Positions 1 through 44,827 are shown, counted from the first letter of the stretch. The stretch: DNA of 44,827 nt from an uncultured Oscillospiraceae bacterium (GCA_900544515.1 UQVI01000001.1:1-44827), one strand, 5' to 3'. Notes: a model not told the origin generated them from the sequence alone. Made by a program: numbers and translations.

Positions 1-51
1 ATACGAGATTCGCCTTAGTCTCGTGGGCTCGGAGATGTGTATAAGAGACAG
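1..51 (+). other. Illumina Nextera i7 adapter remnant (P7 tail, N701 index, Read 2 primer, Tn5 mosaic end); sequencing artefact
   Basis: ATACGAGAT-TCGCCTTA-GTCTCGTGGGCTCGG-AGATGTGTATAAGAGACAG matches the known Nextera N701 adapter layout exactly. Confidence 0.99.
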
Positions 52-85
52 CAAGCAAATCATCATAATTATTATTAGAAGCCAT
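52..85 (-). CDS. 5' fragment of an unidentified CDS cut by the contig end (MASNNNYDDLL...)
   Basis: GGAGG Shine-Dalgarno upstream of ATG at 85; frame stays open into the adapter. Confidence 0.5.
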
Positions 86-194
86 TTTCATACCTCCGTA
101 AATTATTTAAATTATTATAATACAAAATATAAAATAAATAAAGGGGTAAATTGTAAACATTTGTAATCAAATATTAATTTTATTATAAAATAGT

Positions 195-1058
195 TCAATT
201 AATATATCTTGCTCTTCTTTTATTGATTTCAATAAGCTTTTTGGTAACAGCTATATTATCATAATTCTGCTTTGCTCGTACAAAAATCCAGAATTTTTTA
301 TTACACTGCACACACTTTCCTGCAGAACGAAAGGCCTTATTGACATAATCATAATCTTTAAGCACATCAATATTACCTTTACAGTCGGGACATACAAAGG
401 TAATATCCGAAATATTGAATTCCTTATCTGAAGGTGAAAGATAGTGCGGCTTATACACAAGACGTTCAAAATAAGTTTTATCACATTCAGCAATATAATC
501 AGAAAATTTTTCCTTATCAAACACTTTTTTAAAGCAATAGGCCTCTGCAAAGCAATCCTCAAGCGCCCGGTGAAGATTCTGATTTGATAAATCAATTTCA
601 AAAAGCTCTGCACAATGGCTTAAACTAATCTGATTTCCGTTATGATTTTCAATAAACTGCATACAGTATTCCTGCACATCGGCATACTTCTCTATGAAAT
701 CAATATGAGTCGTTCCTTTAAACTTAACAAAATTATCAACAAGAGTATATAAATCACTTTTTGACCAACTCAGAAAAATATTATTTTTCCCCCTGCCCCA
801 GCGAGCAAAATCTGAAAATGCATCATCAAAATCAATGCCATACGCATTTATCTCTTCCATTGAGATATTGGTCAGATTTTTAAAACGTCCTCCCAGTTTC
901 TTGCTGAGACGCGGTTTAATAAGCTGCTTAAAGGTATCAACGATTTCAAGCCGGCCGTCAAGCTTGACCGCACCGATTTCAATAATCTCGTTCATACCTT
1001 TTTTTGTTTTATAATTATAAGCATTGTTCCATTCTAAATCAAAAATAATATAATTCAT
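195..1058 (-). CDS. DEDDh 3'-5' exonuclease (ERI-1/KapD-like) with C-terminal zinc ribbon
   Basis: YIIFDLEWN, EIIEIGAVK and HRALED motifs; CPDC...CVQC near C-terminus. Confidence 0.85.
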   Translation of the reverse strand: MNYIIFDLEWNNAYNYKTKKGMNEIIEIGAVKLDGRLEIVDTFKQLIKPRLSKKLGGRFKNLTNISMEEINAYGIDFDDAFSDFARWGRGKNNIFLSWSKSDLYTLVDNFVKFKGTTHIDFIEKYADVQEYCMQFIENHNGNQISLSHCAELFEIDLSNQNLHRALEDCFAEAYCFKKVFDKEKFSDYIAECDKTYFERLVYKPHYLSPSDKEFNISDITFVCPDCKGNIDVLKDYDYVNKAFRSAGKCVQCNKKFWIFVRAKQNYDNIAVTKKLIEINKRRARYIN

Positions 1059-1070
1059 AAAATCTATTCC

Positions 1071-1103
1071 AAAAAAATTAACCTTGCATAAAGCAAGGTT
1101 AAT
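1071..1103 (-). terminator. Intrinsic terminator after secG
   Basis: 11-bp stem ATTAACCTTGC/GCAAGGTTAAT followed by a T run on the minus strand. Confidence 0.75.
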
Positions 1104-1113
1104 CCATAAAATT

Positions 1114-1365
1114 TTATCCTATATACAGAAAAATAAGGAATGCTGCAAGTACTATAGCAAAAAATCCAACAATCAACCATTTTGTGATTTTTTCAAGCTT
1201 AGCTTCAACTGTCCTGCCCTTTGATTTGCCGAGAAAAGTCTCAGCTCCGCCTGCAATCGCACCGGAAAGGTTCTGTGAACGGCCTTCCTGCATAAGAACT
1301 ACAATAGTTATAATGATAGATGCTACAATAAGTACAGCACCAAATACATAATGATACCAGGACAT
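1114..1365 (-). CDS. secG: Preprotein translocase subunit SecG
   Basis: 83 aa, two TM helices, VLMQEGRSQNLSGAIAGGAETFLGK signature. Confidence 0.95.
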   Translation of the reverse strand: MSWYHYVFGAVLIVASIIITIVVLMQEGRSQNLSGAIAGGAETFLGKSKGRTVEAKLEKITKWLIVGFFAIVLAAFLIFLYIG

Positions 1366-1400
1366 TTTTATTCCTCCGATTTCGATAAATTACTTAGAGA

Positions 1401-1429
1401 ATTATATCATATGAAATATAATAATGCAA
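1401..1429 (-). promoter_or_regulatory. Sigma-A promoter of secG
   Basis: TTGCAT-17bp-TATAAT with extended -10 TG. Confidence 0.65.
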
Positions 1430-1445
1430 GTGTTTTTTTAATTAA

Positions 1446-3686
1446 TTAAAAAGTCATTTGCTCAGCAACATCATTTTCACTGGGAAGAGCTCCGGCAGCA
1501 GGCAGATTTTTAGCTCTGAAACGCCATTCCTTTTCAAATTCTCCCTGCTTATAAAGGTGAAGTGATGTTACCTTATGCGTCTTTTTAAGCTTCATTGCAG
1601 CAATGCCCTGCGTGTCCTTCGTTGTTTTCGGAAGAATACCTGCAGTATTGACAAGAAGCATTCTTCCGCTTGAAGAGCAAAGAACAATATCTGTATCCTC
1701 TTTGATATAAATAGCCTGAGCCAGCGGTGCTTTAGCAGAATAAGCATTAATCAGCTTTTTTCTGTTCGTCTTTGTTGCATAGGCTGAAAGATCTACCTTA
1801 GCAAGCTTTCCGTTTTCAAAAACAAAAATCATATAGCCGGTATATTCACTGAGCACAGCCATATAAATTACCTGCTCGTTTTCTGCCATTTCAAGCTTTG
1901 ACGCAACATATTCACCAAGAACAGAGGCTTTTGTATCAGCGAAATCATCAACCTTTGATTTGTAAACCTGCTGGTTATTCGTAAAGAACAGCAACTCATC
2001 TTTGTTTGAGCACTCAATTTCAGGTAGCATTTTATCGCCCTCCTTGAGTTTCTGTTCACCGCTCATACGAAGATTGGCGGTTTTTATCTTTTTAAGATAA
2101 CCGTGCTCAGACAGGAAGAGCGTTACGGGATAATCAGGAATTTCAACAGTTTCAACAAATTCCTCATCGGTTACCTCATAGAGTACCTCGCTCTTTCTTC
2201 CGCTGTCATACTTCTTGGCAACAGCATCAAGCTCATTGATGATGATTTTCTTCATCTTGTTCTTGCTTGCCAGTGTTGATTCAAGCTCGGCAATATCGGA
2301 CTCAAGCTGTTCTATATCCTTAATACGCTTAAGAATATACTCACGGTTCAGGTGACGCAGCTTGATTTCTGCTACATACTCCGCCTGTGTTTCGTCAATA
2401 CCAAAGCCAATCATAAGATTCGGAACAACCTCAGATTCGCTTTCCGTTTCTCTGACGATTTTGATTGCCTTATCAATATCAAGCAGAATCTTTGAAAGAC
2501 CTTTTAAAAGATGCAGCTGTTTTCTCTTCTTCTCAAGATTGAAAGTAATCCTTCTTCTGATACATTCAAGACGGAAATCAATCCATTCAAGAAGAATACT
2601 TCTTACGCCAAGCACCATAGGTCTGCCTTTAATAAGCACATTAAAATTACAGCTGAAGGAATCCTGAAGCGGTGTCATCTTATAAAGCTTTGTCATAAAG
2701 GTATCCGGATTCATACCACGCTTAAGGTCAATTGTAATTCTCAAACCTGACAAATCCGTCTCATCACGGACATCGCTGATTTCCTTAATCTTATTGGTTT
2801 TAACGAGCTCAATGATTTTATCAATAATGGCCTCAGATGTTGTGGTTGGTGGAATCTGAGTGATATCAATACAGTTATATTTCTTATCATAACTGTATTT
2901 TGCACGGACTTTTACTGAGCCGCGACCTGTTGCATAAATTTTTTCAAGCTCGTCCTTATCATATAAAATATAACCGCCGCCCACAAAATCAGGAGCAATC
3001 AGCGTATCTGATACAACGTGGTCAGGATTTTTCATCAAGGCAATTGTTGTGTCACAAATTTCCTTAAGATTAAATGACGCAATAGATGATGCCATACCGG
3101 CAGCAATACCTGTTGTTACATTACACAGTATGGACGGAAATGTAACCGGCAGGAGTGTCGGCTCCGTCATAGTGTTATCATAGTTAGGAACAAAATCAAC
3201 GGTATCAAGCTTTATATCATCAAAAAGCTCATGACATATTGGAGCCAGCTTAGCCTCAGTATATCGAGAAGCCGCATACATCATATTTTTACTGTACGCC
3301 TTACCAAAGTTACCCTTTGATTCAACAAAAGGATACAGCAAAGATTCGTTACCGCGTGACAATCTTACCATCGTTTCATATATAGCTGCATCACCATGCG
3401 GATTGAGCTGCATCGTACGTCCGACAATGTTAGCACTCTTGATTGTACCGCCCTGCAGAAGACCCATTGTATACATAGTATAAAGCAGCTTTCTGTGTGA
3501 CGGCTTGAGTCCGTCAATTTCAGGAATCGCACGTGACAGAATAACACTCATTGCGTATGGCATAAAGTTGTCCGTAAGCGTGGTTGTAATGATTTCATCT
3601 TTTACAAGACCTGCACCCTTAATATGGACATTATCTGCCAGAGGATTATTCTGCTTAATGTCTTCACTTTTCTTTCTTTTCGCCAA
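1446..3686 (-). CDS. parC: Type IIA topoisomerase subunit A, ParC-like (topoisomerase IV A or second gyrase A)
   Basis: DGLKPSHRK, PHGDAAIY, catalytic AASRYTE; beta-pinwheel-like CTD without an obvious QxRGGKG GyrA box; TTG start after AGGAGG. Confidence 0.8.
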   Translation of the reverse strand: MAKRKKSEDIKQNNPLADNVHIKGAGLVKDEIITTTLTDNFMPYAMSVILSRAIPEIDGLKPSHRKLLYTMYTMGLLQGGTIKSANIVGRTMQLNPHGDAAIYETMVRLSRGNESLLYPFVESKGNFGKAYSKNMMYAASRYTEAKLAPICHELFDDIKLDTVDFVPNYDNTMTEPTLLPVTFPSILCNVTTGIAAGMASSIASFNLKEICDTTIALMKNPDHVVSDTLIAPDFVGGGYILYDKDELEKIYATGRGSVKVRAKYSYDKKYNCIDITQIPPTTTSEAIIDKIIELVKTNKIKEISDVRDETDLSGLRITIDLKRGMNPDTFMTKLYKMTPLQDSFSCNFNVLIKGRPMVLGVRSILLEWIDFRLECIRRRITFNLEKKRKQLHLLKGLSKILLDIDKAIKIVRETESESEVVPNLMIGFGIDETQAEYVAEIKLRHLNREYILKRIKDIEQLESDIAELESTLASKNKMKKIIINELDAVAKKYDSGRKSEVLYEVTDEEFVETVEIPDYPVTLFLSEHGYLKKIKTANLRMSGEQKLKEGDKMLPEIECSNKDELLFFTNNQQVYKSKVDDFADTKASVLGEYVASKLEMAENEQVIYMAVLSEYTGYMIFVFENGKLAKVDLSAYATKTNRKKLINAYSAKAPLAQAIYIKEDTDIVLCSSSGRMLLVNTAGILPKTTKDTQGIAAMKLKKTHKVTSLHLYKQGEFEKEWRFRAKNLPAAGALPSENDVAEQMTF

Positions 3687-3699
3687 AACAATCCCCTCC

Positions 3700-5679
3700 T
3701 TAGCTTACATCAGCTGCGTCCAAATACAGATGTCCGTAGTCTGAAATATATTCTTTTCGTCCATCCAAATTATCACCCAGAAGCAAATCAAATATCTGTG
3801 ATGTTTTTTCAGCATCATCAGGTGTAACTTTAATCAGACGGCGTGTTGCAGGGTTCATTGTTGTAAGAGCCATCATTTCAGCCTCATTCTCGCCAAGACC
3901 CTTTGAACGCTGTACACTGTATTTTTTATCACCGATTTCAGCTTTGATTTCATCCATTTCCATTTCATTATAAGCGAAATAAGTCTGCTCACCGCAGGTC
4001 ACCTCATAGAGCGGTGACTCAGCAATATACACCTTGCCTGCCTCAATCAGCTTAGGCATAAGGCGGTAAATCATTGTTAAAATAAGTGTTCTGATATGGA
4101 AGCCGTCCACATCGGCATCAGTACAGATCAGTACCTTTGACCAGCGAAGATTGTCCATATCAAACATAGAAAGGTCTTTTGCTGCCTTGCTCTTAACCTC
4201 CACACCGCAGCCAAGCACCTTTATCAAATCCGTGATAATATCACTCTTGAATATTTTATCGTAGTCCGATTTGAGGCAGTTCAGTATTTTACCGCGTACT
4301 GGGATAATCGCTTGGAAATTGGCATCCCTCGCCTGCTTACAGGCACCGAGAGCCGAATCACCCTCTACTATAAATACCTCACGTTCATTAACATCCTTTG
4401 AACGGCAGTCAACAAATTTCTGAATACGGTTTGTCATATCCATTTTTGACTGCAGAGAAGTTTTTAATGTCTTACGTGTATTCTCAGCCTTGACTCTTGC
4501 GCGCATATTGATAAGCACCTGATTGGCGATTTTATCAGCGTCCATTTTATTTTCAATAAAATAAACCTCAAGCTGTTTACGGAAGAAATCAGTCATTGCT
4601 TCCTGAATAAATTTATTGGTAATAGCCTTCTTTGTCTGATTTTCATAAGATGTCTGTGTAGAAAAGGAGGACACTACAAAAATGATACAATCCTCAACAT
4701 CCTGAATGTTAATCTGACCGTCCGACTTTGTATACTTATTATTAGCCTTGAGATAAGCATTAATCTGATTTACAAATGCACTTTTAAATGCTTTTTCAGG
4801 TGCACCGCCGTGCTCAAGAAAGCTTGAATTGTGAAAATACTCCTTAAGCTGCGTTTTCAGTGAAAAGCAGAGCGCTGCCTTGATTTTCAGCTTATAATCA
4901 GGCAAGTCCTCACGGTCACGGCCCTTCCTTTCACACTCCCAGTACTGAGGTGTGGTAAAAGCAGTATCTCCTGCAAGCTCTTTTACATAGTCCATAATAC
5001 CGTCGTTATAACAGTATTCAAAGGTTTCAAACTTTGAAGCAGACTGCTGATCCTTAAGGACAAACTTTATACCGTCGTTGACGATAGCCTGTTTTCTGAT
5101 TGTGTCCTTAAAATAATCAATCGGTACATTAATATCTGTAAATACATCAAGGTCAGGCTTCCACTTAATGCGTGTGCCTGTATCCTTTTTATCGTATTTC
5201 TCTTTTTTAAGACCGCCTACATTTTCTCCCTTTTCAAAATGGAGCGTATATTTGTAACCGCCTGTATGAACCTCTGCATCCATATATTCAGATGCATACT
5301 GCGTAGCACACAGACCAAGACCGTTAAGACCAAGTGAAAACTCATAGTTTTCTCCATCTGTATCATACTTGCCGCCCGCATACATTTCACAGAACAGAAG
5401 CTCCCAGTTAAACTTTTCTTCATTTTTATTGTAATCAACAGGTATTCCTCTTCCGAAGTCCTGCACCTCAATTGAGCCGTCAAGAAAACGGGTGATAACA
5501 ATTCTGTTACCATAGCCCTCTCTTGCCTCATCAATTGAGTTTGACATAATCTCAAATATAGCGTGCTGGCAACCGTCAAGTCCGTCAGAGCCAAAAATAA
5601 CCGCAGGTCTTTTACGAACTCGATCCGCACCTTTTAAAGATTTAATACTTTCGTTTCCGTATTCTTTCTTCTTAGCCAA
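3700..5679 (-). CDS. parE: Type IIA topoisomerase subunit B, ParE-like
   Basis: VRKRPA, NSIDE, DFGRGIP, EGDSA, PVRGKILN, TDADVDG, KGLGE; start moved to TTG at 5679 behind a GGAGGGG SD. Confidence 0.8.
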   Translation of the reverse strand: MAKKKEYGNESIKSLKGADRVRKRPAVIFGSDGLDGCQHAIFEIMSNSIDEAREGYGNRIVITRFLDGSIEVQDFGRGIPVDYNKNEEKFNWELLFCEMYAGGKYDTDGENYEFSLGLNGLGLCATQYASEYMDAEVHTGGYKYTLHFEKGENVGGLKKEKYDKKDTGTRIKWKPDLDVFTDINVPIDYFKDTIRKQAIVNDGIKFVLKDQQSASKFETFEYCYNDGIMDYVKELAGDTAFTTPQYWECERKGRDREDLPDYKLKIKAALCFSLKTQLKEYFHNSSFLEHGGAPEKAFKSAFVNQINAYLKANNKYTKSDGQINIQDVEDCIIFVVSSFSTQTSYENQTKKAITNKFIQEAMTDFFRKQLEVYFIENKMDADKIANQVLINMRARVKAENTRKTLKTSLQSKMDMTNRIQKFVDCRSKDVNEREVFIVEGDSALGACKQARDANFQAIIPVRGKILNCLKSDYDKIFKSDIITDLIKVLGCGVEVKSKAAKDLSMFDMDNLRWSKVLICTDADVDGFHIRTLILTMIYRLMPKLIEAGKVYIAESPLYEVTCGEQTYFAYNEMEMDEIKAEIGDKKYSVQRSKGLGENEAEMMALTTMNPATRRLIKVTPDDAEKTSQIFDLLLGDNLDGRKEYISDYGHLYLDAADVS

Positions 5680-5716
5680 AATTTCCCCTCCGATACAGAA
5701 GTTCATATTCCGTGAT

Positions 5717-5745
5717 ATAATACAATATATTGTGCAAAAAGTCAA
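5717..5745 (-). promoter_or_regulatory. Putative sigma-A promoter of the topoisomerase operon
   Basis: TTGACT-17bp-TATTAT; supports the 5679 start. Confidence 0.55.
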
Positions 5746-5795
5746 GATTACTTTAATAAATATACAGCAGTAGTGTCTTATCATCTTATATCGAC

Positions 5796-5827
5796 AAAAA
5801 ACCGCAGTTATTACAAACTGCGGTTTT
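5796..5827 (-). terminator. Intrinsic terminator after the GH2 gene
   Basis: AAAACCGCAGTT-6nt-AACTGCGGTTTT hairpin with A/T tails. Confidence 0.8.
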
Positions 5828-5835
5828 AAATTGTA

Positions 5836-7905
5836 TTATTGATTATATTTCCAGTTCACCGTATCACTTATATTGTCAGCAACAGCAGTTATTGTATTAT
5901 CGCCATTTTTAAGATGCACTGATGAAAAAACAAAAATATGACTTTGTTTATTATCTTTATCTTTTATCGCTGCAATTTTTTTACCATTAAGACTGAGCGT
6001 TACTTCCTGAGCATTTGAATACACCTTAACATCTATAGTACGCTCTTCCCTTTCTGAAAATCTAGAAGAGGTTATATGAACAACAGGCACACTGCTCCAG
6101 TATGATTTATATAGATAGAACGCATCCTTCTTAATTTTTCTATCATATGTAACAAGACCTTTATTATTCATTCCGGGCATTGCACCCTCATTGCGTGAAT
6201 CAATTGCAAAGTCAAACATATTCCATACGAACGTTCCCCATATTTTATTGGAACGCTTTTTCATAAAATACTTAAGTGCATTTTCGTGTACAATAGACTG
6301 CCATTCCTCACTGTGAAAATCGCATACGGTGTCTTTCGGCTGAGAAGGTTTTTCACTGTGATGAAGAACATTTGAGCCTGCACCATACTCCGATACTGCA
6401 ACTCCCTTTAATCGGTTAGCCCTCATATGATAGTTTGCCTGAAATGGGAAATGCGTTTCCTTTCCGCCATACCAACCTGGATATATATTACATCCTCTTA
6501 TATCCGCTTTCCATTTATATGATTTTGTATGATTTGTAGCTAAAGCAGAATAACGCTGATTATCAAGAGAATGAACAAGCTTATCAAGTTCCTCCATCAT
6601 ATACTGTGCCGTTTTGCCGTATTCAGCCATTACCTCATTGGACATACTCCAGCAGAATATGGATGGTCTGTGACCCTGTTGTTTTATGAGTTCGGTCATT
6701 TGCAGTTTAGCATTATTCAAAAAGCTTTCCTCAACGGCTTTATTCTTAACCTTGTCAGTCGGCAAGCCTGATATACCGAGACCGCCGATTCTGTCTACAA
6801 AAGGAATTTCTGCCCAGACGAGAAGACCGTATCTGTCACACAAATCATAAAAATGAGGATGATGCGGATAATGAGCAAGTCTTATCGCATTTGCTCCGAT
6901 TTCATAAATCATTGCAAAATCCTCATCATGCTCCTTAGCTGTAATTGCCCAGCCCATATCCTTTCTGTCCTGATGTCGGTTGACGCCTCTCAGCGGGTAG
7001 GAAGCACCATTTAAAAAGAAGCCTTTTCGGCTGTCTATGGAAAAACAGCGAATACCGACATATTTTTCAATCGTCTCAATTTCAGTATCACCATTGTAAA
7101 GCGTAAAAACTACTTTATATAGAAAAGGATCCTTTCTGCCGTTCCAAAGATGCGGATGATGAATCGTTAAAGCTGAATCAAATCTGCCGTTAACAATATT
7201 GCCTTTTGTTTTGTCAATCACCTTTTTATCATAAGACATTTCATAATCTGTATTAAAATCCGTTACAGAAATATCATCACATTTTTCAAATGTATCAGGC
7301 ACGGTAACTTCTGCAGTAACACTGCAGTTATCCGTAATACCATTAATCCGTGCTCCGACATTAAGAACTGCATTATCTATGATTTCAGGCGAGTTATGAT
7401 AGGTAACATTCACTCCGTCAGACCCATAATCATCAAGAGCAAAATGCGTCTTGTTACAGACAATCAGATTCACATCCCTGTATATTCCGCCGAAAAATGT
7501 AAAATCGGCTGTCAGCGGAATCACATCTGCGAATGGAGAATTATCCGCACAAACCAATATCTGATTATTGCCGTTTACAAGAGCATCCGTCACATTAAAT
7601 CTAAACAGAGTATATCCACCGCGATGCTGACCGATATGTATACCGTTAACGTATAAATCTGCAACAGAATTCACGCCTACAAATTCAAGCCAGTATTCTT
7701 TGCTGCTATCCTTTTCAACATCCAGTAAATATTTGTACCAGCCTTTGCCGCGAAGGTAATCGCCTCCGCCGTCCTGACCGTCTAAGTTATTCCAGGTATG
7801 GGGTACGGATATATCCTTCCAGTCCGTATTTGCATTTATTTCACTTATATCAGATAATCCATATATAAACTGCCAATGATCTGAAAGTATTCTTTTTTCT
7901 CTCAT
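5836..7905 (-). CDS. Glycoside hydrolase family 2 (beta-galactosidase/beta-glucuronidase type), no signal peptide
   Basis: VPHTWN, FGGIYRDV, GVNRHQD, RLAHYPH, WSMSNE (acid/base), VSEYGAG (nucleophile), NNKGLVTYDR; start moved to MREKR at 7905. Confidence 0.9.
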   Translation of the reverse strand: MREKRILSDHWQFIYGLSDISEINANTDWKDISVPHTWNNLDGQDGGGDYLRGKGWYKYLLDVEKDSSKEYWLEFVGVNSVADLYVNGIHIGQHRGGYTLFRFNVTDALVNGNNQILVCADNSPFADVIPLTADFTFFGGIYRDVNLIVCNKTHFALDDYGSDGVNVTYHNSPEIIDNAVLNVGARINGITDNCSVTAEVTVPDTFEKCDDISVTDFNTDYEMSYDKKVIDKTKGNIVNGRFDSALTIHHPHLWNGRKDPFLYKVVFTLYNGDTEIETIEKYVGIRCFSIDSRKGFFLNGASYPLRGVNRHQDRKDMGWAITAKEHDEDFAMIYEIGANAIRLAHYPHHPHFYDLCDRYGLLVWAEIPFVDRIGGLGISGLPTDKVKNKAVEESFLNNAKLQMTELIKQQGHRPSIFCWSMSNEVMAEYGKTAQYMMEELDKLVHSLDNQRYSALATNHTKSYKWKADIRGCNIYPGWYGGKETHFPFQANYHMRANRLKGVAVSEYGAGSNVLHHSEKPSQPKDTVCDFHSEEWQSIVHENALKYFMKKRSNKIWGTFVWNMFDFAIDSRNEGAMPGMNNKGLVTYDRKIKKDAFYLYKSYWSSVPVVHITSSRFSEREERTIDVKVYSNAQEVTLSLNGKKIAAIKDKDNKQSHIFVFSSVHLKNGDNTITAVADNISDTVNWKYNQ

Positions 7906-7974
7906 AATGATTCTGCCTTTCCAAAATATACTTTTCTCAATAGCATTGTAACAAAGACACAAAAATTTTTCAAC

Positions 7975-8015
7975 AAATAAAAAGCAGCTAATGCATTCAT
8001 ATCATTAACTGCTTT
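7975..8015 (-). terminator. Intrinsic terminator after ftsH
   Basis: AAAGCAGCTAATG...CATTAACTGCTTT hairpin with a T run on the minus strand. Confidence 0.65.
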
Positions 8016-8032
8016 GGGATAATCAATTATCT

Positions 8033-10069
8033 TTATTCGTTATTTTCACTATCTGAATTACTGTCAGTCTGTGACTGATTAACTGCATCCTCTCCAGGCT
8101 CTGTTGAAACAGTCTCAGCATCATCAGTTACAGAAGTATTCTGTACATCATCTTCTGCCTTAACAACAGCTTTCTCTTCTTTTTCTTTGATAAATCCGTT
8201 TTCCATAAGCTGAACAAACTCGTCTTTATCAAGCTTTTCTCTTTCCATAAGTGTAACGGCAACGAGCTTGAGCTTATCCATATTTTCAGTCAGAATATCT
8301 TTCGTTCTGTCATAAGCATCATTGATAATGCGTGTTACCTCTTCATCAATCTTAGCAGCGGTTTCTTCAGAATAGTTTTTAACCTTACCGTAATCGCGTC
8401 CGATAAATACTTCCTGATTATCGCCACTGTAATTGATAGGTCCGATAACATCGCTCATACCATATCTCATAACCATCTCTCTGACAGTATTTGTTGCATG
8501 CTCAATATCATTGGATGCACCTGTTGAAACGTCATCCATAACAAGTGCTTCAGCAACTCTTCCGCCAAGTGCAGAAACTACAAAATCAAGCATTTCATTC
8601 TTGGAATTATAGTTTTCCTCCTGAGGCTGATACATTGTATAACCGCCTGCACCCATACCGCGAGGGATAATGGAAATTTCTTCAACAGGATCATGATTAT
8701 CAAGGAAATATGCCACTACTGCGTGACCTGCTTCGTGGAATGCAGTGAGCTTTAATGCTTTTTCGCTATACTTATGAGACTTCTTCTCAGCACCCATACG
8801 TACCTTTACCATAGCCTCCTGAATTTCAGCATAAGTAATAGCTTTATAACCTCTTCGTGCTGCAAGAAGTGCAGCCTCATTCATAAGATTTTCAAGATCA
8901 GCACCAACAAAGCCGATTGTGCTCTTAGCAACACTCTTAAGATCAACATCCGGAGCAAGAGGCTTATTCTTTGAATGTACCTTCAGAATCTCCTCACGTC
9001 CCTTAGTATCAGGTCTTCCGACAGTAACCTGTCTGTCAAATCTGCCCGGTCTTAAAATAGCACTGTCAAGAACATCAGGTCTGTTCGTAGCAGCGATAAC
9101 AATTACGCCTTCGTTGGTACCAAAGCCATCCATTTCAACAAGAAGCTGATTAAGAGTCTGCTCACGTTCATCATTACCATTGCCGAGACCTGAGCCTCTC
9201 TGACGGCCTACCGCATCAATTTCATCAATAAATACAATGGCAGGTGATTTTTTCTTTGCCTGGTCAAAAAGGTCACGGACACGTGAAGCACCGACACCAA
9301 CATACATTTCAACAAAATCAGAACCGGAGATGGAAAGGAAAGGTACACCTGCTTCACCTGCAACGGCTCTTGCAAGAAGGGTTTTACCGGTACCGGGAGG
9401 GCCAACTAAAAGAACGCCTTTCGGAATTCTTGCACCAAGCTGAGTGAATTTATCAGGGTCTTTAAGGAAATCAACGAGTTCAACAAGCTCTTCCTTTTCC
9501 TCATCACAGCCTGCGACATCTGCAAAGGTTGTTTTTCTTCCCTCATCATCAGTAAGATTTTTTGCTTTTATTCTGCCGAAGCCGAGTGTACGATTGGTTT
9601 CGTTATTCATTTCCTTGCTCATTCTTCTGAAAGCAAATACCGCAAGTCCTACGATAACAACAAACATCAAAACAGTAGGCAGCATACTGATAAATAAATT
9701 GTTTGAAACGCCTTTTTTATAGTCATAAACAATTTTGTTATCCTTATTCTTAGCGTCGTTATTAAAATTATCTATATCCTCTTTTATATCATCAAGAAAC
9801 AGAGAAACATTAGGAACGGAATACTGCTGAACCTTCGCCTTATCCTTGTCCTTTTCTACGTCCTTAAAGGTCTTATAAGAAAGATTGCCGCTTGAAAGAT
9901 CGAGAGTGAATTCCGCAATTTCACCATTTTCAAACATAGATACAATTTCAGAATACTTAGTCTCTGTCTTGCTCTGCTGATTTGCTAAAAACATAATCGA
10001 CACAACAAGAAGCACAGGAATAAGCAGATAAATTAAAATAGATTTCCAATTCTTTGCCATATTATTCAT
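8033..10069 (-). CDS. ftsH: ATP-dependent zinc metalloprotease FtsH
   Basis: Two TM helices, Walker A GPPGTGKT, Walker B FIDEID, SRH RPGRFDR, HEAGH zinc motif. Confidence 0.98.
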
Positions 10070-11366
10070 TAATTAAATCCTCCGAAGGAAGTCTTAACAG
10101 ACAATATATATTCTGTGTATCAGAAGAAACCTTTACTCTTTCATCAACACAGTATCCAATAACACCGATTACACCCTCATCGTCAGCAGCAATGCTGACA
10201 GAATCGCGTATCTCCTGTGGTATTTTCATTTCATTAAATAGCTTTTTCAATGTTTTGGTACATCCGCGACCGGCAGGACTGATGCTATCCCCTGCCTGAC
10301 GTGTACGAATTCTCACTTTTCCGATAATTTTATCACAGTCACAGTAAAAATCAACACCTTTTAAATCAAATTCAGAAATTTTTAAAACTTTCGACACAAA
10401 AGAGAAATCATTTTCTCTTGCAGTAAAATCAGCAAATCTCAGATATTTTTTATCACAAACAGCGAAAAGGTTTCCTGAAATCTGTTCTTTCCCGGTTTTG
10501 CCAATCAATCCTAACACTTTGTTCAGATGAACTCTGTCAAGTGTTATACCATAATCTGAAAAATATTTTAAAATAATTCTTTTGATAATTGCAATATCAT
10601 ATTTGCACAGCATATCAAGACTGAGCTTATCATCAATGCACACTTCATTATAGGCAGTATGAACAGTTTTTTCAATAAAAGCAGTATCCTCATTCATATC
10701 CGAAATAAAGGCTTGTGAAACCCTTTCAAAATCCGGATTCAGCTTTTCAAGTTCAGGAACAATAATATTACGTATATAATTTCGGGAATATTCATTGCTT
10801 TCATTCGTGCTGTCCGTTCTGTAAAGAATATGATTTTCAGAACAAAAAGCCCTTATTTCATCAGATGAAAGCTCAATAAGAGGTCTTATAATTTTTCCTC
10901 TTACAGGAGGTATTCCGCAAACACCCTTTAAACCTGTACCGCGTGCCAATCTGAAGATTAATGTTTCAACATTATCCGAAAGATTATGAGCAGTCGCAAT
11001 TTTACTGCAGGATACAGAATCAAAAAATTCATATCGCCGACGACGTGAATATTCCTCAACACCCAATTTTACTGTTTCGGCTTCACGAACCGCATCAATT
11101 GAAAGCTGATGATATTCAATAGAATGCTCTTTGCAGAAATTCTCAACAAATTCAGCATCCTCAATAGATTCCTGTCCTCTGATTCCGTGCTCAACATGAG
11201 CTGCAGCAACCGTAATATTATATTTTTCAGCGGCAGAAAGCATAAAATGGAGCAGCAGCATGGAATCCGCACCGCCTGATACGGCAACAAGCACCTTATC
11301 CCCTGCCGACAGCATATTATATTTTTCTATTGTACTGCAAATTGTATTATAAACTTTATTATTCAT
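10062..11366 (-). CDS. tilS: tRNA(Ile)-lysidine synthetase
   Basis: PP-loop [24 protein letters not shown]; start moved to MNNKV at 11366, overlapping the dnaB stop. Confidence 0.95.
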
Positions 11367-12723
11367 AATGTGATTTATCAATTGACCTGAAGCGTGTAAA
11401 CTCCTTATCAAAGGTCATTTCAATTGATCCGGTCGCACCGTGACGATTCTTTGCCACAATCAGCTCAGTTTTATTGGCGTCAATATCATCCTGCTTATCC
11501 TCAGCCACATCATTTCTGTAATAATCCTCACGATAAAGGAAAAGAACGATATCAGCATCCTGCTCGATTGAGCCTGATTCACGTAAATCCGCAAGCTGCG
11601 GCTTATGGTTTTTGCCATGACCCTCAGTACCACGAGAAAGCTGGGCACAGCAAATAACAGGAATATTCAGATCCTTTGCCATCATTTTAAGCTGTCTTGT
11701 GATTTCGGAAACCTCCTGAACACGGTTTTCCTTCTTAGATGCTGATGAAATAAGACCGAGATAGTCAATAATAATAGCATCTACATTTTTCATTCTTCTT
11801 ATACGTGATTTAATTTCAGGAACAGTAATTGACGATGTATCATCAAGATAAAGCTCAACATCGTTAAACTGTCCGGCAGCATTACCAAGTCTTACCCATT
11901 CATCGTTGGTGAGCTCGCCTGTTTTCAGCTTCTGAGACTCAACACCTGCCTGCGCTGAAAGCAATCTTTCAGCCAGCTGTTCCTTTGTCATCTCAAGACT
12001 GAACACAATGCATTTTTTTCTCGCACCCATTGATATATTCTGTGCAAGGTTCAGAGCAAAACTGGTTTTACCCATAGCAGGACGTGCACCGATAAGAATA
12101 AGATCTGATTTATTAAGACCTGTAAGATATTTATCAAGCATACCAAAGCCTGACGGAATACCTTTGTACTTCTCTTTATCCTCACCTGTAATCTGAGCAA
12201 GCTTATTATATACATCGTTTACAATAACTTCGCTTATCTTGGTAGGTCCGTTTTTCTCCTTGCCCTGACGAACATTATAAATCAGCTGCTCGGCATTATC
12301 AAGGATAACGGAAGCCTCAGCCTCACCGCTTGAGGCCTGTCCGATAATTTCATTTGATATATCAATAAGCGTACGCAGATAATATTGTTCTTTGACAATC
12401 TTTATATATTCACTGATGTTTACTGCTGACGGAACTGCCTGCTGGAGCTGTAAGAGATATTCTCTTCCGCCTGAAGTATCATACTGACCTGTTTTAGTAA
12501 GCGTATCAACGATAATTACAGGATCAATTGCTCTTGACTTTGAATACATAAGCATCATTGCACTGAATATTGCACGATGCTGAGGAAAATAGAAATAATC
12601 CGCATTAATCTCAGCAACGCATTCTTCCATACAATCTGCATCAATCAGCACACAGCCGAGAATAGACTGCTCTGCATCATAATTAACAGGCATTGTACCT
12701 GATGCCAAATTCATTTCAGCCAT
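11359..12723 (-). CDS. dnaB: Replicative DNA helicase
   Basis: AEQSILG, GARPAMGKT, SLEM, IDYLGL, QLSR, DLRESGSIEQDAD, AKNRHG. Confidence 0.98.
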   Translation of the reverse strand: MAEMNLASGTMPVNYDAEQSILGCVLIDADCMEECVAEINADYFYFPQHRAIFSAMMLMYSKSRAIDPVIIVDTLTKTGQYDTSGGREYLLQLQQAVPSAVNISEYIKIVKEQYYLRTLIDISNEIIGQASSGEAEASVILDNAEQLIYNVRQGKEKNGPTKISEVIVNDVYNKLAQITGEDKEKYKGIPSGFGMLDKYLTGLNKSDLILIGARPAMGKTSFALNLAQNISMGARKKCIVFSLEMTKEQLAERLLSAQAGVESQKLKTGELTNDEWVRLGNAAGQFNDVELYLDDTSSITVPEIKSRIRRMKNVDAIIIDYLGLISSASKKENRVQEVSEITRQLKMMAKDLNIPVICCAQLSRGTEGHGKNHKPQLADLRESGSIEQDADIVLFLYREDYYRNDVAEDKQDDIDANKTELIVAKNRHGATGSIEMTFDKEFTRFRSIDKSHYE

Positions 12724-12780
12724 AGCTTATGTTAACAGAAAACCAAAAGATTTCTGTATTTCCTTTCATAAAATATAGGC

Positions 12781-13224
12781 TTAAGCCTCTGACACCTGAA
12801 CAAATACCTTTGCACTGATGCCCTGATATACTTTAATTTCAGCCTCAACTGTTCCGAAAGCCTTCATATCTTCCATGACAATTTTACGCTTATCAACATC
12901 AATATTCAAATCGGTTTTAATCTTAGCTGCAACATCCTTTGATGTAACGGATCCAAACAGCTTGCCGTTTGCACCTGCTTTTGCTTTTAGTGAAAAGGTC
13001 TTTCCTGAAAGCTTATCGGCAATCTGCTGTGCTGCCTTTATTTCCTCAGCCTTGTGGAATTTTTTAGCAGATTCTTTATTATTAAATTCATTCATAGCAG
13101 AAGCATTCGCCTCAATAGCCAAGCCTTTGGGGAAAAGGAAATTTCTTGCATATCCGTCTGAAGCATTTACAAGATCACCCTTTTTACCAAGACTTTTAAC
13201 ATCCTGTTTCAGAATTACTTTCAT
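12781..13224 (-). CDS. rplI: 50S ribosomal protein L9
   Basis: [33 protein letters not shown]. Confidence 0.99.
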
Positions 13225-13245
13225 CGTGTTATCCTCCTCTTAATT

Positions 13246-15021
13246 TTATATTTCCATAAAAATAGGCAGTATCATCGGACTGCGCTTTGTTTTTTCATAC
13301 ATCATTCTTGACAGCTCATCACGCAATCTCGTTTTAACTGAATTCCAGTCGTGAAATCTATTATCATAACATTCATCTATTACACGGCACGCAAGATCCC
13401 TTGCACTGTTCATAAGAGCCTCATTTTCTCTCACATAAACAAAGCCTCTTGAAACAATATCAGGGCCGCTGACAATATAACCGCTGCTGCTGTCAATTGT
13501 AGCTACAACAATGATAATACCATCCTTTGACAAATGCTTTCTGTCATTAAGAACGATATTGCCGACATCACCTACACCGATACCGTCAACATAAACAGCA
13601 CCTGCTGTTACCGTGTTAAGATATTTAATGCCATCATCGGAAAGCTCAATCCTGTCACCGATATTGCCGATATAAATATTTTTTTCATCAATGCCCATTG
13701 CTGTACCGAGTGAAGCGTGTCTCTGAAGATGCTTCTGCTCACCGTGAACAGGAAGAAAATATTTTGGCTTTACAAGACCCATCATAAGCTTAAGCTCTTC
13801 CTGACAGGCATGACCTGAAACATGGACATCATACATTCTTTCATATATAACCTCCACACCGCGTTTCATAAGTTCATTGACAACATTGCCGACCATTTTT
13901 TCATTGCCGGGAATCGGTGTTGCAGATATGATTACGTAATCATTCGGTGTAAGGCTGACCTTACGATGCTCTCCGAATGCCATTTTTGTAAGTGCTGACA
14001 TTGGCTCGCCCTGAGAGCCTGTTGTGATTATTACAAGCTTATCATCAGGATAATTTCTGATAAGATTAATATCAATCAGCAAACCCTGAGGAACATTAAG
14101 ATAACCAAGCTCACTGCCGACATTTACAAGGTTTTCAAGGCTTCTGCCTATCACTGCAACTTTTCTGCCGCGAGACTGAGCAACATCAATAATCTGCTGA
14201 ACCCTATGAATATTTGAAGCAAAGGTAGCAACAACAATTCTCTTGTTTTTCGCTTTCCTGAACAGCAGTTCAAATGATTCACCGACCAATTTTTCACTCA
14301 TTGTATATCCGGGACGTTCTGCATTAGTAGAGTCGGAAAGAAGTGCAAGTACACCCTTTTTTCCATATTCCGCAAATCTCGGAAGATCAATCATATCGCC
14401 GTCAACAGGTGTTGTGTCAATTTTAAAGTCACCCGTCTGAATAATAACACCGGCAGGACAGCGAATAGCAAGACCCACTGCATCAGGGATAGAATGATTT
14501 ACATGTATCATTTCAATATTAAAGCTGCCGAGTGTAATATTGTCTCTCGCCTTAATCTCCACAAGTTTTACGGAATGCACAAGATTATGCTCCTCGAGCT
14601 TGCCTCTGATAAGACCTATTGTAAGTTTCGTTGCATAAATCGGAATATTAACCTTTTTCAAAAGATACGCAAGACCGCCTATATGGTCCTCGTGTCCGTG
14701 CGTAATTATAACACCCCTGATTTTTGAAGCATTATGTTCAACATAAGAAAAATCCGGTATTACGATATCAACACCAGGTAAATCAGAATCAGGAAAAGCA
14801 AGACCGCAGTCAACGATAAACATATCATCACCGTATTCATAAACGGTCATATTCTTTCCTATTTCATTCATACCGCCGAGAAAAGCAATACGAACAGACT
14901 CCTTAGTCTTCGGTGGCTGAAGAGTTTTTCTGTTTGAGGCTTTGCGGTAAGTTACATAACGCTTTTTGGAATTCCGTTTTCCATATGCGTTCTTACTGCC
15001 CTGCCTATTTTGATTTGTCAT
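13246..15021 (-). CDS. rnj: Ribonuclease J (beta-CASP metallo-beta-lactamase fold)
   Basis: LGGMNEIGKNM, THGHEDHIG, NHSIPD, TGSQGEPM, HVSGHA, PVHGE. Confidence 0.96.
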   Translation of the reverse strand: MTNQNRQGSKNAYGKRNSKKRYVTYRKASNRKTLQPPKTKESVRIAFLGGMNEIGKNMTVYEYGDDMFIVDCGLAFPDSDLPGVDIVIPDFSYVEHNASKIRGVIITHGHEDHIGGLAYLLKKVNIPIYATKLTIGLIRGKLEEHNLVHSVKLVEIKARDNITLGSFNIEMIHVNHSIPDAVGLAIRCPAGVIIQTGDFKIDTTPVDGDMIDLPRFAEYGKKGVLALLSDSTNAERPGYTMSEKLVGESFELLFRKAKNKRIVVATFASNIHRVQQIIDVAQSRGRKVAVIGRSLENLVNVGSELGYLNVPQGLLIDINLIRNYPDDKLVIITTGSQGEPMSALTKMAFGEHRKVSLTPNDYVIISATPIPGNEKMVGNVVNELMKRGVEVIYERMYDVHVSGHACQEELKLMMGLVKPKYFLPVHGEQKHLQRHASLGTAMGIDEKNIYIGNIGDRIELSDDGIKYLNTVTAGAVYVDGIGVGDVGNIVLNDRKHLSKDGIIIVVATIDSSSGYIVSGPDIVSRGFVYVRENEALMNSARDLACRVIDECYDNRFHDWNSVKTRLRDELSRMMYEKTKRSPMILPIFMEI

Positions 15022-15073
15022 TTAATAACCTCCATAAAAAATAAATTTTTTCCGTACATATTAATTATATCAT

Positions 15074-15165
15074 ATAATAAGGCATAATCTCCCACTTGTC
15101 AAGTAAGCAACCTGAATAGCTTTATTACGTCACATATTGATTATTACCAATTTTAGTGGTAAAAT
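15074..15165. promoter_or_regulatory. Divergent sigma-A promoters for the rnj operon (-) and rnhA (+)
   Basis: Minus: TTGACA(15102-15097)-17-TATTAT; plus: TTGATT(15137)-17-TAAAAT(15160) with extended TG. Confidence 0.6.
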
Positions 15166-15205
15166 ATGTTTAATTTCTAAAAAATAAAATTTAAAGGAAA
15201 GTAAT

Positions 15206-15640
15206 ATGAAAGAAATAAATATCTACACAGACGGTGCCTGCAGCGGCAATCCCGGAAAGGGCGGCTGGGGTGCTGTACTTGTATATAAGGGAAATGAAAA
15301 AGAAATATCAGGTGGAAGTGCTGATACCACCAATAACAGAATGGAGCTCACTGCCGTCATTGAAGCATTAAAACAGTTAAAAGAAGTGTGTAATGTAACA
15401 CTTACTACAGATTCAAAATACGTCTGCGACGCCGTTACAAAGGGCTGGGTCTACTCCTGGAAGAAAAACGGCTGGAAAAAAGCAGATAAAAAGCCTGCGC
15501 TTAATGTTGATTTATGGGAGGAGCTTCTTCCCCTGCTTGAAAAGCACAATGTCACATTCAATTGGGTAAAGGGGCACAATGGTCACCCATACAACGAACG
15601 ATGTGACAGGCTTGCCGTAAGCTTTTATCAAAATATGTAA
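15206..15640 (+). CDS. rnhA: Ribonuclease HI
   Basis: [37 protein letters not shown]. Confidence 0.97.
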
Positions 15641-16444
15641 TCAAATGGATTCCTTATCAATAAAACCAATACCGATACCAAGCTTACCGCCGTTCAGAAG
15701 ATGCTTCTTCGCATTTTTCTGAAGGGTGGTATTTTCTTTATATTTTTTCTTATTTATATGTCTTTTACCGAAAATTCTTTCAATCGCCTGACTGTCAGCG
15801 TCAATAGAATATGCAATGTGAAACAGAGAGGAAAAGAGAAGTATATTGCTTTGAGGCATCATAAACTTCTGATTATCTCCGTATAACAGCCAGCTCTCAC
15901 AAAAGAAAAATCTGTACTTATAATCAGGGAAATACTTTTCAAAAAATTCTTTTGCACATTTAAGCGACTGAACACAATCGGAATACGCCAGCCTTTTACC
16001 CTGCGGTATATGAACATAGATAACCTTTTCACCGTAATCAAAGGGCAGCAAATCATATTTGAGCAGTTTATTTTTAATTGTAACAAACTGATATTGAAGC
16101 CGACCGATTTTAAAAAGCTCAAAGGATATATGATTTTTTATCCAATTATAATTCTTCAGACCTTTATTGCCGTTATTTTCACACCAGATGCGGATATCGT
16201 CAACAGTGTCTGAAAATATTTTTTCATCAATCGAGTATTGCTTGAATTTTTCAAAGGTATATCCTAAACATTCAATCATAACTGCAAGACGTGTCAAATC
16301 ACTTTTCAAAGCGAGTGACGAAAAATTACCGTTCTTACATTTATCGGCAAGCAGCATAATATTGACCCTGTCCTTATGGGCAAGGTCAATTACTTTTTGT
16401 TTTAAATTTTCATCAAGATTAATATAATGAATTAAGTCAAGCAT
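15641..16444 (-). CDS. Putative acyltransferase (DUF5596 / GNAT-like C-terminal domain family)
   Basis: IGRLQY, VHIP, CESWLL and TTLQK motifs typical of this family. Confidence 0.65.
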   Translation of the reverse strand: MLDLIHYINLDENLKQKVIDLAHKDRVNIMLLADKCKNGNFSSLALKSDLTRLAVMIECLGYTFEKFKQYSIDEKIFSDTVDDIRIWCENNGNKGLKNYNWIKNHISFELFKIGRLQYQFVTIKNKLLKYDLLPFDYGEKVIYVHIPQGKRLAYSDCVQSLKCAKEFFEKYFPDYKYRFFFCESWLLYGDNQKFMMPQSNILLFSSLFHIAYSIDADSQAIERIFGKRHINKKKYKENTTLQKNAKKHLLNGGKLGIGIGFIDKESI

Positions 16445-17109
16445 TATTGATTTCCTGTCTGTTTTTCTGTGGCAGCAGATGAAGTAGGTTTATTGTCACT
16501 CTGATTTTCAGTCTTTTTAGCTGCAGATGTAGTTGTGCTCATTTTTTCATACTCAGCTATGAGTCCTGAAGAAACAATATGCTTAATCTCATAATCTATA
16601 GAATACTGACTGAGCAGAGAAAGAACATCAAAATTAAGAAAATTGCTGTCTGCATTTTCATCCTGAACAACAAACTTTGTGCCTTTTTCAAGATATTTAA
16701 TTTCCTTTTCAAGCCCTCTCAAGCCGTCTACCTCAGTTCCCTCAAAGAAAATATAAGTACCCTTAACGGTTATAATTCCTTCAAACTCATTAACCTGCTG
16801 TGTCGTATAGGACTTTTTGGTTGTGGCAGTCGTTTCAGGCTTGCCAATCGGAATGACATCATTATATACAAGCACGCAGATTACTGCTGCAGCAATTGCT
16901 GCAAGAGCAAGAATAACATAGGGCGCTTTACTCTTCTTTTTCTTCTTTTTAAAACGATGACGCTCAAGAGTAGGCGTATCTGCTGATTCCTCATCAGTAT
17001 GCGTAGCACTCATTGTAACTTCATTGGCTGTTTCCTGAAATGATGCATCATCTTTTTTATGTACAACAAGAGGACTGTCAAGGACATCCTTTTTCATTTC
17101 TTCTTCCAT
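16444..17109 (-). CDS. Hypothetical single-pass membrane protein
   Basis: Poly-Lys run followed by one TM helix and Thr/Ser-rich linkers; start moved to ATG 17109 behind GAGGT. Confidence 0.7.
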   Translation of the reverse strand: MEEEMKKDVLDSPLVVHKKDDASFQETANEVTMSATHTDEESADTPTLERHRFKKKKKKSKAPYVILALAAIAAAVICVLVYNDVIPIGKPETTATTKKSYTTQQVNEFEGIITVKGTYIFFEGTEVDGLRGLEKEIKYLEKGTKFVVQDENADSNFLNFDVLSLLSQYSIDYEIKHIVSSGLIAEYEKMSTTTSAAKKTENQSDNKPTSSAATEKQTGNQ

Positions 17110-17139
17110 AAAACTATACCTCAAATAATTATTAACATA

Positions 17140-17203
17140 ATTCTAACACAAACAATAACATTTTTCAATAAGTATTGAATTTCCAATATAAAATTGATAT
17201 AAT
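17140..17203. promoter_or_regulatory. Back-to-back sigma-A promoters
   Basis: Minus: TTGAAA-17-TAGAAT (17168-17140); plus: TTGAAT-17-TATAAT (17175-17203) with extended TG. Confidence 0.6.
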
Positions 17204-17237
17204 AATTTTATAATTGTTTTTTTACCGGAGGTAAATC

Positions 17238-18131
17238 ATGAGAATACTTACATTTGACATTGGCGGAACAAATATTAAATATGCATTATGCAATGAAAAA
17301 TTTGTTCTCAGCGACAAGCATACTATCCCTACAGAAGCACAGAAGGGCGGTCAGGAGCTTGTATTGAAAATCCTATCCATAATCGAACAATATGATAATA
17401 TTGACAGAATAGGTATCTCAACTGCCGGTCAGGTTGACAGTGAAAACGGTATTGTTGTTTATTCAACAGATAACATACCTTATTACACAGGAATGATGGT
17501 AAAAAAAATAATCGAAAACAAAACTGGCATACCGACATTTGTTGAAAATGACGTAAACGCCTTTGCTATGGGTGAAGCAAGATTCGGAGCTGCTAAGGGA
17601 AAATCCGATTTTATGGCACTGACTTACGGAACAGGAATCGGAGGTGCACTATTCCTTGACAACAAACTTTATAAAGGAATGGGATCATCAGCCGGTGAAT
17701 TCGGACATATGATTACTCACGCAGGCGGAAAGCAGTGCACCTGCAAAGGTGAAGGCTGTTATGAATGCTATGCATCAACAAGAGCTTTGCTTGAAAGTGT
17801 AAATAAAAGGAACTCCACAAATCTTAACGCCTTCGAAATATTTGAAAAGGAAAACTTTACCAAGCCTGAAATCCGTTCCGTTATCGACCAGTGGATTGAT
17901 GAAATGATTATCGGCTTAATAAATATTATCTATATTTTCAATCCGCCTCTCATCGTTCTTGGCGGTGGTATTATGAACGAGGATTATGTTATAGATTTAA
18001 TTGACAGAAAAATTTATAACCTGATTATGGAAAATTTTAGAGATGTGAACATTGTGCGCTCGAAACTCGGCAGTGATGCCGCTTTGCTCGGCGTTGCATC
18101 GGAAGCATCAAAGCTTGAACATATCGGATAA
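17238..18131 (+). CDS. ROK-family sugar kinase
   Basis: FDIGGTNIK, ENDVN, GTGIGG, GEFGH, CTCKGEGCYE; no HTH. Confidence 0.92.
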   Translation: MRILTFDIGGTNIKYALCNEKFVLSDKHTIPTEAQKGGQELVLKILSIIEQYDNIDRIGISTAGQVDSENGIVVYSTDNIPYYTGMMVKKIIENKTGIPTFVENDVNAFAMGEARFGAAKGKSDFMALTYGTGIGGALFLDNKLYKGMGSSAGEFGHMITHAGGKQCTCKGEGCYECYASTRALLESVNKRNSTNLNAFEIFEKENFTKPEIRSVIDQWIDEMIIGLINIIYIFNPPLIVLGGGIMNEDYVIDLIDRKIYNLIMENFRDVNIVRSKLGSDAALLGVASEASKLEHIG

Positions 18132-18148
18132 ATATAAATGTATATGAT

Positions 18149-18192
18149 AAAGGAGACGATACGGTTTTATGCCCTATCGTCTCCTTTCAATT
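18149..18192 (+). terminator. Intrinsic terminator after the ROK gene
   Basis: 13-bp stem AAAGGAGACGATA/TATCGTCTCCTTT. Confidence 0.7.
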
Positions 18193-18198
18193 TACACT

Positions 18199-18478
18199 TT
18201 AGGCAATAGAGAGTAATCCGAACTCTGGTATAAATTGTCCTATTTGCCCTTATTCTGTGTTAAAAATACTCGGAATACAAAAAGTATTCCTGCGTTTTTG
18301 TGCCTTGATTAAGAACAAATAGGCACAATTTAAACTCGCAGACCCAAAATGTTTGAAGTAAAGATGAATTTTGATTTTTGAGATGGCAGCCTTGCTGACG
18401 CAAGGCAACAGCGAAAACTTCATAAATTCGCTTTAATTCTGCATTTTGGGCAGGTTTAGATTTCTCTCTATTGCCTAA
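18199..18478. repeat. 280-bp structured palindromic element A (outer inverted repeat plus two long hairpin arms); MITE-like or ncRNA
   Basis: Perfect 15-bp IR TTAGGCAATAGAGAG (18199-18213/18464-18478) extending imperfectly inward; arm 1 18231-18332, arm 2 18343-18450. Confidence 0.8.
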
Positions 18479-18499
18479 TGACTGAGAGGGGTAAACATT

Positions 18500-19762
18500 A
18501 TGTCAACTAAAACAAAAACAAAAAAAACACCAAAGCAGCGTTTTAAGATTTTTCTTAAGGTACTGCTTATTATCATTCTGGTTATCGCACTGCTTTGCGG
18601 TATTCTTGCATCTGTTTCAGCGGTTGGTCTGAAATCAAACAGTAATTTCATTGAGACCATTGAGACAGTCAGCTTTGACAATCAGCTTGAGCCGGTGCTG
18701 GATGATAACGGCTGTTATACCTTTACAACAGATGATCATTTTAAAGTGATTCAATTGACTGACGTACATATCGGTGGCGGATTCCTCAGTATAAAAAAGG
18801 ACTCAATGGCAATCAATGCCGTTGCAGCAATGATTACTGCAGAAAAGCCCGACCTTGTTGTTATCACAGGCGATATTGCATATCCTGTTCCATTCCAGGC
18901 AGGTACATTTAACAATAAAACAAGTGCAGAGCTTTTTGCTCAGCTTATGGAAAAGCTTGGTGTTTACTGGGTTCCTGTTTTCGGTAACCACGATACGGAG
19001 GCGTATTCCTATTATTCACGTGAAAAGATTTCAGAATTCTATTCACAGGAAAAGTTTTCTCACTGCCTGTTCCAGGCCGGTCCGGAAGATGTGGATGGTT
19101 ATGGTAACTCAATCATTAATGTGAAGAACACAAAGGGTGAAATTACCCAGAGCCTTGTTATGCTGGATTCCCATTCCTATGTTGATAATGATTATTTCGG
19201 AATTATGTGGAAGTATGATACCATTCATGAAAGTCAGGTGAAATGGTATGAAGATTCCCTCAATAAAATCAAGGCTGAGAACAATGATGTTATGCCGAAA
19301 TCACTTGCATTTTTCCATATTGCAATTCCTGAATACAAAACAGCTTGGGACGAATATAGGGCAAATGATTTTAACGATACAGAAAACGTAAAATATATCT
19401 ATGGTAAAGCTGGTGAAAAGGATTACTCTGTTTACACAAGTGAGTATAATTATGGCTTCTTCGATAAGGTTAAGGAGCTTGGCTCAACACAGGGTATGTT
19501 CTGCGGTCACGACCATCTGAACAATTTTTCAATTGATTATAAGGGTGTTCGCCTGACTTATGGCTATTCCATTGACTACCTTGCATATACCGGAATCATG
19601 AAGTTCGGCTTGCAGAGAGGCTGTACCGTAATTGACATTGCACCTGACGGCAGCTTTGAGTCACACCTTGAAAACTATTATCAGGATAAGTATCAGGCTG
19701 CAAAGGAAAAGGAGCAGGTTGATTTAGTAGGCAATTATCACAGCGAGCTTGATAATCAGTAA
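18500..19762 (+). CDS. Membrane-anchored calcineurin-like metallophosphoesterase (DCR2-like)
   Basis: N-terminal TM; TDVH, TGD, FGNHD, FFHI, CGHDHLN. Confidence 0.88.
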   Translation: MSTKTKTKKTPKQRFKIFLKVLLIIILVIALLCGILASVSAVGLKSNSNFIETIETVSFDNQLEPVLDDNGCYTFTTDDHFKVIQLTDVHIGGGFLSIKKDSMAINAVAAMITAEKPDLVVITGDIAYPVPFQAGTFNNKTSAELFAQLMEKLGVYWVPVFGNHDTEAYSYYSREKISEFYSQEKFSHCLFQAGPEDVDGYGNSIINVKNTKGEITQSLVMLDSHSYVDNDYFGIMWKYDTIHESQVKWYEDSLNKIKAENNDVMPKSLAFFHIAIPEYKTAWDEYRANDFNDTENVKYIYGKAGEKDYSVYTSEYNYGFFDKVKELGSTQGMFCGHDHLNNFSIDYKGVRLTYGYSIDYLAYTGIMKFGLQRGCTVIDIAPDGSFESHLENYYQDKYQAAKEKEQVDLVGNYHSELDNQ

Positions 19763-19769
19763 AAAACAG

Positions 19770-19797
19770 TTGACAAATCACACAAGAGGAATATAAT
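19770..19797 (+). promoter_or_regulatory. Sigma-A promoter of the FMN riboswitch-ribU transcript
   Basis: TTGACA-16bp-TATAAT. Confidence 0.8.
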
Positions 19798-19826
19798 AGT
19801 TATTGCAGACGATAGTCTGACTAAAA

Positions 19827-19943
19827 TATTTTCAGGGCGAGGTGTAATTCCTCACCGGCGGTTACAGTCCGCGACCCATAGCAATATGGCTGAATCGGTG
19901 AAATTCCGATACCGACGGTTAAAGTCCGGATGAGAGAAAATGT
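19827..19943 (+). ncRNA. FMN riboswitch (RFN element)
   Basis: TTCAGGGCGAGGTGTAATTCCTCACCGGCGGT...AGTCCGCGAC...CGGTGAAATTCCGATACCGACGGTTAAAGTCCGGATGAGAGAA consensus. Confidence 0.97.
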
Positions 19944-20003
19944 TTGGCTGATGTTTTATATTTGTATATATTTATAAATTCAGCCTGTGGTCAAAGCATT
20001 TAC

Positions 20004-20038
20004 GCCCTGACGTTTTTCGCGTCAGGGCTTCTCTTTTT
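20004..20038 (+). terminator. FMN riboswitch-controlled terminator
   Basis: GCCCTGACG/CGTCAGGGC stem followed by TTCTCTTTTT; its 5' arm can alternatively pair with aptamer TCAGGGC. Confidence 0.8.
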
Positions 20039-20059
20039 GCCCAATTAAAAGGAGAAAAA

Positions 20060-20716
20060 ATGAAAAACAAAACAAACAGCAAAACAAAAATTCTGACCCT
20101 GACTGCAATGTTCTGTGCATTGGCATTTGCAATGACGGCAGTTATAAGGGTGCCTGTGGTACTGTTCCTTAAATACGACCCTAAGGATATTATCATAGCA
20201 CTGAGCGGCTTTATTCTCGGTCCGCTTTCTGCAGTTGTAGTCAGTGTTATAACGTCCGTAATTGAAATGGTTACCATAAGTGATACAGGTCCTATCGGAT
20301 GCATAATGAACATCATCTCAAGCTGCTCATTTGCTTTCACTGCTGCTCTTATTTATAAAAAGAAAAAAACACTTTCAGGTGCAGCAATCGGCTTGATTGC
20401 GGGCTGTATTGTTCAGGTTGTGATAATGCTTCTTTGGAATTACTGTATTACACCCCTTTATATGGGTTATCCGAGAGAGGCGGTTGCCGAATTGCTCTTG
20501 CCTGCATTTCTACCGTTTAATTTAATTAAAAGTTGTCTTAATGCGGCTTTTGCATTCTTGTTATACAAGCCGATTGTCGGTGCACTGCGCAAAACACATC
20601 TGATTCCTGAAAGCACATCAGAAAAAGCAAAGGCGAATATTCCTATGATTATTATTTCTGCCCTTGTGATTATCACCTGTGTTTTGGTTATTCTTTCAAT
20701 GAATGAAATTATATAA
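20060..20716 (+). CDS. ribU: ECF transporter S component, riboflavin
   Basis: FLKYDPKD, GFILGP, TPLYMG, PFNLIK; multi-TM; downstream of an FMN riboswitch. Confidence 0.9.
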   Translation: MKNKTNSKTKILTLTAMFCALAFAMTAVIRVPVVLFLKYDPKDIIIALSGFILGPLSAVVVSVITSVIEMVTISDTGPIGCIMNIISSCSFAFTAALIYKKKKTLSGAAIGLIAGCIVQVVIMLLWNYCITPLYMGYPREAVAELLLPAFLPFNLIKSCLNAAFAFLLYKPIVGALRKTHLIPESTSEKAKANIPMIIISALVIITCVLVILSMNEII

Positions 20717-20744
20717 CCGAATTAAGGATGAAGTTTCAGAATAG

Positions 20745-20810
20745 TTGACACTTTTGGTATAATGGTTTAAAATAGCTGATATAGCAATATTTGTTATATC
20801 GGCTATTTTT
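20745..20810 (+). promoter_or_regulatory. Sigma-A-like promoter overlapping a long hairpin (probable ribU terminator)
   Basis: TTGACA-17-TAAAAT (20745-20773); hairpin AAAATAGCTGATATAGCAA/TTGTTATATCGGCTATTTT. Confidence 0.55.
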
Positions 20811-20834
20811 GTATATAAATTAGGATGTGAAAAA

Positions 20835-21785
20835 ATGAAGCTTTCATTTGTTGTTCCGTGTTATAATGAAGCAGATAATGTAAAACCATTTGCCGAAGAG
20901 ATATTCAGAAGTTTTCCAGTTACTGAGGATTATGAGATTATATTTGTGAACGACGGTAGTGCAGATAATACCTTTGAAAATTTAAAGGAAGTTAAAAAAA
21001 TCAGTCCCTGCAATATTAAAATCATTGATTTTTCAAGGAATTTCGGTAAAGAGTCTGCAATGTATGCAGGACTTCAGAATGCCTGCGGCGAGCTGGTTTC
21101 CATTATAGATGCTGATTTGCAGCAGGATCCTGCCATAGTTAAAAAAATGATTGAAATGCTTGACTCCAATCCGAATGTCGATTGCATTTGTGCCTGTCAG
21201 GAGGACAGGCATGAGGGTAAATTTACAACAGCGTGCAAAAACGCTTTTTACAAATTTGCTGATAAATTTACGGAAATTTCCTTTAAAAGTGGTGCGTCGG
21301 ATTTCAGAACATTCAGAAAAAGTGTTCGTGATGCTCTGCTTTCAATGGGTGAATTTCACCGTTTTTCAAAAGGGCTTTTCAGTTGGATCGGATTTAATAC
21401 CGTTTATATTCCGTATACTGCAAAGGAGCGTCAGGCAGGCAAAAGCAGTTTTAATTTTATCAAGCTGTTGAAGTATGCATTTGAGGGAATTATCGCGTTT
21501 TCAACCGCACCCCTTAAATTTGCATCTGTATTAGGATCATTTGCAACACTGTTTAGTCTTATATATGCAGTTATAACAATTATCAGGAAACTGGTCAGCC
21601 ACATTAATGTTGACGGCTTTACCCAGCTTGTTATTCTTATCACTTTTATCGGTGGTATTCAGCTGTTTACCATTGGAATTATTGGTGAATATCTTGCCCG
21701 CAATTATATTCAGACAAAGAACAGACCCATTTATATTGCAAAAGAAGTTATAAGTTATGAGGATAATTTGGATTTGAATCATTGA
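20835..21785 (+). CDS. GT2 polyprenol-phosphate glycosyltransferase (GtrB/YkoT-like)
   Basis: VVPCYNE, VNDGS, FSRNFGKE, IDADLQ, RFSKGLFSWIGF, two C-terminal TMs, GEYLAR..RPIY. Confidence 0.92.
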   Translation: MKLSFVVPCYNEADNVKPFAEEIFRSFPVTEDYEIIFVNDGSADNTFENLKEVKKISPCNIKIIDFSRNFGKESAMYAGLQNACGELVSIIDADLQQDPAIVKKMIEMLDSNPNVDCICACQEDRHEGKFTTACKNAFYKFADKFTEISFKSGASDFRTFRKSVRDALLSMGEFHRFSKGLFSWIGFNTVYIPYTAKERQAGKSSFNFIKLLKYAFEGIIAFSTAPLKFASVLGSFATLFSLIYAVITIIRKLVSHINVDGFTQLVILITFIGGIQLFTIGIIGEYLARNYIQTKNRPIYIAKEVISYEDNLDLNH

Positions 21786-21811
21786 TCTTTATTTCTGATT
21801 ATTTCTTTGTC

Positions 21812-21840
21812 TTGACAATGAAACAAAGCGGTGATAGAAT
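21812..21840 (+). promoter_or_regulatory. Sigma-A promoter of the cobalamin riboswitch operon
   Basis: TTGACA-17-TAGAAT with extended -10 TG. Confidence 0.8.
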
Positions 21841-21859
21841 ATAAAAAAATTAAATACAT

Positions 21860-22017
21860 CTGTTTTTCGGTGTTGCTCTTTGAAGCATTCAAGGGGAAGT
21901 TCGGTGAAAATCCGTCGCAACCGCCATTACCGTAATTTGGGATTCATATCTCACTAAGTCGGAATTCCTGCCGGAAAACAGGGTTAACCTGTATACACTT
22001 TTGGGTAAGGAAGAGTG
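21860..22017 (+). ncRNA. Cobalamin riboswitch (compact form)
   Basis: Closing stem CTGTTTTTCGG/CCGGAAAACAG; AAGGGGAA, CGGTGAAAATCCG, GCAACCGCCATTACCGTAA, B12 box AAGTCGGAATTCCTGCC; P13-like hairpin 21996-22017. Confidence 0.88.
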
Positions 22018-22087
22018 CAACCGTTTTATGTAAGTACCGAAGGACAGTTGCATTCTTTTGGCTTTTTTGCTTGCAAAAAATTATGTT

Positions 22088-22126
22088 GCACATTTTTACA
22101 TTTTGTAGAAATGTGCTTTTTTATTT
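22088..22126 (+). terminator. Riboswitch-controlled intrinsic terminator
   Basis: GCACATTTTTACA-TTT-TGTAGAAATGTGC followed by TTTTTTATTT. Confidence 0.8.
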
Positions 22127-22140
22127 GTGGGAGATAAAAA

Positions 22141-22410
22141 ATGAGCAGCAGAATTACAAGAGAAGATTGTATCCTTCTGATACAGCAAAAAACAAATGAA
22201 CTCGGACGTTTTCCTAAAAAGTCTGATTTTGATAATGAAACCGTAAGTATGATTAAATCATACTTCAAAGCCTGGCCGAGAGCGTTGGAAGCTGCCGGAA
22301 TTAAAGAGCCCAATTTTAAAAGAATTGAGCAAAAACGGGAGAAGAGACGCCGCGCTAAGGAAAATCAGATCAGGTACAGAAAAGCACATTCTAAGGAGGA
22401 AAATCAATAA
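22141..22410 (+). CDS. Small basic protein with one homing-endonuclease-associated-repeat-like unit
   Basis: ELGRFPKKSDF...YFKAWPRALEAAGI resembles the LGRxP...FGsWxxALxaAG repeat; GGGAG SD; TAATG coupling to the next gene. Confidence 0.7.
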   Translation: MSSRITREDCILLIQQKTNELGRFPKKSDFDNETVSMIKSYFKAWPRALEAAGIKEPNFKRIEQKREKRRRAKENQIRYRKAHSKEENQ

Positions 22411-25400
22411 TGAAAAAAAGAGTATTATCATTCATACTGGCTGTGGTATTGATAACCTCAATACTGCCGGCGTTTCCTGCTCTGGCCGGTACAGCGTGGG
22501 ATGGCAGTTCAAAGTCAGAGCCGCAGCAGATTGACGGAGTATATCAAATCTCTGACAGTGCACAGCTTGCCTGGTTTGCTGAAAAATCAAAAACGCAGTC
22601 TGATATCAATGCCGTTTTGACAGATGATATTGATCTCGGCGGCAAGGAATGGACACCTATAGGTATGGCTGCAAGCGGATATGTAACTGAATCCTATTCA
22701 GGTACATTTGACGGTCAGGGTCATACCGTGTCAGGCTTGTATATAAATACAAGCAGTGCCTTTTATGGATTTTTTTATTGTGTTTACGGCGGAACAGTGA
22801 AAAACTTAAATGTAATCGGTGATGTTACCACGACTAAAAATACTGCAGGCGGTATTGTAGGAAAGCTTCAGGGGGGAACGGTTGAAAATTGTTCCTTTGA
22901 CGGCAGTGTTAAGGCAAACGGAAATTATGTTGGCGGAATAGTTGCTAATATTGTTACAAACAGCAAAGCCGCATCTGTAATTACCGGCTGCTGTAATTCA
23001 GGAGAGATAAGCGGTAAATATGCCGGAGGAATTCTTGGCTACACCACTGCAAAGGCAGATATAAACAATTGCTATAACACAGGTACAATTAATGGTACAA
23101 CACGCAGTGCCGGTATTTCAGGGCAGCAGACAGCAGGCGCAATAAGCTATTGCTATAATATCGGCAACAGTGCAAGCGGTATCAGTGGCTTCAGTAATGC
23201 TGCCATAACAAACTGCTATTATTTAAATGATGAAACAGCAGCTCCCGGCGGAACAGCCACAGGATATGAAAAGATTACAGATAAAGCAATTTTACTTGAG
23301 AATCTGAACGCAGGAGAAAGTAAGCTTTTTTGTGAGGATATCGGAAATAAAAACAATGGTTATCCTGTTCTGAACTGGCAAAATAAATTATCTCCTGAGG
23401 AAGAGGCTGAAGAACAGAGAAAAAGAGAAAATGCTGAGAAGGTAAAGCAGGCTGTTGAAGCACTTTCTTTGGAAGCACAGACAATAAAGGAAGAATGTAC
23501 ATTAAATCTTCCGTCACAAATCGGTGACTGTACAGTTGAATGGTCAAGTGATAATACCGATATCATTTCCGATGCCGGCATGGTCATTCTCCCTGAAAAA
23601 AATATCGTAACGGTCACACTCACTGCGACTGTTACCTGTGATACTGCAAGCGACAGCAAAAAATTCACCATAAATGTATGGTCAGAAAATATAGATGCAG
23701 ATTTGTATCTGCAGACTGTGCTTGATGCAATGCAGTGGAATTTTAAACAGCTTCAGCCTGTTTACGGTGAAGATACAAATATTATTTTTAAATTTCAGAA
23801 CCTTCTGAAGAGCAAGGGCTTTGACGGTGTAACGGTTAGTATCAAATCCACCTCTGATAAAAGTCTGATTTCTGAAAATGGAAAAATATATTATCCTGTT
23901 AATACAGATAACAGTTACGCAAATGGAAAGCAGGTGCAGGTACAGTTTAATCTGACTGTCGGTGATAAAACAGTTGTATATCCTGATTCGGATATCAATT
24001 CGTTGTTTATTCCCTGGAATACAAGCGATGTAAAAAAAGCGTTGGAAAGCTCTGCCGATACTGTATTAAATGAAAATGAAATCTGTAACGGCAATGGTTC
24101 ACTTGACTTCGTTTTGTCAGATTTGAATCTGCCCTCCTGCATAAGAGGTGATAAATATTCCTTTGCATGGATAACTTGGGAAAGCTCGGACAATACACAC
24201 CTTGCAATAAGCGACGAAAACCGACAGGGCAGTGCGGATGCCTTGTATAATCCATATGTGGGTAAGGTTTATCAGGACAGTCAGCAGCATACTGTTGTAC
24301 TGACAGCAACAATTACAAATCCTTCAACAGATGTTACAGTGAAAAGAGTGTTCGAGGTTACAGTCAATCCGCTGACTGATGAAGAGCTTAATCAGAGCCT
24401 TGATATGATGAAGAAAATTCTGAATTGTTACACTGCCGATAAGCTTGAAAACTTTGCGACAAAGAAAAAGCTGAATATAAATGCTGTTGACAGTGATATT
24501 CAGCTTGTTATTCCAAGCAGGGTTGTAACGGCAGATGAGCTGGAGGCACTGGACTATGGTAAATACTGGGATTACTGGAACTATAAATTTTCCGTCACAA
24601 GCTCAGATACAAGTGTAATTGAGATTAACAGCTTCAGAGCATATGTCTACAGACCACTGGGAGAGGATAGCTCTGCGGATAAAAACATAACGCTCACAGT
24701 GAAAATGGAGAGCAAGCAGAATCCGAATCTTTTTGTAACAAAGGATATTTCGGTTACGATCAAACACCTAAGTCGTGAGGATATCAATAATGCACTCGAT
24801 TTAATGGATCAGGCAAAGACAGGTTATGCTGCCGGTCTGCTTGGTAATAATACGGATTTATACAGTGTTATTGATGATTTAACTCCATATAAGGAAATTG
24901 TCTGGAATCATGATAAATCAGGTGTTGATTTTGTATACCGCCATTCCGACATAAAGGGCAGCGGAATCATTGTGGATGAACTGCCCGGCTGGGAGGAGCA
25001 GGAGGATTGGAGATTATTCCGCACCAGCAATAAGGATTTGGTTTCCAACGAGACACTGATTCTAAATCAGACACCTGACGAGGATACCTTTGTAAAAATC
25101 AACAGTGTGCTTACGGACGAAGCACTCGGTAAATACTATACGAAATTCTGCAATGACAAAAATTATGATGCAGAGGCACTGGCAAAGTTCAGACAGCTTT
25201 ATAAACAGCCTGTAAGTGCATATGTAATGGTTGTGGGTGCAGGCGGTTATACTGACAGCTTTGCAGCTATGCCTGAAACACTTAAGGCAGCTTCGTACAG
25301 TGCAAAATTATCTGCATTCAAAACGGAGCTGGATAAGCCTATCCGTGTAACCTTTACCCTTTTGGGACTTGACGGTGTGCCGATGATTTCCAAAACAACA

Positions 25401-26147
25401 GAGGATTCATTTACGAAGGGTGCAACTGTTTTTGATATATTTAAAAAGGTTCTTTCAGATAATAATATGTTTTATGTATCAAAGGGCAGTTATATTTCAT
25501 CCATAAACGGTCTTGCAGAAAAGGACTACGGCAGCAGTTCCGGCTGGATGTATACCGTAGGAAATGTTTTTGTGAATTCCTATATGAATGCGCAGGAGCT
25601 TTCAGGCGGCGAAGATATTGTTGTTATGTATGTGAGGGATTATAAGGATGCCAACAAGCAGCTTGATAACAATAATAGCAATAATAACAACAATAATAAC
25701 GTCAATAACAGTAATAACGCACAGAATACAGATAAGAATACCATAGGGAATGAGAAGCCTGCTGAGAATCAGAGCTCACAGAACAAGCAGAACACAAACC
25801 AGTCAGGTAGCAGTAATCGTTCCGATAATGTTGTAAATAACAGCACAAATAAAAGCAGTGTTACTGCCAATACAAATGGAAGCAAAGCAGGTGATACTGC
25901 CAAGCAGAATCAGAACATTGTAAAAACAGAAGGCGATAATCCTTCAAATCAAAATGAAAACAGCAATTCAGATGCTTTGGATAAGAACGTAAAAGACAGT
26001 CAAGAGAAGAACAGTACTCAGGATAATACTCCTGAAAAGGCAAGCAATAAGCTGCCGATTATTATCGGAGCAGCTGCAGCGATTCTTCTGCTCGCACTGA
26101 TTGTAATTTTCATTGTATTGAAAAAACGTAAGGACAGTGATAAATAA
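22410..26147 (+). CDS. Large cell-surface protein: signal peptide, GLUG-like repeats, Ig-like modules, DUF4430/transcobalamin-like domain, Asn-rich linker, C-terminal TM anchor
   Basis: MKKRVLS signal; YSGTFDGQGHTVSGL and GGIVG repeats; LP...WSSDN...LTATVT Ig modules; YISSINGLAEKDYGSSSGWMYTV; TM followed by KKRK. Confidence 0.82.
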   Translation: MKKRVLSFILAVVLITSILPAFPALAGTAWDGSSKSEPQQIDGVYQISDSAQLAWFAEKSKTQSDINAVLTDDIDLGGKEWTPIGMAASGYVTESYSGTFDGQGHTVSGLYINTSSAFYGFFYCVYGGTVKNLNVIGDVTTTKNTAGGIVGKLQGGTVENCSFDGSVKANGNYVGGIVANIVTNSKAASVITGCCNSGEISGKYAGGILGYTTAKADINNCYNTGTINGTTRSAGISGQQTAGAISYCYNIGNSASGISGFSNAAITNCYYLNDETAAPGGTATGYEKITDKAILLENLNAGESKLFCEDIGNKNNGYPVLNWQNKLSPEEEAEEQRKRENAEKVKQAVEALSLEAQTIKEECTLNLPSQIGDCTVEWSSDNTDIISDAGMVILPEKNIVTVTLTATVTCDTASDSKKFTINVWSENIDADLYLQTVLDAMQWNFKQLQPVYGEDTNIIFKFQNLLKSKGFDGVTVSIKSTSDKSLISENGKIYYPVNTDNSYANGKQVQVQFNLTVGDKTVVYPDSDINSLFIPWNTSDVKKALESSADTVLNENEICNGNGSLDFVLSDLNLPSCIRGDKYSFAWITWESSDNTHLAISDENRQGSADALYNPYVGKVYQDSQQHTVVLTATITNPSTDVTVKRVFEVTVNPLTDEELNQSLDMMKKILNCYTADKLENFATKKKLNINAVDSDIQLVIPSRVVTADELEALDYGKYWDYWNYKFSVTSSDTSVIEINSFRAYVYRPLGEDSSADKNITLTVKMESKQNPNLFVTKDISVTIKHLSREDINNALDLMDQAKTGYAAGLLGNNTDLYSVIDDLTPYKEIVWNHDKSGVDFVYRHSDIKGSGIIVDELPGWEEQEDWRLFRTSNKDLVSNETLILNQTPDEDTFVKINSVLTDEALGKYYTKFCNDKNYDAEALAKFRQLYKQPVSAYVMVVGAGGYTDSFAAMPETLKAASYSAKLSAFKTELDKPIRVTFTLLGLDGVPMISKTTEDSFTKGATVFDIFKKVLSDNNMFYVSKGSYISSINGLAEKDYGSSSGWMYTVGNVFVNSYMNAQELSGGEDIVVMYVRDYKDANKQLDNNNSNNNNNNNVNNSNNAQNTDKNTIGNEKPAENQSSQNKQNTNQSGSSNRSDNVVNNSTNKSSVTANTNGSKAGDTAKQNQNIVKTEGDNPSNQNENSNSDALDKNVKDSQEKNSTQDNTPEKASNKLPIIIGAAAAILLLALIVIFIVLKKRKDSDK

Positions 26148-26199
26148 TTAATTAAAATACAGCAGGGAAAGCATATCTTATCTCTGCTGCATTTTATTA

Positions 26200-26228
26200 T
26201 TGATATTTGACTTCGTTTGTAGTATAAT
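26200..26228 (+). promoter_or_regulatory. Sigma-A promoter of fba
   Basis: TTGATA-17-TATAAT. Confidence 0.65.
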
Positions 26229-26267
26229 ATCCAAGTAAAAAATTAATTTTATATAGGAGATGTAATT

Positions 26268-27209
26268 ATGCCATTAGTTACTACTACTGAAATGTTCAAA
26301 AAGGCATACGAGGGCGGTTACGCTATCGGTGCTTTCAATGTAAACAATATGGAGATTGTTCAGGGTATCACCCGTGCAGCAAAGAAGCTTAATGCTCCTG
26401 TAATTCTCCAGTGCTCAGCAGGTGCAAGAAAGTATGCATCACACGATTACCTTGTTGCTATGGTAAAGGCTGCTGCTGAGGAGACAGATCTTCCAATCGC
26501 TCTTCACCTTGATCACGGTCCTGATTTTGAGACTTGTAAGTCTTGTATTGACGGCGGCTTCACATCGGTTATGATTGACGGCTCATCTCTTCCTTATGAG
26601 GAGAATGTGGCTCTTACAAAGAAGGTTGTTGAGTATGCACATGCTCACGGCTGTGTTGTTGAGGGTGAGCTCGGTACTCTCGCAGGTGTTGAGGATGATG
26701 TTCAGGTTGACGCTGAGGATGCATCTTACACAAAGCCTGAAGAGGTTTATGATTTCGTAACAAGAACAGGTGTTGATTCACTTGCAATTGCTATCGGTAC
26801 AAGCCACGGTGCTTACAAGTTCAAGCCTGGTCAGAAGCCACAGCTCAGATTTGACATTCTTGAAGAGGTTGGCAAGAAGCTTCCTGGTTTCCCAATCGTT
26901 CTTCACGGTGCTTCATCCGTTAATCAGGAGCACATCAAGATGATTAATCAGTACGGCGGTGAGATGCCTGATGCTATCGGTATTCCTGAGGAAATGCTCA
27001 GAGAGGCTGCATCAATGGCTGTTTGTAAGATTAATGTTGACTCTGATATCCGTATCGCAATGACAGCTGCTGTAAGAAAGCACTTTGCTGAAAATCCAAC
27101 ACACTTTGACCCTCGTCAGTATCTTACTCCTGCAAGAGAGCTTATTGAAGAGGTTGTTGCTCATAAGATTGATGTTGTATTCGGTGCAGCAGGTCACGCT
27201 AATGACTAA
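26268..27209 (+). CDS. fba: Class II fructose-1,6-bisphosphate aldolase
   Basis: GAFNVNNME, LHLDHG, VMIDGS, AIGTSHGAYK, VLHGAS, FDPRQYL; strongly biased codon usage. Confidence 0.96.
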   Translation: MPLVTTTEMFKKAYEGGYAIGAFNVNNMEIVQGITRAAKKLNAPVILQCSAGARKYASHDYLVAMVKAAAEETDLPIALHLDHGPDFETCKSCIDGGFTSVMIDGSSLPYEENVALTKKVVEYAHAHGCVVEGELGTLAGVEDDVQVDAEDASYTKPEEVYDFVTRTGVDSLAIAIGTSHGAYKFKPGQKPQLRFDILEEVGKKLPGFPIVLHGASSVNQEHIKMINQYGGEMPDAIGIPEEMLREAASMAVCKINVDSDIRIAMTAAVRKHFAENPTHFDPRQYLTPARELIEEVVAHKIDVVFGAAGHAND

Positions 27210-27228
27210 TTAAAATAATAAGATGAAG

Positions 27229-27273
27229 CAAAATAATCCAAAGGACATATTGTCCTTTGGATTATTTTGTTTT
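27229..27273. terminator. Bidirectional terminator between convergent genes
   Basis: 19-bp perfect stem CAAAATAATCCAAAGGACA/TGTCCTTTGGATTATTTTG. Confidence 0.85.
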
Positions 27274-27277
27274 GCAG

Positions 27278-27670
27278 TTATATTAATTTTTCTATTTCAC
27301 TGATGATTAAGTGGTTGATATGTCTGCTCAGTGCGGTCTGAAAAATCCATATAATTGACGGCAGTAAAAAGATTACAATTATAGCAGGTACACTGAATTT
27401 ATCCAGGACAATACCGACTATGCCTATTGCCCAGAAAAACAGTGTAAATAAAACAGAAACCGCAATCAAGGATATGCTGGGCAGAATATCAATTTCTACC
27501 TTTTTATCGGATTGTTTTATCAGATTTATTTTCGGATTTGCAAACAGAGTGAATGCTCCGTTGTATCTTGCACTTAGTCCTGAAATGCTTTTCTTGCAGG
27601 TGAACATTCTGTTTTTATTGATTTTTTCAAAAAATACTTCCGCGCTTTCAACGTCTGTTGTATATTTCAA
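27278..27670 (-). CDS. Hypothetical membrane protein (two C-terminal TMs)
   Basis: 130-aa ORF, TTG start overlapping the upstream stop by 4 nt. Confidence 0.6.
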   Translation of the reverse strand: MKYTTDVESAEVFFEKINKNRMFTCKKSISGLSARYNGAFTLFANPKINLIKQSDKKVEIDILPSISLIAVSVLFTLFFWAIGIVGIVLDKFSVPAIIVIFLLPSIIWIFQTALSRHINHLIISEIEKLI

Positions 27671-28392
27671 TTTTCCAATTCCTTTTTTATGTAATCGCAG
27701 TAAAGCCTGATGATATCAATATCCGTTTTTTCATAGATCATTCTTGCGCCCACAGTGTCCTCAATTTCATTAAACACAAGCTGTTCGCTATGAAACAGAA
27801 AGTCAATACCTATGTAATCACTGTTTGTCAGGCTGATTACTTTTTTCACCAGCGTCTTTTCCGTATCACTCAGATGATATATTGTGGCGCTTCCTCCGAG
27901 ACAAAAGTTGGAGCGGAAGTCCGTTTCACTCTCACGCAGAATGGCGGCAATGATTTCTCCGCCGATTGCCCATACTCTCAAATCCTTTCCTAAGGTGTCG
28001 CAGGGCATCTGATAAACATAATTTTTTTCAAAGGGCTCAGCCTTGTCAAGCAGAACAACACCCTGACCGCCGTGACCGTCGACCGGCTTTTTTACAACAG
28101 GGGTTTTGGTATAATCAATCGGCATAATCGGAATACCATTCTGTGCCATAAATTCATAGCAGTATTGTTTGTCATTTGCAAGTCTTGAAAGTTTTGAAGA
28201 ATTGAAGACTCTTATTCCTTTTTTCTCAAAATATTTGCCGATTTTATAATCGTTTGTTCGGTTTACCACAAAGTCGGTATTCCCTCTGAAATCAGGATTT
28301 ACTAAATCAATGTTCAGATTTTCCTTGAATTTTTTTATAGCAAAGGCGTTGCGTACCGCCTCTTTTTCCGAATATATGAGTACACCTTTCAT
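27667..28392 (-). CDS. RimK-like ATP-grasp ligase (short)
   Basis: NDK, VKKPVDGHGGQGV, DLRVW, DFRSNFCLGG, GIDFL, FNEIE. Confidence 0.85.
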   Translation of the reverse strand: MKGVLIYSEKEAVRNAFAIKKFKENLNIDLVNPDFRGNTDFVVNRTNDYKIGKYFEKKGIRVFNSSKLSRLANDKQYCYEFMAQNGIPIMPIDYTKTPVVKKPVDGHGGQGVVLLDKAEPFEKNYVYQMPCDTLGKDLRVWAIGGEIIAAILRESETDFRSNFCLGGSATIYHLSDTEKTLVKKVISLTNSDYIGIDFLFHSEQLVFNEIEDTVGARMIYEKTDIDIIRLYCDYIKKELEN

Positions 28393-29207
28393 CTAATTTT
28401 CTCCGTGATTTCATTGAAAATAATCGGTGCAATATCCAGTCCCGTGCAGTTCATTATATTGATGATGTGTGCATTTGAGTTTACTTCACACACCATACCA
28501 TTTTCAAGAATATCAACACCGCCAAAGGTGAGACCAAGCGTATTGCAGGCAGTGACCGCCGTTTCAATTTCTGCTGCCGTCGGCTCGTAAGGACACATTG
28601 TGCCTCCGTTTGTAACATTTGAACGAAAATCATTTTCATTTATCCTCTTTACAGCACTCACACATTTGCCGCCGACGATTTCAAGCCTTGCATCCCTGCC
28701 TGCACATTCTGTTATAAAGTCCTGTAATATAAAAGGCTTTTCGGTGATATGCTGCATAATTTCATCAAAGCTATGGCACAGGTGAACCTGCTCTCCGAAG
28801 GAGCCGAAGCATTCCTTGAAAACCAAAGGCAGACCGAGAAGGTCAATGGATTTTGTAACAAATTCGCTCATATCAGCCTTAAAAAAGCATTTGGGTGCTA
28901 TAAGCGTTTTCGGCTGAGGTACAATGCCCTCAAGCGCAATATAAGTCCTTGCCTTGTCGTCGCAGAGTGCAATAGCACGTGAAGAGTTGAAAACGGGCAG
29001 TCCTTCCTTTTCAAGCCGTTTTGCCAGATTGATATCCTTGTCCCAAAAGAGAACAAAATCAGCCTGTGCACGTTCAGTGGCAAGCTCAAGATTGGTTTTC
29101 ATTGTCAGTTTGATATTCATCTGTTTTGCAGATGATATAAGATGACGATGCAGTTCGTTAAATTTACTGCTGTTTAAAAAGTGGTTAACTACTAAAATTC
29201 CGTTCAT
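28389..29207 (-). CDS. RimK-family alpha-L-glutamate ligase-like ATP-grasp protein
   Basis: CDDKARTY, PLVFKECFGSFGEQV, DFRSNVTNGG, GGVDIL, CEVNSN; start moved to ATG 29207 behind GGAGA. Confidence 0.88.
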   Translation of the reverse strand: MNGILVVNHFLNSSKFNELHRHLISSAKQMNIKLTMKTNLELATERAQADFVLFWDKDINLAKRLEKEGLPVFNSSRAIALCDDKARTYIALEGIVPQPKTLIAPKCFFKADMSEFVTKSIDLLGLPLVFKECFGSFGEQVHLCHSFDEIMQHITEKPFILQDFITECAGRDARLEIVGGKCVSAVKRINENDFRSNVTNGGTMCPYEPTAAEIETAVTACNTLGLTFGGVDILENGMVCEVNSNAHIINIMNCTGLDIAPIIFNEITEKIR

Positions 29208-29372
29208 TTTTTTATCTCCATTGAACATAGCAAAACAAGGTCTAAATCAACAGATTTTAGGCTATTGGGTTTGACTCTTTTTTTGCTATTGTAACATTTC
29301 GCCTTGCTTTTTTCAATGTAATCGTATAAAATAACAATATTAAAAGTTATAGGATTAACGGAGGATAAGAAT

Positions 29373-30548
29373 ATGACAGAGTATAAGCTTAAATACGGTT
29401 GTAACCCGAATCAGAATCCTGCAAGAATTCATATGGACGGCAAGAAGCTTCCATTTGAAATACTCAACGGAGCAGCAGGATATATTAATCTTTTAGATGC
29501 ATTTAACTCGTGGCAGCTTGTCAAGGAGCTGAAGGAGGCTACAGGTCTTCCGAGTGCAGCTTCCTTTAAACACGTTTCACCTGCAGGTGCTGCAGTTGCT
29601 CAGCCGCTTGATGATATTGACAGAAAAGTATGTATGGTACCTGACGGACTTGAGCTTTCACCGATTGCACAGGCTTATGTACGTGCAAGAAGCTGTGACA
29701 GACAGTCTTCCTTCGGTGACTTTGCGGCTCTCAGTGATGAATGTGATGCTTCTGTTGCAAAGTTCCTTGTTAAAGAGGTAAGTGACGGTATCATCGCACC
29801 GTCTTATACAGATGAGGCACTTGAAATTCTCAAATCAAAGAGAAGAGGTAATTTCCTCATTATTAAAATGGACGCTGATTATGTTCCTGAGGAGATGGAG
29901 ACAAAGCAGGTATTCGGTATCAAGTTTGAGCAGAAGCGTAATAACGCTAAAATTACTATGGACCTTTTCAACGATATGCCTACTAAGATTAAGGAAATTC
30001 CTGAAATTGCAAAGATTGATTTGCTCATTTCAATGATTACTTTAAAGTATACACAGTCAAACTCAGTTGTTTATGCACAGGGCGGACAGACTCTCGGTGT
30101 CGGTGCCGGTCAGCAGAGCCGTATCCTTTGTACTCGTATGGCAGGTAATAAGGCTGATATGCTCTGGTTCAGAAGAAATGAAAAGGTGCTCAATCTTCCA
30201 TTTATTGAGGGCATCCGTAAGTGTGATGCTGACAATGCGATTGACCTTTATATTTCAGATGAGTATGAGGAGCTTCTCAAGGACGGTGTATGGCAGAGAT
30301 ATTTCACAGAGTGCCCTGCTCCGTTTACGAAGGAGGAGAAGGACGCTTGGCATGAAAAGATGACCGATGTTGCTCTTGGCTCCGATGCGTTCTTCCCATT
30401 TGAGGATAATATTGAAAGGGCTGTACGTTCAGGTGTTAAGTACATTGCGCAGCCGGGCGGTTCAGTAAGAGATGAGGCTGTTATCGAATGCTGTGATCAT
30501 TATGGTATTGCAATGACAATGACAGGTATCAGACTTTTCCATCATTAA
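29373..30548 (+). CDS. purH: Stand-alone AICAR transformylase (PurH C-terminal domain only)
   Basis: LKYGCNPNQ, SFKHVSPAG, KYTQSNSV, GAGQQSR, SDAFFPF, QPGGSVRD, RLFHH; N-terminal IMP cyclohydrolase domain absent. Confidence 0.9.
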   Translation: MTEYKLKYGCNPNQNPARIHMDGKKLPFEILNGAAGYINLLDAFNSWQLVKELKEATGLPSAASFKHVSPAGAAVAQPLDDIDRKVCMVPDGLELSPIAQAYVRARSCDRQSSFGDFAALSDECDASVAKFLVKEVSDGIIAPSYTDEALEILKSKRRGNFLIIKMDADYVPEEMETKQVFGIKFEQKRNNAKITMDLFNDMPTKIKEIPEIAKIDLLISMITLKYTQSNSVVYAQGGQTLGVGAGQQSRILCTRMAGNKADMLWFRRNEKVLNLPFIEGIRKCDADNAIDLYISDEYEELLKDGVWQRYFTECPAPFTKEEKDAWHEKMTDVALGSDAFFPFEDNIERAVRSGVKYIAQPGGSVRDEAVIECCDHYGIAMTMTGIRLFHH

Positions 30549-30568
30549 TCCAAATAAATAATAAAAAC

Positions 30569-30603
30569 AATGAAAGAATAATCTTGTGATTATTCTTTCA
30601 TTT
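30569..30603 (+). terminator. Hairpin/terminator after the AICAR transformylase gene
   Basis: 15-bp stem AATGAAAGAATAATC/GATTATTCTTTCATT. Confidence 0.65.
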
Positions 30604-30619
30604 GCTATAGGTGATAATT

Positions 30620-31375
30620 ATGAAAATGATTTCATGGAATGTTAACGGTTTGCGTGCATGTATGAATAAGGATTTTGAAGTTTTCTTTAACGATATTGAT
30701 GCGGATATCTTCTGCCTGCAGGAAACCAAGCTGCAGGAGGGTCAGATTGATTTTTCCCCTGAGGGTTATAACTGCTATTGGAACTATGCCGAGAAAAAAG
30801 GATATTCAGGTACTGCCATATTTACCAAGAAAAAGCCTGTCAGTGTGAAGTACGGTATGGGTATTGAGGAACACGATAAAGAGGGCAGACTTATTACGCT
30901 TGAATTTGAGAATTTCTATTTTGCCACAGTTTATGTTCCCAATTCTCAGAGGGAACTGAAAAGGCTGGACTATCGTATGCAGTGGGAAAATGATTTCAGA
31001 GACTATATTCTCACTCTCGAAAGAGCAAAGCCTGTTATTTTCTGCGGTGATTTGAATGTGGCACATAAGGAAATTGATTTGAAAAATCCTAAGACCAACC
31101 ATAAGAACGCAGGTTTTACTGATGATGAAAGGGAAAAGCTGACCCTGATGCTTGACAGTGGCTTTACCGATTCTTTCAGATTTTTCTATCCTGATGCTGA
31201 GGGCATTTACAGCTGGTGGTCCTATATGTTCAAGGCAAGGGAAAAGAATGCAGGTTGGAGAATTGATTATTTCATAACATCAAAAGCACTTGATGATAAG
31301 CTTGAAGATGCTAAAATTCATACCGATATTTTCGGCTCTGACCATTGCCCTATCGAGCTTGATATTAACATTTAA
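30620..31375 (+). CDS. xth: Exodeoxyribonuclease III / AP endonuclease
   Basis: SWNVNGLRA, CLQETK, GYSGTA, CGDLNVAH, GWRIDY, GSDHCP. Confidence 0.96.
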   Translation: MKMISWNVNGLRACMNKDFEVFFNDIDADIFCLQETKLQEGQIDFSPEGYNCYWNYAEKKGYSGTAIFTKKKPVSVKYGMGIEEHDKEGRLITLEFENFYFATVYVPNSQRELKRLDYRMQWENDFRDYILTLERAKPVIFCGDLNVAHKEIDLKNPKTNHKNAGFTDDEREKLTLMLDSGFTDSFRFFYPDAEGIYSWWSYMFKAREKNAGWRIDYFITSKALDDKLEDAKIHTDIFGSDHCPIELDINI

Positions 31376-31391
31376 TTTTATGAGGTAAACT

Positions 31392-32174
31392 ATGTCCATT
31401 CTTATTTGTCCTGTGTGTAATGAAAAACTGAATAAAACAGGCAATTCCTTGAAATGCACCAATCATCATTCCTTTGATTTTTCAAAGGAGGGGTATGTCA
31501 ATCTGCTTTTAGGTTCAAAAAACGGTGATAAAACAGGTGATAGCAAGGATTCTGCAAGGGCACGTCACACACTACTTGCAAAGGAATATTATTCCTGCCT
31601 TAAAAATTATCTTAAGGAAAAGATGCAGGGCACTGTTCTTGATATCTGCTGCGGTGAGGGGTATTATGATGATTATGAGGGCGAACTTTATGGCTTTGAC
31701 ATCAGCAAGGAAATGATACGTCTTGCCTCAAAGAGTAAAAAAGATAACCATTATTTCATTGCGAATTTATCCTCCATTCCTGTTGAGAGTGAAAGCGTGG
31801 ATACGGCGCTTCATCTTTTTGCCCCGTTTAATGAAAAGGAATTCTCAAGGGTGCTTAAGAAAGACGGAACACTTTATTCCGTAGTCGGAGGTGAAAATCA
31901 TTTGTGGGAGATGAAAGAGCTTATCTATGACACCCCTTATAAAAATGATGAACAGCCGCCGAAAACAGAGAACCTTAAGCTGATATCAAAAACAAAGGTC
32001 AGCGACAGGGTGAAAATACCGCAGGAGGACTTGAAAACACTTTTTTCAATGACGCCCTATTTTTACAGAACGAGTGAAAAGGATAAGACAAAGCTGAATG
32101 ATGTAAGCGAGCTTCTGCTGACAGTGGAATTTGTAATTTTTGAATATAAAAAGGAAGAGATTAGCAATGGATAG
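31392..32174 (+). CDS. RlmA-like 23S rRNA m1G methyltransferase
   Basis: N-terminal CPVC...C..HSFD zinc site, GYVNLL, LDICCGEGYY, MTPY. Confidence 0.85.
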   Translation: MSILICPVCNEKLNKTGNSLKCTNHHSFDFSKEGYVNLLLGSKNGDKTGDSKDSARARHTLLAKEYYSCLKNYLKEKMQGTVLDICCGEGYYDDYEGELYGFDISKEMIRLASKSKKDNHYFIANLSSIPVESESVDTALHLFAPFNEKEFSRVLKKDGTLYSVVGGENHLWEMKELIYDTPYKNDEQPPKTENLKLISKTKVSDRVKIPQEDLKTLFSMTPYFYRTSEKDKTKLNDVSELLLTVEFVIFEYKKEEISNG

Positions 32175-32346
32175 CCTTTGTGAAAAATGCTGGTATAACG
32201 AGTATGATGACGAGACGGATGAGAGCTTTTGCTCCCTTGTCCTTGATGAGGATGAATACGTCCGCCTGATGCAGGAACAGAATAAATCCTGCCGATACTT
32301 CCGTCCTGACGGCAGTGAATATGATATTGTAAGGAAGCAGAATTAA
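32167..32346 (+). CDS. Small Cys/acidic protein (DUF6472-like)
   Basis: CxxCxYxxYDxExDxxxC...LDEDE...C.YF...EY.IVRKQ pattern; start moved to ATG 32167. Confidence 0.7.
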   Translation: MDSLCEKCWYNEYDDETDESFCSLVLDEDEYVRLMQEQNKSCRYFRPDGSEYDIVRKQN

Positions 32347-32766
32347 ATGAAAAAGTCAAAACGGAATATAATACTCGTATTTTGTGTTGTGTTGATAATC
32401 GCTTTTGTTTGTTGTGCTATTTCCATATTTCATTATAATGCAAAGGAATATATGTTAAAGGTTACAGATATTATGTGGTATGCACCGGAAGAGTGTGATA
32501 CACAAGTAAGAGAATTGAAAGCGCGTAAGGATGATATAATTCAGTCAATATCACCCGGATATGAAGATGTAGCCTTTGAAATTATAAAGGTATCAGAAAA
32601 ATCAATTACAGTGAAATCCAATCAGCCATTGAGTATTCTGAAAGAGAATAAGAAGATTAATTTGGATAGCAACGAAACAGAGTTTGTGATAAATAGAGGA
32701 GAAAAAATTCAGTTGCATACACCCACCTTCGATGGCGGAGGATGTTGGGAAATAGAGTTTGAATAA
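32347..32766 (+). CDS. Hypothetical N-terminally anchored protein
   Basis: Basic N-terminus plus hydrophobic helix, 139 aa, AT-rich. Confidence 0.65.
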   Translation: MKKSKRNIILVFCVVLIIAFVCCAISIFHYNAKEYMLKVTDIMWYAPEECDTQVRELKARKDDIIQSISPGYEDVAFEIIKVSEKSITVKSNQPLSILKENKKINLDSNETEFVINRGEKIQLHTPTFDGGGCWEIEFE

Positions 32767-32794
32767 TTTATTGTTAATATTGAGGAAATTTATT

Positions 32795-33637
32795 ATGAAC
32801 CGACTTTTAATTGTTGACGGTAATAATCTGTTGTTTCAGATGTTTTTCGGTATGCCTGCGAGAATCGTAAATGAACAGGGTAAAGCAATTCAGGGAACAC
32901 TGGGATTTACAGGTGCGTTATTGAAAATAATTCGCAAAACGAATCCAACACACATTGCAGTATTTTTTGACGGAGAACACGAAAATAATCGCACCGCTTT
33001 TAATCCCGATTACAAGGCAAACAGAATGGATTACAGTGAAGTTCCTGAACAGGACAACCCTTTTTCACAGCTTAATGATGTTTATGATGCACTTGATTAT
33101 CTTGGTATAAAGCATACTGAAACCATAAACTGTGAAGCGGATGATTTAATTGCAGGTTATGCGCTGACATACGGACAGGAGAATGAAATTATCATTTCAT
33201 CATTTGACAGTGACTTTTTTCAGTTGATAACAAATCATGTATCTGTACTCAGATATCGCGGTGATAAAACAGTAATCTGTACACCTGATTATATAAAGGA
33301 AAAATTCGGCATCGTACCGTCGCAATATGCGGATTTTAAATCCCTTGTCGGTGATGTATCTGATAATATTAAGGGAGCAGATAAGATTGGTCCTAAAACA
33401 GCGGCATTACTTCTGAATGAGTTTGGCACTTTGCAGAATATTCTTATAAATGCAGATGAGATAAAGAGACCGTCAATCAGAGAATCTGTAACCAGAAATT
33501 CCGAAAGGTTGAAAATGAATTATAAAATTATCCGGCTTGACAATTCAGCATTGCTGCCATTTGAAATCAGTGAACTTAAATATACTTTTACTGAAATAAC
33601 GACAAATGAGGTATTAAAGGGTATAGGCTTAAAGTAA
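32795..33637 (+). CDS. Stand-alone 5'-3' exonuclease / flap endonuclease (Pol I N-terminal domain-like)
   Basis: LIVDGNN, VFFDG, YKANR, EADDLI, SSFDSDF, LVGDVSDNIKG..IGPKTA; start moved to ATG 32795 behind GAGG. Confidence 0.9.
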   Translation: MNRLLIVDGNNLLFQMFFGMPARIVNEQGKAIQGTLGFTGALLKIIRKTNPTHIAVFFDGEHENNRTAFNPDYKANRMDYSEVPEQDNPFSQLNDVYDALDYLGIKHTETINCEADDLIAGYALTYGQENEIIISSFDSDFFQLITNHVSVLRYRGDKTVICTPDYIKEKFGIVPSQYADFKSLVGDVSDNIKGADKIGPKTAALLLNEFGTLQNILINADEIKRPSIRESVTRNSERLKMNYKIIRLDNSALLPFEISELKYTFTEITTNEVLKGIGLK

Positions 33638-33673
33638 AATTATATAATAATAAAAAATACCTTACGTAACCTA

Positions 33674-33704
33674 TTGCTTGTTACGCTGCGTAATGCCTTA
33701 CAAT
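33674..33704 (+). promoter_or_regulatory. MerR-type promoter with 19-bp spacer and dyad operator
   Basis: TTGCTT-19bp-TACAAT with TTACGC-T-GCGTAA (33681-33693) inside the spacer. Confidence 0.7.
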
Positions 33705-33730
33705 AGGGACTGTAAGGAGGTGAAAGACTT

Positions 33731-34450
33731 ATGTCAAAATACACAACAGGAGAAATGGCTAAGCTTTGCAATGTTACTGTGCGCACGGTTCAGTACTATG
33801 ATACAAGGGGAATACTCATTCCTGCCCAGCTGAGCGAAGGCGGCAGAAGGCTTTACAATGATGATGATTTGAAAAAGCTGCGGCTCATCTGTTATCTTAA
33901 GAATATAGGCTTATCCCTTGACAGCATTGCCGATATACTGACTGCTGAAAATGGTAAAAATGTTATTTCTACCATTCTTCAGGAGCAGAGGGCACAGCTG
34001 AAAAATGATATTGAACAGCAAAAGGAAAGCCTTAAGGAGATTGACGGCTTTTTGAATGAGCTTGAAAGCTGCAGGTCATTTTCTGTTGAATCTATAAAAG
34101 ACATAGTAAATTTTATGGAGAACAGGCAATCGCTGAAAAATCTGCATATAAAAATGATTCTGGTAGGACTTGTTGTGGATGCTATTGAGATTTCAACAAT
34201 TGTTCTCTGGATTGTTAAAGGAATATGGATTCCTTTTGCAGTCGGAATGGTAATCGTTGTTCTTCTCGTTTCGTGGATATTTAATGTTTACTGCAAAAAT
34301 GTAGCATATATTTGTCCTGAATGCCACGAGATTTTCAAGCCGGAAAAAAAGGAAATGTTTTTTGCAAAGCATACACCGAAAACAAGGAAGCTCACATGCA
34401 CCCATTGCGGTCACAAAAGTTACTGCGTTGAGGTAGGAAATAAACAATAA
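33731..34450 (+). CDS. MerR-family regulator with two TM helices and C-terminal zinc ribbon
   Basis: YTTGEMAKLCNVTVRTVQYYD...GGRRLY HTH; hydrophobic segments; CPECH...CTHCG. Confidence 0.9.
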   Translation: MSKYTTGEMAKLCNVTVRTVQYYDTRGILIPAQLSEGGRRLYNDDDLKKLRLICYLKNIGLSLDSIADILTAENGKNVISTILQEQRAQLKNDIEQQKESLKEIDGFLNELESCRSFSVESIKDIVNFMENRQSLKNLHIKMILVGLVVDAIEISTIVLWIVKGIWIPFAVGMVIVVLLVSWIFNVYCKNVAYICPECHEIFKPEKKEMFFAKHTPKTRKLTCTHCGHKSYCVEVGNKQ

Positions 34451-34454
34451 TAAA

Positions 34455-34485
34455 ACACCCTATAGTCAATTTGACTATAGGGTGT
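34455..34485. terminator. Hairpin between convergent merR and LCP genes, probable bidirectional terminator
   Basis: ACACCCTATAGTCAA-T-TTGACTATAGGGTGT. Confidence 0.75.
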
Positions 34486-34490
34486 AAATT

Positions 34491-35816
34491 TTATTTATCT
34501 GAATTTTCGTCAGCATTTATGTCGTCGGAGCTTTTATTATAGATATAGTCTGTCAGCATTTGCTTATTCTCTTCTGTATTTATGCTGATAACACTGTTTC
34601 CCCTGATTGTGGCGTAATCCCATGTGCCCTCAAATGGTACTTTTGTCTGGTGCATATCACCGGTGATACAAAAGGCAGCCTGCATTACAAAGCTCATCAG
34701 CTCGCCCTTGCTCATATCTGTTTCAATATAAGGTGCTGATTTGTAAGCCATATTGTATAATCTGAATGGGCTTGAGTGCTTTGCACTGGTAAGGATTGCA
34801 CTCATAACCGTACGCTGTCTTTCTGTTCGCACAAAGTCGGTGTCAATCTTTCTGATACGGCAGTAGGCAAGAGCCTGTTCACCACTGAGCTTGTACTTAC
34901 CTGAATCAAGCTTTACGTGATCGTAGCGATAAGGGTGGCTTGTTACTTCCTTTGCCTCTGCTTCGGTAACATCAACCTCAACACCGCCGAGACTATCCAC
35001 AAGCACCTTGAACATTTCAAAATCAACAACGGCATAACCGTCAATGTCAATGCCGAAATTGTACTCGATTGCATCCACAACGCCCTGATATCCGCCTGAT
35101 GAACAAGCGGCATTCAGGCGCTGTTCGCCCTCAAGTGCAGGAATATATACCCAAGTGTCTCGCAAAAAAGATACCATTTTAATGCAGTGGTGCTTCATAT
35201 CAAGCGATACCAGCATCATCGTGTCAGAACGTGTTTGTTCAGCATTTTCACCGGTACGTGCATCAACACCCAGCAGCAGGATATTTTTAACCATTGCACT
35301 GCTTTCGAGAGAATCGGCAGCAGCAAATTTATTTTCCTGCTTCTCGTTATAGTTTATTCTGCCCATAGCTACGGAGACGGAGCCGACGATAATAAGCACC
35401 AGTACAAGAATAAATACAAGTATGCTTTTACCTACAGATAGATGTGGCAGTTTGCCCTTTTTCTTTGGCGGCTTATCAGATCGGTTTTTGTGCGTCTTTT
35501 TCTGCCTGTCCGCCTTGTTTTGTTCAGGTTTCTGCGGGCTCTGATGACCGAAGAAATCATTTACCGTCTCGCTTCTGAAACGCTGCGGCTGCTCAGTATT
35601 ATTCACATATGGCCGTGAAAAATCATCACAGGGGTTGATTCCGCTTTCTCTTCTTTGATTATCCTGTACCACATTTTCATTTTTCTGTCTGTTATTAAAA
35701 TTTAAGTCAATCGGATTGTAACCGTAAAAATTTTCCTCTTCAGGGACAGTTCTGTCAATATCACGGTTACGGTTTCTTCTTTCGGGATTAAAGCCTTCAT
35801 TTTCAAAACGAGGCAT
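34491..35816 (-). CDS. LytR-CpsA-Psr (LCP) family protein
   Basis: Long polar N-terminus, TM, NILLLGVD, RSDTMML, SFLRD, RLNAA, ALAYCRIR, RTERQR. Confidence 0.93.
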   Translation of the reverse strand: MPRFENEGFNPERRNRNRDIDRTVPEEENFYGYNPIDLNFNNRQKNENVVQDNQRRESGINPCDDFSRPYVNNTEQPQRFRSETVNDFFGHQSPQKPEQNKADRQKKTHKNRSDKPPKKKGKLPHLSVGKSILVFILVLVLIIVGSVSVAMGRINYNEKQENKFAAADSLESSAMVKNILLLGVDARTGENAEQTRSDTMMLVSLDMKHHCIKMVSFLRDTWVYIPALEGEQRLNAACSSGGYQGVVDAIEYNFGIDIDGYAVVDFEMFKVLVDSLGGVEVDVTEAEAKEVTSHPYRYDHVKLDSGKYKLSGEQALAYCRIRKIDTDFVRTERQRTVMSAILTSAKHSSPFRLYNMAYKSAPYIETDMSKGELMSFVMQAAFCITGDMHQTKVPFEGTWDYATIRGNSVISINTEENKQMLTDYIYNKSSDDINADENSDK

Positions 35817-35883
35817 CGAATCACCTCCACAGATATATTACTGCATAACGTTATTAATTTCAACTAACAATTTGTAAATAATA

Positions 35884-35912
35884 TTGACAATAAAAGTTAA
35901 GTCCTATAAAAT
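35884..35912 (+). promoter_or_regulatory. Sigma-A promoter of rnpB
   Basis: TTGACA-17-TAAAAT just upstream of the P1 helix. Confidence 0.8.
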
Positions 35913-35917
35913 AGATA

Positions 35918-36250
35918 TGCGAGTTGGCTTGGCAGTTGCGTATTGCTTTGCAATATGAGGAAAGTCCGAGCAGCACAGAGCAGGATGACGGCTAACGGCC
36001 GCCGAGGGTGACCTTAGGGAAAGTGCAACAGAAATATACCGCCTCTTATGAGGTAAGGGTGGAAAGGCGAGGTAAGAGCTCACCGAGAGAGTGGAGACAT
36101 TCTCTGCCATGTAAACCCCATCCGCTGCAACATCGACTAAAGGGTTGTTTGCTCGACACATAACTTTGAAGGATGGCTGGAGCGCTGGAGCAATTCAGCG
36201 TCGAGATAGATAATTGCCCATGACAGAACTCGGCTTACTGCCAACTCGCA
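35918..36250 (+). ncRNA. rnpB: RNase P RNA, bacterial type A
   Basis: P1 TGCGAGTTGGC/GCCAACTCGCA; GAGGAAAGTCC, GAAAGTGCAACAGAAA, GGTAAGAG, TAAACCCC, AGATAGATAAT, ACAGAACTCGGCTTA. Confidence 0.97.
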
Positions 36251-36452
36251 CTAAATTGCGTCTTTTTCCGTTATGCGTCGTTTTGTCAAAACAAATTTCG
36301 CATTTAAACAAATTGCTATGCAATATGAAACAAATGCTTCATTGTTTATCCTCTTCCCAAAAAGCTAATGCTTTTTAGGAACCCTGATTTAATTCCGCCC
36401 GGAAATTTGGTAATAAAATAATTTAATTATATTCATAAATGAGGTAATAAAA

Positions 36453-37295
36453 ATGCTTGTAAATATGAGCTCTCTTCTGGAGGATGCACAGAAGGGGAAT
36501 TATGCAGTCGGCTCGTTTTCCGTTGCAAATATGGAAATGGTGCTTGGCGTGCTTAAGGCAGCAAAGGAGCTTAATGCCCCTGTAATTTTACAGATTGCTG
36601 AAGTAAGATTAAAACAGAGTCCGCTGGAGATAATCGGTCCTTTAATGGTTGCGGCTGCTGAAAATGCAGATACGCCGGTGGCTGTTCATTTTGATCACGG
36701 CAAGACGCTTGAAAAAATCGGTCAGGCTCTGGACTTAGGCTTCACGTCTGTTATGTTTGACGGCTCACATCTTTCCCTTGATGAAAACATTGAGATGACC
36801 AAAAAGGTTATGGAAATGGCAGCAGAATATGATGCTGATGTTGAGGCGGAAATAGGTTGTGTAGGCGGTTCTGAGGACGGCTCTGAGGATATTGCCATTA
36901 ACTGTACAAAGGTGGAGGATGCCGTACGTTTTGAGGCGGAGACAAATGTTGATGCCCTTGCAATTGCAATTGGCAATGCACACGGCAATTACAAAAGCAC
37001 GCCGAAGCTCAGATTTGATATTCTTGAAGAGGTGGAGAAGAATACGGATTTACCGCTTGTTCTTCACGGCGGTACAGGTATTACTCCTGATGATTTTGTA
37101 AGGTGTTCACATACAGGAATCAAGAAAATAAATATTGCCACAGCTACCTTTGATATGGTTGAAAACACCGTTCATAAGTGCTATAATGAGGACAGCATTA
37201 AGGGGTATTACGATTTACAGGCTGCTGAGGTTGAGGGTGCTTATCAGAATGCGAAAAAGCACATACTCATTTTCGGAACAGATAATAAAGCGTAA
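36453..37295 (+). CDS. iolJ: Class II aldolase, probably 6-phospho-5-dehydro-2-deoxy-D-gluconate aldolase
   Basis: VHFDHG, VMFDGS, AIGNAHG, VLHGGTG, KINIAT; adjacent to iolC; housekeeping fba is present separately. Confidence 0.72.
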   Translation: MLVNMSSLLEDAQKGNYAVGSFSVANMEMVLGVLKAAKELNAPVILQIAEVRLKQSPLEIIGPLMVAAAENADTPVAVHFDHGKTLEKIGQALDLGFTSVMFDGSHLSLDENIEMTKKVMEMAAEYDADVEAEIGCVGGSEDGSEDIAINCTKVEDAVRFEAETNVDALAIAIGNAHGNYKSTPKLRFDILEEVEKNTDLPLVLHGGTGITPDDFVRCSHTGIKKINIATATFDMVENTVHKCYNEDSIKGYYDLQAAEVEGAYQNAKKHILIFGTDNKA

Positions 37296-37324
37296 TATCA
37301 CATTATATATAAGAGGTAAAATTT

Positions 37325-38341
37325 ATGAAATATATTGAATTTGATATGTCAAAGCCACTTGACTTTATCCCAATCGGCAGAATTGCGATTGATTTTAATC
37401 CCACCGATATGTATATGCCGCTCAGCCAGTCCTCTAATTTTAACAAATATGTAGGCGGCTCACCTGCGAATATTGCTGTCGGTCTTGCAAGACTTGGTTG
37501 CAAGGTTGGATTCTGCGGCTGCGTAAGTAATGATCAGTTCGGTGATTTTGTTGTGGATTACTTTGATAAAGAGGGTATTGACACAAGTCAGATTACAAGA
37601 GCTAAGAACGGCGAAGGTCTCGGCCTTACATTTACTGAGATTCTTTCAAAGGAAAAGTCCTCAATCCTTATGTACCGTGACAATGTTGCAGATTTCTGCA
37701 TGGCTCCTGAGGATATCAAGGAGGAGTATATCGCATCAGCAAAGGCTATTGTTATCAGCGGTACTGCTCTTGCGCAGTCTCCTTCACGTGAGGCCTGCCT
37801 TAAGGCAATGATGCTTGCGAAGAAGAATAATGTAAGAATTATTTTTGACATTGATTATCGTGAATATACTTGGAAATCAAAGGATGAAATCGCTGTTTAT
37901 TACAGCCTTGTTGCTCAGAATGCGGATATCATTATGGGCTCAAGAGAGGAATTTGATTTAACTGAGGGTATTGTTGGTGTTAAGGATTCTGACCCTGAGT
38001 CTGCTAAATATTGGCAGTCCTTTGGTGCGGCAATCTGCGTTATCAAGCACGGCAAGGAAGGCTCAACCGCTTATACAAACGATGGCAAATTCTATTCAAT
38101 CAAGCCTTTCCCTGCTGTTAAGCTTAAAGGCTTCGGTGGTGGTGACGGCTACGGCTCATCCTTCCTTTACAGCCTTTTACAGGGTAAGGAGATTATCGAG
38201 TGCCTTGAGTTCGGCTCAGCATCTGCATCAATCCTTATTTCTGCTCATTCCTGTTCAGATGCTATGCCGTCTGCAAAGCAGGTTGAGGATTTCATCAGAA
38301 AGAGCAAGGAAGAATACGGCGAAATGGTAGCCAGAGTTTAA
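37325..38341 (+). CDS. iolC: 5-dehydro-2-deoxygluconokinase (PfkB family)
   Basis: IGRIAIDFN, YVGGSPANIA, SGTALAQSPSREA, FDIDYR, KHGKEGS, GFGGGDG, HSCSDAMP. Confidence 0.92.
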   Translation: MKYIEFDMSKPLDFIPIGRIAIDFNPTDMYMPLSQSSNFNKYVGGSPANIAVGLARLGCKVGFCGCVSNDQFGDFVVDYFDKEGIDTSQITRAKNGEGLGLTFTEILSKEKSSILMYRDNVADFCMAPEDIKEEYIASAKAIVISGTALAQSPSREACLKAMMLAKKNNVRIIFDIDYREYTWKSKDEIAVYYSLVAQNADIIMGSREEFDLTEGIVGVKDSDPESAKYWQSFGAAICVIKHGKEGSTAYTNDGKFYSIKPFPAVKLKGFGGGDGYGSSFLYSLLQGKEIIECLEFGSASASILISAHSCSDAMPSAKQVEDFIRKSKEEYGEMVARV

Positions 38342-38380
38342 TAAAATACCGTTAAATTTAAAATCGTTTAGATAAAAATT

Positions 38381-38684
38381 GACCTGCTGATTTTAGCTGA
38401 GGTACGGTAACGAAGTATTGGTTTTTCGCAGAAATTGCCTGAAATACAGCCAAAAAGCCTCGCAAGACGCAAGTCTTGCTGCGATTTTAAGCAATATTTA
38501 CAGACGAATTTCCTAAGCTACAAAACTGCGAAGCACTTAAAATTGTTAGATTTTTAGTTAGAATAAGGCATAAAAATACCATAAGGCTGACGCCTTATGG
38601 TATTTTTTAACGCAATTATAGCTGAAAAGATAATGATTTTAAGCAACACTTCGTTATCGCGCCTCAGCTTTATGTCAGCAGGTC
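38381..38684. repeat. 304-bp structured palindromic element B (outer inverted repeat plus two long hairpin arms); MITE-like or ncRNA
   Basis: About 40-bp imperfect IR 38381-38420/38644-38684 starting GACCTGCTGA/TCAGCAGGTC; arm 1 ~38425-38532; arm 2 38536-38643 with a perfect 16-bp tip stem. Confidence 0.82.
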
Positions 38685-38696
38685 TGTTTTGTTATG

Positions 38697-39035
38697 TTAA
38701 AAATTAAAATTGTTATATCCCCAGTGGTCTATTTCGGTATATTTTACATAGGTTCTGTCAGGTGAAACGCCGATATATTTTTTAGAAATTTCACAGATGC
38801 GCTTTGTTAAATCGTCATAGGCACTGTCTGATGCCTTGCCGAATATGGCAACCTCAAACATTGCACAAGGCTCGTCACTGCCCTTGAACCACATATCCTT
38901 CTTATCGGTGATTTCAACCATAAGCCAGCTCTCTGTTTTTCCCGGAATGGCTGTGATTGCAGAGCCAAGCTCAGATTTAATAATGGTTTTTGTTTCGGAT
39001 AAATCCTGATTTGTTTTTGCTTCAATAAATGGCAT
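38697..39035 (-). CDS. MIF / phenylpyruvate tautomerase family protein
   Basis: Catalytic N-terminal Pro (MPFI), IPGKTESWLMV, DRTYVKY, WGYN. Confidence 0.88.
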   Translation of the reverse strand: MPFIEAKTNQDLSETKTIIKSELGSAITAIPGKTESWLMVEITDKKDMWFKGSDEPCAMFEVAIFGKASDSAYDDLTKRICEISKKYIGVSPDRTYVKYTEIDHWGYNNFNF

Positions 39036-39047
39036 AGCATTTGCTCC

Positions 39048-40007
39048 TTATAAATGTTTCTCAATAAATGCATCAAGCTTTTTGTGATATCCGACCTCAT
39101 CGGTTTTTATGGACTGCGCGTGGATGGCGTTATCGACAAGATAAAGCTCCTTTTCATTTCCGCAGATTTCATAAAGCTCAATGCTCATTCCGGTCGGAAC
39201 GAAATCATCCTCCTTGCCGTGAACAAAGAGCATAGGAACCTTTGCATTTTTGACAGCATTTCTTACATCGGTATCCTTAAAATCATAACCTGCAAATCTT
39301 TTGTTCATTGCATTTATTACTTTAAGAATTGTGTTTGTGTATTTCACACCTGCAGATTTTGCCACGTGGTCAAATTCATCAAGGGCACTTGTGTAAGGAC
39401 AGTCGGCAACTGCCAGCTTAACCTGGCTCGGTACTTTATCTGACATCTGACAGACTGTTGCACCGCCCATAGAAACGCCGTGTATGATGATTTTTATATC
39501 CTGACCGAATCTGCGGATCAGGTAGTCCAGCCATTCAAGGCTGTCAATGCTTTCAAAATAGTCGTAGCCCATATAAGCTCCACCGCTTTCACCCTGTGCT
39601 ACGTGGTCAACAGAAAGGAAATTATAACCCTTTTCTATGTAATATTGCATAAAGTTGGCAGGGTCACCGTTATGGTCTGTTCGGCAGCCGTGTGCAAAAA
39701 ATACGAAAACATTGCTCTCATTTTTATTTAATGTCAGATAACCTTTCAAAAGGTCACCGCGTTCGGAGGTGATTGAGATTTTCTCCGTCTCCTGCTGCTC
39801 ATTCCATTTCACTTTGTTTTCAGTAAAGGCAATCATATCACTGTAATCGGTTTTGTCACCCATTTCGGAAAGACGTTTGATTATGGACTTTTTCTTTTTT
39901 TCTCTTGCAGTGATTTCTTTATATCCGTCAATTGCTGCTTTGCATAAGCATCCTGCAGCAGCAGTCACAACACCGACTGCTATAAGTTTTTTATTCATTG
40001 ATTTCAA
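39048..40007 (-). CDS. Alpha/beta hydrolase (YqkD-like) with N-terminal anchor
   Basis: FAHG, HGVSMGG nucleophile elbow, VADCPY, HGKEDDFVP, catalytic His in AIHA. Confidence 0.88.
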   Translation of the reverse strand: MKSMNKKLIAVGVVTAAAGCLCKAAIDGYKEITAREKKKKSIIKRLSEMGDKTDYSDMIAFTENKVKWNEQQETEKISITSERGDLLKGYLTLNKNESNVFVFFAHGCRTDHNGDPANFMQYYIEKGYNFLSVDHVAQGESGGAYMGYDYFESIDSLEWLDYLIRRFGQDIKIIIHGVSMGGATVCQMSDKVPSQVKLAVADCPYTSALDEFDHVAKSAGVKYTNTILKVINAMNKRFAGYDFKDTDVRNAVKNAKVPMLFVHGKEDDFVPTGMSIELYEICGNEKELYLVDNAIHAQSIKTDEVGYHKKLDAFIEKHL

Positions 40008-41481
40008 TACCTCTTACTTTTCTCTGCTCGGTCAGCTCCGCTTCCATTCTTTCCTTGTTCTTGCCGCTGATTTTGTAGAAGAACATAGGGATTGCACAAA
40101 GCAGAAGGCTCACACCCGGAACAACAGATACCAATGAGAACATTGCAAAACGCTGATTCATCGCAAGGTCTGTTGCCGCCATAATAACATCAGAGCTGAG
40201 CATTTTTTCAGGTGAGATTCCGATGAACATATACATTACAACAATGCCGGAGGTTGCCAGTGCATTGCCGAGCTTGTTCACAAAGCCCTGACAGGCTGAA
40301 CCGAGAGCATTATCACGGAAGCCTGTTTTCAGCTCCATATAATCAAGGCAGTCGCCAATCATTGCGTAAGAGATTGTGTTGAGTACGCCAAGCGGAATAC
40401 AGGAGATAAGAATAAACGGAATACAGATGTAAAGATTCATTGTAAACCAGCCGATGAGTGTGGTGAATATACTTGCCACAAAGCCGCCGAGACAGGTTAC
40501 AATAACAATCTTTTTATAGTCGAACTTTTTCATAAGCATCGGCATAACGAGCATTGCTCCGAACATACCGACGATTGCGCATACCTGGAAGATTGTTTTT
40601 ACAGTTGATACGCTTGCTTCAATTGCAGCAACACGCTCTGCGTCGCTCATACCCTCAAGCGGCTTGCCGATATAGAATGCATAACGTGCAACGTGAACTG
40701 CAGCAGCCTGCACCATATAACGTCCGCTGGAAAGTACACCCATAAGGATTACGAGCATAAGCGGCTTGCATTTGAAGATTCTGGAAAGTCTGGAGGGCTC
40801 ACCCTTTACAGGCTTTACATCAGGGATTACAACTCTTTCCTTAACGTGGAAATAGGAGTTGGCATAAAGTATAATTCCAATAACGACTGTGAATACAGCC
40901 ATTATCAGATATTTTGTTTTGTTATATTCAAGTCCGTCGGATGCGCCGAGAATATTCGGAAGCACCAGACCTATAACAAGGAACAGCACCTCAGGTACGG
41001 CAGAGCCAATACCGTTGAGAATTCTCGCAAATGAAATCGTTGAGCTTCGTTCCTCCGCATTAGGCGTCATTATATTCGGCAGGCTCCAGAACGGAACGTC
41101 CGCCATTGTGTAAATCATACCCCACGCAATATATACGATTGCGGAATAAATCATAAGTGATGTTTTGTCCATATTCGGACTCAGGTACATCAGTATAGTA
41201 AGTACGCCGATCGGTATGGATGCGTAAATGATGTAAGGACGCATCTTGCCTCTTTTTGTTGTTTTTCGGTCAACAATCATACCCATAAGTGGATCGTTGA
41301 TTGCGTCCCATACCCTCGCCAGCAGCATAAGAAGTAAAACGAACATCGGTGCAAGCTGAAGAACATTAAGGTAGTAGTCACTGATGTAGCTCGACATCAT
41401 GGCATAAATCATACCCTGTCCGAGTGCACCTATGCTGAATGCCCAGCGTTCTTTGTTTTGGATGTAATTTCCCTGTTTCAT
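39991..41481 (-). CDS. MFS glycoside-pentoside-hexuronide (GPH) transporter
   Basis: ARVWDAINDPLMG, GKMRPY, DVPFWSL, DCLDYMELKTG; multiple TMs. Confidence 0.9.
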   Translation of the reverse strand: MKQGNYIQNKERWAFSIGALGQGMIYAMMSSYISDYYLNVLQLAPMFVLLLMLLARVWDAINDPLMGMIVDRKTTKRGKMRPYIIYASIPIGVLTILMYLSPNMDKTSLMIYSAIVYIAWGMIYTMADVPFWSLPNIMTPNAEERSSTISFARILNGIGSAVPEVLFLVIGLVLPNILGASDGLEYNKTKYLIMAVFTVVIGIILYANSYFHVKERVVIPDVKPVKGEPSRLSRIFKCKPLMLVILMGVLSSGRYMVQAAAVHVARYAFYIGKPLEGMSDAERVAAIEASVSTVKTIFQVCAIVGMFGAMLVMPMLMKKFDYKKIVIVTCLGGFVASIFTTLIGWFTMNLYICIPFILISCIPLGVLNTISYAMIGDCLDYMELKTGFRDNALGSACQGFVNKLGNALATSGIVVMYMFIGISPEKMLSSDVIMAATDLAMNQRFAMFSLVSVVPGVSLLLCAIPMFFYKISGKNKERMEAELTEQRKVRGIEINE

Positions 41482-41572
41482 AGCAAAGCCCTCTCCTGCT
41501 TAAGCAAGCGAGATAAATCCGAATAAGTTTTTTATGTACGGATTTATCTCATTTGCTAAATCAAACGGTGAA

Positions 41573-42310
41573 TTATTCTATTATACTGAAATGAGGATAA
41601 TATTTGAATTTAACCTTGCCGAGAATTTTATCCTTGTGAACATATTTGTTGTCCCAGAAGCGTGAATCCCAGCTGGTATTTCTGTTATCACCCATTACAA
41701 AATATGAGTCGGCAGGAACTGAAAACGGTCCATAATCCCCTGAAGGAACACAATTTGTAACAAAGCTGTCGTCAAGCTGTATCTTTTCACCGTCAGTTTT
41801 TGTTACATAAACAATACCGTTTACAATTTCAACCGTTTCTCCCGGAAGACCGATAACTCTTTTAACAAAGCACTGTGTTTCGTCATCGGGATACTTTAAT
41901 ATTATTACGTCGTAGCGCTGGGGGTCTTCGTTTCTATATGCGATACGGCTTGCAATAATCCTGTCCTTTTCCTCAATGGTATTCTTCATTGAGCCTGTAG
42001 GTACAACTGCGTTGGCAAAAACAAAGGTTTTTAAAATCATTGCGGCAATAATTGCAATGACAATCGGAATGCAGAAATCAATTGCATCACGCAGCTTGCT
42101 TCTTTCCTTTTCAGGTTCAGGCTCGTTGTTAACATTTTCGTCAGCAGCTGCGATATGATGATTGTTTTCAAGAGATTCAACTTCTTTTGTGGGGCTTGTT
42201 ATGTCACCGAGCTGTACCTCTGTGTCAAAAATTTCTGCACCGCAATTGGCACATTTGTACCAGTCATCATTTTTTATCAGTGTGTCACATCCGCACTTTT
42301 TACATTTCAT
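41573..42310 (-). CDS. lepB: Signal peptidase I with N-terminal zinc-ribbon extension
   Basis: VPTGSM (Ser), FVKRVIGLPGE (Lys), YFVMGDNRNTSWDSR; N-terminal CKKC...CANC. Confidence 0.92.
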   Translation of the reverse strand: MKCKKCGCDTLIKNDDWYKCANCGAEIFDTEVQLGDITSPTKEVESLENNHHIAAADENVNNEPEPEKERSKLRDAIDFCIPIVIAIIAAMILKTFVFANAVVPTGSMKNTIEEKDRIIASRIAYRNEDPQRYDVIILKYPDDETQCFVKRVIGLPGETVEIVNGIVYVTKTDGEKIQLDDSFVTNCVPSGDYGPFSVPADSYFVMGDNRNTSWDSRFWDNKYVHKDKILGKVKFKYYPHFSIIE

Positions 42311-44655
42311 TATTTTTTCTTCCTTCTTTTACCTACAGTGCCAAGAATCTCTTTAAGGGATATGATTTCGTCGTAAGGAGTAGCCTTATCCTTAACGGTG
42401 AATTCATCGGCACTGCTGTTAAACTGAGTGGACACCTCAGGCTTTATATCAGCGTTATAGCCCGAGCAGTCAAGATGCCTGTCGATATACAGCTTAATCA
42501 TAGCATTCCTTTCTCGCACAATGGTGATTTTGTGCTTGTTTGAGCTGATAATGCTTTCTGAATGAATTTCACAATTATCACACTTAATATGAATGAATCC
42601 CTTTTCAACTGAAATCTTAATGTCATCATTTTCTGCAATTACACAGTTTTCCTCACCATTGTACTGGAAAGAAATTGTGAATTCATTTATGCCTTTCAGA
42701 TAATCATATCTCCTGTCGCTATGGCCGAACTGGAATATCTTAACCTCAAACGGCTTAAGGGTCATATCAATTTTATCGCCGTAGGAATAACTGTCAAAGT
42801 TTTCCGTACCGCTTTCATTATACACATTATATCTTTTAACATCCTTAAGATTCTCAGGGCAGCCCATAAGCTTATTGAGAGTAAGAGTCAACGGTGCTTT
42901 TTCGTCAGTAGGATTTCTCAGTGCGATAATGCCGTCACCGTTTTCAGTCCAGCCGAAATAGCCGTAAACATTATTATCGTCAGGTCTTCCGCCGATGAAA
43001 TTCACTTTCTGAAGAATATCGTAATTGCTCTTCTGCCACTGTAAAACAGATGCAAGTGTTCTCCACTTTGATTTGTTCATCATATTGTAGCTCAGATGAA
43101 GCTCATTAAACGCTTGACCTCTGCAGGCATTGAAATAGAGGTATTTTTCAAATTCCTCATCCGTATAATTAACCTTAGCACAGTTTCCGTATATCGGTTC
43201 GTGATTGTATACATATTTGTTCGGAAGCTGCCATGCCCTTGTGCAGTAGGAGTCGTAATACCTTGAGTCACGGTAGGTAAGCTCTCTGTCAAGCTGAGAC
43301 TGCTTTTCAAGATTATCCGAAAAGCCGATATCCTGACTGTTTTGCAGCCATATGCTGTTGACATACTGAAGCCACCACGGAGAAGGGTTGACATAGCAGG
43401 TCATATTAATCCAGATATCCTTGCCCTGCTGCTTTCTGAGCTTGCGTATGTTTTTGAAAATTTCAATCCAGCCTTCCCACATTTCCGTGAAATAGTACAT
43501 ATCATTTTCACCGCCGACGGTGTGATTATGCTTTGGATTGTTACAAGGCTTTAAACAAAAGCCGTCAAACTTCCAGTAATTGATATCAAAGTCCTTTGTT
43601 GTTTTCAGAATGAAATCCTGAACGTTTTTCTGATAGGTTTTGTCCGCAATACAAATATCTCTTGCATGGGCATTGTAAGCTCCGAAGCCTTTTTTCTCCA
43701 TTCTTTTCGCAAACTGAGCCTGATAATTATATCCTCCGCGAGGACCTAACCAGAGACCGAAGCTTGAGCCAAGACGCTTGGTCATAGCTGTGGAATCGTA
43801 AAGCTGATTGGGAAATTTTTTATTAAAGGACCAGAAAGGTGCTTTATAATCATTCCAGCCGTCGTCTATAACATAGGCATCAAGCGGTGGAACACCGTTT
43901 GATGAAAGATGCTTTTCAACCTCAAAAAAGGATTTTTCAATATTATCTGCATCAATATTGAGCATATGGTCATACCAGCTGTTGTACTGCATACGGAAAT
44001 CGGTTGGAACGGCAATATCATCAATGTAGTCAAAGAATGCTCTTTGCACATCGACCATCATATTGCTTTTGGCACCGCCCATAATGGTTACAGGACAGTC
44101 AAATCTTCCGCTTATATTTTTGCCGAGATAGTATTTCACCTGGCCTATACCGTACACAACGGCATTGAAGGTTGCAGGAAGCTCACAGCCGAAAAACAGG
44201 CTGTCAATATAAAATGGCTGACCCAGTGCAGAGTGGTAAGGACTGAGCTCAGGGCCCTCAATATCCGTCGGTACGCTGAAATGTGTTTTTGAATTGATGA
44301 TACCGATATGCTCAAGGAGAATGTAGTCAATGATTTTGTCATTGCTCTGAACAAAAGAAATCTGTTTTTTTAATGTGTTTCCGTCCTCGCCTGCCCAGAA
44401 GGACATTGTAACCGTAATGCCCTCGCATTCCGCAAAGGTGAAGGAAAGGCGGCCGCGCTCCTGCTTATGGTCTGTAACCTGAAGTCCCTTTGATGTGAAT
44501 TCTGTTCCGTCGGTAAAGTGAAATAAGAATTCAACACTGTTTCCGTCAGGAACAAGATCCATTTTCGACAGGGTGTTTCTGATTTGTGATGCGTAGAGGT
44601 TGCCCTCATATACCTTGAATTCACGCTGGAGTATTCTGCTTTCAAGTCTTAACAT
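42310..44655 (-). CDS. Clan GH-D glycoside hydrolase, probable alpha-N-acetylgalactosaminidase (Clostridium perfringens AagA-like)
   Basis: QYNSWYD, YVIDDGW, GLWLGPRGGY, YWKFDG, NPSPWWL, YNHEPIYG; no signal peptide. Confidence 0.75.
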   Translation of the reverse strand: MLRLESRILQREFKVYEGNLYASQIRNTLSKMDLVPDGNSVEFLFHFTDGTEFTSKGLQVTDHKQERGRLSFTFAECEGITVTMSFWAGEDGNTLKKQISFVQSNDKIIDYILLEHIGIINSKTHFSVPTDIEGPELSPYHSALGQPFYIDSLFFGCELPATFNAVVYGIGQVKYYLGKNISGRFDCPVTIMGGAKSNMMVDVQRAFFDYIDDIAVPTDFRMQYNSWYDHMLNIDADNIEKSFFEVEKHLSSNGVPPLDAYVIDDGWNDYKAPFWSFNKKFPNQLYDSTAMTKRLGSSFGLWLGPRGGYNYQAQFAKRMEKKGFGAYNAHARDICIADKTYQKNVQDFILKTTKDFDINYWKFDGFCLKPCNNPKHNHTVGGENDMYYFTEMWEGWIEIFKNIRKLRKQQGKDIWINMTCYVNPSPWWLQYVNSIWLQNSQDIGFSDNLEKQSQLDRELTYRDSRYYDSYCTRAWQLPNKYVYNHEPIYGNCAKVNYTDEEFEKYLYFNACRGQAFNELHLSYNMMNKSKWRTLASVLQWQKSNYDILQKVNFIGGRPDDNNVYGYFGWTENGDGIIALRNPTDEKAPLTLTLNKLMGCPENLKDVKRYNVYNESGTENFDSYSYGDKIDMTLKPFEVKIFQFGHSDRRYDYLKGINEFTISFQYNGEENCVIAENDDIKISVEKGFIHIKCDNCEIHSESIISSNKHKITIVRERNAMIKLYIDRHLDCSGYNADIKPEVSTQFNSSADEFTVKDKATPYDEIISLKEILGTVGKRRKKK

Positions 44656-44670
44656 AATTTAACCCTCTTG

Positions 44671-44778
44671 TTAAAATTCTTCTTTGATTTCTTCAAGTGC
44701 TTTTGCAAGCTGGTCCGGACAGGAGGTGCCTTTAAAGCCGCACTTAATACCCTTAAGTATACTGATAACCTCGTCCAT
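44671..44778 (-). CDS. 3' fragment of a TSCPD-domain protein (TIGR03905-like), truncated by the contig end
   Basis: Translates to ...MDEVISILKGIKCGFKGTSCPDQLAKALEEIKEEF*; missed by the ORF track. Confidence 0.85.
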   Translation of the reverse strand: MDEVISILKGIKCGFKGTSCPDQLAKALEEIKEEF

Positions 44779-44827
44779 CTGTCTCTTATACACATCTCCG
44801 AGCCCACGAGACTAAGGCGAATCTCGT
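44779..44827 (-). other. Illumina Nextera i7 adapter remnant (N701), reverse orientation; sequencing artefact
   Basis: CTGTCTCTTATACACATCT-CCGAGCCCACGAGAC-TAAGGCGA-ATCTCGT. Confidence 0.99.

Follow-up and report, generated by a model that had tools for sequence, protein, structure and literature searches.

Elements A and B, two non-coding elements in a window of 44,827 nucleotides (the whole stretch of DNA analysed) from an uncultured Oscillospiraceae bacterium, very probably represent two families of ~280-nt non-autonomous DNA transposons (MITEs) that belong to one superfamily across this gut and rumen Clostridia order. The superfamily is judged to consist of uncatalogued MITEs with unusual features. 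This reading is favoured because the elements are multi-copy, carry terminal inverted repeats, show insertion polymorphism and, for A, duplicate a TA target. The terminal repeats close one or two long arms, and all the stems, those of the repeats included, stay paired via compensatory change. Among the three options offered by the sequence-only reading that first singled out the pair, the MITE stands and the discrete ncRNA gene falls as the main reading, while for the third, a REP- or attC-like single-stranded DNA substrate, no Y1 or HUH transposase gene was found in this genome.

A and B are not single ncRNA genes; they are individual copies from two dispersed repeat families. BLAST searches of their own genome recovered family A as one complete copy, at least nine contig-end pieces and three internal partial copies at 91-97% identity, and family B as three complete copies (99% identity), two rearranged copies and 16 contig-end pieces. 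Both families break the assembly, with contigs ending within the copies. Among 24 other genomes belonging to the genus, family A has matches in 13 and family B in 6, and full-length B copies at 68-69% identity are also present in another family of the order. The related MAG records carry the labels Eubacterium sp., Clostridia, Ruminococcaceae or Oscillospiraceae.

Element A proper covers 274 nt (18202-18475, GGCAATAG...CTATTGCC), with boundaries taken from the empty sites in other strains and an alignment of 28 copies. It is bordered by the left (18200-18201) and right (18476-18477) TA of its duplicated target site, and its terminal inverted repeats of 25 nt (18199-18223 and 18454-18478) are 88% complementary. 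The left repeat has a conserved inner part, AATCCGAAC, and an outer part of ~14 nt that is hypervariable from one subfamily to another. The repeats enclose two long hairpins, namely arm 1 (18228-18335), in which helix 2 shows compensatory change in 10 of 23 pairs, and arm 2 (18343-18450), in which helices 3-6 covary and the tip reads GCCTTGC-TGAC-GCAAGGC (18389-18406). A terminator-like hairpin of the upstream gene (18149-18187, plus strand; a 16-nt inverted repeat, 94% complementary) ends 11 nt before A and is outside the element.

Element B proper measures 275 nt (38395-38669, AGCTGAGG...CCTCAGCT) and has TT on both sides (38393-38394 and 38670-38671), so that the repeat unit including TT runs from 38393 to 38671; its boundaries come from three 99%-identical copies, 11 left ends and 12 right ends. 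The outer inverted repeat that had been assigned to B holds for its inner part, which forms terminal repeats of 29 nt and 83% complementarity (38395-38423 and 38641-38669), and fails for the outermost 10 bp, which are the stem of a host terminator. The left half of this host hairpin, an A-run followed by GACCTGCTGA (38375-38390, with GACCTGCTGA at 38381-38390), and its right half, TCAGCAGGTC followed by a T-run (38675-38690, with TCAGCAGGTC at 38675-38684), flank B and lie outside it. The split stem has an unsplit counterpart at position 10751 of contig C50, and the 10-bp stem formed by the flanks is uninterrupted.

The Y shape proposed for both elements was borne out by folding, far better than for shuffled sequences (z about -10 to -14). 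As RNA, A folds at -107 kcal/mol against -57.9 +/- 4.8 for shuffles (z -10.2; 0 of 200 as good), and B, taken as 38381-38684, at -126.4 against -63.9 +/- 4.6 (z -13.6; 0 of 100). DNA parameters gave the same shapes, with z of -9.95 and -9.07, respectively. Neither A nor B contains an ORF of 80 aa or more, and hence the elements, of 274-279 nt, are non-coding. All the strings quoted by the sequence-only reading were found in place, with the arm-1 tips at 18262-18299 in A and 38452-38488 in B; the 7-bp stems of these tips are exactly two compensatory pairs apart, and the tip motif GCTGACGC is present at both 18394-18401 and 38586-38593.

The kinship of A and B rests on a shared core hairpin of ~50 nt. 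In A it occupies 18255-18306 of arm 1 (plus strand; 69.6 bits with covariance model R1 and 71.7 bits with R2) and has the asymmetric layout GTTAAAAATACTC-stem-loop-stem-TGCG-TTTTTGTGCC. In B it occurs at 38445-38495 of arm 1 (plus strand; R1 50.9 bits) and, reversed, at 38565-38615 of arm 2 (minus strand; R1 29 bits, E 0.0055). Model R2 was trained on 19 core hairpins, A arm 1 among them, with B-type sequence excluded, and was run with filters off over the window and 19 loci (79.8 kb). It matches the window at three places only: A arm 1, B arm 1 (38453-38488, plus strand, 26.7 bits, E 3e-4) and B arm 2 (38565-38615, minus strand, 32.1 bits, E 1.2e-5), the E-values of such models being rough; the next-best matches reach at most 13.5 bits (E 0.66 or worse). 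As R2 matches both B arms without B-type training, A and B share a homologous asymmetric hairpin module. The placing of the two elements in one wider family of structured repeats is thus upheld, with a conserved fold, covarying stems and R2 matches in both, and so is the suggestion that an arm is reused in either orientation, since both models match B arm 2 on the minus strand. B bears two modules, inverted relative to each other, and A bears one; A arm 2 is matched by neither R1 nor R2. The module also occurs in further repeat families of this genome, and R1 finds a family D that is absent from its training set. Of 150 other genomes sampled across the order, R1 matches 17, which represent 10 of 30 families and hold up to 31 matches each.

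The proposed covariation was likewise confirmed, with strong compensatory change in the stems, terminal repeats included. The alignment of family A (25 sequences) holds 82 pairs, 48 of which are changed on both sides, and 95.9% of its cells are paired vs 33-46% when the partners are slid; none of 500 shuffles attains any of five measures. For the core hairpin, covariation is seen at 5 of 14 pairs (19 cells), vs 1-4 pairs (1-6 cells) when slid. The pattern of conservation is opposite to that usual for MITEs, with a conserved interior and hypervariability in the outer terminal repeat. One copy has a unique outer repeat that is perfectly complementary and absent elsewhere in 101 genomes of the genus.

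The comparison of orthologous loci, proposed as a check, turned up empty sites of A: its presence is polymorphic between strains, and other strains have just a single TA, with no element, at two sites that this genome has filled. At the right junction the contigs of other strains match from 18476 in 4/4 comparisons, and the sequence before that point is the left flank belonging to the A copy on contig C160. At the left junction long contigs stop matching at 18201 in 3/4 comparisons, and the continuation beyond it, given among the matches listed for X7, is the right flank belonging to the A copy on contig C145. From these junctions it follows that each empty site has one TA and the filled site a TA on both sides, and hence that A is a mobile element duplicating its TA target. 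Nearly all of the 28 aligned A copies, from 13 species, are TA-flanked, as are those of family C and of the family in the complete genome G159. A single TA at the empty site would also be left by a recombinase with a 2-bp TA crossover.

The copies of B occupy the loops of hairpins that resemble terminators, and most of these copies are located between convergent genes. For 8 of 11 left flanks there is a right flank with which an uninterrupted stem of 6-18 bp forms, whereas background pairs mostly reach 2-4 bp, and the flanking ORFs point toward B at 9 of 11 left ends and 10 of 12 right ends. The B-like copies of genome G028 are placed in hairpin loops likewise (3/3). The flanks of B are mostly TT/TT, with one pair TA/TA and another TG/TT, and searches for empty sites of B recovered none; hence a target duplication by B is only inferred.

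The window encodes no cognate enzyme, as had been reported, and the transposase, HUH or recombinase gene looked for beside the copies did not turn up in a matching form. Screens for IS630, IS427-type, DDE_Tnp_1, Y1 and rve proteins gave no usable candidate. IS630 DDE_3 (PF13358) is found in 0 of 81 genomes of the genus and 0 of 5 MITE-rich genomes, NF033545 has no match above cut-off in the latter five, and PF13586 is found in 0 of 25 genus genomes. The own genome, 96% complete, has 0 matches to PF01609 or PF01797 (Y1_Tnp), and its one weak match to PF07282 is a zinc-ribbon membrane protein. The rve matches are of IS3 and IS30 types only, with unrelated ends. The complete genome G159 has 85 terminal-repeat matches (control 3), no pair of which encloses a transposase gene. 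Neither the own genome nor the genus sample, the five MITE-rich genomes or G159 yielded an autonomous element with matching ends. This absence is weak evidence because most of the genomes are MAGs, which lose multi-copy IS, plasmids and phages. In the available part of one account, accepted bacterial MITEs often come without an autonomous partner (PMC2229807).

The movement of A and B would be catalysed in trans by an enzyme missing from this assembly. The duplicated TA suggests a staggered 2-nt cut, as with DDE transposases of the IS630/Tc1-mariner type. The conserved module may be a binding site for the mobilising enzyme or a host factor; alternatively, it could be a terminator-like insulator inherited from the ends of a parent element. 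Intrastrand pairing, as a cruciform or a folded single strand, may be important at some step, which would account for both ends changing together.

It is unlikely that A and B instead travel as folded single-stranded DNA handled by an enzyme that reads structure, either of the HUH/Y1 class (RAYT, IS200/IS605 type) or another. Recognition by such an enzyme would depend on the asymmetric module and the closed outer stem, not on terminal-repeat sequence, and the elements would be inserted into unpaired DNA such as extruded hairpin loops. The upkeep of every stem by compensatory change accords with this, as do the complementarity of the hypervariable outer repeats (with the one unique perfect pair), the asymmetry of the module (its T.G position is conserved in 19 of 24 sequences), the insertion of B into hairpin loops and the lack of a DDE candidate. 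Small insertions within the module's hairpin, in the loop at loci L224 and L229 and, for L068, at the 5' foot of the upper stem, point the same way. However, Y1_Tnp is without a match in the own genome, and the two strands of A and B fold about equally well. G-U and A-C cells occur in similar numbers in the outer stem (27 v 22) and in arm 1 (6 v 8). Of the terminal-repeat matches with 0-1 mismatch in G159, 16 are on the plus and 20 on the minus strand, and inspection by eye showed no replichore pattern. Further, A has TA on both sides, unlike IS200/IS605-type elements, which are not known to leave a target duplication.

A function primarily at the RNA level, as a multi-copy structured ncRNA or cis-acting RNA (for example a 3'-UTR stabiliser, terminator or sRNA) with incidental mobility, is quite improbable. 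The strength of the covariation would suit it, the core hairpin of A appears terminator-like on both strands in a simple scan, and B replaces a terminator between convergent genes; in the part of the source available, other bacterial MITEs work on mRNA as RNA structures (PMC2229807). Arm 2 holds 39 G-U vs 3 A-C cells, but relatedness among the copies and prediction of the structure from that strand inflate this bias, and 22 of the G-U cells are one conserved U.G pair. Against an RNA role stand the terminal inverted repeats, the TA duplication and the presence/absence polymorphism, which are DNA-level traits, as well as the free variation of the core hairpin loops, the occurrence of A-family copies in either orientation relative to neighbouring genes and the similar numbers of G-U and A-C cells in the outer stem and arm 1. 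The strong match to an existing Rfam family that would have removed the novelty is not seen in A or B: the Rfam covariance models gave no match to either, even up to E 10, and the best sub-threshold score, in B, was 21.3 bits against a gathering score of 128.

That A and B are unrelated palindromes whose common motifs are chance likenesses between AT-rich hairpins is hardly credible, for although BLASTN at word size 7 aligned nothing between them up to E 10 and A arm 2 escapes both models, the R2 result already contradicts it, R2 also matches both arms of the G028 B-like elements, and the elements of genome G005 bear both module types.

The MITEs described here can be set beside several known systems. 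In Neisseria, Correia (NEMIS) elements have a TA duplication and work as RNA hairpins or terminators, and IS1397, an autonomous IS3-family element, inserts into the loops of palindromic units. Correia elements and IS1397/ISKpn1, with their REP-loop insertion, have hosts in phyla other than that of this bacterium and are likened to A and B by description, not sequence. The RUP (repeat unit of pneumococcus) and other IS630-linked MITEs are small and non-coding, with terminal inverted repeats, many intergenic copies and TA insertion; RUP, 107 bp long, has terminal repeats that match IS630-Spn1 (PMC2229807, in part). A and family C are TA-flanked like these MITEs. Unlike RUP, A and B have two arms and a length of ~280 nt, the flanks of B are mostly TT, and no IS630-type transposase was found in 81 genus and 5 MITE-rich genomes, mostly MAGs. 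Of the features of an IS630/Tc1-mariner-derived MITE, A thus shows the TA duplication, and a transposase with like ends was not found. The CIR repeats of Caulobacter and Brucella are described, in the part of the source available, with two long inverted repeats, two arms and a linker predicted in RNA, cross-genus conservation and a GANTC methylation motif at a loop (PMC2229807). Their two-armed predicted structure is alike, the lineage differs, and the likeness is one of described structure, not of sequence.

REP sequences and REPINs with their RAYT (TnpA-REP) are dispersed palindromes whose hairpins are kept in within-genome evolution and which are thought to be mobile as folded DNA (PMC3116915 and PMC8266576, in part); REPs measure 20-40 bp and carry a GTAG or CGTC tag (PMC3733652, in part). 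Unlike REPs, A and B are ~280 nt and show no GTAG/CGTC tag at the hairpin feet in the alignments, and unlike the REP/RAYT system the own genome is without a Y1_Tnp gene match and A duplicates TA. An assignment to the IS200/IS605 type was rejected on the terminal repeats of A and B, the TA duplication of A, the 0 matches to PF01797 in the own genome and the nature of its one weak PF07282 match.

A derivation of B from the IS1182 family was also considered and rejected, as its ends do not resemble those of the IS1182 copies present in genomes G159 and G061. PF01609 is absent from genomes G000 and G020, the own genome has no IS1182 or DDE_Tnp_1 gene, and NF033551 is over cut-off in one of five B-bearing genomes (G061), with fragments below cut-off in G044. 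An IS1182-family element of G159 itself sits at terminator hairpins; the whole hairpin is duplicated at locus L236, the one copy compared with 30-nt flanks, and five further copies (15-nt flanks) have mutually complementary flanks. For IS1272 and the IS1182 family, the available part of the source describes targets that are inverted-repeat or stem-loop structures downstream of genes, the target repeat being replaced by IS1272 with no duplication left (PMC5678879). Like the IS1182-family element of G159, B goes to terminator hairpins; unlike IS1272, it lies in the loop and both halves of the stem are retained.

A and B are real, related and structured repeats. Both belong to a MITE superfamily characterised by a conserved hairpin module of asymmetric form, TA duplication (A), terminator-loop targeting (B) and terminal repeats that covary, and for which no transposase is visible. 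The strings quoted in the sequence-only reading were all found where that reading had placed them, and the Y architecture that it described, a stem closing two long arms with inverted repeats at the ends, reappears in the folds of both elements. When folded as RNA, A has a z of -10.2 and B (38381-38684) a z of -13.6, with no shuffle equal to the native sequence in either case. The shapes are unchanged with DNA parameters (z of -9.95 for A and -9.07 for B), and the fold strength of each is about equal on either strand. No Rfam match was obtained for A or B up to E 10. The element proper of A, as delimited by empty sites in other strains, is 18202-18475. A (18199-18478) is located between the same-strand ORFs 17238..18131 and 18500..19762, 11 nt past a terminator-like hairpin and with 21 nt between it and the next start codon. 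The B unit, delimited by the alignment of copy ends, is 38393-38671 and has the convergent ORFs 37325..38341 (+) and 38697..39035 (-) as its neighbours. The window also contains, on the plus strand, a class A RNase P RNA (35920-36252, 274.9 bits), an FMN riboswitch (19824-19945, 117.8 bits) and a cobalamin riboswitch (21851-21989, 45.9 bits).

Comparison by BLAST with the genome of origin, an assembly of 235 contigs and 1.83 Mb, places A and B each in a dispersed repeat family. Family A has one complete copy, nine contig-end pieces and three internal partial copies in this genome, and family B has three complete copies (99% identity), two rearranged copies and 16 contig-end pieces. Family C, the third, is represented by at least 15 terminal-repeat matches and has a full form of ~290 nt which is also two-armed, and D is the fourth. 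A-like copies are found in 13/24 other genomes of the genus and B-like copies in 6/24, and full-length B-like copies with 68-69% identity occur in G028, a genome from another family of the order. The A core was found in 117 stretches of public records, and among the 80 listed almost all are from gut or rumen MAGs, labelled as Eubacterium sp., Clostridia, Ruminococcaceae and Oscillospiraceae.

Several further repeats accompany these families on the contigs of the same genome. Two palindromic families are without the core module, namely family F of ~110 nt (TATCGTAGGGACGG...; contigs C146:2204-2334, C199, C193, C51 and C37:8620-8740) and a further one of ~180 nt (C29:8606-8787, C78, C155 and C223). 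Repeats of ~350-450 nt on C2, C37 and C116 may have a small gene inside. A 48-nt 'mini-A' made up of the two terminal repeats only (C27:7346-7397; 2270-2322 in locus L070) looks like an internal deletion at GGTT microhomology, and it is adjoined by an IS3-family remnant (C27:6577-6771) in which a stop interrupts the rve part.

The earlier suggestion that structure is conserved over primary sequence agrees with the covariation within family A, where 25 copies from 13 species show compensatory change at 48 of the 82 predicted pairs. Paired cells make up 95.9% vs 81.8% in shuffled alignments and 33-46% with the partners slid, and 0/500 shuffles attain even one of five covariation measures; kinship of the copies inflates these figures, and the slid controls retain that kinship. 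The interior is 74-92% conserved, and the flanking TA and an inner AATCCRAAC are kept. In each terminal repeat the outermost ~14 nt are strongly divergent among copies with their complementarity maintained, and such a conserved interior with variable yet paired ends is an unusual pattern for a MITE. A copy on contig C19 of genome G016 has a perfect outer repeat which is absent elsewhere in 101 genus genomes. With respect to strand, the outer stem (27 v 22) and arm 1 (6 v 8) have similar numbers of G-U and A-C cells. The counts in arm 2 are 39 v 3, of which 22 G-U are from one conserved U.G, and as the structure of this arm was predicted from that very strand, the skew is only a hint. On present evidence the two elements do not amount to a stand-alone ncRNA gene, one of the identities considered for them.

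BLAST detects no similarity between A and B, and a single-linkage cluster joining them was rejected as evidence of homology, the link being made only via adjacency of different repeats. Their relationship is found in a core hairpin common to families A, B, C and D and to elements of other species. It reads GTTAAAAAT[A/G]CTC, then a 7-8-bp stem whose complement follows after a free loop, then TG[C/T]G and TTTTTG(T)GCC; the stems vary from family to family (GGAATAC, GCAAGAC, GCAAAGC, GTTAATCC, GCAAGGC, GCCAAAC and GGCATAC). Two-sided changes are present at 5/14 pairs (19 cells) among 24 diverse instances, vs 1-4 pairs (1-6 cells) in the slid-partner control. R1, a covariance model of the ~50-nt core, recovers family D, which was excluded from the model, and arm 2 of B on the minus strand. 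Likewise, R2, a second model trained on 19 instances with zero B-type sequences, matches only arm 1 of A, arm 2 of B (minus strand, 32.1 bits) and arm 1 of B (26.7 bits) in the window. Hence, the matches of both models, together with the covariation, show that the arm tips of A and B had been aligned correctly from the sequence alone, and that the remark on an arm reused in reverse was also right, arm 2 of B being matched on the minus strand by R1 and R2. B is composed of two inverted copies of the module, and A has one recognisable copy.

R1 matches are present in 17/150 other sampled genomes of the order, covering 10/30 families, with as many as 31 matches per genome, many of them at contig ends. 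G159, a complete genome, has the module inside a ~165-nt, TA-flanked, single-arm MITE, the terminal repeat of which has 85 matches vs 3 for a control pattern. The search of plasmids gave one match, in a Subdoligranulum variabile record, where two long ORFs enclose a ~150-nt MITE-like stretch that carries the core; viral contigs and phage records gave 0 matches each. In copies that are normal otherwise, the core hairpin has itself received insertions of 45-50 nt, in the loop at two G159 loci (L224, 7535-7746; L229, 736-947) and at the 5' foot of the upper stem in L068 (contig C19 of genome G002). These insertions resemble the entry of B into hairpin loops.

The mobility of A is evident from contigs of four gut-metagenome runs compared with 16500-20500 of the window. 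The match begins at 18476 in contigs of 4/4 runs, and the sequence preceding it, ...AAATCAAGCAAAATTTTTAGT, is found in the genome of origin directly to the left of the C160 copy of A. For long contigs in 3/4 runs the match ends at 18201, and the continuation in run X7, the sole one among the matches listed, agrees but for one mismatch with the right flank of the C145 copy. These boundaries and flanks therefore represent two empty sites in other strains, where A is absent and a single TA is present at each, as looked for in the empty-site comparison proposed with the sequence-only reading; both sites are filled in the genome of origin, with TA on either side. A complete A copy is present at another locus in one run. 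The same boundaries imply that those strains do not have the sequence up to 18201 next to the sequence from 18476 onward. Recombination between two A copies in the strain of the window could have brought them together, the alternative being a chimeric contig joined through the repeat. The A copy thus marks contig halves that are not adjacent in other strains, by which synteny is misled.

The insertion of B is associated with terminator loops. The flanks of the three complete copies pair uninterrupted over 10, 17 and 18 bp, with an A-run before and a T-run after these stems. An uninterrupted stem of 6-18 bp with a right-flank partner is formed by 8/11 B left flanks, against a background in which the best run is usually 2-4 bp among all 143 left-right flank pairs. 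Likewise, 3/3 B-like copies of G028 are placed in hairpin loops. ORFs, by crude calls, point toward B at 9/11 left ends and 10/12 right ends. The outer repeat GACCTGCTGA / TCAGCAGGTC, earlier assigned to the element, is actually a host terminator-like hairpin that is split by it. An unsplit copy of this hairpin on C50 was rejected as an empty site, being paralogous and not orthologous. Scanning metagenomes for an unsplit form of the hairpin gave no empty site, and neither did the relatives, whose orthologous loci are at most 85-87% identical with unrelated terminators. Most B copies have TT/TT as their immediate flanks; one pair has TA/TA and one other TG/TT. Two further B copies (C18/C101 and the start of C50) share the outer stem GACCTGCTGA and ~14-24 nt of flank with the copy in the window; either B was recopied with the host hairpin, or the hairpin itself is a small repeat.

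Known transposase families were screened for the mover, one across 81 genomes and the others across 1 to 41. The IS630 DDE_3 (PF13358) was found in 0/81 genus genomes and 0/5 MITE-rich genomes, the IS630 NCBIfam model NF033545 was over the cut-off in 0/5 genomes, and the IS427-type DDE_Tnp_1_2 (PF13586) was found in 0/25 genus genomes. DDE_Tnp_1 (PF01609) and Y1_Tnp (PF01797) had no match in the genome of origin, where rve (PF00665) is limited to the IS3 remnant; elsewhere rve belongs to IS3/IS30 elements with unrelated ends. Rejected as well were NF033551 (IS1182-family) elements as the parent, whose copies have unrelated ends; a weak PF07282 match in the genome of origin, which is not TnpB; and a parent between widely spaced terminal-repeat matches of G159, where six regions hold housekeeping-type genes. 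As MAGs drop repeats and plasmids, the enzyme is to be called 'not found' rather than 'absent'.

It is possible, if unlikely, that A and B are moved by a structure-reading enzyme of a kind unlinked so far to transposition in these bacteria. Such an enzyme would recognise the folded asymmetric module and the closed outer stem, not the terminal-repeat sequence, and it would cut DNA that is unpaired or palindromic, for example in extruded terminator loops, at TA (or TT). It would explain the covarying, hypervariable terminal repeats, the unique perfect outer repeat of the one-off copy, the hairpin-loop insertions, and the lack of a known transposase family matching the elements in the screened genomes.

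In this MAG lineage, the A/B repeats are a main biological source of breaks in the assembly. Positions 1-63 and 44770-44827 of the window and most contig ends of the assembly have CTGTCTCTTATACACATCT followed by CCGAGCCCACGAGAC or GACGCTGCCGACGA, with ~100-170 self-BLAST partners each. This is presumably Illumina Nextera (Tn5 mosaic-end) adapter read-through, which would be an assembly artefact ending most contigs, not biology, and would be behind still more breaks than the A/B repeats. The 99% identity of B copies and the polymorphism of A sites between strains indicate recent activity, and recently active MITEs in near transposase-free-looking genomes offer a tractable case, in which the mover, if identified, could prove to have a new transposase specificity or a new structure-guided mechanism. 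The module is conserved across an order and one of its families enters terminator loops precisely; B insertions in these loops may reshape transcript 3' ends in abundant gut and rumen Clostridia.

No prior description of A/B-type elements was met in the literature searched, the coverage of which was limited. REPIN/RAYT systems are similar in that evolution keeps their hairpins, but their defining features fail in A and B, and Y1_Tnp is at 0 in the genome of origin. Insertion into stem-loops is known from IS1272 of the IS1182 family, which targets them (PMC5678879). An IS1182-family element is present on C1 of G159 (1573 bp, 17 copies, loci L236-L241, NF033551 440 bits). The 30-nt flanks of copy L236 each contain a complete ~25-bp terminator hairpin (AGAGAAGATGTTTTATATCTTCTCT), directly repeated, and five more copies have mutually complementary 15-nt flanks. 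The ends of the IS1182-family elements in G159 and G061 are, however, unlike those of B. The nearest kinds are MITEs of bacteria that duplicate TA, among them the IS630-Spn1-linked RUP, and also the CIR repeats, which are two-armed like A and B (PMC2229807).
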